Positions 1 to 64,000 of a DNA stretch of 64,000 nucleotides are shown here, piece after piece (the stretch's first letter is position 1; every line of letters starts with the position of its first letter). The notes below the pieces were generated by a model. That model had not been told where the DNA came from, did no database searches, and was given only the letters and a program-made list of their open reading frames with translations. Origin of the DNA: Octopus vulgaris (lineage: Eukaryota). The DNA lies in contig OX597814.1 in NCBI GenBank assembly GCA_951406725.2, positions 73,408,001 through 73,472,000 of the forward strand, read 5' to 3'. The position numbers and the translations under genes are program-made.

Positions 1-936
1 CCTTATAGCTCACACTTCGGAAGTCTTCAAACCATTATTTCGACAGCTGTTACAGCTTACAAGTAAAAAGATTTGACGTTTAACATTGTAAACTTCACCG
101 CTCTCTCTTCAGTTAACTCTCTACTTACAATAACAAGAGCTAGCCGCACTCATCCAATTCAGATAACGAGGTAACGTAATTTACAACGACTATACACTGA
201 ACGAAGATATTTTAAACCACCTTATTGCAGGTCTCTATATCCTTTACAAAGGAAAAGAGTCTTTATAAACAACCATCTCAGCCTCTATACTAAGGTTCTC
301 GTCTGCCGAGCATTGTTTCCATACTTCCATATGAAGTGAGATAGAAACCGGATAAAGTCGACACATTAAGAATCTGGAGGTCTTTAACATCCTGTAACTC
401 CAGAAGATATTTTCAGTAATCTGTTGAGAAAGTGTTACGCTCGTAGAAATCCTAACAAACCAACATCAGCATTGAAGACGCTTCAATTGAAATGTCTGTC
501 TCGTAGTAGTTAAATCTGATTCATGACTTTCCCACTGGATCCACCTCAGCTAGCTATATCACAGCCAATGCCAAACACGTTGTTCAAGACCAGATGAAGA
601 TTAGTTTGTAGTAACATCAGCTCTTAAGAGTGGGAAACATCGCTACATTCGTTTGGCGGTTTCACAACTAGATGAATATTGAAGATATAGAAACACATTC
701 AGCATTCCCAGAAGAGTAAGAAAAGATGTATGTACGCAGTGTAATACTTGAACTTGTTCGAATGCAACGGAATTTGCCGATGAAAGATGTAAAGATGTAT
801 TGTCATCGCCGGATACACAAATGATGATCATCATCGGACACTCATACGCAATACATCAATACGTACGTATATGTACGTGGGTATGTGAGTGTATTCATAT
901 ATATATATATATACTAGCAGAGATACATACATACGT

Positions 937-1017
<81 letters not shown>

Positions 1018-1018
<1 letters not shown>

Positions 1019-1794
1019 TAGCAGAGACACCCGGAGTTGCTCGGGATTAAAATGGCATAGTTTGTATATAATATTGTTATTGTTGAAACAGGTGATATGG
1101 GAAAGTGCAGCATTGACAACAAAACATTTGTGGAATAAATGATGGGCTAATTCGACTAAGCAACATGCTATGCGTCCGTTTGGAGTATTTCAGACCCTAA
1201 TAACAGAGTTATTATTTTTATAAGAATACATGGATCATATCTGAAAACAGCTTCAGGAGTTGTGAAGAACGAATTTGTACGTAGTCTTTTCTGAGACCTA
1301 TTCTATTGGACCTCTGTCTAATCATTAAAACATTGATTTAATGATCCAGCATTAAGTGCTGCAACATGTATTTGCTGAAATTGAAAGAAGAGAAAACAAA
1401 AAGAACAGAGAAAGAAAGGGAAAGATGTATGTACATCTATATGAAATAGACGTGTGTGTGTGTGTGGGGCGTGTGTGTGCGTACGTGCTTGCGCATATGT
1501 ATATGAGAGAGAAAGAGGGTGAGAAAGAGAGATAGAGTGAGTGAGTGAAGTTGTGTGTCATGATGATTTGTGTCTTTTAAGGTACACATACATATAGAAA
1601 ATGTGACGTCATCGTATAAAGTTTTTACGATAGTTGATTTATGGAAAAGATGATGTTAAATTTTTGAAATGCAAATATGTGAATGGAAATTAAGATTAAT
1701 TTGTAGCCAAAATAGTACTGAATTTTTTGATAGCCCATACGTCAAAATCTGTAATTCGGTTTTGGAAAGCATAAGGAATTTATATTATATAGGA
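1018..1794 (-). mobile_element. Non-autonomous Helitron-like element
   Basis: Minus strand ends in hairpin CCCGAGCAACTCCGGG followed by CTAG (plus 1018-1045), next to a TA tract. Likely 5' end is TCCTATATAATATAAA near 1794. Same 3' signature occurs at 38574, 48780 and 55112. The 5' boundary is uncertain. Confidence 0.55.
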
Positions 1795-1961
1795 CAGTAG
1801 CTCACATAACAATACAGACGTAATACTGAAATAGTGTAACAGATTGCACTGGGCTCGCATTAGGCAAGAAGTTGGAAATTTTTTTGGCCCATGACACTGC
1901 ATGGACTTTGGCTTTTGTATTTGACGACTGTTACTTTAAGTATTTTATTTATATTATATTA

Positions 1962-2052
<91 letters not shown>

Positions 2053-2216
2053 ATGTATGTATGTATAAGCTAATGAGAAAGACCTCTACATGGTAGCTAG
2101 ACTTGGTAGAAATAGCAGCCAAATCTCCCTCAAAACACCCTACTGTCTTAATCCGAAAATTCTGCCTATTATGTAGTTTAATGAGAAACTGTAACTAAAT
2201 ATTAAGATTATTAACC

Positions 2217-2310
<94 letters not shown>

Positions 2311-2399
2311 GAAGACAGAGAGAGAGGAAAGAAGAGAGACAGCATAGCGACTGTTTTGGCTGACTGTCAACCTTTACTCCCCTTGTTGCTAGCGAAATG

Positions 2400-2629
2400 G
2401 TATGTGCCAGCTGTCTGAGCAACTGGTTGTTTTAATGGCGGAACAAACAGAACATAAAGATTGCAGAAATAGCGATTCTCACTTTGAAAGTAATAATTTT
2501 GAAAATCTTTTTAGATTACAGAACACCCCGCTCTCTCATGTATCCACGTTTAAAATTTCAGTGCGATCGGATGAACAATACTCGAGTTATAAGCGCACAG
2601 ACAGACAGAACGGATTTTATATATTAAGA
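2400..2629 (-). mobile_element. Helitron-like 5' terminal fragment
   Basis: Minus strand reads TCTTAATATATAAAATCCGTTCTGTCTGTCTGTG..., the same TC-TATATAAA-(CTGT)n pattern as the other Helitron 5' ends here. No 3' hairpin/CTAG found. Confidence 0.4.
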
Positions 2630-3266
2630 CAAGATACACCTATACATATACATGTATGCATGCATGTATTTATGTATGTATGTATGTATGTATGTATGTA
2701 TGTATGTATGTATGTACGTAGGTATAAATATATATATATATATATATATATAAGCATGCATATATGTAGGTATACATTCTCAGCTTGGAAATTAATCGAA
2801 GTGGAAAACTAATAAAATATTTTCTGTATGTCAGTCCACTCTGCAAAACAGCACGTGTACGGCAAGGGCATTTTCCGTATGACGTAATTTATGCCATATG
2901 GAAAAGTGTTAGGAAAAATACTTAAAATCATGGCAACACTCTAATATGGCTAGCATATCTGAGTATGGTTTCAATTTGGAATCTAGCCATATCTGATAAA
3001 ATCTAAATTATAAATGTTATGTTAGTTGCAATAAAATGCTTGAGTAATGCGGGTGTTAAAATTAAAGCTCTAGTAATATTTTTTATACGATAAATATAGT
3101 TATTGTTTTAATAGCAAGCTATTATTTCGGTACCCATTGCTTTAAGTTCTAATGGTGTTAGTACAGACATAATATTTTAATACTCATATCAGTAGCCTGT
3201 CATTAATTTATTTGTTCTCAAAAGAAGCTAGAAAATCTTTAGAGGCCATCTAAAATAAAGTGTACA

Positions 3267-3269
<3 letters not shown>

Positions 3270-3301
<32 letters not shown>

Positions 3302-3463
3302 TGTATGTATGTATGTATGTATGTATGTATGTATGTATGTATGTATGTATGTATGTATGTATGTATGTATGTATGTATGTATGCATGCATGCATGCATGT
3401 ATGTATGTGTATGTATGCATGTATGTATGTGTGTGTGTATGTATGTATGTATGTGTATGTATG

Positions 3464-3523
<60 letters not shown>

Positions 3524-3545
3524 TATATAAATACACACACACATA
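3270..3545. repeat. Compound microsatellite (TATG)n/(TGCA)n/(TA)n/(CA)n
   Basis: Directly visible; one of dozens of such tracts in the window. Confidence 0.95.
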
Positions 3546-3789
3546 CAATAATACCTCACTTTACGAGGACCCACTTTACGAAAACCCGGGTTTACTAGTT
3601 TTATTTTATGATAAATTTTTCAAGCATAAGATCCAATTTTAAACTAAGTGCAAAAGTTTCCACTATCATAACAAATGCTTCTGCGTGTTTCCGAGAAATT
3701 TATATAATATAATTTCCCAGGCCTATTCTCCATTTTTTTAGGAGAGGTAAACTACAACAAGACACGCACCAAGCATTTCATTCATTTCC

Positions 3790-5590
3790 CAGCTCAAAGA
3801 GGCGAGCCTCGTTCTATGCTCGGATCAAGGTATAGAACGCAGCCCCCAGTATCAGCAGTGAGGCTCGACAGCATATGCTGGTTTACCCCCACCGCATCAT
3901 GCTGGTTCTGTACCCCTTTGAGCAACTTCAAATTCACTCATCCGTCTACAAACACTCTCCAAGTTTTCCTATCATTTATAAACTCTCTTGTCTCTCTCAC
4001 ACCAGCACCTCTAACCACCAAAGTTTTCTTCACTCCATCCATTCACACAAACCGAGGTCTGCCCCTGGTTCTGCTGCCTACCACTTCATCATCCTCCTTA
4101 CCATCCGCTCCTCATCCATGCTGTCCATGTGTCCAAACCATTTCAACATTCGTCTATCCATTTTGGTTGTTAGTTTTTCTCTCATTCCTGCTCGCCTTTG
4201 CACCTCCTCATTCCTCATCCTGTCTTTTAGATATATTCACTTTCAGTTTCCTCCTCTCACGCACTCTTCCAAACTCTACCACCAGTCTCTTCAGTTGCTC
4301 TTCCAAATCCACCATCAGTGCTATATCTTCAGCAAACAACTGATTCACCTGCCTTTCTCTTCATTTTCTCCCATCATTTGGGCTCCCCTTCCAAAGGTTC
4401 TAGCATTTACCTCTCTCACCACACCACCCATATATAAGTTAAACAGCCACGGAGATATCACACAAACGTGTCCTAACCCACCTTCATATTAAACCACTCA
4501 CTTACTTCACCACCCACCCTAACGCCCGCCCTACTTTCTATATAAAATCTCTGAACAGCTCTCAACAATCTACCATCTACTCCATACAACGTAACACCTG
4601 CCACATTGCAATCCTATCCTCACGGTCATATACCTTCTTTAGGTCCATAAAGGCCAAATACATCTCCCTCCCATTTGCCCAAAACTTCTCACACATCTGC
4701 TTATTACATATATTTGATCTGCACAGTCCCTTCCACTCCTAAACCACACTGCCCCTCCCCTAGTACACTCTCTGCCTGCTTCGTCACCCTAACAATCAGA
4801 ATTCTCCCATTCAGTTTACCAACCACACACAACAGACTTATACCTCTAAAATTTCCATTCCACACTCACATTTTCATTCACCCTTTCTTCCCTCCCTCCA
4901 ACCACCTTTCTTACCCTCTGTACCTCTTTCCAAAACATCTTTTTATTTCTTTCAAAATTTTCACTCAACTTTTTCCCGAACCTTTCACTCACCTCCCATT
5001 TCGCCACTCTCACCACTGTCTTCCCTTCAGTTCTCTGTAGTGATCATAAGCCTCTCCATTCCCTTACCTGCTCATTCCACTACTCACTACCTTTTATCAC
5101 ACCCATTCCAGCCACACGTGTACCACATACCTCAGAGGCACATCTCAATACTGCCTCTCTAATAGCATCCTGCTCTTTCTTCACATTTATCTCCCGTTTC
5201 TTAACCTGTTCATATTCACCTCTCAGTTTCTCTACATACTCCTGCCCCTTCTCTCTCCTATCCAGTTCACTCACCTTCACAACCTCTCTCCTCCATGTCA
5301 CTCTTACTACATTCTCTACTTCCTCATTTCTCACTCACGCATTCAAATCACCCAACACCGCCACATAACCACTTTTCCCCACCCTATCCACACACTGTCA
5401 GTTTCCTCCAGAACTCTTCTACTTCTTTCTCACTCCTTTCACTCCCTGTACCACATGCACTAAAAACACCCACATCTTACCTCCCCATGTCATCTTAACC
5501 CATATTAATCTTGAAGACACTTCCCACCACTCCACCACACTCTTCTTCACGAGCTCACTCACCAGCAATGCCACTCCTATTCACCCTTCA
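3790..5590 (-). mobile_element. Degenerate RTE-clade LINE (APE + RT remnants)
   Basis: Minus-strand peptide remnants: GVALLVSELVKKSVVEWWEVSSRLIWVK (APE), CVISPWLFNLYMGGVVREVNAR and LLFAEDIAL (RT), LKWFGHMDSMDEERMVRR...RGRPR (RTE C-terminus). Many frameshifts and deletions. Confidence 0.85.
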
Positions 5591-5604
5591 AATTCTCTTA
5601 AAGC

Positions 5605-6110
5605 GTTGGTTTGGTAGAGTAGACTTGTTCCTTTAACCAACCCCAAAGAAAAAAGTCGCAGGATGTTAAATTAGGGCTTTATCATACGGCTAATCATGCG
5701 GACCTCGATGACCCATCCATCCTCCAGGGAAGTGGGCATTCAACCATTCAGGAACAACAATAGCAAAATGTGGAGGAGCGCCATCTTGCATAAAAAGCAA
5801 ATCTTCAATATTCTCCCAAGTACTGATAACTGGCCAGATTTCATCTTGCTGCATGGTGAGGTAGCTTTCAGCATTCATGGTATTGCAATGGATGAAAGGA
5901 CCCTCAATCCTGTCCGAAGTCACACCATGCAGTTACCTTGGGCCGATTCTGCATTTCTTCAGAGGTAATACGAGGATCTCCTCCTCCTCAGTAGTGGCAG
6001 TTGTGACGGTTCACAAACCCACTGATGTGGAATACCGCTACATTACTCCAGAGTATATTTTTAAAGAGATCAGACCATGTTTGTACAGTTTCTAAATTTC
6101 AAACAAAATA
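5605..6110 (-). mobile_element. Tc1/mariner-superfamily transposase fragment (pseudogene)
   Basis: ILWSNVAVFHISGFVNRHNCHY, then FMQDGAPPHFA..WLNAHFPGGWMGHRGP and FFLWGWLKEQVYSTKP: DDD/E catalytic-domain motifs with stops. No TIRs seen. Confidence 0.85.
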
Positions 6111-6202
6111 AACCGATCTGAAAAAGAAAATAACATAGAATCAATTGCTATACATTAAAGAACATACACATACATACATACATACATACATACATACATA
6201 CA

Positions 6203-6234
<32 letters not shown>

Positions 6235-6299
6235 GATCCCCCCTCTCGCTTTCTCTCCCTCTCGCTTTCTTTCTCTCTCTCGCTATTTTTCTTCTCTCT

Positions 6300-7211
6300 T
6301 TCGTTGCTCACACGTGACCATCGTCTATATTTCTTTTCCTCACATGACCATCTTTCCTACACGAACGTTCTAAGGATTGGACGTCTCATATCTCTCTCTT
6401 CTATCTTTTCTCTTTTCAAAGAAAATATTTCTGTCAGCGTTCACTATTTCCCCTCGTTCAGGTCTAACGATCCTCCATGTTAGTTTTCGTTCGGTTTCGC
6501 TGTATGCCTCCACTGTACTGTTTTTGTTCCTAACTTTGACCCTCCATAAATCCAAATTTTATTTTGGTATTTATGGGAGCAGCTGCCTTTGGAGACTCAT
6601 ATTGTCATTGATTGCTCGACATGGGGAGTAGATAGACAGCTGACAACTGATGAAGGGTCATTCTTTGTATTGTCCTTTTCTCTCTCTCTCCTTATTTGCG
6701 TATTTGTTTTTGTATTTCATGTTGTTTACTGTTGGTGACGCCCTCTACCCATATATATTGTTATTTAATTGGACGCCATGCATACATTTCCAAGTAAGTT
6801 TATTTTAACCTTTTTGATGCGACTCTATATTGTTTTCTCCCCTATCCTCTCTAATTCCCTTTTCTCCCTTTCACCGTTTTCTATCTGTCTCTCTCTCTCC
6901 CCTCTCTCTTTCTTTCTCTCTCTCTCTCTCGTTGCTCACACATGGCCGTCGTCTATCTTTCTTTTCCTCACGTGACCAACTTTCTTTCTTGCACGGACGT
7001 CTCATATCTCTCTCTTCTATCTTTTCTTGTCTTAAAGAAAATATTTCTCTCAGTGTTAACTATTTTCCTCCACGTTCAGGTCTAACGATCCGCCATGTTT
7101 GTTTTCGTTCGGTTTCCCTGTCCTATATTAGTCCTAACTTTGACCCTCCATAAATCCAAAATTTTATTTTGGTATTTATGGGAAGAATTGTCTTCGAAAA
7201 CTCATATTGTC
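6300..7211 (+). repeat. Two diverged direct copies of a ~290-bp repeat (6300-6606 and 6929-7211)
   Basis: Shared blocks GGACGTCTCATATCTCTCTCTTCTATCTTTTCT, CGTTCAGGTCTAACGATCC and CCTAACTTTGACCCTCCATAAATCCAAA. Confidence 0.85.
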
Positions 7212-7715
7212 GTTGGGGTCATTATTTGTATGCACTTCTTTCAATATATTAACGACTTTCTTATTTATTAAGTCTCATTCAGCCGAGGGGTTCCGCTGTT
7301 ATTACACAACTCACGGGAACATATTTCGTTACCCATGCCTCATAATGCCCGATGGCCGTTATGACGTTAAAACAGTGAAGAAAGAGTTAGAACAAAGATT
7401 TGGTAACACAATTTTTTAATTGCTCATTAAAAACAGTCTGGTAAAGAACGAATTAACTTAGAGTCATATCGATTAGTTATTACTTCGCCATTCCTATAAC
7501 AGATTTTTAATACCCTGAACAAGCTGTATGCGCACGGCTCCACGAAAACTCAGCCGATACTTCTGTACCTCACAGTACTCGTACTGTACCTTATACCTCA
7601 AACCACAATACAAATTCTGTATAATTATTCTTTTTCAGAACAGTAAATCATTAAAACTACTCCGATGCTTACGTTTAAAGGACGGTCATCAACACATGCA
7701 AGTTCAAACTGATTA

Positions 7716-8330
7716 CACTGGTCAACAAAATGAAACTTTTTTTAATCATCAGAGTTGCTGATTGACTTTTCTGGGCTAAGTTTTGATGCTGATTACGAAT
7801 CTGAAGTCTGATTTCCTCTATCAGGTCACATTTTTATGTTAATGATACCTGCAGTTTTAACTTATAGGATACGTAAAGCGTGTCTCTATAAAGTATATTG
7901 AATACAAGATACGATAATTTCATGGCTTTTTATTGCACAAAATTAAAATTATTGTGTACAAATAAGTTAGAATACACTCAAATAACAACTTAAAATCTTT
8001 GGACTTTCTATGGGATACACAATCTTATGCTTGGTCTTTACAGTAAACCCACATACATTAACGTTGCAGTAATACAATCTTATGCTTTGTCTTTATAGTA
8101 AACCCACATACATTAACGTTGCAGTAATAACAGTCCATCAAATGATCCTTTGGCTCTCTCCATATCACAGGCATTGTAGACGGCATTGCTCTCTTCCTCT
8201 TACCTCTCTTATCTCATCAGAAAAACTGTGCCTGATAGAAGGAAATCGATTACATTTTTGAAATCGGCGGACAAAACTACATATAAAACACCATATAATA
8301 TCCCTGATGAAAATTGGCTGTTGACCAGTG
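7716..8330 (-). mobile_element. Chapaev3-type (CMC) internal-deletion derivative, 615 bp
   Basis: TIRs CACTGGTCAACA / TGTTGACCAGTG with TTA on both sides (3-bp TSD). Both ends and an internal piece match the element at 46522-48663 in reverse. Internal ~58-bp tandem duplication at ~8020-8130. Confidence 0.9.
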
Positions 8331-8999
8331 TTATCAGTTGTATCGGAAGGACTGCAAAAGTTATGAGCGGCAATCCCTGTCTCCAACTAAAATATGAAAA
8401 AAACAAACAAAAAGTCACTATCTTTGCATTGCCAGTACAAACTGGTACTTTCAACACTAATAAAAATTTCAGGATCCAAATTTACTAAAGATAACTCACC
8501 CTGCTGGAGGAATTGAAATCAGAACTATGAGCCAACAAGTCATTCTTTGTTTAAATATGATGTCAAGCTAGCAGTTTACACTGCCGTGCTCTACCTATAT
8601 GTGACTCAGTATTGTCAGATTAGTTATGTATAGTCTTAATAGACAAAACGAAATAATGTCATTCAAACTGAGAGGTAAAAATCGCATTGGTAACCAGAAT
8701 ATGTTGAATAACAATAGTTATTGATTTGTGAGTTATTTTAAGCATTAGGTTTAAACATCGAACCTCTCAATAATAATGTATATGTAAATAAATTATAGGG
8801 TAATGTCCGTGAAAAATCTCATCTAAGTGAAATCTCTCACTTAGTTTGAGAAGGAAAACAAAAGCCTAACGGCAATTGCTACTGCTCACAAGGTAAGAGA
8901 AAATAATATAAAGAGAGTATGAATTCATTTATCACCCACCTTTCATAAAATTCATTGGACGGCAGAACAAGCTGCCGTTTAATGAATTTTGGGAAGGCA

Positions 9000-10030
9000 A
9001 TTCGGGAATTATATTACATAGTAAGAACAAAGGGAAGGTAGATCAAATGGGTTATGCAGAACAAAAACTAGGCGCGTGGGAACTCGACACAACTGGATCT
9101 TTTGCTCAAGGATCAAAAAGAAAAAAACAGTGGAGGAGGATGGGGATAAATAGACTATGGTTGCTGTTATAGCTGCTGCTGCTGCCGTTGCATCACCGGG
9201 CGAAACTCCGAGGATAACCAGAGTGAAAGCAATTGGAATCACCTCATTCTCAATATTACCTGCAGAAGGACCGAAGAAATACAGAATCGAGAAAAAAGAG
9301 AGGTCAGTTCATCCAGCACAGTGAATGTCAGAATCTTGGAGCTGCAATTCCATCTCAACGTCTTACGGCGAGAAGTAATAGTGTAAGAAACTAGCACGGA
9401 CAGTAGAGGAAGAAGAAACAACAGAGGACGAATAAGTCCAGATGGAACGAAAGGTTACAGTAAATCTATTACGTCAAGGTGCTCACCCCAAGGAAACCTT
9501 TGGCGTTACAGAGGGGCACTGATTGGGACTATGCAAGTTGTCCATATTTCTGAGTGGTTGACTACATAGCTCATACGTGTGCTGGCCAACGTGATTAGCA
9601 TTCTCTAGAGAGAATGCTAATCATGTTGAAATTGTTAGGGGGTGGGCGATTGTAAATAATAGATATTGGTTGGATTTGAAAAAGAAAACTTGTAGACTCA
9701 ATAGAGTATAGTAAGAAAGTAGCAGAAGAGAATATTAGACTGAAGAGTAGTTATTAGCAAAAGAAGTTGGTAGAAAGAACTTCGCAGTTGAAGGGGAAGT
9801 GACGAGAGTAGCACTGGCTAATTTCTTTGACGCTAAATATGCTGTGTTGTTCGAGTTTACACCATTATATTAAATTGTAGAGAGTATCAAGTCCATTCAG
9901 TGTGACTGGGTGGTAGAGGCACCCCGACCAAAGCACGATAAGGTCTTTGATGGTCTGCAAAGTGCATGGGAATCTGATTCCAGTCGAATGTATGCTGTTT
10001 TTCAGAAATACTTTGTTGACGGATCCGCGT
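9000..10030 (-). mobile_element. Highly decayed LINE reverse-transcriptase remnant (Jockey/CR1-like)
   Basis: Only traces of DxSKAFDxVW-like and SRR...CxDELTSL-like motifs on the minus strand; no open frame. Confidence 0.35.
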
Positions 10031-11607
10031 CATTTAGTGCTTACATCTAAACTAAAAGAAGGATAATTCCATAGAATCTCGAAATTTGTGATCTTGTGTC
10101 TGTTAAGGTTGTTAGGATTATTTGGCATGTAATAAATATTTTACTTAAAACCATTCTGAAGATATTTTAAGAGGCTGTCGATAGTCTGTCGTAAGTGACG
10201 GTGGAAGAATTTTGTGCTAAACTCTTTCTGATTCCAGTTCCTGAAATTGGGACATTACATCTGACTGTTCGAGGGATAAATTGCTAGGAATGGCCGGCTT
10301 ATAGTACCGACTTTATTGCAGCTTTCCAGACTTGCATACACCTGTACTTGATAGCACATAACCAGTTGTGTAGGCCAGTCTGTTGTGGCTCTATTGAGAA
10401 AAGACACTGAGTTCAGGGCTTTAATAAGTAACTTCCGTCACACATTTATTGGTAGCGTAATAAAATGTATATTTAACTGTCACATAATTTGAACTAATCT
10501 TTCTCTGTTCTTTCGTCTGTACAAACACCACTATTGCACGCAATAAAAATTTACACGACTGGTAGAATTTGACGAAATTTTGTTTTCTTGCCACAAGAAT
10601 AAGAACAGGTGAAAACATATATTTATCCTCGGTTGACTTCCAGTTCACATTGTGAAGTTGTGTATTCTAACTAACAATCGCACAAGAGAATTTGTGGAAC
10701 TGTCAGACAGCAACGGAAACAAAAGATAGAAGATTGTTTCACGCTGAAGACTAACATCCTGTGGGGGACATTTCTACTTCTTCAATCATTCAACAATTTT
10801 ACAAACAACTGAATAGTGAGACAATCAGCTGTCAGCAATACAGAAAAGAAATTACACAAGGAATTAACCATATTATAATCGATTTTGTTTGTTTTATGGT
10901 CATTTTGAGAAACATGTGTCTTAAGAGGATGGTTTCCATTTGGGATTGCTCAAGAGTAATGGCCGACTTTCTTTTAAAATATATTTTGGACAATTTCTTT
11001 TAACATTTATATTTAGGTTTTTATATTTTTATTTTTTGTTCACCAATTAACTTCATGCCAAATTGAATTAAAATGAAAAAAAACAACTTATTTAACTTAT
11101 TTCTTGAAATTCTATCTGCGGAAACAAATCTGTTAAAACTAACAACTTTATCAGGAACTAAACTAAGATTATCGATACAAATCTTAAGCAATAAGTTTAT
11201 TCTGAATTAATGTAACCTAGCATTTAAGTATGGCTGGATTACGCCACGTTGCTTAAACTAATAACTGAAGAACACACCTTTCACGCAAAAGCGTAATTCA
11301 TAATGATATTAATAATTATAACAGTGTAGACCAATTACCAACTATTTAGCTTTCTCTTTCCACCTCTCTGTTTCACACTCTCCCTCTCTTCCTCCCCCTC
11401 CTCCTCCTCCTCCTCCTCCTCCTCCTCCTTATCATCATCATCATCATCATCATCATTAAAACAAGCGTTGGCGTAGAAGCAGTGATATGTGCATAGCGAT
11501 ATTTAGTATCTACTTTCTGAGTAAACACCAACGGTATCGTCTTTGTTTTTCACGTCCACCTTAAAAGTCGATAAAATAATGGGATTAATTCATACAACTA
11601 TGCTGCT

Positions 11608-11930
11608 GAGACCCCCTTCGTTCATGATTAACTATGGGATTGCACCTAGAAAGTTACCCTCCAAGGCACAAATCCGGGCAAGGTTGTTTATGGAAGACCA
11701 TGCAAACCGGCCTCCCCTCTCCACACCACCAGTGTTATTCAAGGGAAAGGCAAAGGCCGATACAGCTTGGCACTTGTGACGTCGCAACTCATTTCTACAG
11801 CTGAGTGAACTGGAGCAACGTGAAATAAAGTGTCTTGCTCAAGAACACAACACGCATCCTGGTCCGGGATTCGAACTCACAACCTCACGATCGTAAGCTC
11901 GACGCTCTAACCACTGAGCCTTGCGCCTTC
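11608..11930 (-). mobile_element. tRNA-derived SINE
   Basis: Minus-strand head GGCTCAGTGGTTAGAGCG (A box) and GAGTTCGAATCC (B box). 3' part matches 33598-33748 in reverse. Confidence 0.85.
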
Positions 11931-12109
11931 GCGCAACAACTATGCTACAACTTTATTAATGTGTGGCGTTGTGTCATTAGAAACAAAATCAATACTATTT
12001 TCAGGAGACACCGAAATTATAGAGGGGAATAGAAACGTGGATATTTCATACAGGTACATCGTGCTTTATTCTATTCAAAATCCCTTTCATAATAATAATA
12101 ATAATAATA

Positions 12110-15100
12110 ATGATTTCTTTTATTTGCCACCAAGGCGAAGGATGATGGGAGACAATACAAAGACAAACATAAATTGTTGGGAGTTTACACATAATGGAAT
12201 GATAAAATAAAAAGTATACACGGTATATATTAGAAGAAGGGAAGTATACATAGTATATAACACTAGAAAAAGAGGGGAGGAAAAAAGTGAAAGGGATGGG
12301 ATCCTTCTGATTCAGGATGAGCTCTAGGGATACTCAAGGAAATCCACTCTTGCCATTTTCGCAACTTTCACCCACCATTCCATACATTCACTCGAGGAGA
12401 GCACTTCCCTCTCCACACTGACTTTTCTTCTCAAGTGAAACTTGAAAACGTCAATAAGGGCTTTATGAAGGAGGAATGTTTCTGTACTCATTCCTTTCAG
12501 CCTCGTCCACCAGATAACCTATTTCCCACAATCACCAGACAAAGGAAAACTGTCTTGCCAGCCCGATTAAAGAATAGTGGCGGGGCAATCATCATTATGG
12601 ACTCAGACGATAAGCAGGTCTGTCCTATACGCGACAGCAGCTGTTCGACATAACTCCACAAGTCAGCAATGCCCGGACACTGAACGAATGCATGCAAAAC
12701 GGTTTCGTCGCTCTGCGAGCACCTCGGACAAGCCTGTCTGATAGCAGATCCGTGCCTGTAGAGTTAATCTCGAACCGATAGCGCCCCGCCCCCGTAGCAC
12801 TACCACGCCAAAAACATCTGGAAATTATCCATGATAGTTCCCAGCCGGAAAGTCCTCTGGAATAGACTAGCCAGTTCATCTTCTTCAACGCCTATTGTCT
12901 CTCTGAGGACGTCGTCGCACTTCTCCGCTACTAATCCTCTGTAAATACCTAAAGTGGAACATCCACCGATCCTATTGCTCGACTTGTAGAGTACAGTGAA
13001 CGCTCGACGACATTCTAAGTGCCAGGCGCCCAGTATTAGCCTATCCTTTAACCAGGACTACAGCTCCGTCAGGGAGACGAGCTACGGAAAGGCGTGTTAC
13101 AAATGGAGCCCACACACGTTCAACTTCTACAAATCGCTGCAGGTAGCGCAACCTGAGTGCGTGTCTGCGCATTAAAATCTATGGCAGGCCTAAGCTCCCA
13201 CGCAAAGGAAGTTGGCAGCAGCTTGACCGTCTGGCCATTGGAACGCATCTCTTCTACAATAAAACAAACAGGATACGCTCCAGTCTGATCAAGCAGTAAC
13301 TAGAGCAAGGCACAACGGTCAGACGATAAATATTGACAGAGGTGATGTAGGCATTCGCCACCTCTGCCCGACCTTTCAGAGACAACTTCCTCTCTGCCTA
13401 TTTCTGGGCAAGAGAGGTCAACTTGTTCATTACCTCTTCACAATTCTTATCAATCTGGAGGTCGGGACCAAACCAGACGCTGAGCAGTTTAATTGGTCTG
13501 TCAGTCCAGCGTCCGACAGCATCGATCTGCTTCTCCAGGTGCCCAGTCGCAATCCCGCCAATTTGTCGGCATTGATTTTAGCCCCTGCAACCGATTCATA
13601 TTCCTTTACAATGGAGCCGACCGTCTCCACCTCGGAAGCATCCGACACCATGACGGTGACATCATCCGTGTATGCAGACACTGCCCTCCCGAGTCCAATT
13701 TCGAAAGGGAGGCCTCTTAACTGTTCCAACTTCCGCAGCAGAGGCTCGAGAGCCATCACATATAGAAGAGGTGACAGTGGGCAGCCCTGACGGACCGAAC
13801 GTGCGATACTAAACGGTTCCGATAGGTGGCCATTTACTTTGACCACCAAGCGAGTGCCACTATGTATTGCAGTAATTCAGCCTCTGAAAACGGATCCGAA
13901 GGACTGGTTCCAATTAGCGATGGTCTACCCTATCGAAAACTCGACTGATATAAATTGATCATTGCCCCACCGAAGGCACTTTTAGCCCCAGTCCTCTTTA
14001 CGATGTGTCGCATAAGGTGGAGGTTGTTGTGGATAGACCTACTCGGGATTGCGCACGTTTGTGCCTCCTCGACAAGACTATCAACGACAAGCGTCAACTT
14101 TTTCGCTAACGCCTTGGCCAAAATCTTAAACTCTGTGTTTAGCAGAGTTATGGGCCGAAAATTCCTTAGCATGTCCCCACTGTCGGCGTTCTTTCTTAGC
14201 AGTGTTACTACACTCCGGTCAACAGTACTAGGAAATCTCCCGTTCTGATGCCAGTTACTGTAGACAACTGCCAAGAGGCTGCCAAACAAATCTGGCATGA
14301 AAACATAAAATTCGTAGAGCTGACCATCCAAACTGAGCGATTTGCGACTTGTGCAATCGCTCATCGCCTCCCGTATTTCAAAGGCTGCAATCGGCTTTTC
14401 GCAGAATCTCACGTCCGTCGCCGAGAGCCGTGGTAGGCGGTCTAGGTACGAAGTAAAGTTTGCTATCGTCGTCGACCCATCACCCTCCCCAAACAGCCGC
14501 GCAAAGTGCTGCTGGAAAGCCGCATATATCTGCTCAGAACCGAGTAGCATGTGTCCGTCCCGATCCGTTTCCACGTCGCGTTTCTACCATTCGAGCCCAT
14601 CGGACGGCTTTAGTTCCTTTGTGTTTTAGCTCACGGGCCTTAGCTCTGACAACGTTCCTTTCGTGTTTCAGCTCAAATAAATGGTCAAGGTCCATTTTCG
14701 CCGCAGATACGTCGGTCGTGATGCCTTTACTAATAGCCTCTTCTAGTTTGCTAATTAGTTCTCCCTCTTATCTATTGTTAAATATTTGCTAAACGCTATC
14801 GATTCTACGTTAATCGCTCTCTTCAGAGCGATCCACCACCGATTGTTGACGACAGCCCCCGTCAACTGTCGCTCAACTAGTTCGCTAATCCGATCCTTGT
14901 AGTCTTTGCGAGCCGGTAAGGATGCATTCAACTTCCAGTAACCAGGGCCCTGTCTACGGGTCCTATCTAAATTGACTATGCAGATCACAAATTTGTGATC
15001 TGTGTAGCCGACCAATTTAAATCCATATCCTCTGACTTAACAAATACTCTATCTAAATACGATCTGGATGGTCCGCTGTGGTTGCTCCATGTCCACACTG

Positions 15101-15435
15101 GCACATCAGGGAAATCCAGTCGGTACCTGTCAGAAAGCTGGAAAGTCCTGTGCAGGTTTCCGAGGCTTTTACACCCCCTTCTACTATTTACTAAACCCAC
15201 ACAGTCCTTCCGTACGTTCAAAATATTCCAGTACCCCATAGTACTAAAGTGCAAGATGTTCCCAAGAATGTTTTATAGACGTCTGAAGAAATCTAGCCTT
15301 CCAGCCTCTGTTGGGGTATAAACTTCCACCAGTGTAAAGGTGCTGCCTTCTCTGCCAGGACCATTACACAAACATCCGGTTCCAGGAAGATAGCCCGAAC
15401 TTGGGGATCTAAGGATTTACGGAGTTGTTCTTGTA
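12110..15435 (-). mobile_element. L1/Tx1-clade LINE ORF2 pseudogene (APE, RT, C-terminal Cys region), 5'-truncated
   Basis: WTWSNHSGPSRSYLDRVF and TDHKFV...GPGYWKLN (APE); NFRPITLLNTEFKILAK, SVRQGCPLSPLLY and AYTDDVT (RT). Ends at an (ATT)n tail near 12090-12110. Several frameshifts and stops. Confidence 0.92.
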
Positions 15436-15440
15436 CACCG

Positions 15441-15835
15441 TCACCCGCTCTCACTAATCCAAGATATTTCTACTCCAGTTAAGTAACGCTTCCTCCTAAT
15501 CACTCTCACTTGGTTCATTAGTTTATTTTCTGACATTGGACACATGTCCTTTTCCATCCAAAATTTCAAGGTACGTCGGCTTACTCCGCAGCTTCTTTCT
15601 AGCTTTGATCTTTCATGACATTCAATAAGTGTATCGTACTCTTCCTTCATCCACTTATGTCTGTTTTTGCGCACACGTGTATGTGATCTGTTGTAACATA
15701 TCGACCGTCGGAGGCCAGATCACTGCCCCTGATGCTGGCGGTTTCGGACGTCCCGGGCGGGAAACCTTCACCATGATCAGCTATAGCTTCATTCTCGCCG
15801 TTAATTATTTCATTGTTGTGTTGGATCATGATTTC
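15441..15835 (-). mobile_element. R4/Dong-like LINE N-terminal fragment
   Basis: RHKWMKEEYDTLIECHERS...KFW...MSENKLMNQVRVIRRKRYLTGVEI resembles the Myb-like N-terminus of R4/Dong ORFs. Confidence 0.65.
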
Positions 15836-16190
15836 TTGATTTCCTGGTATCTGAGCTAAGTAGGAATCAGCCCCCTTTGCTATCATTCCTTGGGCACCTA
15901 TGACAACAGGTATTGTTTTAATCTTGAAGTTCCACATTTTGCCAATTTCTATTTCAAGATATTTATACTTACTCAGATTTTGGTAGGTCTTGACAGATAC
16001 ATTTATGTTGATTGGGACAATCATATCAATGAGGAGGTGTGAGTCTTGTCTGAAATCCTTTAATATAATGTCTGACCCATTTGCATCTATTTTCCTGTCA
16101 GTTTGAACAGTAAAGTTCCAGAGGAGTGAGATGTGGTCATCTTCAAGCACTGGAGGTGATTTGTGTTCCCACCAATTTTTATCATATTAC
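15836..16190 (-). mobile_element. R4/Dong-like LINE restriction-like endonuclease (RLE) fragment
   Basis: LLWNFTVQTDRKIDANGSDIILKD...LLIDMIVP...KYKYLEIEIGKMW...TIPVVIGAQG is a decayed PD-(D/E)xK RLE domain. Confidence 0.85.
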
Positions 16191-17417
16191 CGACTGTGTC
16201 ATTTCACCTCATTCTTACAATGACATGTCCTCTGTCTTTCAAGATCTGCATTAGGAAATGTCATTGATAAGGTCACGAATAGCAACAAAAGGACTTTAAC
16301 AGACAAATAACCGATTGAATGTTTAACCAACATTTGATTAGTTTGTGAGTTGGTTAGATATTTAACCTATTGACTAAGAATAAGAAGTGATACTGAACCA
16401 GTGCGTGTGTTTATTATCATTGGCATAATGACCTTTCCAGGACACAACAAGATGTTTCAAGGTACTAATTCAAATCAAAAATCTTGCAAACCAAATACAA
16501 GAACAAAGTAATAGTATTTCGTTATTTTGTTATTCTCAACGTCTGAAGATATTGTTATTTGTTTTCATGTCCTTGAAATGAATTCTTTGGTGGTGTTAAA
16601 ATGGACACTGGAACATTTCTCAATGGCACCTACTTCATGGAAAAGATAATTAAATGCAGATTATCATGCTAGAACCGAAAATAAGTTTGAATCAATTGAA
16701 ATTTTAACCGTCACGAAAATAAAATCATTTAATGTCGATGTGAATTGCTCTCAACAGGTGCAAGAGAAAGAACTCGCAAAATTTCAATTGACTAAAAAGT
16801 GAATGATGCTGGAAAAGAGAGTTTGATTTTTGATAGCTATGGTGACAATGCCAAGAATTTTGTACTCTTATTATATTTCTTTAGAAAAACAATTAACAGA
16901 AAGTAATTGAGTTCCAGAGGGCAATGGTTCGTGCACTAAAGAATTGCATTTTGTTAGTTGCGTGAGATTTACAGGAAAAAAAAAAAACCTTAGAAAATGT
17001 TACAAGAAACTGTGGAAGAATTTAAAAAAAAGAAAGAATACATGGCTATAATGAACTATAAACTGAAGGAGTATTTATTAATTTCATAAAAATCAGTGAT
17101 TATAATTATATCGACAAGGAGGTGTATTGTAACAAATTAAAAGCATGTTCAAAAAAATGTTTTGAATTCAACATTTAAGTTTCAAGAATTGGAATATAAA
17201 ATATCAAAATGATTTGTTTTAATATTCGAGCCGCAGCCGTGATTGGTTAATTCAATTGACAAAAAAAAAAAAAAAAATGTTAGGCATTTATGGTTATATT
17301 ATAATTTTTTTCTGTCGGCTACAAACTTTAGGAGTTCGTTATTGTCATAGCTGTAAGCGGAAAATAAATACATAAAATAACGTAAAAGAATATATGCATG
17401 ATAAAAATATCACGGGA

Positions 17418-17493
<76 letters not shown>

Positions 17494-18063
17494 GTCTGTC
17501 TGTCTGTCCCTCTCTCTGTATGTCTGTCTGTTTGTCTGTCTGTGTACAGATAGATAGTTAGATAGATAGATAGACAAACAAATAAACAGGTAATTAGCTA
17601 CGTGGATATGAAAAGGTTGATAGATATACAAAAATTGAAAATTTACCGTTATTTATAACCATGTATTCACTAAATATTTATCAGATACGTAAGAAAAAAT
17701 GTTTCACTAAAGATACACACATATACAAATATAAATATACACATTCATACATGCATATAATTTTAGGCTTAGTGTTAATCTGTATGCTGATTTTAATACG
17801 GCACTCTTTTACTTAAAATGCCAAGCGGATAATATCATCCTAAGTAATAAATACTTTGATACTAAAACAGTCTTTCAACAACAATCTTGATGTCTTGACG
17901 TAACAACCAACCGTAACAAAATCGTATTCGTAGGATGGAAACCGGTCAATGTTTTAGTTTTTACGAAGATGTTGCGTTGCTTTGTTTTCGGAAGTTTGCC
18001 ATGACCTTTTGTTTCCCGATCTTCTTAAGGGTGGGATATGAGAAAACGATTACAGTATGTTTA

Positions 18064-18204
18064 TATATTTCTTTATTGCCCTCAAGGGGCTAAACATAGA
18101 GGGGACAAACAAGGACAGACAAAGGGATTAAGTCGATTACATCGACCCCAGTGCGAAACTGGTACTTTATTTATCGACCCCGAAAGGATGAAAGGCAAAG
18201 TCGG
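18064..18204 (-). mobile_element. SINE 3'/core fragment
   Basis: Core ATCGACCCCAGT...ACTGGTACTT..TTTATCGACCCCGAAAGGATGAAAGGCAAAGTCG is shared with the SINEs at 20.6-21.2 kb. Confidence 0.75.
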
Positions 18205-19744
18205 CGTATCAGGGTATATGTAGACGTGTAGCTGAAAGTATGTTTCAATGAAGCACCTATCCCCCAATGCTGTTTAATTTAGCTGTCTAGGACCAACTTC
18301 AAGCCAAGTAAATGATATGTCCTTTTCTTCTTCAGTTTGTTTCACGGCCGTATATAATTTCCTATCACCTTCAGCTTTATAGTAAAGCGGGTTTGTTATT
18401 TATTTTTCAGATACGGAAATTTAGATTACTTTCTGTTATTGCTTGTTCAAGGATACAAAGCAAGTTTTGAAAGCAACAAATTGACAGAAACGTTTAGTCT
18501 TTAATGAGTGGCTTATGAGTACTATTTTTTCGCTACGATTGCTGACTCAATTCTCTCAGAATGATTTTACTTTAGATTCACCCACATTCAGTACCATATT
18601 GTTAATAATGTGCAGCAATCAACCAAATCGAATACATCCTGCTTTTTAAAAGTGTTGATTTCTTTGACTAATTCAAAGAATTAATTTGTGGGTTAAAACT
18701 CGGGTACAAATACAAATAGAAAATTGACGAGAAAGGCCTGAATAGAACACTTACTACTGTAAATATCCTGCAATGCCTAACCAATACTTTAAGGTATCTG
18801 CTTTTGATACATCGTGTTGATGCTGAGCTGATAAATTCCAAATATAAAAGAAAAAGGTAAACCAGCCAATTAGTAACTAAATGATGCACCAAAATCAAAA
18901 GTTTCTACTTTCAGATATATAAACTCAAATGGTAAATAAAGGGACAACAGTTCAAATTCCTCCACACAAACAAAAGAGAAAAATAAATACATAGATTGAC
19001 TCAGGTACAAAGAAATTGAGGAAGGGCAGAGGGGGAAAGAAAAGAGTAATCAACAGGAAGTCATCTTATTTTCTGATATACTTTAACATTTACTATTGCT
19101 ATCTTCTTAGGTACAAAACCGTTTATGTAAGAACAAGATATAAACAACTGATTCTGCCTCAATAAAGAAATATTTATATAATACACGTTACTTCAGTGTA
19201 ACTAATTAATTGACTAGAAGAAAACATATTTATATGTTCTTTATTTAAAACACATTTACTTACTGCAGACAGTTTTGTTGAAGAATAATATTGTGGTGGA
19301 AGCGGTTTTCTTCTTTCTTGAAATCCGTCACGTACTTATCGGAGCTAGCATAGAACTAGTAATAAGCAAACTGCAAAGAAAACTCAATGTTTTGAGTCTG
19401 ATAACAGTAGACATAATACAGTTTTAATCTGATCTAAAATAATTTTCAACGTAAGCAAAGGAAACTAATTTTTTTAAGCATTAACATCTACGCATGAAGT
19501 AAAATTTTGGAATCTCTTTTCTCACTACATATATAGTATTTAACATCGATTCATAATAATGCTCTGATTTCAACAAAACACTTTAAGATTCCATGTTTTG
19601 TTTTTAAACTACAATGGATCAAGACAAGAGAGTGAGAGGGATATAGACAAATAGATAGATAGGTACATAAATAGTGAGATAGATAGGTATATAGATAGAC
19701 AGACAGACTGACAGGAAGATAATTAGATTGAGAGAGAGAGACAG

Positions 19745-19785
<41 letters not shown>

Positions 19786-20629
19786 AGAGTGTAAAAAATG
19801 AAAAAAGGGAGGTTGAATTTACTTTACATCGAATTACTATAAATTATATATAGAAACACTGCCCGAGAAAAAATGTCGCGAGACACTAAATTTTATTACA
19901 GTCTCTTCAAAAATGATTAGCCGTTTACCAGAAAAGCATGGAGAATCGTCATAGATGTAACTAGTGCAACTGACTTTAAAAAAATAAAACATAAAACAGC
20001 GTTAAAAATTGTATCGATATTTCATTTTGCAAATTCTCTAAATATAACACCACAGGCAGAAACTTTATAGTTTGCAATTCCACGCAGACAAAAAGATCTT
20101 AATTTGATCAATTTACGAAAATAATTTGCTGGTGATATATTTTCTATATTTCATGATATTTCATTTGTTATAACAGGACTCTACGTTAGTTTTCAAAACA
20201 TTGACCGTTTCTCTCACTATCACAAAAAATGGACAGTTTATTTATGTATGCATAATCCTTTTTCTTCGTCCTTTGATTCCAAAGGCTTCCTTGTTGTTGT
20301 TCCACCCCAGATCAGCCCTTAAAGAGTAAACACTATGCTTATAGGTGTTCTAAAATGTGACAAACTAGTCTTTTATTTTTTGCGATAGAAATGCATTCAG
20401 GGTCTACGGTAACTAATGCTTTTCCTTTATTTTAAAGACAATTTGGAATGATTTGAGAGTGATTTGGTTGTTATTTTTATGGCTTAAGTGACCACAGAGA
20501 ATTAATAGTTGCGTAGTTTATCTAAGATTGTGGACTGTAGGCCAATATAACTTTTTCTGGAATTTTATATACTTTATTTGCTTTAATCTGAAATAGAACT
20601 AAACAATAATTATGGTAATAATAATGACG

Positions 20630-21172
20630 ACACTTCGTCTGTCGTTCAAATTCCTTTTGAGATCGATAAATTAAGTACCAGTTGCCCCCTCACAAAAAAA
20701 TTCGGGCCTTGTGCCTAGAGTAGAAAAGAATAATAATTTTTTCTACTCTAGGCACAGAGCCCGATGTTTTGGGGGAGGGGGCCGCTCGATGAGATCAACC
20801 CCAGTACGCAACTGGTACTTAATTTATCGACCCCGAAAGGATGGAAAGCAAAGTCGATCTCGGCGGAATTTGAACTCAGAATGTAGCGACCGGCGAAATA
20901 CCACTAAGCATTTTGTCCGGCTTGCTAACGATTCTGCCAGCTCATCGCCTTAGAAAAGAATAATAATGACGGCACTGAAGGCGTTAGCACGCCGGAAAAA
21001 ATGCTTAGTGGTATTTCGCCCGTCTTTACGTCCTGATTTCACATCCAACCAAGGTCGACTTTGCTTTCCATCCTTTCGCAGTCGATAAAATAAGAACCAG
21101 CTGAACACTGGGGTCGATATAATCGACTTACTCCTCTCCGAACTTACTAGCCTTGTGCCAAAATTTGAAATT
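20630..21172. mobile_element. Cluster of three related SINE copies (20630-20730 +, 20736-20949 -, 20970-21172 +)
   Basis: Shared GTTAGCA.GCCGGA.AAAATGCTTAGTGGTATTTCGCC head and GTCGATAAA.TAAG.ACCAG core; B-box-like GAGTTCAAATTCC. Confidence 0.8.
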
Positions 21173-22071
21173 AGTAATGATGGCACTAACACAAGTTAAT
21201 AGACTTGTAGTGTAATCAGTTAATCATCTGCGTACATACTTAATATGGATCTTATCGACGATGAAAGCTAATAGGTAAGTAAATCCAGTGTATAAGGCAT
21301 TAGAACTCACGCGAATCTAAATACTAAAAATTGTTTATGTCTTTGTAATGTAGTTTCCAATAATTCATTAGTTAATTTGAAAACTTTAATAATTATTGAT
21401 TTCTAAGTTTGTTACAAAACTATGGAAAACTCTGAATATCAGACTGCACTCCAGATCTCAGACTTCACGTTTGATAGGAGACACAGCTCGACTGACGCGT
21501 TAAATCACCAAGGAAAACTGTAACGGATCATCTTCCGGAAATATTTATAAATGTTACATCCTCTGTGCAAGCTTCAACTATTAAGGCATGGAAGCGCTAT
21601 GTAGAGTACCTTGTAATAAAATAACTTTCTTACTAAAAAGCGTAGAAAACATCAACGAAAAATAAGGTGCAGATGCTCTAGGTATACTGTATGCAATTAG
21701 TTATATGGGAACTTGACCTCGTTACTCAGCTTTACAATTCAGGGGAAAGTTGCAGCAAGTCAATTTCAATTACCACCACTACCACTACCACCACCACACT
21801 CTGTTAACCTCACCATACTTAATTTAAAACTGCTCGCTTGCAGCTGCTAATTTAATGTTTCTTTATGAGCATAGTTACCGCGTTTACAATAGTTTCATGT
21901 AATAATACTCACCAAAAGTAGTATACTTACTAGTAGGTCATTAAGATAAAATATTATTTTTTTCTATTGAAATATGCATCTAATAGTTTATGCTTTTTCA
22001 AGATTATTCCGAGCAATGATTACGTATGTTTTCATGCCATTAAATTCTTGTTTTGTTTTTCTATAAATTTC

Positions 22072-22186
<115 letters not shown>

Positions 22187-22192
22187 CATATA

Positions 22193-22386
22193 TACTCTTT
22201 TATTCCTTTCCTTGTTTCAGTAATTTGACTGCGGCCATGCTGGAGCACCGCCTTTAGTCGAACAAATCGACCCCAGGACTTATTCTTTGTTAGCCTAGTA
22301 CTTATTCTATCGGTCTCTTTTGCCGAACTACTAAGTTACGGGGACGTAAACACACCAGCATCGGTTGTCAAGCGATGTTGGGGGGA

Positions 22387-22466
<80 letters not shown>

Positions 22467-22588
22467 CGACGGGCTTCTTTCAGTTTCAAAAGGCTTTGGT
22501 CGGCCCGAGGGAATAGTGGAAGACACTTGCCCAAGGTGCCACGCAGTGGGACGGAAACCGGAACCATGTGGTTGGTAAGCAAGCTACT
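22193..22588 (-). mobile_element. tRNA-derived SINE with internal (CA)n/(TA)n (resembles octopus OK-type SINEs)
   Basis: Head AACCACATGGTTCCGG.TTC.GTCCCACTGC and tail GGCGGTGCTCCAGCATGGCCGCAGTCAAA.TGACTGAAACAAG; at least six copies in the window. Confidence 0.85.
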
Positions 22589-23092
22589 TTATTTAAAAAA
22601 TTTTGCCATAAAGGCATGATACAGAGTAGCATGCGGGCTGGATAAAGACATTGATGAGGTGAATGATGAAAAGAATGATAATAATGAGAGAAGATAAAAA
22701 GCGCCCGCCGATTTGCTTTTCTCTTCTTTTTTTTTCACAGAAAAAGACAAAACGAGGTAATGAACCTCTTATTTCAGTTTTACAATTTTTGAATTGGGGT
22801 GTTAAGCCTCTTAAACACAATAACATGCAATAAACATTAAACATTATACAATAAACATTGTAACACTGAGGCTTTTCAACCTCTTGTCACTATTCCTCCT
22901 CAACATCGCTTGTACCCGTATATTCCGCCATCACTCACGCCTCATTCAATACCAAGGCGGGATGTTGTAAAAACATACTAGTGTATGTTTTTACAACATA
23001 CACTAATATATAAATAAAGTGAACAACTTTTGGTTGAAGGATACGCCCCCAAACTGTACTTCTCACAATGAGAAAAAATAATTTCACTTAAT

Positions 23093-23330
23093 GTGGAGGC
23101 GCAATGGCCCAGTGGTTAGGGCAGCGGACTTGCGGTCGGAGGATCGCGGTTTCGATTCCCAGACCGGGCGTTGTGTGTGTTTATTGAGCGAAAACACCTA
23201 AAAGCTCCACGAGGCTCCGGCAGGGGATGGTGGTGATCCCTGCTGTACTCTTTCACCACTCTAAAAGGCGGTGCTCCAGCATGGCCGCAGTCAAATGACT
23301 GAAACAAGTAAAAAAAAAAAAAAAAAAAAA
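23093..23330 (+). mobile_element. Chimeric tRNA-derived SINE with poly(A)
   Basis: A box TGGCCCAGTGG and B box GTTTCGATTCC, joined to the GGCGGTGCTCCAGCATGGCCGCAG tail and an A-run. Confidence 0.8.
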
Positions 23331-23339
23331 ATGTGTACA

Positions 23340-24704
23340 ATATTGCTGAACCGCAAGCAGGCCAACATCCTGAATCCAGTGAGGACTCCTTGTTTGTAAA
23401 AAATGTAACCAGACAACAACAAGTGATTACTGAAAGAGCTAATATATTTGAAATTAGTTGAGGGTTTATGGTATGGGAAATATGAATCAGTATGTAAGTT
23501 AAGGGTAATATCCAAAAAGTTGGCTTTAGTTATATCATCATCAAAAACAATGCTTAAGCCCATGTTTCAAAAACGTTTAACCCTTTGTAATTTTTGGTTA
23601 GACACATTTTGAAGGTAGAGTAGACAATCATCACGATATAGACCTCCATTGATGTTTGGGAATTGGTCAGCCATCTCATAAAGGATATATATACCGACCA
23701 AATTAACGATTTCTGCTGAATCAGAACTGCCCATCGTGACATCAAAACTGTCGGGCATATGATTACGGATCCACAGCTTGTTATCAAATTTAATAATAGA
23801 TTTTCTGGCGGCTAACACGGCATTAATTTCATCGCTGGTGAGACCTGCTTTGTTGTGTGCGAGCCAGAGTGCCTTGTTGAGTACAATTGGGTTGTTAGAG
23901 GAATAGAAACTAGAAATGTCAAACTGGATAAACTTAGTTCACTTCTTGTTATTAATAGAATTAAACCAGTCGACCACTTGCAACGAATTAGATCATAAAT
24001 TAAGCTTTATTTATTTTTTTAACTAAGGTAGGAATATATTTATCTAGAATATTTTCGCTAAGTACACCGATATCAGAGCTAGAAAGACAAATAAGTCGTA
24101 AGGCTGGGTTATTAAAAAAAAATTGTTTGTGATCTTTTAAAATAAAACGAGGCTGTTTGGGATCAAGGGGTTCAGTATTCATCTGTAAGTCATATTTCTC
24201 CATAATTTTCTTTGCCTCAAGGTTGGATTTTTTGATTGCACTTTTACCGGTAATCCTATAATTCTTTTGTGTTTCTTTTCTAAGCGATTCTAGATAATAA
24301 TCCTTGGTAAGTCTGTATAAGTTTCCTGTTTTATCCGATTGAACCAGTATCCAATTCATGCTTTGAATTTCTTTCGTGATATTGTGAAGATACCTCAGAT
24401 GTTTATGTTTAAGGGTGAACGGTGGAATTTCACATTTCTCACGATAGACCAGAGATCGTCTTCAAACTGACTCAATCTTGGGTTAGGTGGAGGATTGGTT
24501 TTAGATTTAAACAACTTTTTGAATTCAGAAGTTAGATCGTTAGAGGGGTGTTTAATGTATTTATTATCGAAGAAGGCAAGTCATAATAAAGGAGTTTGTC
24601 TTACTAATAAAGGAGTTTGTCTTACTAATGAGTTGCTTAAGGAAAACCTTCCTTAGGGTAATGGGTATATTCTTAATAGATGCGTTTATATCAAATAACT
24701 CCAT
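23340..24704 (-). mobile_element. Penelope-like element RT pseudogene (5' part of ORF)
   Basis: Begins MELFDINASIKNIPI. Motifs SDKTGNLY, ILKDHK, FDVTMGSSDSAEIVNLVGIYIL, GLYRDDCL and NFLDITLNL..YFPYHKP are typical PLE RT. Frameshifted and 3'-truncated. Confidence 0.9.
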
Positions 24705-24744
24705 GTGTAGTAACTATTTTATGAGCAGGTTATATGGAAGCCTG

Positions 24745-25425
24745 GTTGAAGTGTATATAAATGTATGTGTATTTTTTCAATGTTTACAAATAACAAGGAA
24801 ATAATAAATAAATAGTTACCAGGGAAGCGAAAATTCACACAAGTACCAAGGATGTAACAGCCTACTTATAAAGGCAGAAATTCCAGGTTTTGGTAAAATG
24901 TTTTTGTATCACATAGATAGATAAATATATGGAGTTAAACGCAGGTGATATTCAAATCTTTATACTACCGACATATGCTTCGAAGAAAACATTGATATTA
25001 TTCCAGAAGGAATAAAATGATGTAAAACAATTGTCTGGTTTAAAAAGCCACATCAGACACCATGATGGTGCTGAGGTGTATGTATAGGAGGTGGTCAAAC
25101 TCTGTATAAGGAGTAGACAACCACCATATATATATACACATACACATATAAATGTATGTGTATTTTTTCAATGTGTATAAATAACAAGGAAAAATAAATA
25201 AACAGTTACCAAGGTAGCAAAAATTCACATAAGTGCGAAGGATGTTACAGTCTACTTATAAAGGTAGACATTCTAGGGTTAAGTGAAATGTTTTTGTATA
25301 ACATAGATAAATAAAGAAATGGGGTTAAACGCAGGTGTTATTCAAATCTTTATACTTCCGACATACGTTTCGAAGAAACATTGATAGTTTTCCGGAAGGA
25401 ATAAAATGATGTAAAACAATGCAAA
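24745..25425 (-). repeat. Tandem ~390-bp-period duplication in the PLE pseudo-LTR region
   Basis: 24745-25035 and 25140-25425 share ATAAATGTATGTGTATTTTTT, GTTAAACGCAGGTG.TATTCAAATCTTTATACT and GAAGGAATAAAATGATGTAAAACAAT. Each carries a CGAA.C.TATGTC half-hammerhead on the minus strand. Confidence 0.85.
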
Positions 25426-25689
25426 CATCTCGTTACGAAAAAAAAGAAACAAAACGCATCAATAAGCCATTTTAACCTAATGTGATTACCACATATATGA
25501 TGAAAGGAACACTGGTACGTTATTCTTTTTAAAAAACGTCAAAGGTAATTTAGAGAAAGAGAACAAGGAGAAAGAAAGAAATTAACAGAAAATTAAGAGT
25601 GGAGAAATATAGTGTGATAGATGAATGGGAATGAAGCTTAAAAGCTTGGTATTAGATATATGTAGTGAAAATGAAATGTAAGAAGACAG

Positions 25690-26930
25690 TTAAAGGTTGA
25701 ATTTTATAGATTGGTAGAAATTACTTATAGGAATTAAAGGTATGTTTTTGCCAATGTTTGCCACGATAAAACGTTCTTTAAACGTGTTTACAAGAGAATT
25801 CTCCGAGAACAGAATGAGATATTGTTCTTCGTTACAGAGCGCACAAAAAGATTTACCTTTATCGTATGGAAAGGGTCTAGATAGAATATTCCATTCCAAA
25901 TCAAATTGTTTATTATCATCCTTTAGAGACCAAATTAATTTACTAAGCCCAGTATTGTTGCGTATATTAATATGTCTAAATGTCGAGTAATGGCTAGATA
26001 TTCTTTTGGACAACTGAGATGAAGAACTACCTATGTAAAAAAGACATCAGAACCGAAAGTAATTTTACATTGATAAACAGAGTTTCTAGTCTTAGAATTA
26101 CTGCTAAGGAAACGAATGCGATTCGAATTTATATCAGAAATAATAATGTTGTTGCTATTATTGTTCAAAGAATGGTTAGTGTAAATAATATCAATGTTAT
26201 TACTTTCATTAAGTGGATTTGTATTTAATAACTTATCGTTATGCGACGAGATGATTTGTGAAAGGTTTTTGGCGCTAGAAAGCTCTATTCTAATTCGGTG
26301 TGAATTAATATTCGATTAGTATCTTGAATTTTTGGGGAAATTCTTTTCTATAGCTTCAGGAATCTGATAAGAGAAGCTGGATTTGATCTGCTTACCATAT
26401 GGAATTATCAGCCGAACAGTTTTATTAGGATATAACTAGGGTAATTATCTTTAAAAGTCCTAAATTTACTTATATCACGAAAAATGAGACTTAAAGAACG
26501 GTTATCCATTTACGCTGCAAAATTACATTTTTCGCTTTAGTGTTGTTATTCGAAATGAAATTTATATTATTACCGCTATGACGTGTTTTCATGTCCTGAT
26601 TAATAGAGGTAGAATTAATGGCAAGAGGGTTAATATAGGTAATTTTTTCTTTATAGTTTGCTTTAAGTAAGGCAGAGTTATAAAATTCAGCTTTATGGTT
26701 GAAAATATCATCGCTAGCAGATAATCTATAGAGTCTAAGTGAAATATTTCTAATTAAATTCCTTGTAATAATTACTGAAAGAGGTAATAAATTTTAGATT
26801 AGTTGAGAGTTTATGGTATGAGAAATATGAATCATTATATAAGTTAAGGATAATATCCCAAATGTGTTGGCTTTAGTTATATCATCATCGAAAATAATGC
26901 TTAAGCCTATATTTCGAAAATTTTAACCAA
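25690..26930 (-). mobile_element. 5'-truncated Penelope-like element: RT C-terminal piece + GIY-YIG endonuclease
   Basis: FLHR/YIG-like region, then SKRISSHYSTFRH...TGLSKLIWSLKD...WNIL...CALCNEE. 26790-26925 matches 23440-23575. Confidence 0.85.
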
Positions 26931-26943
26931 CCTATATTTAACA

Positions 26944-26997
<54 letters not shown>

Positions 26998-27112
26998 TAA
27001 TCCAAACAAGAAAACACAGAAAAAAAGAAAAAAAAAATGAGAAAAAAACACAGCAACGCAGGACGTGGAACAATTAAAGTATTATTGACGCTCAGGAAAG
27101 AAGGGAAGGAGG

Positions 27113-27147
27113 GTTTAACGTTTCGAGCGGAGCTCTTCGTCGGAAAC
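27113..27147 (-). ncRNA. Minimal type I hammerhead ribozyme candidate (U4C core variant)
   Basis: GUUU-CCGACGA-A-GAGC(UCC)GCUC-GAA-ACGU-U-AAAC: 4-bp stem I, 4-bp stem II, palindromic ACGU stem III. Confidence 0.7.
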
Positions 27148-27666
27148 AAGGAGAAGGAAAGATCCCAAGGAGGGAAGACAGAGGAGAAAATATTTGAGAT
27201 GGTAGTGCTCAAGAGATCACATGTTGAAAGAACAGAAAGTGAAGGTGGTCGAAACATGGTTTTACAAGGCAGAGAGTTCCAAAAAAGGAATGCGTGTGTG
27301 TGTGTGTGTGTGTATGCAAGATGACAAGTGTGTTTGTGCGTGCGTGTGTGTGTGTGTATTTTTGGTGAATAAAGGCAATGACAAAGCCAGCTGTCAATGA
27401 CAACTAGCTGTTTGTATCAGGCCAGATCAAAGCCAGGTCAAAAAAACAAAGGGCTATATGTATCATGTGTGTGTGTTGTTTGTAGTGTGTGTGTGTGTGT
27501 GCATGTGTGTGTTCGTGTGTGTATGCGTAGAGTGTGGGTGGGTGGCGGGCAACTGTTTAACCTAGTGCGTGTGTGCTTGTACGTGCGTGTGTGTGTGCTT
27601 GTACGTGCGTGTGTGTGTGTAGGAATGTATGTGTGGGTTCATTTGTGTGAGAGTGTATGTATGTAC

Positions 27667-27711
<45 letters not shown>

Positions 27712-27953
27712 TATATATTTATACAAATATTAATTATAATAAAAGGGTAAAATCAATAATAATTTTACCAGGTGGTCAGTGCGGAAATAAAGACTTCGTA
27801 GGTAAATTTTACAAAATATTTTATAATTATATACGTGATTATAACAAGGGATCGGCTTTACGACTCACCATGCACTGCAAGAAATCTCCGAGAATAGCAC
27901 ACTATATTGTAGGCGAGCAAAAGAAAAATAATGAATGAACGATTTTTGGTTAA

Positions 27954-28021
27954 CTGCGTACACAATCGTGTTTCATGCCTAAATTTTTAAAACAATTACC
28001 TACTGCTCTCATCAGCGACAG
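27954..28021 (-). ncRNA. Type I hammerhead ribozyme candidate
   Basis: CUGUCG-CUGAUGA-[stem II, imperfect]-GAA-ACAC(GAUU)GUGU-A-CGCAG; GUA cleavage triplet. Confidence 0.7.
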
Positions 28022-28090
28022 TATTCCTTAGCATAAATTTACGAGTATCTCAAAATATGCAAGCGTAAAGTAAAAAAAAAAGTATAATTA

Positions 28091-28300
28091 AGGGTATCTA
28101 AAAGATACCACCACGCTACAGATAGCAGTCAAAACTTGACTCTAAACCACATCAAGTATTCATAGAGCACCAGGAGAAATTAATTTTTTGCTAGATTATA
28201 TGTCTCTGTCTTTTCTCCTGGTGGTGTATGAATACTTGACGTGGCTTTAGAGTCAAGTTTTGACTACTATCTCTAGCATGGTGCCATATTTAAGTTACCC
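28091..28300. repeat. Diverged inverted repeat (~88-bp arms)
   Basis: AGTCAAAACTTGACTCTAAA / TTTAGAGTCAAGTTTTGACT and CACCAGGAGAAA / TTTCTCCTGGTG. Confidence 0.85.
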
Positions 28301-28348
28301 ATTATATATATACCATGATATATATATATCATGGTATATATATATCAT

Positions 28349-28393
<45 letters not shown>

Positions 28394-28568
28394 TATTTCA
28401 ATCATTTGATGGGACCAGCCTTTAGTCGAACATATCGACCCCAGAGCTAATTCTTTGTAAGCCTAGTACTTATTCTATAGCTCACTTTTTGCCGAAACGC
28501 TAACATACGGGGACATAAAGACACCAGTAGCGGTTGTTAAGCGATGGTGGGGGGTACAAAATCAAACA

Positions 28569-28610
<42 letters not shown>

Positions 28611-28612
<2 letters not shown>

Positions 28613-28732
28613 AATTAAGGACTGAACACGAAAAGTGGACAGTCAACATGCTAGATATAGACGTCAAATCGCCATTTGACGTCTATATCTAGCATGTTGA
28701 CTGTCCACTTTTCGTGTTCAGTCCTTAATTGG
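28611..28732. repeat. Perfect palindrome, 59-bp arms, 4-nt loop CGCC
   Basis: 28611-28669 is the exact reverse complement of 28674-28732; followed by a ~90-bp unpaired tail and (TA)n. Confidence 0.97.
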
Positions 28733-28849
28733 TATATATAAATATTTTAATCTTCGGATTCTTTTTAATATGCTAGACCACTGGTTTAAATTGACTAATA
28801 TCAATTTCTACCCTTAATTAATTTATATATATATATATATATATATATA

Positions 28850-29032
28850 TGTAAATATAATATGTGACAATTATTCGGTAGCCATGATAAAACTCCGAGT
28901 TTCAGATGTCGGGGCCATCGTTATCGGGCCATCGAAAAAAATGAAGAGATGCCGCCGTGGGTTTCGGCCCCGACATCCGAAACTCGGAGTTTTATCATGG
29001 CTACCGAATAATTGTCACATATCATATTTACA
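28850..29032. repeat. Inverted repeat, 67-bp arms, with a mutated hammerhead core in spacer/right arm
   Basis: 28850-28916 vs 28966-29032 with 2 mismatches. Plus strand ATGAAGAGATGCCG...CGACATCCGAAACTCGGAGTT is homologous to 51126-51220. Confidence 0.92.
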
Positions 29033-29088
29033 GATAAATTCTTCTATTTACATAATATCGGGGTCTCTTTCATTCTTTTGCTGTCTTC

Positions 29089-29138
<50 letters not shown>

Positions 29139-29286
29139 CGGACCGCTTTCTACCAAATCCAGCCACAAGGATTCGGTCGGCACGAGGCTATAGTAGTAGA
29201 GACTTGCCCGAGGTGCCATGCAGTGGGACTGAACCCGGAACCATGTGGCTGATAAGCAAGCTACTTACTATAAAGCCATTCCTGCG

Positions 29287-29324
<38 letters not shown>

Positions 29325-29487
29325 GTTTGCTAGATAGACCACGTGGGTGGAAGCGGAGTACAGAAATTTACGCCTGCGCATTTTGAGTTTGTTGACACTG
29401 TTAGTTGGAGTGGTTCATCTGAAGCGACAAGTTCGCTGATAGGTAAAGTTCCTTCTTTTTAGTGTTTCCAAATCCAAATTAAGAAAT

Positions 29488-29550
29488 TTTGAGCTGACGA
29501 AAGAAATGCTGATTTTATTTGGCTAATCTTGAAACGTTGACGTACTCAAA
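29488..29550 (+). ncRNA. Canonical type I hammerhead ribozyme candidate
   Basis: UUUGAG-CUGACGA-AAGA...UCUU-GAA-ACG(UUGA)CGU-A-CUCAAA: complete core, 6-bp stem I, 4-bp plus extended stem II, stem III hairpin. Predicted cleavage after 29544 (GUA). Confidence 0.85.
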
Positions 29551-30070
29551 CGATCTATGTACTTGTGATATTTTTCTGTATTTACCTCCAAACCTTCGTG
29601 AGCTGTCTGGAGTAAACATTATCCGAGAGAAATTTTCTTTAAGTAGTAGAAATAGCTAAAAAAATTTTTTTGGCTGCTATTTCTACTAAGTTCAGTATGT
29701 GGCAAAGTAATTTATTTTACTAAGCCCTAATTATATAATGTAATATTTTGAATTCGCCTTAAATGGTCCTTTACATACTGAACACTTGGTGAAATTGATT
29801 AATTAATTAATTTTACCCTCAATTGTTGATATATATATATATATATATTCAGATATATTATATAATAGTTTCAGTATTAATAGTTTCACTATGTATCTGT
29901 TATATACATGTAGACAGTATTAATAGTGGAAGTATTAAAACTGAAAGTATTATTCCATGTTAGAATGGAGATGTTATTGTTTCACTTTTGAACGTAATAC
30001 TGAAATAATGTAAAAGATGAGATTGCAACAGGCTTGCATTAGGCCCATGACAAACTAACAACTTCTTGCC

Positions 30071-30149
<79 letters not shown>

Positions 30150-31018
30150 GTAAAAGCAATTAAGATTCAATTGAGTTCTGTTGAATTCACATGAATGCGG
30201 TACTTAACTTAGATGCACCAGAAATCTATATCGTATTAACCATAAGATAATGCGGGGTGATTATAAACGTGTATCATTTCGCACGAGTTTGACCATGCAA
30301 TCCCTTGATACACGTCGCCGTCGGAAAGAAGTGAACTCGTGAGTAACAAGTTGTTCTGAGCCTATAAGCTAACAACACTGTTATTCACCAAGATGCCATA
30401 TAAAAACGAAGAAAAAGAAAAAGAGAAATATTAAATGCTTTTAAAAAATCCTTGTAATAATGACCTTTGCCAAGATTTCTCAAAATATTAGTGATTTCGT
30501 ACATTACTTATCTTTGCCAAATTCAAATTGTTTAAATATTTTTCTGCCTATCTTCCCCAATACTATTTCTTATTTCTTATCTCTCCATCTCCCCCACATC
30601 TATATCCTTTACTAATTTCATTACGATTTTTCTGAAATCTCCTTTTGATCATTGGAAGAGGATTTGCCATTATTTGGTTTTCAGTTCAGAAAATGTAAGG
30701 CAACACTAATGTAACAAACGCATATATACACGTATATATACATAAACACATTTACACACACACACACACACACTAGCATGTGTGTGTGTGTGTATCTGTG
30801 TGTGCGTGTAGGTCTGCGTGTGCGTATAGTTGAGTGCTTCTGTATGTGCTTGTGTGTTTGTGCATTTTGTGAATAGGTATAAATACTGGCATCAATAAAA
30901 AATGTGAAGTATATCATTTCTGGGTGTGTTGTAGAATAAACATTTCCTAGAATATTTGTTACTACACACTAACAGAAACACACAGACGCATATTTGTATG
31001 AATACACACTCACGATAC

Positions 31019-31117
<99 letters not shown>

Positions 31118-31119
31118 AA

Positions 31120-31260
31120 ATTATAATCTAGGGTATCCAGCGTGGCAGCATCTCTTAGATACCCTAAAATATAATGTTTATAATAATTATTACCTTTGAA
31201 GGTTTTTATTCCCATGATGGCCACTTGATAGGATCGATATTTAAATTAACGATCTTGTCC

Positions 31261-31261
<1 letters not shown>
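31120..31261 (+). mobile_element. Short hairpin+tail element; related copy at 40967-41095 (-)
   Basis: ATTATAATCTAGGGTATC..GATACCCTAAAATATAAT hairpin, then a tail matching the reverse complement of 40967-41095. Both copies abut microsatellites. Confidence 0.7.
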
Positions 31262-31334
<73 letters not shown>

Positions 31335-31339
31335 GTCTG

Positions 31340-31402
<63 letters not shown>

Positions 31403-31519
31403 GTCTGTCTGTCTGTCTGTCTGTCTGCCTGCCTGCCTGTCTGTCTGCCTTCTGTCTGTCTGCCTTCTGTCTGTCTGTCTGTCTGTCTATCTATCAATCT
31501 ATTCAACCATCCGATTTTA

Positions 31520-32300
31520 GTGTCAAACTCTTTCAAGATTTGTGAACAGATTTCTCGTTTACCTAGTTTTTGTTGGCTTAACTCAAGCTTTTGATATGGT
31601 GAAGAGAAATGCAGTTTGGAAAATCCTAGGAAGGTTGGGGTATTCACCTAAGTTTTTTATGTTTGTTGAATTACACACTTGTATGAAAGTGTAATTCAAT
31701 TCAAATGGTGCTCAGTCGTAACCTGTTCTTGTGGGCAACGGTATTAAGCAGGGATTGCAGCAACTTTATTCATGTAGACATAATGGCTCATGCATTTCCG
31801 GACTGTAATCTAAGTAATATTGTTCGTTATCGCACAGTGGGTTATCTGTTTAATCCGAGCTTTTTCAATGCTAAATTGAGGAATTTTATAACTTGTGACC
31901 CTCTCTGAGAAAGAACTTTTCCAGTGCCTCTTCTGCTTTTGGATTTGTAATTAACCTAAACATCCCAGGTTTACACGTGTTCCCAGTGAATTGTATACGA
32001 CACCAAGTATACTTGTCCAACAGACCAGTCTTGATATTGTTGAATTTTTTTAGCGCCTTGGCAGCTATGTCTCAAGCGATAGACCCTTATATTCTGAAGT
32101 CAGCTTGAAGATTGAAAATATTTCACTCGTGTTTGGGAGACTTGAGAAACGAATCTGATGAGAAGGTAACTTGAAAATTTCCACCAAGCTTTGGATCTAC
32201 GATTGCCTCATCAATCCCTTCTCAAATCGTTAGAGACAATTACAGTGTATCAACGACACATCAAAATACTTGAAAGATGGTTAAGACTAATATTAAATGT
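31520..32300 (-). mobile_element. Decayed CR1/L2-like LINE fragment
   Basis: Weak minus-strand traces of the CR1 RT C-terminal region (Y..LV...L.Y, QIQKQKR); no open frame. Confidence 0.35.
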
Positions 32301-32904
32301 CAGTCAAAAATATTTTGCGCATGATATTGAACTGAAAGGGCGAGTTCTCTCAGTATGAAAGGTTGCCTCATAAAAAAGATATGGTGCGAGTTGGTTATAT
32401 AATTCGACTTGATGTTGTCAGGTTTTCGACGTAGTTGCCTTATGGTGAATTAATATTCGGTAAGAGACCCCAGCACAAACCTAAAGAGATAATTTTTAGT
32501 CTTTGAATTATCGGCATTAATTAGGAACAGTTTGCAATGAACAGAAGGAAATGTCGGTCTCTAACCAGGAATGACAGCCTGCAGTCCGAGAAAATTCGGA
32601 TTGCCTAGCGAATAGAGAACCCTAGGAAGTTGTTCTGCTTAATAGAGTGACCAGAAATAATCTCACCCGCATATCTGCGCATTCTTTGGTCGTAATGCAC
32701 TTGCAAAAACCGGTTTGTTACTCATGGAAGGTCACATGTCGGAGGACCAACACAAGATGTTTATATTTTTATTATCAGTTCCACTGGAACACTTCTCTTC
32801 TTCATGTCAAAAGATGGCTTATCTACTGGCGGATTTCCATTCTATTTTGAGTAAATACATAAGGACTGAGCCGCCATTCATAAATTCCTTGATAATTAAG
32901 TATC

Positions 32905-33004
32905 AGGCTTACAAAGAAAAAGTCCTCGGGTCGATTTGTTCGACTAAAGGCGGTACCCCAGCATGGCCGCAGTTACATGACTGAAACACGTAAAAGAATA
33001 ATCA
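32905..33004 (+). mobile_element. OK-type SINE 3' fragment
   Basis: GGGTCGATTTGTTCGACTAAAGGCGGTACCCCAGCATGGCCGCAG tail. Confidence 0.8.
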
Positions 33005-33212
33005 GAATAAATTCTATGAGGTACATTTCTTACAGAAAAAAAGAATCAGAGCTAGTCATCAAACGGTCTGTGGTAGAAAAACTAGCAAACTGTTTACATG
33101 AATGTCTGTTGTGGGGATGTGGTTATGCTCATAATGCATACATATAAGAACACACACAATATATATATATATATATATACTTTATTTTAAGCAGCAGAAA
33201 ATTCAACAAAAT

Positions 33213-33250
33213 CTGTTACTCCGAGTTTCTCGTTGCCGTTCATCAGACAG
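33213..33250 (-). ncRNA. Minimal type I hammerhead ribozyme candidate
   Basis: CUGU-CUGAUGA-ACG(GCAA)CGA-GAA-ACUC(G)GAGU-A-ACAG: 4-bp stem I, GNRA-capped stem II with an A-A closing mismatch, near-palindromic stem III. Confidence 0.75.
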
Positions 33251-33597
33251 TTTTTGCTAGAATGGAACTGATATATCAATTCAATCTAGACTCTTACAAA
33301 CGCTACACCTTTAAAAAGAAATGGACTTGTTTGATTGGCCCTTTAGAAAAAAACGGTCAATCTTCGAGCGATAAACAAAAAGGTCAAAAATATATGTATA
33401 TATATATAAAAAAGCTTATAAAAATTATAAAATCCGAGGAAAAACCTTACATTGAATAAAATACATATTGACATTAATGAAGAAAGTATAAATTAATTCA
33501 TAGGAATTACACCTGTTATAAATATTACACTGCAATACATATTTTTATTAAAATGTGCATATATATATCAACATACACAAACATACATATTCCTTCG

Positions 33598-33744
33598 GAT
33601 AACACTGGTGGCGTGAAGAGGGGAGGCTGGTATGCATGGGCGACTGCTGGTCTTCCATAAACAACCTTGCCCGGACTTGTGTCTAGGAGGGTAACTTTCT
33701 AGGTGCAATCCCATGGTCATTCATGACCGAAGGGGGTCTTTACC

Positions 33745-33748
<4 letters not shown>
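33598..33748 (+). mobile_element. SINE 3' fragment (family of 11608-11930)
   Basis: TGGTCTTCCATAAACAACCTTGCCCGGA..GGAGGGTAACTTTCTAGGTGCAATCCCAT. Confidence 0.8.
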
Positions 33749-33800
<52 letters not shown>

Positions 33801-34076
33801 TAAATTAGAGATAAAACCACTATTAGGCAAATCAAACAATGAAAAACATAAACCAAAACATAAAAATAAACATAATTAATATGATATACAAAATATATAA
33901 AATATGAAATTTAAAATTTGAATTATTTAATTAAAAATTTTTTAAATTTATATTTATAAATTTTTAATTTTTTAAATATTTTAAAATTTTAAATTAATAA
34001 ATTTTTAAATTTTTAATTAAAAAAAAATATAACTATCAAAAACTATTAAAATGTTTAATATAAGATAATAAGTAAA

Positions 34077-34175
34077 ACCACTACGTACGTTTCATGGCCA
34101 TAACCTAATTCGAATTACAATAATTTAAGTTCAATTAAAAATTCGAATTATAGTTATAATCAATCTTCAGGTTAA
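34077..34175 (-). ncRNA. Hammerhead ribozyme candidate with long stem II (left arm)
   Basis: AAC-CUGAAGA-UUGAUUAUAAC...GUUAUGGCCAU-GAA-ACGUACGU-A-GUG. Core intact, palindromic stem III, weak stem I. Confidence 0.65.
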
Positions 34176-35663
34176 TGATAATAGTTAAATAAATAAGCAA
34201 ATATATTTGAACAATATTTTTAAAGAAATAAATAAAATAATAATTTTTCTTATAAAAAACTCTATTATCAAACTAGAAACTTTAACGACTAAATTATTAA
34301 AATATTAAAATATATTTAATAAAAAGGTTTACTTATTTTTCAAAAATCGTGTCATTAACTAAACTAATAATAAACAAATGGAAAATTCTTTAACAATGAA
34401 AACTACGAATATATTTTATCAATGAAAAATACTACTACAATTATCAATTGAAAATAGCTATAATAGAACAAAGTCAACTATTAGAGATATTTATGAATAT
34501 ATAATATGGCTTAAAAAAACACAATAAACTCACAAATATCCATAACTCAGTTATAGTCCAAAAATTTAATTACCAAATTATTTAACTAAATATTCGTTAT
34601 TCATATTTTAGATTTAAGTACACATCTAATAATTATAAAATATTTAAAAATAATAACTAAATTACTATCAATAAATATTGTGATTAAAAACTAAAATTTA
34701 TGCTATCAATAAATGTATAGACATATAAAGAAAAATAAATTGATTAATTAATCCAATACTACTTACATAAATACTTAATATTAATATAATATAATTATGA
34801 GATACATTAAAAAAATTAAAGATTAAAATCAGATTAAAACTAGAAACCTAACTTTAAAAAATCGTATAACTATTAACGATCTATATATCTCTTTGACTAA
34901 GTAAAATCTTATTTTACTATTTTAATAATTTATATTATATGGTATTTATTGGATACTATATAACTACGGATTGATAATTTGATTGTATAAGTATTTAGTT
35001 GTTGAAGATATGTATTTCATTATTTCATTATTAGATCATAACTACACGGTTTTTGTAAGTTATTAATTAGCCAACGAGATATATTGATAGTTAAATAGTT
35101 ATAGGGTTTTTTTAAAGAAAGGTTATACGTTTACAATTTGCTTTTTCATCTTTAATTTTTTAATTTTTTATACATTTCGTAAGTAATAATGGAATAATTA
35201 ATTTATTTAGTTTTTTTTATAATACGTATATATATTTATTGGTAGAGATAATTTTAGATCTTAATTATTATATTTATATATATTTATTTATAATAATTTA
35301 GTTATTATTCAAATATTTTATAATTATTAGATTTGTACTTAAATTTATTAATATGAATAGTGATTATTCTTTTGATTATTTTTTTGTTTAATAATTGGGT
35401 AATTAGATATTGACTATAACTGAGATTAGGTTATTCGTGAGTTTATTTGTTTTTTAAAACCATATTATATCTGAATAGATAAATACATTTTCTATCTATT
35501 TTTACCTTAAAAATTAATATTTAACATCATAATTGGATTGTATGACATAATCCTAATTGTTAAAGTTTGATAATAGAGTTTTTTTATAAGAAAAATTATT
35601 ATTTTATTTATTTCTTAAAAAATATTGTTTAAATATATTTGCTTATTTATTTAACTATTATCA

Positions 35664-35762
35664 TTAACCTGAAGATTGACTATAACTATAATTCGAATTT
35701 TTAATTGAGCTTAAATTATTGTAATTCGAATTAGGTTATGGCCATGAAACGTACGTAGTGGT
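35664..35762 (+). ncRNA. Hammerhead ribozyme candidate with long stem II (right arm)
   Basis: CTGAAGA at 35669-35675 and GAAACGTACGTA at 35746-35757; inverted copy of 34077-34175. Confidence 0.65.
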
Positions 35763-36029
35763 TTTACTTATTATCTTATATTAAACTTTTTAATACTTTT
35801 TGATAGTTATATTTTTAAAAAAATTTTAAATTTAAAAATTTATTAATTTAAAATTTTAAGATATTAAAAAATTTTTAAAAATATAAATATAAATTTAAAA
35901 AATTTTAAATTTAAATAATTTAAATGTTAAATTTCATATTTTATATATTTTGTATATCATATTAATTATGTTTATTTTTACGTTTTGGTTTATGTTTTTC
36001 ATTGTTTGATTTGCCTAATAGTGGTTTTA

Positions 36030-37300
36030 CGAGGGGCGTTCAATAAGTAATGCCCCTGACCCACTTCCCATAGCAGTAGAGCAACGAAACTTGGCACAGG
36101 TATTAGTCTTTTTCTACATAGGAACAACCCAGAGGTACACATTTCTCCCATCGTTTGATGCAGTTCTGGAGACCGTTTTCGTAGAAGACCCCAGCTTGGT
36201 CCTCCAACCACGACGTGACTTCAGAAATCAAGGCTGCATCATCTGGGAAACGCTTTCCTTTCAAAAACAACTTCATGGCTGGGAAGAGGTGAAAATCAGA
36301 GGGTGCAAGGTCAGGAGAGTAGGGGGATGGGGGAAGAGTTCATAGCCGCACGCCTGTGCTTCTGATCTGGCGACACGCAAGTTGTGGACCGGAGCGTTGT
36401 CCTGCAGGAGGGGGATGCCTTTGCTGATCTTGCCCTGCCTCTTGGTTTCGATAGCTTCTCTTAATTTCCTCAAAAGTGAAACATGATAGGCTCCTGTAAT
36501 TGTGGTACCCTTTGCCAGGAAATCTGTCATCACTACTCCGTCCTGGTCCCAGAAGACTGTGAGCATGACCTTGCCAGCGGAGGGCTGCACCCTTGCCTTC
36601 TTTGGAGGAGGTGAGTCATGGTGCTTCTACTGCATTGACTGGGCTTTGGTCTCTGGATCTTAGTGATGGACCCAGGTCAGATCCTGTGTAATCAGTCTTT
36701 TGAAAAATTTTGACTCATCTTCTTGGCACATCCCTAAATTCTTGCTTCTGGAATTCTTGCGTTCTTGCTTCTGGAAAAGTGTGAGCAACCTGGAAATCCA
36801 TCTGGCAGACACCTTTTGCATATGCAAATGGTCATGAATGATAGTTTCCACAGACCCGGTACTAATCTTGACCTCATGGGCTATTTGGCGAATAGTTATG
36901 CATCGATCTTCCAAAATGGCAGCCTCAACTTGACGGACAGATGCCTCATCAATGGCAGAAGGGGGCTACCAGATCTGGGAGCTGTTTCCACAGAGTTCCG
37001 ACCATGTTTGAATACACGATGCCAGCGTTTTACAAGGTCATATGATGGGGCATCCTGTGGTGTGCGTCATTTCAAATACAAAAACCGGATCACTGCTCGA
37101 CACTCAACATGCTCCATTTCCCACTTGACTCATTTCAAAGACCTGTAAATCAGAAACCACAATTAGTTCGGAGCTGTAATTTATCACTTAATCTATAGAG
37201 ATATCAATAATTGCACATGCAAAATCAAACAAGCTAGATCAAACAGCTAGATCAAACAAAGGCAAGTGGGTCAGAGGCATTACTTATTGAACGCCCCTCG
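36030..37300 (-). mobile_element. Full-length mariner (DD34D) transposon, defective
   Basis: TIRs CGAGGGGCGTTCAATAAGTAATGCC.CTGACCCACTT with TA TSD (36028-36029 / 37301-37302). Motifs KVSARWISRLL, GKVMLTVFWDQDG, QDNAPVH; stops and frameshifts. Confidence 0.95.
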
Positions 37301-37621
37301 TATCTATAATTTAATTTATATTTATATTGTGAAATTGAATTTAATCCTAAATCTAATTTTCCCCTGTAAGTTTGGATTTACTCCCTAATATATATATATA
37401 TATATTATGTGAAATAGAAAGATGAATAATCTTGTAGTAGATTAATCAAAAGTTTAACCGATACCTTAGTAGCAAAAATCACAGCCGTAAACAGCACGGT
37501 TGGAGGTACAACCATATGGTGTTGCAACCGTGCGTTGGTGCGGATACTTGAAATTAAAATATTATTGGTGAATTGAAGAAATGGAGCTGAACGCAGATTG
37601 AACAGAAATCGTTTTATTTCA

Positions 37622-37701
37622 TTCTACACGTGTTTCGAACGGCACAATTTACCAAAATCCGATTGAATAATGGGACCATATTGTGTCTTTCTCTTCAGGA
37701 A
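37622..37701 (-). ncRNA. Type I hammerhead ribozyme candidate with extended stem II
   Basis: UUC-CUGAAGA-GAAAGACACAAU...AUUGUGCCGUUC-GAA-ACACGUGU-A-GAA. G10.1-C11.1 pair and palindromic stem III; lies inside a TA-flanked element at ~37405-37775. Confidence 0.75.
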
Positions 37702-37789
37702 GAAAATAGGAAATCCGTTGGAAAAAACAAAAACAGAACAGAGGCGGAGCAAAAAACAAATCGAACTAGGCTCCTATATATATATTATA

Positions 37790-37847
<58 letters not shown>

Positions 37848-38573
37848 CACAACTGGGAGGAAGGGAGTGTGGGACGAAACGACGAATCGAATCGACCCTG
37901 ACACGAACGCGCTGTCAGACAATAATGTAATAAATAAAATATATGCATGCATACAAACATATATGTACGTACCTACATCTACATGTATATATACATGCAT
38001 ATATAAATATATATACGTGAGTACAGGACACTGCAACTAGGCGTAGAACTCAACGAAAAACGAAACGGACAAGCCATATTTTTACAACAAAAGAACAGAG
38101 ACGAAACGAAAACGGGAAAAACTTTATTTTTTACAACAGAAAAACAAGGTACAGGACAAACCACACAGGAAAAATCCCCAGTTCATCAGCTGTCTCTAGC
38201 TAACTCAAGCGTGTTTCGAAGGATAAAACAGGACACGACTCGTCAACTAGTTCTTCATTGCGAGAGAATTAAAATAAAATTGCCTCGCATAGGGGCAAAA
38301 ACAGACAAGAAAAACTTGTGACAAAAACAGGACGTAAAAACGATACAAATGCAAAAAAAAAAAAAAATATACAAGATAAAGATACACGTACAAGAAAATA
38401 CAAAACGAGAAATAAAATGAAAATACAATACGAGAAATCAAAAGACAAGAAAACAAACGAGAAAAACAAAACGAAAAGGCCTTTGTTTGGCAAGACGAGG
38501 ATGTTGAAGTAGCAGCGCAAGGGAACACGTCCTTTCAGCTTGAAAGCAGGAGGCGAAAGGAAGTATATATATA

Positions 38574-39702
38574 CTAGCAGTATCACCCGGCGTTGCTTGG
38601 ATTTGTTTCGACCCTTTAAAATTGGAATTTTTGAAAAGTTATTCTCTTGTTATTCTCTTCAAGTGAACATTTTTCCAGTTGAAATACACCGAAAAATGGT
38701 GACACAGCAGTCAAAAATCGTAAAAAATAGGGATTTTCATAGAAAAAAAAGCACCTTTTTGATGCAAATAATTTTTGGTGTTAACATGGTCCGATTTGAA
38801 TTTTATTTTCTACAGAATGAAGAGCAAACCTTCTATCATACTCTCAATTTTGGTCAACTTGCGCTGCAGGGTCTCGAAGGAGATAGTGTTAGTGGAAGGC
38901 TACCAAACCTGCCACACACAGACAACTTCAGCTTTATATATATATATATATAGATTTGCTACACACTACTTTCCATCCTTAATAATGAAACTTGGTAGAT
39001 CCTAAAGTTAAACACACAGACACACACACAGATATACACACAGACACACACACAGATACACACACAGACACACAAATTGAGTTTTATATATATAGATTTC
39101 TCAACGGGGATTTCAGGGAGTCGCTGGCGATGTATCGTGATGATCAAAAATCCGGCCTGCTAAAATTTGGTTAAAGTGATTCAAACTGCAGACTCAACAC
39201 AAAATGGTCACATTTAATTCAAAGCGTTAAAAATGTTATGAAAACAATTGGTATGTGTTCGCAAAGTCCAAACGATTAATACGAAAAAACCCTTCAGGCT
39301 ACGTCCTAAAAATTCATTTCTTTGCCGAATTTCTACAATGTTTACTGCGATTCCTTTTTATATCTTGATTTTTTATTTTTCATGCAATTTACGCATGCTT
39401 GCACGCGTGGTGAACACAGTTCACGTCAAACAGCTGACTGAGTAAAGTTCACTATTCAATGCATGGGATAAGGCCTAAACAAATACATTATTGATTTTTG
39501 CACTTGCGAGATGAATTTCGGAACAGAAATAGCGCAGTCAATTTTCATTCGCCTAAACTTTAAGTGACCCATTTTTGGTGGTTCTACGATTTGTTGGCTA
39601 GGAGATGTGCCGGGAAGTTAAACACGCAGACACACACACAGATACACACACAGATACACACACAGACACACAAGTTGAGTTTTATATATATATATATGTA
39701 GA
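38574..39702 (-). mobile_element. Compound non-autonomous Helitron (one 3' end, three 5' ends)
   Basis: CTAG and hairpin at 38574-38600; TCTA..TATATAAAA/(TGTGTC)n 5'-type termini at 38954, 39096 and 39702. Confidence 0.7.
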
Positions 39703-39839
39703 GTACTGTGGCTGTATAGACGTAGATTACAAGACCCTATGTTATAATAGATTTGAAAACAAAATAGATATAAATACAGATGTTAAACTTATCACCAGAA
39801 AGGGGGGAGTTACAAAGGGCAAGCAAGAAATTTACTTCT

Positions 39840-40620
39840 ATACAATAATACTAATTTTTCAATATACAAAGTTCAGAAGAAATACAAGAGGACTTATCAG
39901 AGGGATAGGTACTACAGATCAGGCATTTTATAGAAGCACCAAGCCTTTCTACTGCTTTAATCCATAGTCTAGCCTTACCTAATGTTTTTCTGAAAAGGTA
40001 TGCTAGTTCGCTGCCTGGGGTAGCATCGATGAACATGACGCTCTGGTAATTTTTTGTTGTCATACCAAGTGTTGGCCTTATTTGCCTTATTACTGGTCCT
40101 TTCGGTGCTGTTCTAGGATTTACTTCTGTGCAGCGGGCAGATACCTTTAGCATCACTCTCTATGATGGCTTTGTACTTAGTCCTCGCTTTGTACATTCTA
40201 ATCCTGTCCCTTTGGTTGTAGCCAGGGAACTACATGCAGTGAATGAAGTGTTGTATGTGTCTTTCCGATTCTATAGGGTCGCATATGCGAGACACATTCC
40301 TCATCACTCTCATCAAGTCAGCTATAAGAATGTTGAACATGGCGTTGTCCACAATCGCTGCGTTCTTAGAGGCCATGGGTTTGGCATAACGAGAGTGAAG
40401 GATCTGGACCTTACCTTTCTTCGTTTCTAGTCAGAGTTATGTGTCTAAAAAGGGGCAATCTATAGTTTAAGTGCTTACTAGTGTAGTCTGTCGTTATTTC
40501 AATACTGTAGTGGATGCAAACACTCGCCAGTCACATACATAATCTCAAAAATAGGAATACTCCATCTAACTTATCATGGTCCATAATAGATTCAGGTCTT
40601 CCATAACAGGGTCAACACTC
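39840..40620 (-). mobile_element. Penelope-like element fragment (RT thumb/linker to start of EN)
   Basis: YQSVMFIDATPGSELAYLFRKTL...IKAVERLGASIK...P...C...LC resembles the PLE linker preceding GIY-YIG; decayed. Confidence 0.6.
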
Positions 40621-40903
40621 AGCCTGTAAGTTATGCATAAAAGAAGCATTCCGAATATTAAAATGTAACTCTTCAAAACTACTAAATAAGTATAATGAGC
40701 CCCTAGGTACATGCAACCACCGTTTTTACATACTTTCAAATTTTACGACAAATCTAAATTCAGCCTGAATCCCCACTCAGTATATATACCGAATATCCCT
40801 TAGGTGATCTCCAACAATCTTATTTGACTTTTCAATTTTTCAATTTTAATCTTAAATTTTTGATCGTTTAATAAAACATACATTTACAAACACACACATA
40901 CAC

Positions 40904-40969
<66 letters not shown>

Positions 40970-41171
40970 ATAAGATCGTTATTCTAAATTAAATAACGAT
41001 TTTATCAAGTGGCTAGCATGGAAATAAAAACATTCAACGGTAATAATTATTATTAAAATTATAATTTAGGGTGTCTACGAGATACCGCCATGTTGAAAAT
41101 AACAGCTAGATATTTATATACATGTATGCGTATGTGTATAGGTACATAAGTATTCGGGTTTATGTAATACT

Positions 41172-41432
41172 GCGAAAGAAGCACGTCGTATATATGTGTG
41201 TGTGTGTTTGTGTGTATATGTTTGTGTGCTTGTGTTTGTCCCCCATCATCGCTTGACAACCGATTTTGGTGGATTTACGTCCCCGTAACTTAGCGGTTCG
41301 GCAAAATTGACCGATAGAATAAATATGAGGCTTACAAAGAATAACTCCTGGGATCGATTTGTTCGACTAAATAGGCAGTGGTCCAGCATGGCCGCAGTTA
41401 AATGACTGAAATAAATAAAAGAATAAAAGAAT
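41172..41432 (+). mobile_element. OK-type SINE 3' half
   Basis: TTTACGTCCCCGTAACTTAGCGGTTCGGCAAAA and CCAGCATGGCCGCAG tail. Confidence 0.85.
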
Positions 41433-42645
41433 GAGTGTAAGCGTGTACGTATATACATATTTTTCTTTCTCGCACTGATTCATCAGCCCCCACCATCACT
41501 TTATCTAGTACAATTAATGCTTACGTCTAATATATTACATCTTATTTTTCTTCCTTTCCTTTCTGAGGTTTACGCCTCACTTTTAGTACACCGCCGTATC
41601 ATTTTCTTTACCGCTATCTCCACCTTAGCGCCTTTCAAACATATCATCCCACCTCTCACTTCTTATACACATACCTTCCTTACATTCTTATCTCTTCCTT
41701 CTACCCCTCTATTCCTTTCATCTACTGATAAAACACCTCTCCATTCCCCCTCACAATATATTGACCACTATCTAGCGCTCCAATTTTTATTTTCCCTTCC
41801 TCTTTCTTTCTTTCTTTCTTTCTTTCTTTCCTTCTTTCTTTCTTTACTCCTCCATTCTTTTTGACCAATATCATCTTCCTCCTTCTAACTTACGTACATA
41901 TTCTCTTGTCTCTATCTCTACCTATACTTTCTCAAACTTTCATTCACACTACAATGAATAGCACATGAATAGCACATGAAGTTAATGAATAGCACATGAA
42001 GTTAATGTCTCCATACCATCCATTTATAATAACAAAATTTGAACTCCTATCGGAATTTACATCCCGTGGACAAGCAGCTGCTCTACCTTTCTACACAACA
42101 CTTTCCTTAGATAATGGAACAGCAACATATATTTTTATTTTTATTCTCATATTTCCCTTTATAATTCCTATATCTCTCACTTTCCAAATTAACTTCTTAT
42201 ATTGAACTCTACTATTCCCTTCTATTTAACTCTCTCATAAGGACTCTTTTGATGGGATATCCCTCATATCCCTGGAACAGCATTAAGACTACCTTTCTCT
42301 ATATAAATGTCTTAGAAATTTCACGATGCCTTGGCTTTGTTGTCTCACCTTATTTAACATATAAATGCTCACACAGGACCCGCATTAGACTCCTCACTCA
42401 TACTATTATCGAACAGGGAGACTATCTACGGTCTCTCCGTAGCGCTTACGTAGCATTACCTGCCATTTTGAATCTTCTGGATACCTAAACTTCTCCTATG
42501 TATGTATGTATGTATGTATGTATGTATGTATGTATGAGCGTAGGCTCGAAATATTAAAGACTGTTTCACTTCCCGAGCGTTAAACTAATACATCTGCTTG
42601 CTGTCTACACCACCTGTCTTCGTCTTTTGTTTCTTTGTGAATTCT

Positions 42646-42682
<37 letters not shown>

Positions 42683-42685
<3 letters not shown>

Positions 42686-43089
42686 TTTTATTCTTCTACT
42701 TGTTTCAATCATGTTTCTGCGGCCCTGCTGGACCACCGGCTTGAAGGATTTTAGTCGAACAAATCAACCCTAGGACATATTTTTTAAAGCCTTTTACTTA
42801 TTCCATTAGTTTTTTTTGCTGAGCCGCTAAGTTACAGGAACGTAAACACACCGAACCAGTTGTCAAGCGGTGATGGGGGACAATCACACACACAAAGACG
42901 CACAAACAAAGATATATATATATATACACAAGCGTACATCTCCTTCTGTCTACCAAATCCACCCCCAAGACCGTGGTCGGTCCGAGGCAATAGTAGTAAA
43001 CACTTATCCCAGGTGCCATACAGTGGAACTGAACCCAGAAGCATGTGGTTGGGAAGCAAGCTCCTTACCACACAGCCACGCCTGCACCT
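42683..43089 (-). mobile_element. OK-type SINE, full length
   Basis: Collinear with 22193-22588 and 54353-54750. Confidence 0.85.
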
Positions 43090-43117
43090 GTATATATAAA
43101 TATATATATATATATAA

Positions 43118-43243
43118 TTTAGATTCAGATGAATATGGTACTTAAGTTGAGGCACCGGAATTTAGTATGGCATTGTCCATACAATTTCAAAATAAGGTGA
43201 TTAAAATCAAAATAAGCATCAAGGATATCCTTGTTGCTTATTT

Positions 43244-43247
<4 letters not shown>
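43118..43247 (-). mobile_element. ~130-bp palindrome+tail element
   Basis: Terminal 42-bp loopless palindrome centred on GGATATCC (43206-43247); reverse copy at 53484-53608; TA-flanked. Confidence 0.85.
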
Positions 43248-43336
<89 letters not shown>

Positions 43337-44949
43337 TATGTATATATATTTCCAGATGGTTGCATTTCACCGAAAGAAAAATAGAGTTATGTGTTATGCG
43401 CAGTATCCGGGAATGAAGATACATCAGGGATGGCAGTAGGAGAAATGTGTGTGTTTGTGTATATACTCATATTTGTGTGAATGCGTGCGTTTGCCTGTGT
43501 AGATGCTTCCGACAAAAATGCAAACCATTCAATGAATGCTGGAGTTAAAAATGGACGTAAATATTATATCCGGCTTTATTACATATCACTAATTTTTTAT
43601 GAGAAACAGACACACACTTTGACGTTGAAAATTCTTTCAATGTCATTTTCGAATTACATAAAGTGCTTCGCCATGAAAATCGCAATGATGAATTAGGTTC
43701 ATTGTGTGAAGTGGCAATGACAACACTAGTACTGTCTATTATGAGTGCTACTTCTAATATTAGGAGCTACGTTTACAGTAGGGAAAGTGTCAATGGGTGT
43801 AATTTTATTAGAAATAATAAAACATCGGTGTTCATGATAGACGCATCACAGGCTTTTGAAACCCTCAGAGAAATAGCTGCCAAATCTAGCTGAAATAATA
43901 TTCTATCAGTTTAGAAATGGGGTGATATCTCATGTAGTTCTATAACATAAAGAAAAACGCTATGCATGGCTGGAATACCATTTATACATTTCAATCTGGA
44001 CTAACCTGCGGCTAAAGAAAAATACATGTGCAACTAGAATTGAAAGGTCGATTCAGTTTGAAATTTTGTATATGAGTATATGTAGGCAAAGTCAGTATCT
44101 GCAAAGACAGCATCCGGAGATGGTTACATTTCACAGAAAGAAGAGCTCAGTTATGGGAATAGCGTGGTATCCGTGGATGACACACATGGAGATGGTGGTA
44201 GGAGATATCTGTCTGGGTGCAGAGGGTATACTTGTAGCTAGCTGTAGTCGTGGTGTAAGTAACGAGAGCTGAAGCAGGAAGAAACATTATGTCTATAAGT
44301 TAATAGTTATATCTGGTGAATATTTGCCAATTATTCAGTTGGCAGCAACTTCAAGATGCGATCTAGAATGCTTGTGACTCTAGCAACAGCATCATTCTCT
44401 GATATCGGATCAGTACTCCAAAGTAGATTTTAGTTGAGGATTTTTGAGACAGAAACCTAAGATAAAATGTTTTATAGCTTTAAAGAAGAATCTGAGATTT
44501 AGGCGTACAGTTTTGAAAATACGCAGTTACCGTGACAGATCATCAAGTATTTTGAATTCATAAAGCATTTGTAGTATTTTAAATATTCAGTGTTTTACAG
44601 GTGTACTGTTGGTGTGTGGTAACAGACTGATGTCATGATATACGGATTGGTGAGCTTTTCCAATCTGGTGGATGGCTTTTGAGGGGTTTGTTTGCGTGTG
44701 CAATACCCTCCCAGATACCGTAGTAATATTCCAGTGTCACTTTTGAGCTTTGCTGGCAGTTAGCAACTGATCAGTGGTGAAGTAGTTTATAGCATTAAAG
44801 ACAAAGATTACTCTTGGTGATACAGATTTAGCTTTACACATACATACATACATACATACATACATACATACATACATACATACATACATACATACATACA
44901 TACATACATACATACACACACAAACACACACACACACACATATATATAT

Positions 44950-45923
44950 ATAAGAGAGTATATATATAGGAGAGCTTGAAGCATTGTGTATTGTTTGTAA
45001 AAAATAATGTTTTGAATGGCACAACCATGCACTATAGTAACAACAATGGACAATAATAATAACTGATGTAATTTAATCATCCGTAGTCTGATGTAATATT
45101 TCGGTATATAAAAATTCCTCCTTCAGATATCGCTAGGAATTGATCGAGTCACTGCTATAATAGGTTTTCCAGCGGCTTTTTGTCCGGAAGAGTCTCTGCT
45201 GTGGTCTCACGAAGCTCCTTCCGGAATTCCTCGAGAAGTGTGTGAGGTCGGCCATGTACTGGCACGTCCGTAGCGCTGCTTCAAGTTATATATTATACGT
45301 GCAGTTTCCTTGTTTTTTCTCCTTTCTTTTTTGCTTTTTTTAAAATAAATAATACATAAGCATGTTATCAAAAATGAACCTACACGCATCTCGATGTAGC
45401 TAAATAGTGTATTGACTGCCAACCTCCAACCTGTTGTTAATTTGGGGTCCTAGTCTGTCTATGAGGATAGCTTCCTTAATTCATAGATTGCCCAAATTTC
45501 TTTCATTGGCCTCAATTGCGACTGTTATGCTTTTGTCGGTGTTCCGGCATCTGTCTAAATGTTTTCTGAAGGAGGAGGAGGCTCTCGCGTTCAGATGTTC
45601 TTTAATGCGGACGTGTAACGGTGTTGTTGTGCTACCTACAGAGAACTTGTTGCATTTGTTACATTGTGTTCTGTATGTCCGCCCTCACGCACTTCTTATG
45701 AGGAATTCCGGAAGGAGCTTCGTGAAACCACTGCAGAAACGCTTCCGGAAGAAAAATCCGTTGGAAAACTGATTATAGCAGTGACTCGATCAATTCCTAG
45801 GCATATCTGAAAAAGGAATTTTTATATTCCGAAATATTATATCAGACTATGGATGATTAAATTATAAGTTATAGTACATTGTTGTTACTATAGTGCATGG
45901 TTGTGCCATTCAAAACACATTAT
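44950..45923 (-). mobile_element. 5'-truncated Penelope-like element with inverted pseudo-LTRs around a GIY-YIG remnant
   Basis: Arms 45004-45258 and 45673-45923 are inverted. Spacer minus strand translates QCNKCNKFSVGSTTTPLHVRIKEHL...FRKHL..C...IKEAILIDRLGPQIN. Mutated hammerhead cores at 45086-45130 (-) and 45803-45847 (+); unpaired tail 44950-45003. Confidence 0.88.
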
Positions 45924-45935
45924 ATATATAATATA

Positions 45936-46002
<67 letters not shown>

Positions 46003-46521
46003 TTTGAAGTATTGTACAGGTATTGTATATTGAGAAAAAGAAGGCTGTCTGAATTTTGGATAATTTTTTATTAGCGTTTTCGTTCGTTTTTCGAACTCGT
46101 CAAGACAAAATCAAAATCAAAATGATAAAAACAGAACGTTTTGTTGTTCATGTAAATGCTTTTTTTAGAAGAGGAGGATATTGTTTTTGTTTTTGTAGGT
46201 TTTACGGGGACGGGAGAGGGGGAGAAAGTGAAAATGGACAGTGAGAGAGAGAGAGAGGGGGAGAGAGAAAGAGGTTTCAGGACAATGAAGAAAAAGCAGA
46301 AAAAGTAATAAAGGATGGAGAAAGACGAGATAGATAGATAGATAGATAGACGGACAGACAGACATATAGATAAACAGACAGATAGATAAATGGACAGATT
46401 GATAGATAGAGAGGTTTCTTTCAGTTTCATGTGGTCAATTCATTGCCTATTCCTTTACACTTGTATAATCAAGTCCAATATTCTGTGTAATTCCATGTTT
46501 TGCACGCACAAACATTAAATT

Positions 46522-48663
46522 CACTGGTCAACAGTCAATTTTCATCAGAGATATTATATAGTGTTTTATATGTAGTTTTATCCGCAGATTGCAAAAATGT
46601 AATCGGTTTCCTTCTATCAGGCACAGTTTTTCTGATGAGATAAGAGAGGTATATAACTCCCATCAGCAGTATCTCTATACATAAACGTCTTATACAGGTA
46701 AATTCTGACTTTGTCAAGGCATTGGAAGAACAGTCCTGATATATTTTGTCATGTCCGTGGTTCATTTACCGCCAAAGCTCAGCAATGTGCCATCACAAGT
46801 GAAATCAAGAATATCTGCCAGTTATACTTTGGCTGCTCTCTCGGGGAACAAGATAAGAGTTGGGCCCCGCACTCCATCTGCTCAGTTTGTTCAAATGGAC
46901 GAAGGGATTGGCTAAATAAGTGGAAGTGAGCAATGCTGTTTGCAATGCCTATGATATGGAGAGAGCCAAAGGATCATTTATTGGACTGTTATTTCTGCAA
47001 CGTTAATGTATGTGGGTTTACTGTAAAGACCAAGCATAAGATTGTGTATCCCAACTTGGAATCAGCAAGAAGACCAGTACCACACAACGATGATGATCTT
47101 CCTATTCCAATACCACCACAAAATGGCCTCCAGATGTCTGACGAAGATGTATTTCCTGAAGAAAATATTACTGCTGTCGAAGACACCGAAGTGGGTGCAG
47201 ATTTCACTATTGAAAATGAAGACGTACCACAGAAATTTTCTCAAGGAGAGTTAAATGATTTAGTTACATACTTGTCATTGTCGAAGGATAAAGCTGAACT
47301 ATTAGCCTACAAGAAAAGTGTCTGCTTAAGAAAGACGTTTGTATTACTCATTTCAGGAAGAGAAATAGGGGTCTGACTTCATGCTTCTCTGTTGATGGAC
47401 CACTTTGTTTCAGTAATAACACTGATGAGTTATTTCGCTGTTTGTTCCAAGAGCATGTTCCAGCTGAATGGCGCTTATTCATTGATTCATCTAAGAGAAG
47501 CCTCAAAGCAGTACTACTACGCAACGGCAATAAGAAACCATCCATTCCCATAGGACATTCAGTGTACATGAAGGAGTGTTATGAATACATGCAAGTACTC
47601 CTCAATGCCATAAAGTATACAAACTACAGCTGAAAAATATGTGGAGACTTGAAAGTAATTCGAATGTTGATGGGAATGCAATCTAGGTTCACCAAATATT
47701 GTTGCTTTTATGCCCATAGGACAGTTGTGCAACTAAAAAGCACTATGTGCAATCAGAGTGGCCTTTGCGAAAATCATATGAGCCAGGAGTTTCTAGCGTC
47801 CAGAGTAAGCCACTTTTAAACCCAGAAAATGTTCTTCCTACCCCTCTTCACATAAAGCTTGGCTTCATGAAACAATTCGTGAAGACACTTGCCAGGAAAA
47901 GCTCAAAAGGTTTTGAATATGTGAAGGCCAAATTTCCAAAAATCCCCGAGGCAAAACTGAAGGAGGGCGTATTCATGGGTCCGCAGATAAAATAACTCCT
48001 GAAGGACAACCACTTCCTCACAGAACTGGATGAGATTGAGCTTAAAGCCTGGGAATCCTTCAAATGGCTCTGTGAAAATTTTCCAAGCAACAAGAGATCT
48101 CTAGAATTTAGAAATGGAGTGAAATGTCTTCTAGATTCCTACGCTGCAATGGACTGTTGAATGTCGCTAAAATCCATTTCCTTGATTCACATCTGGACAT
48201 TTTTGCAGAGAACCTTGGAGCAGTGTCTGATGAACAAGAGGGACGCTTTCATTAAGATATTGCATCGATGGAACAACGTTATCAAGGATTTTGGAATGCA
48301 GGAATGTTAGCTGACTACTGTTGGATGTTATACATGTATGAACCTGAGACAAAACACCATAGAAAGTTCAAATCCCAAAGATTTTAAGTTGTTATGCATT
48401 TGAGTGTATTCTAACTTATTTGTACGCAATAATTTTAATTTTGTACAATAAAAAGCCATGAAATTATCGTATCTTGTATTCAATATACTTTATATAGACA
48501 TGCTTTACGGATCCTAAGTTAAAACAGCGGGTATCATTAACATGAAAATGTGACCAGATAGAAGAAATCGGACTTCAGATTCGTAATCAGCATCAAAACT
48601 TAACCCAGAAAAGTCAATCAGCAACTCCGAAGATTAAAAAAAAAATCATTTTGTTGACCAATG
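46522..48663 (+). mobile_element. Full-length Chapaev3-type (CMC superfamily) DNA transposon, transposase pseudogene ~46700-48390
   Basis: TIRs CACTGGTCAACA / TGTTGACCAATG. Motifs PDIFC, QDKSWAPHSIC, WREPKDHLLDCYFC, WRLFIDSSKRSLKAVLL, ICGDLKV, LHIKLG, SDEQEGRFH; multiple stops and frameshifts. Confidence 0.92.
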
Positions 48664-48779
48664 ATATTAGTGCAATATTCAAAAATACACACATACACAC
48701 ACATGTATATACATATATATATATACATATATATATGTATATATATATATACATATATATATATACATATATATATATA

Positions 48780-49292
48780 CTAGCAGTATCGCCCGGCGTT
48801 GCTCGGGTTTGTAAGGGAAATAACTATATAAGCATTTTTAGAGAGTTACTTCTCTTATAGATGCCAATTCGGGCTTTCTTAGCCATTTCTGTTTTGGTGT
48901 CTTCAAGCCATGAAGTCGTTGTTCTAAAAGAACGCTGGTCTCCTTGACAACGCTTTACGACGTTGATTTCCTTACACTCTCTTCCCCACAGCTTCACGAG
49001 GGAGGGAAGAAGGGGGAGAAGCAAACAGGTGCAGGTGTGACCATGGACGCCAACTCTGCCGCCATCGACACACGAAAAATTATGCATTAAAATGGAATAA
49101 AAAATGATGTTAAATTATTTTTAAAATCGTAGACTCATCGTAGACGCGCGCTAATACTCAGACGGGCTCGATAAGAATCACGACTATAAGATACCCGAAT
49201 TTGGTTAAACTGCACCGCAAAATGTGGGAGTAGTTAGGAATCTAAATCGAAGGGGACAGACACTCACACAACTACAGTTTTATATATATAGA
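48780..49292 (-). mobile_element. Non-autonomous Helitron
   Basis: Minus strand 5' TCTATATATATAAAA, 3' hairpin CCCGAGCAACGCCGGG + CTAG, inserted between A and T with no TSD. Confidence 0.8.
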
Positions 49293-49377
49293 TTTATATA
49301 TATAGATATATATATTACAATTGTTTGTTTGTTTTCCACCTGCCTTCGTCTTTTGTCTATTTTCATAAAGCTTCCCG

Positions 49378-49422
<45 letters not shown>

Positions 49423-49438
49423 TATATATTTATATATA

Positions 49439-50705
49439 CGAGGGACGTTCAATAAGTAATGCCTCTGACCCACTTGCAGTTGTTTGATCTAGCTGAAATG
49501 TTGCATGTGCAATCATTTATATCTCTATAGAGTAAGTGAGAAATTACATCATTTATATCTCTATAGAGTAAGTGACAAATTACAGCTCCGAACTAATTGT
49601 GGTTTCTGATTTACAGGTGTTTGAACCGAGTCAAGTGTGAAATGGAGCATGTTGAGTGTCGAGCAGTGATCCGGTTTTTGTATTTGAAAGGACGCACACC
49701 ACGGGAGACTTTTGATGAAATGAAAGTAACTTATGGTGATGTTGCCCCATCATATGACCTTGTAAAATGCTGGCATCGTGAATTCAAACATGGTCGGAAC
49801 TCTGTGGAAACAGCTCCCAGATCTGGTCGCCCCCTTCTGCCATTGATGAGGCATCTGTCCGTCAAGTTGAGGCTGCCATTTTGGAAGATCGACGTATAAT
49901 TATTCGCCAAATAGCCCATGAGGTCAAGATTAGTACCGGGTCTGTGGAAACTATCATTCATGACCATTTGCATATGCAAAAGGTGTCTGCCAGATGGATT
50001 CCCAAGTTGCTCACGCCTTTCCAGAAGCAAGAATGCGTCGAGTGCTCGAGGGTGAATTTGGAGATGTGCCAAGAAGATGAGTCAAAATTTTTCAAAAGAC
50101 TGATTACACAGGATGAAACCTGGGTCCATCACGATGATCCAGAGACCAAATCCCAGTCAATGCAATGGAAGCACCGTGACTCACCCCCTCCAAAGAAGGC
50201 AAGGGTGCAGCCCTCCCCTGGCAAAGGGTACCACAATTGCAGGAGCCTATCATGCTTCACTTTTGAGGAAATTAAGAGAAGTTATCAAAATCAAGAGGCG
50301 GGGCAAGATCAGCAAAGGCATCCTCCTCCTGCAGGACAACGCTCCGGTCCACAACTCGCGTGTCGCCAGATCAGAAGCACAGGCGTATGGCTATGAACTC
50401 CTCCCCATCCCCCCTACTTTCCTGACCTTGCACCCTCTGATTTTCACCTCTTCCCAATCATGAAGTTGTTTTTGAAAGGAAAGCGTTTCCCAGATGATGC
50501 AGCCTTGATTTCTGAAGTCACGTCGTGGTTGGAGGACCAAACTGGGTTCTTCTACAAAAACGGTCTCCAGAGCCACATCAAACGATGGGAGAAATGCGTA
50601 ACTCTGGGTGGTTCATATGTAGAAAAAGACTAATAACTGCCATGTTTCGTTGCTCTACTGCTATGGGAAGTGGGTCAGGGGGCATTACTTATTGAACGCC
50701 CCTCG
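49439..50705 (+). mobile_element. Full-length mariner (DD34D) transposon, defective
   Basis: Same TIRs as 36030-37300, located in a TA tract. MEHVECRAVIRFL..., WIPKLL, QDETWVH, QDNAPVH; frameshifts, ~60-bp internal deletion, ~35-bp 5' UTR duplication. Confidence 0.95.
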
Positions 50706-51160
50706 TATATATATATATATATATGTATGTGTGTATGTGTGTGTGTGTATATACATATATGTATGTATATGTATATATTATATTATCAAATAGAAGTGAG
50801 TATATATACATATGTATATATGTGTGTGTGCATGTGTGTGTGTGTGTTTATAATTCAGAAATTCATCCAAAATTTGAAAGGCAGTAACGAAACCTTATTT
50901 TGTACAAAATTGTATAATACTTTTACTCTTATGATTCTAAAATATTCTTTCGTCTTTTAAAACAAATCTTCTGTGTTTTTTCATCTTATTTTTTTCCGTG
51001 GGTCTATGTGTGTGTGTGTGTGCGAGTGCGTGCGTGTGTGTGTATGACTATGCCTATATATATGGCGATATATACATGCATATATGTATGTAGATATTTA
51101 TGTACATATATATATATATATATATCTGTAAAATAATATGTGACATTTATTCGGTTGCCA

Positions 51161-51223
51161 TAATAAAACTCCGAGTTTCGGATGTCGGAGCAGAAATGTG
51201 CTCCGGCATCTCGTCAGTTAATA
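51161..51223 (-). ncRNA. Type I hammerhead ribozyme candidate downstream of a PLE endonuclease remnant
   Basis: UAUUAA-CUGACGA-GAUGCCGGAGCA(CAUUUC)UGCUCCGACAUC-C-GAA-ACUC(G)GAGU-U-UUAUUA. Confidence 0.7.
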
Positions 51224-51498
51224 AGACAAAACAAAAATGCTATGAAAATGACCGTTAAACAAAGGTAAATTACTATGAAGTTGACCGCTATTAAGATAAA
51301 CAGAAGAGCCATTAGAATGACCGTTATGTAAAGGGAAATAAACCGGAAAGGGGAGAAAGTAAAAACTGTTCATCGGATTCGCGTTTGCGTGCATGCACGT
51401 ACATACACATGCGTACACGCACACCTACATACATGTGCATATATAGATATGCTCACTCACACTCGCATGAGACACAAACATGCACACCCACCCACCCA

Positions 51499-51815
51499 CA
51501 CACACCTATATGTATACATATATATGCAACCATACACATGTACACGTAAACATATCCGCACACGCATACACACACACACACGTATATAAACCCATACGCG
51601 CACAGTTATATTCATATATACGTCTAAAAATACGCATATGCTGTATATGCATATGTTCATTCACGCTCGCGTGAAATACATACATGCACAGCCGCTCACA
51701 CACCTATATGTATACATATATATGCAACCATACACATGCACATATATACGCACCCGCGCACACACACACGTATATATACCCATACACGCACAAATATGTT
51801 CATATATACGTCTAT
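51499..51815 (+). repeat. Diverged tandem duplication of cryptic CA/TA-rich unit
   Basis: CACACCTATATGTATACATATATATGCAACCATACACATG occurs at ~51501 and ~51698. Confidence 0.75.
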
Positions 51816-51921
51816 ATACGTACAAAGAGGGTGGAAGGTAATATATAGAAAAAATAGGTAAAAATATATAAAGTAATAAAAATATATAAAATATATATGT
51901 ATGTATATATATATATATATG

Positions 51922-51979
<58 letters not shown>

Positions 51980-52084
51980 TGTAAAAATTATATACAAAAT
52001 ATTGAGAGATAAAATGCTTATAGGTGGACACAATATAAAAAGCAGGTCTATCTGTGTTCTTGGGAGGACAAAACACTTAACATG

Positions 52085-52330
52085 ATCCAAAAAGTTCAGT
52101 TCTTGAATTTAGACATGTTGCGAGGTCTAAGCTGCATTTTCAGATGAGCCATCATTCCATATGACAAAGACCGCACTTTCCACTACCGTTGGTGTAAAGC
52201 TTGCACTTGGCTAAGATCTTCCAATGGATGTTGTAATTGACACCTTTTTCTTTTAAGGACCATATGTAACTGGATAATTTGGTTGGGAATTTTAAAGCCA
52301 TGTTCCAATAACACACCTTGAGCTTCAGGT
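52085..52330 (-). mobile_element. Penelope-like GIY-YIG C-terminal remnant
   Basis: TKLSSYIWSLKEKGVNYNIHWKILAKCKLYTNGSGKCGLCHME, homologous to the ORFs at 25690-26013 and 61408-61908. Confidence 0.85.
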
Positions 52331-53242
52331 ACTGGGAAAAAAAGAAAAACAACTAGCAACTCACAACAATTTCTTAATAACTACTACGAGGCTTTCATTA
52401 CGTGTAAACACAAATTCTTCCGCACTTTTAATTTCTTTCCTAAATCTAAATGTAAGTTCACCACCCCCACGTATTGCACCCACATACAAACCCCTATGAT
52501 CATTAACACATACCCCTCTATATTTCTTGTATCTCCCCTATATCTCTATATCTCTAATTTCTACCTTATATCTTACATCTATTCTCTCTACCTTACCTCA
52601 TCACTTTATAAGATAATATTAATTCTTTAATCTATCCTTAATTTATTTTTAAATATTAACCAAATATATCCCCTAATATAAATTCCCTAACATCTAACTC
52701 TAACTTCCACTCATAAATAATTTAACATTCAATTAGCTCCTCGATTCTCGACTACTTACACACTCGTAACCCCATTTCTAAAAATAACTTTATAGCCACT
52801 GACCTTATCTAGAAAGGACATAAGTATTTACTACTAGATTTCCTCACCAATACCTATAGACTTTAAGACTACCACAGACACCTACTACTGTCTTTAAAAT
52901 CCTTTCATTTTGCTCTATTTTTACCTTGTATTCCTCTACCTGCTAATCCTCTCTCTTATCTTCTCGGCTACCCCATATACAAATATAAGACACCATATAC
53001 CAATACACCTTTATCCTAAAGTCAATCCTTAAATTCCCCCACCTCACTCTATCTACCTCTCTTTGTATTTCTTTTCTTTTCTTTCCTTTTACCACTTAAC
53101 AGACACCTCCGCTACCATTTTGTTATTGAATGTTGATATGTTCGCGTCTTTTTTTATGTTTACTATATCAGGATTTTAACCCACATAGATAATATTGTAT
53201 ACGACTTTTGCTTGCCTAAATGTTTGTTGTCCTCTAAAACAA

Positions 53243-53273
<31 letters not shown>

Positions 53274-53427
53274 CATACATACATACATACATACATACAT
53301 ACATACATACATACATACATACATACACATATATATAATCTTATAATAACTTTATCTTTAACCTCTTAGCTGTATTGAATGCTGTTCTTGTTGAAGCCTT
53401 ACTGCATAGTACACACACACACACACA

Positions 53428-53459
<32 letters not shown>

Positions 53460-53483
53460 TACGAACACACTTATATATATAAC

Positions 53484-53608
53484 CAAAATAAGCAACAAGG
53501 ATATCCTTGTTGCTTATTTTGATTTTAATCACCTTACTTTGAAATTGTATGGATAATACCGTACTAAATTCTGGTGCCTCAACTTAAGTACCATATTCAT
53601 CTGAATTT
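53484..53608 (+). mobile_element. ~125-bp palindrome+tail element (copy of 43118-43247)
   Basis: Perfect 38-bp palindrome 53484-53521, CAAAATAAGCAACAAGGAT|ATCCTTGTTGCTTATTTTG. Confidence 0.88.
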
Positions 53609-53655
53609 ATGTATGTATGTATGTATGTATGTATGTATGTATGTATGTATGTATG

Positions 53656-53701
<46 letters not shown>

Positions 53702-53835
53702 TTATAAATATTATTGCAGTACAATAGTATCATTTTCCAGCTAAATAAAGAACCTTAAAGATAGAATTATCCATTCTAGTTTGTCCACCTATCCGGTTTT
53801 CTTCCTAGAGGTTGGATGAAAATCTTTTTATTGAA

Positions 53836-53894
<59 letters not shown>

Positions 53895-53897
<3 letters not shown>

Positions 53898-54330
53898 ATT
53901 ATCGATCGCACATATTCAATGTATGTGTTTTGTTTGTTCGCCGATATTTTGCCATTTTTGTGGCTTAGCAATTCATTTTTGAATTTAATCTTACATATCA
54001 TCGATGTTGCATATCAGCATATAGTTCTTACGCCATTTATATATAATCATAGACTGGCGATTCGATTCGCGCTGGTACGCTTCAAGTATGCGATGTTGAT
54101 AAGCCACAAATATGGCAAAATATCCTTATCCATCTCTCTTGAAATCGATCCGAGGTGAGGTATCTTGCCTATCTGTGACTTTCCTGTGTTTTAATATCCA
54201 TCGTTAACAGGAGTCGTCTGCAAGGGCTATCTCGCAGCGAATCCAGCGAACAGATAAAAGACATACATTGAGTATATGCAATCGATAATGCTTACACCAC
54301 TAGCGCTGGTTTTAATTCGTTGAAGTGAAT
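53895..54330. repeat. Diverged fold-back with asymmetric insert and short tail, TA-flanked
   Basis: 53897-53937 pairs with 54246-54290, and 53943-53980 pairs with 54081-54124. Confidence 0.75.
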
Positions 54331-54352
54331 ATATATATATTTATATTTATAT

Positions 54353-54750
54353 AGGCGCAGGCGAGGCTGTGTGGTAAGGAACTTTCTTCCCAACCACATG
54401 GTTCCGGGTTCAGTCATACTATGTGACACCTTGGGCAAGTGTCTTCTGCTGTAGCCTCGGGCCGAGCAAAGCTCGTGAGTGATTTGGTTGACGGAAACTG
54501 AAAGAAGCCCGTCTCATATATGTATGTATGTATGTATGTATGTATTTGTGTGTCTGTGTTTGTCTACCATCACCGCTTGGCAACCGATGTTGGTGTATTT
54601 ACGTCCCCGTAACATAGCAGTTCGGCAAAAGAGACCGATAGAATAAGTGCTATGCTTACAAGGACTAAGTACTGACGTCGATGTTTTCGACTAAAAGCGG
54701 TGGTCCAGCATTGCCACAGTCAAATGACTGAAATAAGAAAAATAATAGAA
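54353..54750 (+). mobile_element. OK-type SINE, full length
   Basis: GGCGCAGGCGAGGCTGTGTGGTAAG head, GGGTTCAGTC B-box-like motif, shared tail. Confidence 0.88.
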
Positions 54751-54766
54751 GGACACACACACACGC

Positions 54767-54852
<86 letters not shown>

Positions 54853-55111
54853 CTCATAGTGTATAAAATTGTTCACATATACTGTATTTCTTAAAGTCCA
54901 TCACATTTTCAAAAACTTTTCAAAAAAGTTAACTTCTCTACATTTGCTCTTCTTTTAACTTCTCTTAAGTTATGAAGTTGAAAATATTAAAATATTTTTA
55001 TTGCACCAATTTTCCAAATGATTACTTAATGGGATTTGTCTAACATAGGAGTATACTTTCTAATGCATTTGCTTGCGTTCTGATGATGAATTTCCGGCAT
55101 GTATGAATTGA

Positions 55112-55496
55112 CTAGCAGTATCGCCCGGCGTTGCTCGGGTTTGTAAGGGAAATAACTATATAAGCATTTTTAGAGAGTTATAGCCAAAAAATAGCAAAAA
55201 AATGGGAAAAAAATGATGGTAAATTTTTTTTGAAAGTTAAAAGGGTCGAGTTGCGTCCCCTAGACAGTCTGTGGTTTGTGTTTCTGATTCTTGACCCCAT
55301 GTCGAATTTATCGATTTTTTTCAGAACTGGGGGAACTTTTCAAAATTTTCGCTGCGTTAGTTTTGAATTATGACATTGGGCTATGTCTGTGTCATGTTTC
55401 ATCAGAATCGGTTGAAAGCCGTGGTCAGGGTGAGGGTACAACCTGACAGACACACAGACACACACACAGACAAACTGCCGTTTATATAGAGAGAGA
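55112..55496 (-). mobile_element. Non-autonomous Helitron
   Basis: Minus strand 5' TCTCTCTCTATATAAAC, 3' hairpin + CTAG, at an A|T site. 69 bp identical to 48780-48848. Confidence 0.82.
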
Positions 55497-55779
55497 TATA
55501 TATCATAACGGTTATCATTGCACGTAGATATTGTGTTGTTTTTTTGTCTTGAATAAGCCTTCTACCAGTAATTAAATTCTATTTATTCCCATTATAGGAT
55601 TTATATGCATTAGAATGTGTAACACGCAACAAAAGTTAGGGCTCAGCAATACGTCCTACACTCAACTCTTGTTTCCAATGCAGTCAGACGAGGAGCCTCA
55701 AACTACGGGGAAAGCGAAAACACTGATGAGGGGCTCGATGATGTTATATAATTTACCGTTGTTATCGAAACGCGTGTCT

Positions 55780-55853
<74 letters not shown>

Positions 55854-56599
55854 ATATACATATATAAATATGCACATACACATATACACTGAGAGAAAGA
55901 GAGAGAGAGAGAGAGAGAAAATAGTAAGTGGTATAGTGGCTAGCGATCTATCATGGCGAATGCTGGACAGAGGGGTCACACAGGAGGGCTAGGAAGAAAG
56001 GGAGATAATAAAGTAGTGGTGATCCCAAAACGAAGGTGCGCGTGTGTGTTTATGTGAGAGCGTATACGTGCGTGTGCGTGCGTGTGGAAGGGGGCTGGTG
56101 ACATTGACATGTGCGTGTGTGCATGTGTAGATGTGTGGATGTTGGTGTAGGTGCTGGGAAGTGGTCAGTGCTTGTGTATGCGTTGGGAAGTGGTCAGTGC
56201 TAGTGTGTGCGGGGTGGTGTGATGTGGTATGGTGTGGTATAGTGGTGTGTGGTGTGGTGGTGTGTGGTATGGTTGTGTGGTGTGATGGTGTCTGGTGTGG
56301 TGGTGTGTGGTGTGATGGTGCCTGGTGTGGTGGTGTGTAGTGTGGTAATGCGGTGTGGTAGTGTCTGGGGTGGTGCAGTGCTGTTGGGGTGTGGGGTAAG
56401 TGAGAGTGGGAGAAGCAAGGGTGGGTGTCTAAGGGATGGGATGTATAGGGATGGTGGTCTTGGAATGTGTAGGGGTGGGGTAACGAGGAAGGAGTGACGA
56501 TGAAGGGAGAGGGTGGAAGGGGGAAGATGGTAGGAGTGAAGAGAGGAAGTAGGTGCCAGAGCAAGAGGGGAGAGGTGGGAGGGAGGAAGTAAATGTGAG

Positions 56600-57270
56600 A
56601 GGATGAGAGAAAGGTGGAGGGTTAAATGTAAACCGGAGGAGTGTTGAGCCCATCTGGCGCAAAGAAGCGAAGAGTGAAGATTAATCCTTGCTCACAGCGA
56701 AGACGGGAGTCCAGAGGGCCCCTGTGCAAGGACAATCTGAACACAGACAGGTGTTGTAAAGAGTAACCGAGTTGGATGTCTCGGAGGTGTTCCACGAACC
56801 GGTCAGCCAAACCGCGTCCCGTTTGACCGATATATAGAGAAGGACAGAGAGAGCAGGAGATGCAGTAGATGACGTTGCTAGAAGTGCAGGTGAAGGAGTC
56901 AGTGATATGACAGGGTCGATGATGGTTTTCACTGCAGAGCCTGTGCAGAGGAATTGGGAATAGGAGATGAAGAGCTTGGTGTATTTAGGGTGGGAGGAGG
57001 AGAAGTTGAGGTATGAGCGTGAGTCTGTGTGTTTGTAGTGGATGGAAGTGGTGAGAGTAGAGTGATGAATGCTGACCGAAATGTCGAGAAAGGTGACTGA
57101 GGTGTCGGAAATAGTGCAGATGTGGAGGGCAGGATGGAAAGATTTGACAAAAGAGAGGAAAGAGTCTAGATGTTCGCGGGAGAGTGAGGTCGCACCGATA
57201 CAGTCGTCAATACAACGACCGTATAGTTCAGGAGTGGGACCAGTGAAACTTGAGAATATTTTGGCCTACA
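56600..57270 (-). mobile_element. Penelope-like (Neptune-like) RT/GIY-YIG fragment with internal deletion
   Basis: YGRCIDDCIG...VTFLDISV...TSIHYKHTDSRSYLNFSSSHP (RT), then FTCTSSNVIYCISCSLCPSLYIGQTGRGLADRFVEHLRDI (GIY-YIG). Confidence 0.88.
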
Positions 57271-57639
57271 CACGTGTATAGTCATATGTGAAAATTTCTA
57301 CATACCTATATGGGAATATAAATCCGCATCAGTTAAAATGTAACCCGCAATAACAAGAAATGTACAAAACTTGGCTATTTCATTATGAAATGAAATCGCA
57401 GTCAGGAAAAAGCTTCTTTTCGAAATATATATTGACTGCTTCTAACTCTTGTTGGAACAGCCATATAACGTCATTCAGAAATATCTTCGGGCACTTTCAA
57501 ATCACTTGTTTTTTACATTTCAAAATAACATTGGTTTATTTTTTGTATGACAAGTCTTATTTTCGAAGTTGTTAGTGTACACACCCACATCCACACATAC
57601 ACGCACAAACACACACACACCCTATACAAACCTGACCGA

Positions 57640-58160
57640 CCACTATATTTTCCGAGGCATGAAACTAATTGTAGCTTGCATTTTAAACTCTGTTGATTCG
57701 GCGAAACAGTTCAGCTAACGGGAGAGACTAAAAGAATTAAAGCTCTACTCCCGGAGGGAAGGCATGTAGAGCTATACATATGGTAGATCCTGGAAGGTCT
57801 AGTTCCCAACTTTGGAATTATACTAACCACCGAACTGGACGGCACTGTAATAATACCAATTTCCTGTCTCCTCCATCTCGAATAATGACCCCAAACTGCA
57901 ATAGCTTGGGTTTCAGCTGTTTAACATCTCGCCAAACGACCTCAGAGATTTGCGAGGTGTAGATGTGGAGACCTTCAACAAATATTTGGACAAATTGCAG
58001 ATGAACCTACATCACGGTAGGAAGCACAAAGAAAAGAGGCTCTGTCTAACTCGTTTCATCATAAAAAATCAGTACAGAAAGGAGACCCAAACACACTGAA
58101 AGGCGGCTCTCCAGCATGGCCTCAGCCTTTGGCTGAATCCCCCTCCAAAATAAAAGAAAA
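57640..58160 (+). mobile_element. CR1-like LINE 3' fragment with SINE-like tail
   Basis: ERLKELKLYS..., IW*ILEGLVPNFG, FQLFNISPNDLRDLRGVDVETFNKYLDKL..DEPT; ends GGCGGCTCTCCAGCATGGCC...AAAATAAAAGAAAA. Confidence 0.8.
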
Positions 58161-58171
58161 ATGAATATACC

Positions 58172-58204
<33 letters not shown>

Positions 58205-58499
58205 ATATATATATTTATTATATAGAAGGAGCTTCTACAGGACTAGAACTGTTTCATTCAAGAGAAATCTTCAGGAAGCTAGTTAACAAGAATTGTATTG
58301 GCATTTATACATTTAGGCAGGTTTAAAGGGGTGGTGGTGGGGGACTTTTTGGGGGTAGGCATAGCGCAAAATATCATACTTGGGGGAGTGGTCAAGGAGT
58401 CAGTGTTAAATTAGATAAAAGAATAAATAAAAAAATAAAAAAATAAAAAAATATATATAAAAAAGGAATAGAGTTTTAGGTAAATAAGGAGATTCTCAC

Positions 58500-59296
58500 T
58501 TATACCTATGCACATATGTATACATATATACACACACATACAAACATATATACATATACATACACACACACATATACATATATATACACTTACACATACA
58601 TATACATATCTACACATACACATATATGTATACATACACACACTCACATGCATACACGTATACACACATGTATATATACACACACGACCACACATACATA
58701 TACACACAGAAAAATATATATACACATACACACACATACACACATACACGCATACACACACATATCCACACACACACATGCACACACAGCACACTAGTCC
58801 CTATATACACATATATACACATACACACATATATATACACACACATACATATACATACATATATATACATATATATATATATATACATATGTGTACCTAT
58901 ACATACCTACACATACACACATATATATACATACAAATACAGACCCATTCCCTAATTTTAATTTTATTATCTTCATTTATTACTTTTGTTATCTTTGACC
59001 GCTGGTCACAAACATCTTGGCTATGACAGCCAGTCCATATATCTGTCTACTTGAAAACAAGCACTCATTCACTCACGCACACTCTTTAGCACGTACACTC
59101 ACTGATTCGTACACTCATACACATACACGCACGCACGCGTTATATTCATACATACATACATCTACATACATTCACGTATGTACACATACATACGCGTACC
59201 TACAGATTCATGTCTACACTCTTAGAAGGCTAGTCTATACATATACACCAATAAATATAAATACACACACATACATACATATACACCTACATACAA

Positions 59297-59375
<79 letters not shown>

Positions 59376-59578
59376 CATATATATATATATATACACACAT
59401 ACACATACATACATATACACACATACACATACATACGTATACATACATACATCCATACATCCATACATTTATACACATACACACACCCACACGTATACAT
59501 ATACATACATATATATACGCGCATGCATACACATACAAATACATACACATACGCATATACATATACATACATACACAT

Positions 59579-59625
<47 letters not shown>

Positions 59626-59975
59626 CACACACATACATATACAAATATACGCACACACATACATACATACTCATATACACGCACATACACATGCACATGC
59701 GTACCCATACACACACACACACACACGCGCATCCATATATACACATAAGTACACACATGCGTAAAAGTATACATATATCTATGCTTACATATACACACAC
59801 ACACACACGCGCCTCCTTATATTCATACTTACATGCATACTCAAAAAATAAGTAAATAATAAAATATATAAACGCGCAGTTATTCATACATGCATACTCA
59901 AAAAATAAATAATAAATATTAAGTATATGTACGTGCAGTTACCTATTATATAGACGGATACATACATATAAACTT

Positions 59976-60028
<53 letters not shown>

Positions 60029-60213
60029 TATACATGTGTGCAAACATACGTACATACTCATACACGCACAAACACTTACATATACATATATACACACACT
60101 TACACACATATATACATACACATATACATACATACATACATACATATATGCATACATACACATATTCACACATACACATATATACATATATACACATACA
60201 TATACATTTACAC

Positions 60214-60247
<34 letters not shown>

Positions 60248-60468
60248 ACACATATACACACATACGCATACACGCACATATATGCATATACATACACATA
60301 TATACCCACACGTACACATATACACATATATAATATATACATACATATGTATACACACATACACACACACATATATATATATATATATACATACATACAC
60401 ATACACATACCTATACATATATATACACACATATACACATGCACATACTTATATCTCTACATACCCGC

Positions 60469-60513
<45 letters not shown>

Positions 60514-60741
60514 TACATATACCCATATACATGTATATATACACACACATATATATACACATCTACAATTTGTATCTACACTCACATACATGCACATACA
60601 CATAACTCTACATACCTACATATACATCGACATACTCGCGTACACTCATATATATACACATATATACATATACACACACACATACATATACATATACATA
60701 TATATATACATATAAATAAATATATACATAAATACAGATAT

Positions 60742-60796
<55 letters not shown>

Positions 60797-61151
60797 TACA
60801 TATATATATATACATATATATATACATACATACACATATACATACATGTACATATATATATACATACACACATACACACATACATATATCAACAATTGAG
60901 GGTAAAGTTAATTAGTTATTAATCAATTTCACCAAGTATTCAGTATGTAAAAGGACCATTAGAAAATATTCTCTAAGTAGTGGAAGAGGCTAAAAAACTT
61001 TTTTGGCTGCTATTTCTAGAAAGTTCAGTATGTGGCAAAGTAATTTATTTTACTTTACTAAGCCCTAATTATATAATATTTTATACATGCATACACATAC
61101 ATACACACATACATATACACATACATATGCATACACACATATATACATATA

Positions 61152-61184
<33 letters not shown>

Positions 61185-61330
61185 GCACATACATATACAT
61201 ATATATATATATATATTTTTTACATACATACACACATACACACACATAAACATGCGTATATTCCTACTATACCCATACATTTCTATACATATATACGATA
61301 CACATATACAAGCGTGCACATACAATATGT
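58500..61330. repeat. ~2.8 kb of cryptic (CA/TA)n low-complexity sequence
   Basis: Directly visible alternating purine-pyrimidine tract with short unique interruptions; strongly C/A-biased on the plus strand. Confidence 0.92.
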
Positions 61331-61407
61331 GAAAGGTCTTAGGAGAAAAGGTAATCGGGGGTGCTAGGGGAACGGTGGGATTGGGGGGGTTTGTGGGTGG
61401 GGTGTCA

Positions 61408-62392
61408 TCAATCTGGTTGCCGGGTAGGTCTATAGTTCTTGTAGTTCGCATACTTCTTATGCATGCAATTTGGGGAGTGTTCTGAGATTTTGTTAAGGAG
61501 AGGGCCTTTGGCGAACAAGATCTCTAGGCTCTCCGATATGCAGAGGTCACAGCAGGTATGGCCTCCTGTGTACGAACGCGCCTTCTGTAGTAGTTTCCAC
61601 TTGGTCTTGAATGGGATGGAGTTCCTTTTAAGGTACCAGATGTGGGCGGCGAGGGTAGTTTGGTTGGATTTATCCTGTCGCCGGAACGAGTGTGTGTGTG
61701 CGTACCAACGGGTCTTAAAGCTGTTTGACGTCATTCCGATGTAGGATTTTCTTTTATCGTCAGGGCCTGATCTTACCTCGCATGTATATACTAGGTCCCT
61801 CTGTAGGCAGTTGTTGTTGAGGGGGCAGGTGGTTTTATCAGGGCAGTTGCAATTGCTATCGGACGTAGGATGGGCCTCGGAAAAAGTAGATATGTTAAGT
61901 TTTTTCACATTGTTGTTGGCTAGGTTCCTGGCTAGATTGGGCGTGGTAGAGTAGGAGAGTCTAATAGTGTTCTTATTTAGGATAGTGTAGTACTTATGTT
62001 GGGTGGGGAAGTGTTTCTGTAGGAGAGTGAAGAAGATTTTAGCTACAGGTGTAGCGACCTCACGGTTGAAGGGGGGGGGTTGTACCAGCTAATGTGTCTT
62101 CGTCTATTTTTCCTGGGTTGGCGTGGGGCTATACTAGTATAGGTAATCTTATCTTTAAAGCCACTGCGGGCCAGGGCCTCGTTGTAATAGGGGGCTGCGG
62201 CCTTAAAGATATCTTCCGTGGCGGACAGGCTAGAAATTCTAATTGAGACACTTTTTACTAGGTTATCTAATATATTTTTGGGGTGGTTGGAATTAATATC
62301 TATATATCTAAGGGATTCATTTGGTTTGTGGTACGGGTAATAGAGTGAGGTTTTTAAGTCGAGGGTGACGTCAAGGAAGTTAGCTTTTGTTA
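61408..62392 (-). mobile_element. 5'-truncated Penelope-like element: RT thumb + complete GIY-YIG endonuclease
   Basis: TKANFLDVTLDL..YPYHKPN..SNHP..WYNPP, one frameshift at the G9 run (62070-62078), then an open frame to CNCPDKTTCPL..LVYTCEV..YIGMTSNSFKTRWYAHTHSF..HIW..CDLCISE. Confidence 0.93.
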
Positions 62393-62423
62393 ATATATAT
62401 ATATCTATATATATATATATATA

Positions 62424-62676
62424 GGTCACAGATATGCGACGATTTCTGGACAATGGTCATCAGTAAAACTTATAGCAGTAATAAACGAGTGAAGAACGAA
62501 TTTATAGTGCATGAGTATATTTGTGAAAAAAAAAAAAAAAAGAAAAAAGAACATCCCGAAATGCAACAATATCTGCTTCAGCACACGGTTTCACATAAAG
62601 AATCTTGCAACACAAATTCATAAACATACACACACACGTATATATGTATATATATGTATATGTATATATATATCTA

Positions 62677-62755
<79 letters not shown>

Positions 62756-63040
62756 ATATATATATATATATATATCTATATATATATATATATATAGGTC
62801 ACAGATATGCGACGATTTCTGGACAATGGTCATCAGTAAAACCTATAGCAGTAATAAACGAGTGAAGAACGAATTTATAGTGCATGAGTATATTTGTGAA
62901 AAAAAAAAAAAAAGAAAAAAGAACATCCCGAAATGCAACAATATCTGCTTCAGCACACGGTTTCACATAAAGAATCTTGCAACACAAATTCATAAACATA
63001 CACACACACGTATATATGTATATATATGTATATGTATATA

Positions 63041-63045
<5 letters not shown>
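62424..63045 (+). repeat. Near-identical tandem duplication, period 373 bp
   Basis: Units start at 62424 and 62797; they differ by one substitution and A-run/microsatellite length. Confidence 0.95.
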
Positions 63046-63135
<90 letters not shown>

Positions 63136-63146
63136 ATATATATATA

Positions 63147-63223
<77 letters not shown>

Positions 63224-63234
63224 ATATATCTATA

Positions 63235-63330
<96 letters not shown>

Positions 63331-63487
63331 TTTGAGTAGTTGAATGAATTATCTTATTAAGGATAATTCGAATTAACCGATACCTGGGTAGCAAATTCAC
63401 ATCAGAAAAAACGGTTGAAGTTACGTGCCTAGGGCATAGATTACGTGCTTTCGTGTGGAAATTTGTATGTTTATCTTAAAAATATAG

Positions 63488-63647
63488 ATATATGAAAGAA
63501 TGGAGCTGAACGACAAATTAACAAATTTCCTTTATTTTCGACATATGTTTCGAAGGCTGCATATTCCTAATTGCGAAGGAATATGCAGCCTTCGAAACAT
63601 ATGTCGAAAATAAAGGAATTTTGTTAATTCGTCGTTCAGCTCCATTC

Positions 63648-63657
<10 letters not shown>
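63488..63657. repeat. Near-perfect palindrome, 81-bp arms, 8-nt loop, with ~155-bp tail on the left
   Basis: 63488-63568 vs 63577-63657 with 2 mismatches. Left arm and tail resemble 37410-37640 (ATGGAGCTGAACG, TTAACCGATACCT..GTAGCAAA, TGTTTCGAA). Confidence 0.95.
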
Positions 63658-63741
<84 letters not shown>

Positions 63742-64000
63742 GCACACACACACACACATATATATATGTTTATATATATATATATGTATACATGCATATG
63801 TGTATGTGCGTGTGTGCATATGTGCAAATTTAAATAAGCTCTCTCCGTGTATTAGGACCTTATGTAAGTCTATATCATTATTACACACACAAACACACAC
63901 GCACATATGCATACTCATATAATCACGCATACATATGCACATATATACATACGGACACACTTATAAAAACCCAAATATATTAATACTTTTGAGCCTCATG

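Follow-up and report, generated by a model that had tools for sequence, protein, structure and literature searches.

The formation of tandem and inverted ends in Penelope-like elements (PLEs) is described as an open problem (PMC8557442), and a 64-kb stretch of Octopus vulgaris DNA, hereafter the window, raises it in a concrete form: how do hairpins with one-sided tails come to lie again and again in (TA)n runs? An earlier note listed ten such fold-backs (A to J, Table 1) and read them as PLE insertions completed by self-priming of the cDNA. The explanation proposed here, that they are 5'-truncated PLE insertions into (TA)n which would arise by twin priming, has as a whole an even chance of being correct.

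Table 1. Fold-backs, related ends and neighbouring elements in the window
Feature	Positions	Strand	Description
A	28083-28306	.	D/Z-family hairpin, roughly symmetric; its two arms stop at one internal site; no direct PLE marker
Beside A	27719-28083	-	PLE-type 3' end, hammerhead 27959-28015; terminus like X
B	28611-28823	+	Near-perfect 61-bp hairpin, 4-nt loop; 91-bp tail like 3' end of X
C	28851-29090	+	Hammerhead in long arm (28941-28991); 22-nt junction insert with local duplication; 58-bp tail
D	31118-31261	+	Weak fold-back of ~20 bp, 87-bp tail, in (TATC)n; 81% identical to Z; no direct PLE marker
E	33798-37387	+	Outer arms 33812-34274 / 35564-36029, hammerhead motif in each; 69-bp tail 37319-37387
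F	43117-43245	-	Zero-loop hairpin of ~20 bp, 90-bp tail; no direct PLE marker
G	44969-45920	-	5'-truncated PLE in (TA)n; inverted terminal copy 45675-45920
G parts	45402-45678		GIY-YIG C-terminal fragment; then 3' region; direct terminal repeat 45008-45255; 36-bp tail
H	53482-53608	+	Second copy of the F structure, 89.6% identical to F; no direct PLE marker
I	53895-54328	+	Nested fold-back; decayed hammerhead 54096-54130; 34-bp tail
J	63325-63651	-	Hydra-type 3'-end fold-back; arms 63494-63568 / 63577-63651; 168-bp long-arm extension
K	51126-51380	-	Solo 3' end of the C family, hammerhead 51167-51217
W	60872-61080	.	X-family inversion without duplication; no inverted repeat (P 0.24)
X	29323-29828	+	Solo PLE-type 3' end, complete hammerhead motif 29494-29544, flanked by TA runs
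Y	37406-37774	-	Solo 3' end of the J family, hammerhead motif 37625-37698, flanked by TA runs
Z	40968-41110	-	Solo end of the D/A family without fold-back
Hydra-type PLE	23423-26928	-	Broken partial tandem: RT, endonuclease, two terminal repeats
Hydra-type PLE ORF	61217-62392	-	5'-truncated, between TA runs, without fold-back
Mariner-type DNA transposon	36030-37300	.	In right arm of E; terminal inverted repeats, TA duplication

Hairpins, flanks and tails

The hairpins are real, and an inverted repeat is present at all ten coordinates of the earlier note. The scores of A, B, C, F, G, H, I and J exceed those of all 200 composition-preserving shuffles, and E, compared with six shuffles only, scores 1524 where the null maximum is 94. 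Nine of ten sites thus pass the test; the exception is D, which is marginal (31 against a null maximum of 48, P about 0.025). Matches over aligned columns are 440/466 in E (outer arms), 217/251 in G, 77/89 in A, 64/66 in C and 73/75 in J, and 71/72 in B, 20/21 in F, 23/25 in H, 18/21 in D and 42/49 in I, the last five alignments extending a few bases into flanking repeats. Arm identity across the sites is 85-98%, the arms of A, G, I and E being 5-15% divergent and those of B, C and J 97-99% identical, and perfect stems of at least 21 bp occur in four of nine measured sites (B 59, C 44, G 41 and J 42 bp). Arms of ~18 bp to ~1 kb had been described; the largest arm, in E, shrinks to about 460 bp plus a separate older inner inverted repeat. 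E is very AT-rich (14-22% GC), and this inner repeat (34488-34911 / 35056-35481) scores 357 against a null of 111 +/- 9; over aligned columns the inner arms are 83% identical (older) and the outer arms 95% (young). The right end of E is interrupted by a mariner of 1271 bp, a second copy of which (49439-50705) has an ORF that matches the Mos1 transposase (E 1e-4). Fold-back artefacts of library or assembly, which the near-identical arms of B, C and J might suggest, are scarcely credible, because the arms of A, G, I and E have diverged and the mariner, with its target duplication, sits in one arm of E only. Moreover, F and H recur with independent mutations and the end sites are family-specific.

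The TA flanks hold for nine of ten sites, in which one arm lies 4 bp or less from a (TA)n run, and fail for D, which lies between (TATC)n arrays; the long end of H reaches (TATG)n first. Among 20 non-microsatellite inverted repeats hand-picked from scans of the window, 11 abut (TA)n against 4-6% expected, and since nine of these 11 are sites of the earlier note, the enrichment is partly that reader's own selection. Outside those sites, two of ten inverted repeats abut TA. The tail said always to continue one arm is found, with asymmetric ends, at the eight sites measured (34-168 bp: I 34, G 36, C 58, E 69, D 87, F 90, B 91 and J 168), but is doubtful in A, whose two arms stop at one and the same site of the family. 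The canonical PLE tail of 30-40 bp is matched by I and G, two of the eight, and the six longer tails (58-168 bp) imply that the start or end sites in use number more than two. The 365 bp beyond A resemble a separate hammerhead-bearing 3' end and may be either the tail of A or a separate insertion.

Probable Penelope-like identity of the sites

A PLE origin of the sites is very probable. The PLE reading draws on sequence evidence in six of ten sites (G, J, C, E and I, with a weaker case for B), which are assigned to PLEs on that ground, and on architecture only in A, D, F and H. Most hairpins are 5'-truncated PLE 3' ends, and the inverted 5'-truncated terminal repeat with a tail is a known insertion pattern, already in print as had been claimed (PMC8557442 and the available part of PMC3846280).

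PLE coding sequence is present directly in one of the ten sites, G, and by linkage in J. The endonuclease fragment of G is 84% and 77% identical to the Octopus bimaculoides proteins P0154 and P0155; its match to Pfam GIY-YIG is weak (E 0.009, below the cut-off), and a hammerhead-like motif lies at 45807-45838. J is homologous to Y (E 8e-16) and, at E 5e-5, to both terminal repeats (25146-25420 and 24755-25031) of a Hydra-type ORF, and the homology of these repeats, which belong to the element at 23423-26928, ties J and Y to a coding PLE. This element matches an HMM of 86 related proteins with E values down to 1e-51 and has a DKT motif in its translation (24003-24461), and the ORF at 61411-62088 has CxCx5C, CxxC and CxH motifs. 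The eight sites other than G and J, including E, gave no match to the Hydra HMM.

Hammerhead motifs in sense orientation were found by descriptor in C, E, G and I, as a half motif in J (full in its relative Y) and for B only via X; the arms of A, and D, F and H, contain neither a hammerhead nor an ORF. The homology of B and X is weak (72%, z 9.9), and nhmmer did not recover it. The descriptors, which were loosened after the data had been seen, gave six matches against 0.6 expected and, for a second one, three against 0.03. Rfam gave no hammerhead among the matches listed (one search: best 150 of 250), and one of seven candidate hammerhead regions folded better than its shuffles. All six sites with an independent sense marker have head-to-head polarity, with the 3' ends outward and the tail at the 3' end; the other four of the ten have no such marker.

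The TA flanks, the near symmetry of A and the repeats near both ends of I would also suit MITEs of a TA-targeting DNA transposon. This identity is highly improbable for the set, because the eight measured sites are asymmetric, relatives occur without an inverted repeat, the sites carry PLE coding or hammerhead features, and the true mariners of the window differ in appearance. It is already largely refuted for B, C, E, G, I and J.

Turns, short-arm ends and the route of insertion

The sequences had been called unrelated, a description that fails for six of ten sites, which have relatives inside the window. The kin groups are F with H; A with D and 40968-41110; C with 51126-51225; J with 37406-37774 and 25146-25420; and B with 29323-29828. 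The flanks of H and F share homology confined to microsatellites and beyond these are unrelated loci. B sits within the internal TA run of a split repeat of ~400 bp, whose paralogue (42685-43090) has a short TA run only (42912-42926) at that place. Over several families, the whole window has about ten fold-backs and twelve plain PLE-type ends, and a single inversion that lacks a duplication. C and K, J and Y, and D and Z show each family with and without a fold-back, so that the fold-back arises per insertion in those families. This speaks against some units being non-autonomous PLE derivatives in which the palindrome belongs to a master and is re-copied whole, an explanation that is improbable, although turn, arm length and tail are repeated at two loci in F and H, E carries an old inner inverted repeat within young outer arms, and palindromes 18 and 38 bp long have been described in pLTRs (PMC3846280, in its available part).

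A new observation is that the short arms stop at recurring internal TA-like sites, common to a solo copy and to W. The terminus of K is the short-arm end site of C, the two forming a pair of tail-minus and tail-plus ends; one end site is common to both arms of A and to D; F and H have an identical turn and an identical short-arm end; and the internal end of W aligns with the short-arm end of B. In W, two pieces point outward, one of them 3'-terminal (X 29762-29830) and the other from further upstream (X 29630-29739), and the 22 bp between them are missing. With junctions positioned by eye, alternating-TA microhomology at the short-arm ends sums to 35 nt against 16.3 expected (n=9, P 1.4e-4), and to 29 against 14.8 without W (P 0.002). 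The turn of G spans 419 nt with an overlap of 3 nt or less, and that of D has no overlap. When the turns of C, D and G are compared with relatives or with the long arm, no pre-existing stem is seen, and none is seen at that of I from its nested layout, in which 121 bp of the right arm are missing from the left.

TA runs were looked for at the turns and none was found at any of them. This bears on an origin after insertion, through a template switch during replication or through separate insertions of opposite orientation within a single TA run. The instability of (TA)n runs and the opposite-facing pairs of another repeat at 20652-21126 speak for it, but such an origin is very improbable in view of the turns, the consistent outward polarity of the 3' ends (six of six) and the recurring family-specific end sites.

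Given a PLE origin, twin priming has a little better than an even chance of being the main route. The GIY-YIG endonuclease would cut the self-complementary TA target on both strands, and each of the two target 3' ends would prime reverse transcription. The start site would be the distal one for one end and, for the other, an internal one that is often UA-rich and lies 35-170 nt upstream, after which the two cDNAs would be joined 3' to 3'. A distal cDNA that passes the internal site would give a hairpin and an unpaired tail as long as the distance between the two start sites; one that stops short would give an inversion with a small deletion, as in W; and priming from a single end would give a plain solo 3' end. 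The hairpins would be by-products rather than a dedicated system.

In cDNA snap-back, a short palindrome lets one target-primed cDNA fold back and make a copy of itself, and the other target end catches it via TA microhomology. Self-priming has been inferred from palindromes of this sort at inverted junctions, with an antisense template there (PMC3846280, as far as available). The loops are small at B (4 nt), F and H (0) and J (8 nt), F and H share a palindromic turn, and the loop of J lies immediately upstream of the half-hammerhead GAAA, where Y has a long stem II. Snap-back also predicts the head-to-head polarity and the TA microhomology. On the other hand, it needs an extra later deletion for W, lacks a reason for the short-arm end of C to coincide with the solo terminus of K, where microhomology is 1-3 nt only and better TA sites lie nearby, and meets no pre-existing stem at C, D and G. 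Overall, it is a possible but rather unlikely general explanation. The claim that self-priming completes integration is therefore supported at the tight turns of B, F/H and J and opposed by W, the recurring short-arm ends and the four stemless turns (C, D, G and I), and the end-site pattern agrees slightly more closely with twin priming by the two ends of the cut target.

Several observations also weigh against twin priming. W stands alone and could have begun as a hairpin whose centre was later lost, and short-arm TA microhomology is expected under snap-back too. Loops of 0-8 nt (B, F/H and J) would rarely be given by two independently truncated cDNAs, and the turn of F and H is identical. 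Where a tight turn lies at a natural RNA stem, as it probably does in J and perhaps in B, F and H, it may come from snap-back or from annealing of the two cDNAs, with the same product.

Known systems and significance

Hydra-clade PLEs, including Hydra-1_Obim of Octopus bimaculoides, have a GIY-YIG endonuclease at the C-terminus, a CxCx5C linker, CxxC/CxH around the E/N, DKT, a (TA)n target and a hammerhead close to the 3' end; for Penelope-13_HM, an inverted copy truncated at the 5' side was noted (PMC8557442). Set against these descriptions, the ORF-bearing neighbours at 23423-26928 and 61217-62392 show the published motifs; among the fold-backs, homology to a Hydra-type ORF is found only for J, which would join the clade on that basis. 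The endonuclease of G is of another type (about 16 bits to the Hydra HMM), and the families involved would be the Hydra clade and at least one other clade with a C-terminal endonuclease. Naiad PLEs also target (TA)n in Octopus and have the same tandem and inverted structure, but differ in their N-terminal endonuclease, CxC linker and lack of canonical hammerheads. P0155, the relative of G, has RT and then EN, which rules G out as a Naiad, whereas Naiads might be the source of the ends D, F and H. The general PLE insertion, an inverted 5'-truncated pLTR with an optional 30-40 bp tail (PMC8557442; PMC3846280, in part), is matched exactly by G and I, whereas most cases in the window are minimal, of 130-430 bp and without an ORF.

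In vitro, the purified Poseidon PAc protein of Anolis, predicted to be dimeric, cuts and extends both strands of an AT-rich target, and two internal RNA start sites of reverse transcription define the tail; in its available part, the source does not settle the later steps, nor does it trace the inverted copy to twin priming (PMC11167929). By a like logic, the two priming ends of LINE-1 twin priming yield a 5' inversion with an internal deletion, comparable to W, or a duplication, comparable to the hairpins (10.1101/2024.08.27.596794, in its available part). The sites in the window are not L1: they lack poly(A) and an APE endonuclease, their duplications reach hundreds of bp, and their target is a self-complementary microsatellite. 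No earlier proposal of twin priming for PLEs was found in searches of the open-licence PMC and bioRxiv literature. That the PLE signature, an inverted terminal copy with a one-sided tail, results when a symmetric (TA)n cut leads to twin priming from RT start sites that are fixed is a tentative proposal, put at somewhat short of an even chance.

The genome-wide source of dsRNA suggested in the earlier note is hypothetical, and only B, C, G and J of the nine measured sites keep the long perfect stems given above. siRNA from inverted Penelope copies is known in Drosophila (PMC3681739, as far as available), and since the architecture and self-priming have also been published, the finding as the earlier note stated it would not surprise a PLE specialist. 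In automatic annotation, remnants of 130-400 bp resemble MITEs or miRNA hairpins, and Rfam gives many sub-threshold miRNA matches in the window. As one 64-kb window is already so rich in cases, a genome-wide count could decide between snap-back and twin priming without bench work. If twin priming is true, solo ends, tailed hairpins and deletion-bearing inversions would be three outcomes of one reaction, and octopus genomes would hold a large fossil record that maps the RT start sites of each family.

TA-flanked hairpins and their tails

The window has a GC content of 36% and is rich in arrays of (TA)n, (TATC)n, and (TACA)n. The earlier note, which described recurrent TA-flanked hairpins across unrelated sequences with one arm always continuing as an unpaired tail, is largely right in its observation. 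An inverted repeat is present at all ten sites A to J, and an arm lies at most 4 bp from a TA run at nine of them. Eight sites score above all 200 local-composition shuffles, E reaches 1524 whereas its six shuffles peak at 94, and D, located in (TATC)n, is marginal (P about 0.025). Among 20 hand-picked non-microsatellite inverted repeats, left after microsatellite-derived rows had been removed by hand, 11 are TA-adjacent (4-6% expected), and nine of these 11 are the earlier note's own sites. Tails of 34-168 bp are found at eight sites, and "always" is not established at A, where no tail clearly belongs to the hairpin and both arms stop at one family site; the 365 bp next to A have a separate hammerhead and an X-like terminus. 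Nor are the sequences unrelated. Relatives within the window exist for six sites: F and H resemble each other, A and D are related to the solo end Z, C is related to K, J to Y and to two Hydra terminal repeats, and B, weakly, to X. No in-window relatives were found for E, G, and I. A further relative of F and H matches their tail only and is thus uninformative on the prior existence of the turn palindrome.

Hairpins, solo 3' ends, and neighbouring features (window positions)
Feature	Position	Strand	Description
A	28083-28306		hairpin
B	28611-28823		hairpin
C	28851-29090		hairpin
D	31118-31261		hairpin
E	33798-37387		hairpin
E interior	34275-35563		older inverted repeat
F	43117-43245		hairpin
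G	44969-45920	-	hairpin
H	53482-53608		hairpin
I	53895-54328		hairpin
J	63325-63651		hairpin
X	29323-29828		solo 3' end
K	51126-51380		solo 3' end
Y	37406-37774		solo 3' end
Z	40968-41110		solo 3' end
W	60872-61080		X-family inversion
F/H relative	30181-30268		tail match
Hydra-type element	23423-26928		broken
Endonuclease C-terminus	40520-40747	+	Hydra-type
Endonuclease C-terminus	52077-52289	-	Hydra-type
Permuted hammerhead-like cores	38180-38230	-	seen by eye
~400-bp family	22197-22589, 28390-29288, 41189-41432, 42685-43090, 54345-54751		TA-flanked, internal microsatellite; presumably SINE-like; the second copy hosts B and C, the fourth is their empty-site paralogue
Short repeat	20652-21126		two opposite-facing pairs; hairpins meet at short AAT runs; no (TA)n flanks; presumably SINE-like
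RT-GIY-YIG fragment	56622-57265	-	broken, another PLE type, which we take to be Neptune-like; followed by a GT-rich repeat
Tandem duplication	62393-63169		~400 bp, 96.6% identity, between microsatellites; either recent or an assembly repeat
Non-LTR fragments	13430-14583	-	broken reverse transcriptase (Pfam RVT_1)
DNA-transposon-like repeat	7708-8330, 46522-48671		diverged opposite-orientation copies, 89-98%

An artefactual origin of the hairpins is made very unlikely by arm divergence, which is 5-15% in A, G, I, and E, by a mariner insertion of 1271 bp, with its TA duplication, that breaks the right arm of E only, and by F and H, which are one structure present twice with independent changes in each. 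Because the mariner is confined to one arm, the E hairpin predates it. Moreover, B and C sit in a TA run inside a repeat of ~400 bp that is split there; a paralogue of this repeat has just a short TA run at that place, representing a paralogous empty site.

The older inverted repeat inside E (83% identity in aligned columns, many gaps) is surrounded by outer arms that are 95% identical, with unique blocks of 213 and 82 bp between, and the whole unit has 14-20% GC versus 36% in the window. By eye this interior suggested a Hydra ORF in decay, a reading that found no support: the best domain fell below shuffles and the Hydra profile gave no match. Mitochondrial or ciliate-code sequence found no support either, as tables 5 and 6 gave no convincing ORF, and directional hypermutation between the arms was not seen, with A/T transversions predominating.

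PLE identity, polarity, and hammerhead motifs

The reading of the hairpins as Penelope-like elements (PLEs) is right, by an independent sense marker in B, C, E, G, I, and J and by architecture only in A, D, F, and H, where such a marker is absent. In all six marked hairpins the 3' ends are on the outside, and the tail corresponds to the distal 3' portion. On the minus strand, G consists of an inverted terminal copy, a GIY-YIG C-terminus with one stop, a 3' region, a direct terminal repeat, and a 36-bp tail. Its endonuclease fragment matches two Octopus bimaculoides proteins at 84% and 77% identity, which points to an octopus origin of the window. In P0155, its relative, the endonuclease comes after the RT. 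The O. bimaculoides gene model P0154 joins an N-terminal PLE RT-thumb/GIY-YIG part to a long unrelated protein with Pfam PF05672, and is probably a mis-annotation or an exonisation of a G-family copy. The long arm of J is homologous to Y, as well as to terminal repeats in the broken Hydra-type element. Pfam searches of 12 window ORFs identified RT in two fragments that are not PLEs, plus a single weak GIY-YIG match; the window also contains broken retroelement and mariner ORFs, and RTE-like sequence is presumably among the neighbours. Fold-back is not obligatory for PLE-type ends: among 22 units tested it is absent in twelve such ends, three of them recognised partly by eye, X and Z have small internal stems only, and W is an inversion without fold-back.

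With hammerhead descriptors loosened after the data were seen, the first gave six motifs at a score of at least 10 (X, K, Y, the neighbour of A, and both arms of E) versus 0.6 in 40 shuffles, and 11 versus 2.0 expected at score 9, which is the score of C, while the second matched X, G, and I versus 0.03 in 30 shuffles. Rfam matches across the whole window were sub-threshold and mostly of miRNA type, with no hammerhead among the matches listed (150 of 250); those on 27720-29830 and 30150-30720 were likewise only sub-threshold, mostly miRNA-type, and included no hammerhead. In minimum-energy folding, most of seven motif regions failed to adopt a hammerhead. Given the loosened descriptors, the Rfam result, and the folding, the motifs are decayed at best. 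A fourth descriptor (short stem II) recovered none of the expected motifs, so the motifs at 33205-33262 and 27110-27160 are recognised by eye only.

The permuted cores, with GAAA ahead of the CTGA core, are possibly of the open-stem-II hammerhead type. The 3' regions of the two further Hydra-type endonuclease C-termini stop at TA runs and gave no hammerhead by descriptors; their ends are consistent with internal start sites.

Candidate routes to the hairpins: twin priming, snap-back, and re-copied masters

Both the hairpin architecture and the self-priming mechanism proposed in the earlier note are already published; the genome-wide source of dsRNA that the note also proposes is a conjecture. 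In their available parts, previous papers describe the inverted 5'-truncated copy and 30-40 bp tail of PLEs and the insertion of Hydra and Naiad families, Octopus ones included, into (TA)n targets, and state that how such structures form is still an unsolved question (PMC8557442); infer self-priming from palindromes at inverted junctions (PMC3846280); match siRNAs to inverted regions of Penelope copies (PMC3681739); report de novo PLE insertions, median 128 bp, in a microsatellite (PMC9977147); and list PLE families with recent activity in O. vulgaris (PMC13282606, whose available text lacks the words 'hairpin' and 'palindrom'). The accessible part of 10.64898/2026.07.22.740005 adds little.

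In snap-back, one cDNA folds back and copies itself, and in twin priming both cut target ends prime cDNA. W comprises the last ~70 bp of X and ~110 bp upstream; both pieces face outward, 22 bp are lacking, and nothing is duplicated. Since a self-copying cDNA cannot hold sequence that it never reached, W is at odds with snap-back, which would need an additional later deletion. L1 twin priming yields inversion with deletion when the first cDNA stops before the internal primer and duplication when it overruns (10.1101/2024.08.27.596794, available part), and W has the same pattern as the short-stop outcome. End sites also recur: the short arm of C and solo K stop at the same place, the internal end of W aligns with the short-arm end of B (weak homology), one site is common to A and D, and another to F and H. 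As a solo end marks a first-strand start, the match with K suggests that the short arm of C was also primed there. According to the accessible part of PMC11167929, a PLE protein acting in vitro on AT-rich DNA cleaves both strands and extends them, and it has two internal start sites on the RNA, which define the tail.

The turns of C (a 22-nt insert containing a local duplication), G (points 419 nt apart joined with an overlap of at most 3 nt), and D (no overlap) look like end joining. Loops of 0-8 nt in B, F, H, and J favour snap-back, or annealing at a natural stem; F and H turn on one shared palindrome, and J turns at a point where the hammerhead of its relative Y has a long stem II. Self-annealed ends can yield inverted duplications at L1 sites (10.1101/2024.12.14.628481, available part). 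Alternating-TA microhomology at short-arm ends (35 versus 16.3 nt expected at nine junctions placed by eye, P 1.4e-4) is predicted by twin priming and snap-back alike.

W, the recurring ends, the mixed turns, and the in vitro data together rank twin priming first, with an even chance of being the main route to the hairpins. Snap-back comes second and is rather unlikely, and the re-copying of palindromic masters is third and improbable; the three are not exclusive. This evidence comes from one window and a single W. A proposal of twin priming for Penelope or PLEs was not found in a search of open-licence PMC papers and the main text of bioRxiv preprints. What the window adds is a hint, open to testing, that the inverted-repeat-plus-tail signature of PLEs is explained by twin priming from fixed start sites.

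Follow-up and report, generated by a model that had tools for sequence, protein, structure and literature searches.

A non-coding hammerhead repeat of Octopus vulgaris is probably a retrozyme copied into TA tracts by Penelope-like machinery

The window analysed here is a stretch of 64,000 nucleotides of the Octopus vulgaris genome (assembly GCA_951406725.2, contig OX597814.1, positions 73,408,001 to 73,472,000, forward strand), in which a non-coding repeat bearing a hammerhead ribozyme motif lies between two (TA)n tracts. The features concerned are given below in window coordinates, together with their basis.

29291..29322, no strand: left (TA)n target tract, read from the sequence; a target-site duplication is not resolvable
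29318..29832, + strand: 5'-truncated monomer within (TA)n, about 510 of the ~563 nt of a non-coding tandem unit, from the family alignment
29488..29550, + strand: type I hammerhead with extended stem II, from descriptor scan, family comparison and covariation; predicted cleavage after A29544
29488-93/29545-50, + strand: stem I, UUUGAG/CUCAAA, from the sequence
29494-500, + strand: core CUGACGA, from the sequence
29501-04/29527-30, + strand: stem II, AAGA/UCUU, from the sequence
Between stem II and the distal helix, + strand: 3x3 internal loop AAU/UAA, from the sequence
29508-12/29519-23, + strand: distal helix GCUGA/UUGGC, from the sequence
29534-43, + strand: stem III, ACG-UUGA-CGU, preceded by GAAA and followed by A17 (29544), from the sequence
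29534..29543, + strand: the same stem III strand, self-complementary over 10 of 10 nt (two G.U); its predicted partner is a second copy, in a double hammerhead
29551..29551, + strand: position 1.7, C in the window copy and its subfamily, U in sister families, from family comparison
29644..29688, + strand: hairpin upstream of ends A and B, candidate protein-binding domain; 99% of cells paired in 16 family members
29690..29783, + strand: predicted long-range helix, 29690-29700 with 29773-29783, enclosing end B, from folding
29737..29746, + strand: end B, where the family has its other fixed 3' terminus; an internal site in the window copy; from family ends
29829..29832, + strand: end A, the 3' terminus of the window copy, passing into the TA tract; the 'tail' of about 90 nt lies between A and B
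29830..29848, no strand: right (TA)n target tract, read from the sequence
60886..61082, no strand: miniature head-to-head insertion of an older relative, with one A and one B end and without a ribozyme, inside the untranslated microsatellite of a Penelope-like element (PLE)

The first-pass annotation had described a non-coding element of about 500 bp between TA tracts, and this holds in so far as tracts lie on both sides and no open reading frame of at least 110 aa overlaps it; the stretch is, however, an incomplete unit, some 50 nt short of ~563. Its 5' junction shares the microhomology ATATA with the tract (29318-22), and the unit, which is non-coding, has a GC content of 33.6%. Since the window copy holds one ribozyme and is missing those ~50 nt, no unit-length circle could come from it alone.

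The stems, core and loops that had been claimed for the ribozyme candidate match the letters base for base, and its standing as the best single candidate is borne out by a descriptor scan of both strands of the 64,000-nt window, which returns one site (29494-29544) whose stems have 6, 4 and 3-4 pairs. With the strict descriptor nothing was found in 60 locally shuffled windows, and the loose one gave a mean of 0.017. All of the type I core elements, CUGANGA, GAAA and NUH, are present, as are the three helices, of which helix I is the open one. The description 'fully canonical' thus fits the complete core, but neither the A-U pair at 10.1-11.1 nor the C at position 1.7. In canonical motifs the conserved 10.1-11.1 pair is G-C (PMC4209133). 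Among 56 distinct ribozyme parses, the 51 with at least 5 of 6 stem I pairs form our set of clade variants, and G10.1-C11.1, which is typical and not obligatory, occurs in none of these; they carry A.A (27), A-U (13, the window copy included), U.U (5), C.A (5) or U-A (1), counts that are to be read with the sister search having demanded A at 11.1. Position 1.7 is U in 33 of the 51 and C in the window subfamily. It is probably a tertiary-contact position, at which U1.7 would meet an A of loop 2; that A is retained. Rfam returned no match of any kind at gathering score over the window and no hammerhead at E<=10 over 28800-30000, probably because the extended stem II defeats its models.

Compensatory changes are found in stem I, stem II and the distal helix of the 51 variants, while the 3x3 loop is nearly fixed. 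Across 16 aligned members 93.8% of cells pair, against 33-47% in slid controls; changes on both sides, seen at nine pairs, occupy 32 cells against 9.1 in shuffled alignments, and the covariation score is reached by 0 of 500 shuffles, with the caveat that sequences which are related can score above shuffled ones. Helix III pairs barely vary and make no contribution to this score. On these comparative grounds the type I hammerhead motif is real and under structural selection.

The form in which such a motif would be active is a separate question, and here stem III is informative. Its strands are wholly self-complementary in 36 of the 51 variants and complete but for the central base in 7 more, and the shortest stem III (6 nt) is unable to close a hairpin. 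For the window strand a two-strand duplex is predicted at -10.8 kcal/mol, as against +0.4 for the hairpin. The predicted pairing probability of stem III is 0.11-0.12 in an isolated 75-mer and 0.03-0.04 in the whole element, where stem I reaches 0.15-0.19; for the isolated motif, stems I and II are predicted to form readily. Because stem III is self-complementary and the duplex is favoured over the hairpin, modelling makes a double hammerhead the likelier active form than a monomer, and monomeric cleavage of the window motif is, by the same predictions, possible but doubtful. In the monomer's favour, a helix III of 2 bp with a tetraloop is of a type reported to cleave well in invertebrate retrozymes (main text of PMC7229834); among frog retrozymes 8 of 9 predicted ones are given as without any cleavage (main text of bioRxiv 10.64898/2026.07.22.740005). 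Folded as a circle, the cut-to-cut monomer has a z of -5.4 (40 shuffles), with stem I not formed. RNAalifold on the A1 alignment, in which the three most distant rows are misaligned, did not recover the helix 29690-29700/29773-29783. The clade amounts to a natural series of hammerhead variation, with A.A at 10.1-11.1, U or C at 1.7 and a stem III of 6-10 nt.

The wider context of the motif is a repeat family. A 508-nt stretch has matches at 96-98% identity on many contigs (40 of 2236 candidates scored), and the tandem unit consists of the window stretch plus a 54-nt linker, absent from the window copy, to give a length of 558-568 nt, typically ~563. The exact 46-nt core occurs 261 times in the genome against 0 in the control, and sister cores 945 times, again against 0; a looser pattern gave 702 matches against 63 in the control, and two downstream motifs gave 678 and 211. 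Core and stems are intact in 50 of the 52 copies inspected, and at 110 of the 110 positions compared the letter of the window copy is the commonest one in the family. Near sister families are about 80% identical, and the ribozyme is kept across families down to ~60-80% identity. The stretch is also present in public runs under five organism labels. The window motif thus belongs to one truncated copy of a young, non-coding repeat with hundreds of copies, likely a mobile family, a circumstance that the first-pass annotation overlooked; that the family is mobile and of retrozyme type we hold with high confidence. A further sister family, differing in its distal stem II and having a palindromic stem III of 6 nt, was seen at locus L277 (6236-6480, +).

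In four of four runs, which come from four studies and are guessed to be RNA, the contigs span the unit from one end to the other and read across the cleavage site, although contigs cannot reveal circles or RNA ends, and their depth is highest over the part that is common to a PLE passenger described below. At locus L059 (2140-2260), the loose contig ends of runs X1 and X5 show A-to-G changes at the majority of + strand A's, and runs of T-to-C on the other strand. The loose-end A-to-G changes in the hairpin region suggest edited RNA, with hyper-editing of both senses; the head-to-head inserts of the family would give long double-stranded RNA. In three of the three covering runs, out of four further ones, positions 29387 and 29624 have other letters in the family contigs than in the window copy. 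The flank of the window copy at 29830-29954 is covered by none of the run contigs, which proves nothing.

It had been proposed that the window ribozyme cuts, as a monomer, a plus-strand host transcript, which would make it a case of co-opted regulation. The intact core, the commonest letters at every compared position and the well-formed stems I and II of the isolated motif are what such a role would call for; yet this is one of hundreds of near-identical young copies, it has C at 1.7, its stems I and III seldom form in the predicted fold of the element, and the run contigs carry other alleles. No host gene or host exon was identified in the window, which is full of transposon fragments, so the claim of transcript truncation was not upheld, and we regard a host-regulatory role as very improbable.

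The manner of insertion is more telling. Copies appear as partial tandems, as 5'-truncated units and as head-to-head inversions, in (TA)n, with arrays mostly of 1-2 units per arm, and their outer ends enter the TA tracts at two fixed sites, A (29829-32) and B (29737-46), ~90 nt apart. Loci were chosen by full-length match for the first 30 and by motif for the others, none at random, and comprise 125 distinct insertions, 72 head-to-head and 53 direct. The head-to-head inserts divide into 62 A+B, 2 A+A, 3 B+B and 5 with an unclassed end, such that A+B accounts for 62 of 67 classed inversions (p 7e-14 against 0.5). Among loci collected after the hypothesis was stated 18 of 20 were A+B, or 17 of 19 blind, one having been known beforehand. 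Direct inserts end at A in 27 cases and at B in 15, with 11 unclassed, mostly due to one reference stopping short. Two near-identical insertion pairs 7-19 kb apart, L062/L064 (G000 C1, 33.47 Mb) and L256/L257 (C18), are probably local duplications, and each pair may represent one event.

The main texts of PMC8557442 and PMC3846280 list, as hallmarks of PLEs, insertion into (TA)n, partial tandems, a truncated copy in inverted orientation and a tail confined to one end, and the PLE tail corresponds in vitro to two start sites of the reverse transcriptase (main text of PMC11167929). Insertion of the octopus family by PLE machinery is, on this signature, very probable. The same account of the anole PLE in vitro reports a start site that is the same for both strands (PMC11167929), and, lacking a strand difference, this result does not predict the strict A/B partition. 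The repeat might instead be satellite-like, derived from a PLE terminal repeat and spread by local unequal crossing-over, a route suggested for vertebrate retrozymes in the main text of bioRxiv 10.64898/2026.07.22.740005 and one with which the mosaic units of one locus, L223, would agree; but copies are dispersed on many contigs, have two fixed ends in TA tracts and random 5' ends, and form arrays mostly of 1-2 units per arm, all of which contradicts it for most loci and leaves it a most unlikely origin.

A search for an autonomous partner found no linked open reading frame at 60 sister loci and none in 32 further PLE loci. Five intact PLE families (717-899 aa), which a cysteine motif ahead of the GIY-YIG domain, rather than a tree, leads us to call Neptune-like, have no clear terminal sequence or pLTR in common with the element; two of 30 terminal pairings scored at or above nearly all shuffles, namely F5 against the 717-aa 3' region (0/60) and F7 against the 722-aa family (1/60). 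Several of the intact families carry hammerheads built much as in the element: stem II is extended and stem III palindromic. In two of two inversions of the 899-aa family, a short end and a long end lie in TA tracts, at ~+70 and ~+225 from the family's own cleavage site. This family was seen in many identical copies (L282, L287, L280, L292; G000 C1, C3, C17) with a 3.6-kb tandem unit, a long-stem-II hammerhead and a tail of ~155 nt, as against the 30-40 nt usually quoted, and is a good candidate for biochemistry.

The window itself holds other PLE material. At 61408-62456 (-) lies a fragment of a very abundant young family (24,257 candidates), of which locus L086 (4745-6913) has a 722-aa intact frame, a 5.2-5.7-kb tandem unit and kilobases of TA/TG microsatellite; a hammerhead belonging to this family precedes the frame by ~150 nt, and its stem II starts from a U.U pair. 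We considered the family as the partner, a miniature head-to-head piece of our repeat being found in 24 of 25 loci, and rejected it: the piece is a passenger, lying in the untranslated-region microsatellite of a PLE whose ribozyme and ends are different. By eye, 28900-29090 resembles the terminal repeat of the 717-aa family and looks decayed; a copy of that family has a hammerhead-like motif with CCGAUGA replacing CUGAUGA. A decayed partial tandem at 23460-26400 (-), with a GIY-YIG end, the terminal repeat twice and RT, is ~80% related to the intact 778-aa family, and its hammerhead cores look decayed. Further transposon remnants at 56622-57265 (-), 13430-14583 (-), 36097-37148 and 49731-50639 include a second PLE type (RT and GIY-YIG) and a LINE RT (weak RVT_1). 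Two copies in opposite orientation among these remnants are presumably mariner-like, a label taken from motifs.

We conclude, with a probability of about 0.75, that the repeat is a non-LTR retrozyme, a ~563-nt non-coding hammerhead repeat for whose copying into TA tracts a Penelope-like RT/endonuclease, acting in trans, is the likely agent. In the mechanism that we propose, tandem copies would be transcribed and the hammerheads, probably double through stem III, would release unit-length RNA, which may be circularised. The protein would bind the hairpin domain downstream of the ribozyme and cut (TA)n on both strands, after which the two DNA ends would prime on the same template, one at A and one at B. 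Each cDNA would extend backwards to a differing extent, in many cases beyond one unit and past the cleavage site, and the two cDNA ends would be end-joined into head-to-head arms, or a single arm would be fixed, as in the A-ended window copy.

The two arms of inversions bear on this scheme. Opposite arms have 25 of 113 rare variants in common (52 loci), and 30 of 51 in 9 sister loci, and arm divergence is 0.66-0.86% within a locus against 2.1% between loci; the shared variants and the low divergence point to one template or one donor. The other 88 of 113 variants, found on a single arm, we read as later mutation. Arm order was compared in 54 of the 62 A+B loci, 8 with internal rearrangements or a partial reference being omitted and the segment lists of 4 being filled in or simplified manually. 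In 21 of the 54 the upstream limit of the B arm lies over 20 nt beyond that of the A arm; 3 of these may be copies of a long B arm. Arms exceed one unit in 28 cases for A and 17 for B, and both do so in 12 of 54 loci. Of 37 junctions, placed approximately, 18 have 1-12 nt of microhomology, 6 are blunt, 12 have extra bases and 1 has a longer overlap.

Inversions could also arise by fold-back self-priming of one cDNA, with the second end made by endonuclease trimming of the tail; self-priming has been proposed for rotifer PLEs (main text of PMC3846280) and endonuclease resolution of the tail elsewhere (main text of PMC8557442). The variants common to both arms fit this equally, as do the 28 of 54 loci compatible with a B arm inside the A arm and the correlation of A and B arm lengths (rho 0.39). 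Against it, 18 of the 54 A+B loci fit neither fold-back order, only 5 of the 54 have near-symmetric, near-palindromic junctions, and direct inserts end at A or at B, so that each end is used alone. The data thus argue against fold-back priming for a third of the tested loci, and we consider it improbable overall. The best fit is with two cDNAs, primed independently and then joined at their ends, and priming at both ends of the target is, in our judgement, reasonably likely.

The nature of the template is less clear. There is no pile-up of 5' ends at the predicted cleavage site (4 of 134 against 1.8 expected), and genome-wide the cut has 6 junctions among 11 matches, against 11 among 16 (9 distinct) at a control site; the templates would therefore be circles or uncut multimers. 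Arms read through the cleavage site in 59 of 68 cases, at loci chosen for carrying the ribozyme. Divergence of the terminal unit from the penultimate is 0.59% against 0.76-0.80% (p 0.12), which does not discriminate a circle from a linear template. With the same element and mobiliser, the template might be a linear, uncleaved multimer, the ribozyme and circles being irrelevant to insertion. In support of this, anole PLE insertion in vitro is described as unimpaired by ribozyme mutants (main text of PMC11167929), the arms cross the cut without an end pile-up, and the 5-unit array at L223 has heterogeneous, mosaic units, so that it is not the copy of one monomeric circle. A linear template sits less well with a ribozyme kept by compensatory changes across families and with the two long arms of the 12 loci noted above, since repeated 5' truncation would shorten arrays, and a religated circle would likewise read through the cut. 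We rate the linear multimer as a serious contender at somewhat below even odds, and a circular template comparably, short of an even chance. Asymmetric double priming in full, in which a dimeric RT/endonuclease cuts (TA)n and cDNAs from A and B both roll round one ribozyme-made circular RNA, is offered as a tentative and on balance unlikely account of Penelope-type integration. If true, it would explain the PLE tail, the inverted repeats and the retrozyme tandems in one step, and the 1,300-copy clade would offer a genomic record in which it can be counted, as well as a 563-nt substrate ready for use.

Hammerheads are common in animal repeats, so the motif alone is ordinary and the value lies in the family. 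The mobiliser of animal retrozymes and the origin of the inverted repeats and tail of PLEs are stated as open in the main texts of PMC7229834, PMC8557442 and bioRxiv 10.64898/2026.07.22.740005. Here a protein-free element displays the full PLE signature in many young copies, with a one-A-one-B rule that can be counted (62/67), and gives a short RNA with two mapped start sites that is usable in vitro. In the literature covered, the main texts outside subscription journals, Repbase and Dfam, no cephalopod retrozyme or A/B count was found, though supplements may list such; the word 'ribozyme' is absent from the main text of an octopus repeat paper (PMC13282606).

The closest relatives are the metazoan non-LTR retrozymes of Cervera and de la Pena (2020, main text of PMC7229834), for which PLEs were proposed as the mobiliser, and which likewise have one type I hammerhead per non-coding, low-GC tandem unit without an ORF. 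Their units are 150-450 nt long, as against 558-568 nt in the octopus family, and the octopus family, unlike them, has mostly 1-2 units per arm, set head-to-head with two fixed ends, and is known from genomic copies, circles being predicted; the word 'inverted' is absent from that main text. Vertebrate retrozymes (bioRxiv 10.64898/2026.07.22.740005) resemble it in co-occurring with PLEs, in forming monomers and multimers and in a unit range of 51-972 that includes ours. Their link to PLEs comes from pLTR homology and co-occurrence, whereas ours comes from the insertion signature, and the main text of that study samples no mollusc and leaves tail and head-to-head copies unmentioned. The axolotl HHR_Amex2 (main texts of PMC4209133 and PMC7229834) agrees in having a helix I of 6 bp, a helix II of 4 bp with a weak pair at its base, and a helix III that is short and self-complementary; in the octopus motif helix II is extended by the conserved 3x3 loop and a second helix, and at 10.1-11.1 G-C is seen in 0 of 51 variants and A.A in 27. 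With EN+ Neptune-type PLEs (main texts of PMC8557442, PMC3846280 and PMC11167929) the family has in common the partial tandems, the inverted 5'-truncated copy, the tail, the (TA)n targets and a hammerhead upstream of the RT starts, and it differs in having no ORF, a tail of ~90 rather than 30-40 nt and no sequence match to the five intact families. Both classes of element, and the proposed link between them, were thus already known; what the octopus adds is a cephalopod-type clade with its ~90-nt tail, its hammerhead variants and a counted rule of one A and one B end.

What the first reader, a model, noticed from the sequence alone, without database searches (positions are those of the whole stretch)
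33795..37390. 2.2-kb AT-rich rod-like palindrome with a hammerhead on each strand
Seen: outer ~490-bp arms are closely matched, and degenerate inner pairing extends almost to the centre (~34905/35058). Both arms keep an intact CUGAAGA...GAAACGUACGUA core with a long stem II, facing outward. No ORF; a short tail at 37321-37390; TA flanks. Inference: a transcript of either polarity would fold into a ~1-kb rod and carry its own ribozyme, an architecture reminiscent of viroid-like RNAs. Better-matched outer than inner arms suggests repeated fold-back copying or gene conversion. The simpler reading is a non-autonomous PLE with inverted pseudo-LTRs.
Basis: partly seen in the sequence, partly recalled or inferred. 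Interest (0 to 1): 0.85.

Follow-up and report, generated by a model that had tools for sequence, protein, structure and literature searches.

The report
Folded-back Penelope retrotransposon end, Hydra clade
The 2.2-kb palindrome with a self-cutting RNA motif on each strand is real, but it is the truncated end of a common Penelope-like jumping gene inserted as two opposed copies with one piece flipped, likely all in one insertion event, and not a viroid-like RNA.

Summary
The palindrome, both hammerhead cores, the tail, the TA flanks and the later mariner-type insertion are confirmed. The viroid-like reading fails.

The sequence is the AT-rich 3' untranslated end of an RT plus GIY-YIG Penelope-like element with the Hydra-clade motifs. 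A full-length decayed copy and an intact 840-aa sister ORF lie in the same genome.

The ~70% inner pairing is an old direct tandem duplication carried by the family: 72.8% identity here, 70.8-75.3% in six unflipped copies. It pairs only because one 620-bp unit is flipped at this locus. Both flip junctions are found once in the genome. In the predicted rod the hammerhead is fully sequestered, and its stem I has only 2 contiguous pairs.

Inverted arms occur at 19 of 78 motif-bearing loci. Published Hydra elements show the same layout, and this scan found such fold-backs before on other DNA.

One point remains of interest. The 3' tail sits on exactly one arm in 16 of 19 inverted loci, never on both, and 51 of 59 other loci lack it. 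This suggests two coupled priming events, possibly on one RNA. Expression was not tested.

The parts
33748..33797 (.). (TA)n microsatellite, left target flank
   Evidence: Hydra-clade PLEs insert in (TA)n (PMC8557442 section 11)
33798..34289 (-). Left arm: inverted 5'-truncated copy of the PLE 3' end (hammerhead region plus terminal segment), without tail
   Evidence: 94% to right arm; terminal 100 nt differ by 1 from the right arm against 5 or more from each of 49 other distinct copies
34082..34170 (-). Type I hammerhead core on the minus strand; predicted cleavage after the GUA ending at 34082; stem I 2 bp
34290..34911 (-). Flipped 620-bp unit (Ap) of the family's AT-rich 3' UTR; in other copies it lies directly upstream of unit A in the same orientation
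   Evidence: 89-94% to Ap of six other copies; both junctions found once in the genome; about 24 nt duplicated at the two junctions
34912..35560 (+). Unit A of the 3' UTR, an old ~72% tandem duplicate of the Ap region
35561..36029 (+). Right arm: hammerhead region and terminal segment of the pseudo-LTR
35669..35757 (+). Type I hammerhead core on the plus strand; predicted cleavage after 35757; long stem II; 2-bp stem III with palindromic GUAC loop; stem I 2 bp
36028..37302 (-). Later Tc1/mariner-type DNA transposon (36030-37300) with TA duplication; broken transposase
   Evidence: second copy at 49437-50707
37303..37390 (+). End of the terminal segment (37303-37319) plus the ~70-nt PLE tail (37320-37390), which in full-length copies lies just upstream of the ORF start
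37391..37407 (.). (TA)n right flank

Best explanation
This is a 5'-truncated, two-armed insertion of the 3' end of a Penelope-like retrotransposon with Hydra-clade motifs, in which one 620-bp unit of an old tandem duplication is flipped, likely during the insertion itself. Shown: the family order is tail - ORF (RT + GIY-YIG) - 2.5-kb AT-rich 3' UTR (including units Ap and A as direct repeats) - hammerhead - terminal segment - tail; the window holds two opposed partial copies in a (TA)n site; and the rod junctions are found only here. Inferred mechanism: the element's endonuclease cut both strands of a TA repeat, and each 3' end primed a cDNA on the element RNA. One cDNA began at the tail end and ran through the hammerhead and unit A (right arm). 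The other began ~70-90 nt further in, ran through the hammerhead, and then jumped to the still-uncopied RNA just where the first cDNA had stopped, copying Ap (twin-priming type). The two cDNA ends were then joined. A mariner-type element inserted later. The two hammerheads and the rod are by-products; the locus is most likely an inert relic, and any read-through transcript would be long double-stranded RNA with the ribozyme sequestered.
For: Full-length decayed copy L059 links the sequence to an RT+GIY-YIG ORF. Intact sister ORFs of 837-851 aa carry DKT, CxCx5C, YIG, CxxC and CxH motifs. Ap lies in direct order in 15 of 78 loci; of the 4 loci with inverted Ap, only the window has it flipped alone. 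Ap/A identity is 72.8% here and 70.8-75.3% in six tandem copies. Each junction pattern matches once in 2.8 Gb. The left junction coincides with the end of the inverted arm, and about 24 nt are duplicated, as expected for one event. The arms share a template: 1/100 differences in the terminal segment and one variant private to both arms. Inverted arms occur at 19 of 78 loci, with the tail on exactly one arm in 16. Published parallels: inverted 5'-truncated copy and one-sided tail (PMC8557442 section 6); Penelope-13_HM with a 966-nt inverted copy and hammerheads listed on both strands (supplement); dual hammerheads on opposite strands in Schistosoma (PMC4209133); both-strand cleavage and two initiation sites in vitro (PMC11167929).
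Against: A later in-place inversion of Ap gives the same order; a 9-nt inverted match between the two ends of Ap could have guided it. No phylogenetic tree against reference Hydra sequences was built. Pfam gave no RT or GIY-YIG hit for the intact ORF and PDB gave none; domain calls rest on motifs, the Atlas neighbours and by-eye likeness to published Hydra proteins. In this family the terminal repeat stops before the ORF start, whereas in Poseidon and Adineta Penelope it includes the first codons. No reads or RNA were examined.
Confidence: 0.92

Rival explanations
1. Same element and same two-armed insertion, but the Ap unit was inverted later, in the chromosome, by microhomology-guided repair.
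For: A 9-nt inverted microhomology joins the two ends of Ap in canonical copies, 11 nt from the right junction. Complex rearranged copies exist in the family (L012/L026, L064, L129).
Against: The left breakpoint falls exactly at the junction between inverted arm and direct copy, with no unflipped remnant, and about 24 nt are duplicated. That would be a coincidence for an independent later event.
Confidence: 0.2
2. A viroid-like or retrozyme-like RNA: the rod with a ribozyme in each polarity is itself the replicating unit and was written into the genome.
For: Both strands are predicted to fold into a rod (-860.5 and -852.1 kcal/mol, 762 and 779 long-range pairs) against -314.3 and 208 for an unflipped 1854-nt copy. 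Both cores are intact.
Against: Junctions found once; the inner similarity equals that of direct-repeat copies, so there is no sign of selection for pairing; every part maps to a PLE 3' UTR; 88 of 89 hammerhead nucleotides are paired long-range in the minus fold and nearly all in the plus fold; no tandem hammerhead-bearing units among the 84 exact motif matches.
Confidence: 0.02
3. Assembly fold-back artefact.
For: Single-copy junctions in a repeat-rich, AT-rich region; read support was not examined.
Against: The arms differ (6 of 241 substitutions in the hammerhead region, 16 substitutions and 4 gap columns in the 126-column AT-rich middle). Only one arm holds the mariner-type insertion and the tail. 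The same two-armed layout recurs at 18 other loci.
Confidence: 0.02
4. The locus has been co-opted as a source of long double-stranded RNA (siRNA or A-to-I editing substrate) that silences the family.
For: A transcript would form about 760 long-range pairs covering the family's 3' UTR and hammerhead. Small RNAs from Penelope copies are reported in Adineta (PMC3846280 passage).
Against: No promoter or transcript is shown; arm differences show no directional bias; other kilobase-scale inverted copies exist (L053, L064, L162), so this locus is not special.
Confidence: 0.06

Closest known systems
Hydra-clade EN+ Penelope-like elements (Craig et al. 2021, PMC8557442), e.g. Penelope-13_HM and Hydra-1_Obim
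   Same: Single ORF with C-terminal GIY-YIG, DKT, CxCx5C linker, (TA)n targets, 3' hammerhead with an extra U on each side of stem II as in the published Hydra list; Penelope-13_HM is annotated with a 966-nt inverted 5'-truncated copy and a hammerhead on each strand.
   Different: A different family from Hydra-1_Obim (other hammerhead). The 3' UTR is about 2.5 kb at 16-19% GC with an internal tandem duplication, so the unit is about 5.5 kb against the published 'generally <3 kb'. RWK reads KWK. Stem II is 70 nt, stem I only 2 contiguous pairs.
Canonical PLE insertion unit with inverted pLTR and optional tail (Arkhipova et al. 2013, PMC3846280; Frangieh et al. 2024, PMC11167929)
   Same: Head-to-head inverted arms, tail on one arm, AT-rich target, two 3' end points matching two initiation sites.
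   Different: Tail is about 70-90 nt rather than 30-40 nt and ends before the ORF start; an extra flipped internal segment makes the palindrome 2.2 kb.
Minimal or atypical PLE hammerheads (Cervera and De la Pena 2014, PMC4209133), notably the Drosophila virilis variant
   Same: Short palindromic helix III, extra nucleotide at the base of helix II; the D. virilis motif also has a 2-bp helix I; dual motifs on opposite strands were already noted.
   Different: Much longer stem II; the 5' strand of stem I prefers a shifted register that covers the cleavage site.
Hammerhead viroids, viroid-like rod RNAs and non-LTR retrozymes
   Same: Predicted rod fold; a hammerhead in each polarity.
   Different: Here the two ribozymes are inverted copies of one motif, the rod is single-copy DNA, there are no tandem ribozyme-bearing monomers, and all parts belong to a protein-coding retrotransposon. 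Viroid features are recalled; retrozyme definition from bioRxiv 10.64898/2026.07.22.740005.
LINE-1 twin-priming 5' inversions (recalled, not read)
   Same: A 5' segment is inverted and abuts the non-inverted part with a short duplication.
   Different: Here the second primer would be the end of the opposite-arm cDNA rather than bare target DNA.

Membership tests
Hydra-clade PLE | Single ORF with RT and C-terminal GIY-YIG endonuclease in the family | tested here: met
   L059 decayed ORF upstream of the same 3' UTR; 840-aa sister ORF with YRDD, MG and VY..YIG motifs; Atlas neighbours carry GIY-YIG and RVT_1 on a minority of members; no Pfam hit
Hydra-clade PLE | DKG modified to DKT | tested here: met
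   QSDKTRN at residue 126 of P0001
Hydra-clade PLE | RWK motif present, GxKF/Y absent | tested here: inconclusive
   GxKF/Y absent; the motif reads IKWKA, one conservative change from RWK
Hydra-clade PLE | CxCx5C linker; CxxC and CxH flanking the endonuclease E and N | tested here: met
   CTCRDKSNC, CYLCSNEFKE, CRH
Hydra-clade PLE | Hammerhead near the 3' end in sense orientation | tested here: met
   stem I weak in this subfamily, 3-4 pairs in sister subfamilies
Hydra-clade PLE | Insertion into (TA)n | tested here: met
   window flanks; most copy ends that could be read run into (TA)n
Hydra-clade PLE | Generally shorter than 3 kb | tested here: not met
   L059 unit is about 5.5 kb because of the long 3' UTR; the paper gives this as a tendency, not a diagnostic
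Hydra-clade PLE | RT phylogeny groups with Hydra references | not tested
   only by-eye likeness to Hydra-1_Obim and Hydra-2_Amil text in the supplement
PLE insertion architecture | 5'-truncated copy with adjacent inverted copy and one-sided tail | tested here: met
Non-LTR retrozyme | Tandem monomers each bearing a type I hammerhead | tested here: not met
   no same-strand neighbours within 5 kb among 84 exact matches; the Ap/A duplication holds no hammerhead
Viroid-like rod RNA | Rod conserved as a unit across copies | tested here: not met
Viroid-like rod RNA | Ribozyme able to fold in each polarity | tested here: inconclusive
   sequestered in the predicted equilibrium rod; co-transcriptional cleavage cannot be modelled here
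Viroid-like rod RNA | Circular RNA of both polarities in cells | not tested
   no read-level data examined

The most novel reading that the evidence does not exclude
Both arms of an inverted Penelope insertion are copied from one RNA molecule by two coupled priming events at staggered sites, one with and one without the tail, and this locus froze the hand-off: the tail-less cDNA re-primed exactly where the tailed cDNA stopped. This would explain why the tail is on exactly one arm and make twin priming on a single template the source of PLE palindromes.
Probability: 0.35. Interest if true: 0.45.

Novelty: new member of a known kind. Interest (0 to 1): 0.2.

Why it matters
As a sequence it is an ordinary retrotransposon relic, and a warning that rod-plus-two-ribozyme signatures in animal genomes arise as by-products of Penelope insertions. 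Its one useful side is mechanistic. How PLE inverted arms and one-sided tails form is still open (PMC8557442 names it as a task; PMC11167929 leaves later steps unvalidated). This family gives a countable coupling between tail and inversion, a junction that predicts single-template twin priming, and a young sister subfamily with intact ORFs (98-99% identical) that could supply the protein for an in vitro test.

Tried and rejected
Rfam scans at gathering and E<=5 thresholds found no hammerhead. Pfam and PDB sequence searches of the intact ORF gave no informative hit. The protein search returned 40 relatives of 7999 candidates scored, mostly unnamed, and was not used further. The sequencing-run search listed no holder on record as RNA; this says nothing about expression. 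Read-level support for the junctions and for transcription was not obtained and stays open.

Hidden ORF in the palindrome: rejected (longest stop-free stretch 49 codons; no tblastn match to the family protein). Gene conversion between the inner arms: rejected. U-U at the base of stem II as a defect: rejected, because the published Hydra hammerheads have the same extra U on both sides. Energy cost of the active hammerhead fold (9.0 kcal/mol for both arms against 2.3-8.5 in five sister motifs) does not separate live from dead. The stem I duplex energy for the window is not used, as the forced pair was not kept. Dimer cofolding gave no hammerhead dimer for any sequence, including the sisters, and is uninformative.

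Literature searches for a single-RNA twin-priming account of PLE arms listed nothing direct; the library lacks most subscription papers, so this is not proof of absence.

Full report
Observation. After the mariner-type insertion is set aside, the region from 33798 folds back on itself. Outer arms are 94.4% identical over 466 nt. The inner arms score 293 against 49.6 +/- 7.8 for 200 dinucleotide shuffles, with about 200 unpaired nt at 34290-34490. Hammerhead cores lie at 35669-35757 (+) and 34170-34082 (-); Rfam does not detect them. GC is 15.9% and there is no ORF over 49 codons. The insertion at 36030-37300 has terminal inverted repeats, a TA duplication and a Transposase_1 hit.

The family. 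The window lies in a 2.8-Gb genome of 227 contigs. The inner region gave 1339 first-look candidates and the hammerhead region 1682, of which 40 each were scored. In other copies the left inner unit (Ap, the reverse complement of 34290-34911) lies directly upstream of the right inner unit (A) in the same orientation. So the two inner 'arms' are an old direct tandem duplication. Ap/A identity is 72.8% in the window and 70.8-75.3% in the six tandem copies tested; in those six the inverted score is 29-43, at shuffle level. The window's Ap is 89-94% identical to Ap of those copies. Conversion or selection for pairing is therefore not needed.

The autonomous element. Locus L059 reads terminal segment, tail, a 2.57-kb decayed ORF, about 2.5 kb of 3' UTR at 16-19% GC holding Ap and A, the hammerhead and the terminal segment again. 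A search with that ORF gave 61 matches from 40 scored candidates, among them a sister subfamily at about 78% with six ORFs of 837-851 aa among the 25 loci returned; five are 98-99% identical to L078. The 840-aa product has DKT, KWK, YRDD, CxCx5C, VY..YIG, CxxC and CxH and lacks GxKF/Y. These match the Hydra-clade description in Craig et al. 2021 (PMC8557442; I read passages, sections 6 and 11 and supplement look-ups). No tree was built, Pfam and PDB gave no domain hit, and the element is longer than the published 'generally <3 kb'.

How common the layout is. An exact 18-nt hammerhead motif has 84 matches (45 forward, 39 reverse; control 0), which form 78 loci; 6 loci have the exact motif on both strands facing outward (my count from the table). 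All 78 were mapped. Nineteen have an inverted arm within 4.4 kb upstream. Fifteen have Ap in direct order. Four have inverted Ap; in three it is part of a longer inverted copy in normal order, and only the window has it flipped alone. Each of the two junction patterns matches once in the genome at 2 and 3 mismatches. Published parallels are close: Penelope-13_HM is listed with a 966-nt inverted copy and a hammerhead on each strand; Cervera and De la Pena report dual motifs on opposite strands 100-700 bp apart (PMC4209133, parts 1-2 of 4 read); Arkhipova et al. describe inverted pLTRs with an optional tail and favour self-priming on an antisense template (PMC3846280, passages).

Tail coupling. 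As scored automatically, the tail is on exactly one arm in 16 of 19 inverted loci and on both in none; 51 of the other 59 loci have no tail (Fisher p = 3e-8). Recounting by eye (L161 has its tail behind an insertion; L107, L110 and L146 have a tail-only inverted arm) gives 20 of 22 against 5 of 56. The sample was chosen by an exact motif, short or distant arms can be missed (L112 is one), and the one-sided tail is already known qualitatively.

The arms share a template. They differ at 1 of 100 nt in the terminal segment, whereas each of 49 other distinct copies differs from the right arm at 5 or more. They differ at 6 of 241 in the hammerhead region and share one private variant among 37 copies; three other copies are slightly closer to the right arm there, but those copies were selected by similarity to it. 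The AT-rich middle differs more (16 substitutions, 4 gap columns in 126), mostly in A/T runs.

Mechanism. Frangieh et al. show that a PLE protein cuts and extends both target strands, starts at two adjacent internal RNA sites that bound the tail, and does not need hammerhead cleavage in vitro (PMC11167929, parts 1-2 of 4 read). Applied here (inference): one cDNA began at the tail end and stopped at the start of unit A. The other began at the inner site, ran through the hammerhead, then resumed on RNA just where the first had stopped, with about 24 nt of overlap, and copied Ap. That is twin priming as known for LINE-1 (recalled). A later in-place inversion gives the same order and has a 9-nt inverted microhomology in its favour, but needs its left break to fall exactly on the arm junction; I give it about 20%.

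The ribozyme. The script found 53 distinct hammerhead-like matches in loci L001-L089, two of them chance. Thirty-four have this subfamily's form, with 2 contiguous stem I pairs in most; sister subfamilies have 3-4 pairs and other stem III loops, among them the palindromes GAUC and AAUU. Stem II shows compensating changes between subfamilies by eye. The local fold prefers a shifted stem I register that covers the cleavage site, but the energy gap is not much larger than in sisters, and a 2-bp helix I is known in D. virilis. In the full rod the sense hammerhead always lies in the second arm and is paired to its antisense copy. Activity at this locus is unlikely but untested.

Verdict. A real, single-copy 2.2-kb palindrome made of ordinary PLE parts. 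It works like, and by motifs belongs to, a Hydra-clade Penelope insertion; it fails the tests for retrozyme (definition from bioRxiv 10.64898/2026.07.22.740005, parts 1-2 of 5 read; its supplements were not seen) and for a propagated viroid-like rod. Earlier notes of this scan reached similar readings on other genomes; they are unchecked leads, not support. Expression and read support remain open.

Noticed in passing
L078:1508-4030 (G000:C4:127711909-127714431); also L072, L079, L083, L085, L086: Young sister subfamily with intact 837-851-aa ORFs, 98-99% identical, with a compact hammerhead (4-bp stem I) about 240 nt upstream of the start codon; it includes an Asn-rich linker like those reported in Adineta Penelope elements.
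   Followed up: partly
L080:47-231 and 1191-1374; L068; L087: Near-perfect (99-100%) inverted terminal arms attached to full-length sister copies, with hammerheads on both strands in L068.
   Followed up: partly
window 23423-24686 and 25765-26037 (-), 61456-62384 (-), 52155-52337 (-): Other decayed PLE RT and GIY-YIG fragments related to the same protein (34-46% identity).
   Followed up: no
window 49437-50707: Second copy of the mariner-type transposon (85-94% identical); related copies also interrupt family members L031 and L044.
   Followed up: partly
window 35750-35766 and 36015-36029: The sequence right after the cleavage site (AGTGGTTTTA) recurs near the element's 3' end point; its complement resembles the 5' stem I strand of sister hammerheads (L068, L076), which this subfamily has lost.
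   Followed up: no
window 13430-14583 (-): Fragments that read like a LINE reverse transcriptase (label from recall of the motifs).
   Followed up: no
window 24860-25460 (-): Two ~390-nt direct repeats inside a PLE remnant, one holding a one-mismatch copy of the hammerhead GAAAC motif (25361-25371).
   Followed up: no
L054:4829-5446 and L057:7525-9898: An unrelated ~185-nt tandem repeat shared between two loci.
   Followed up: no
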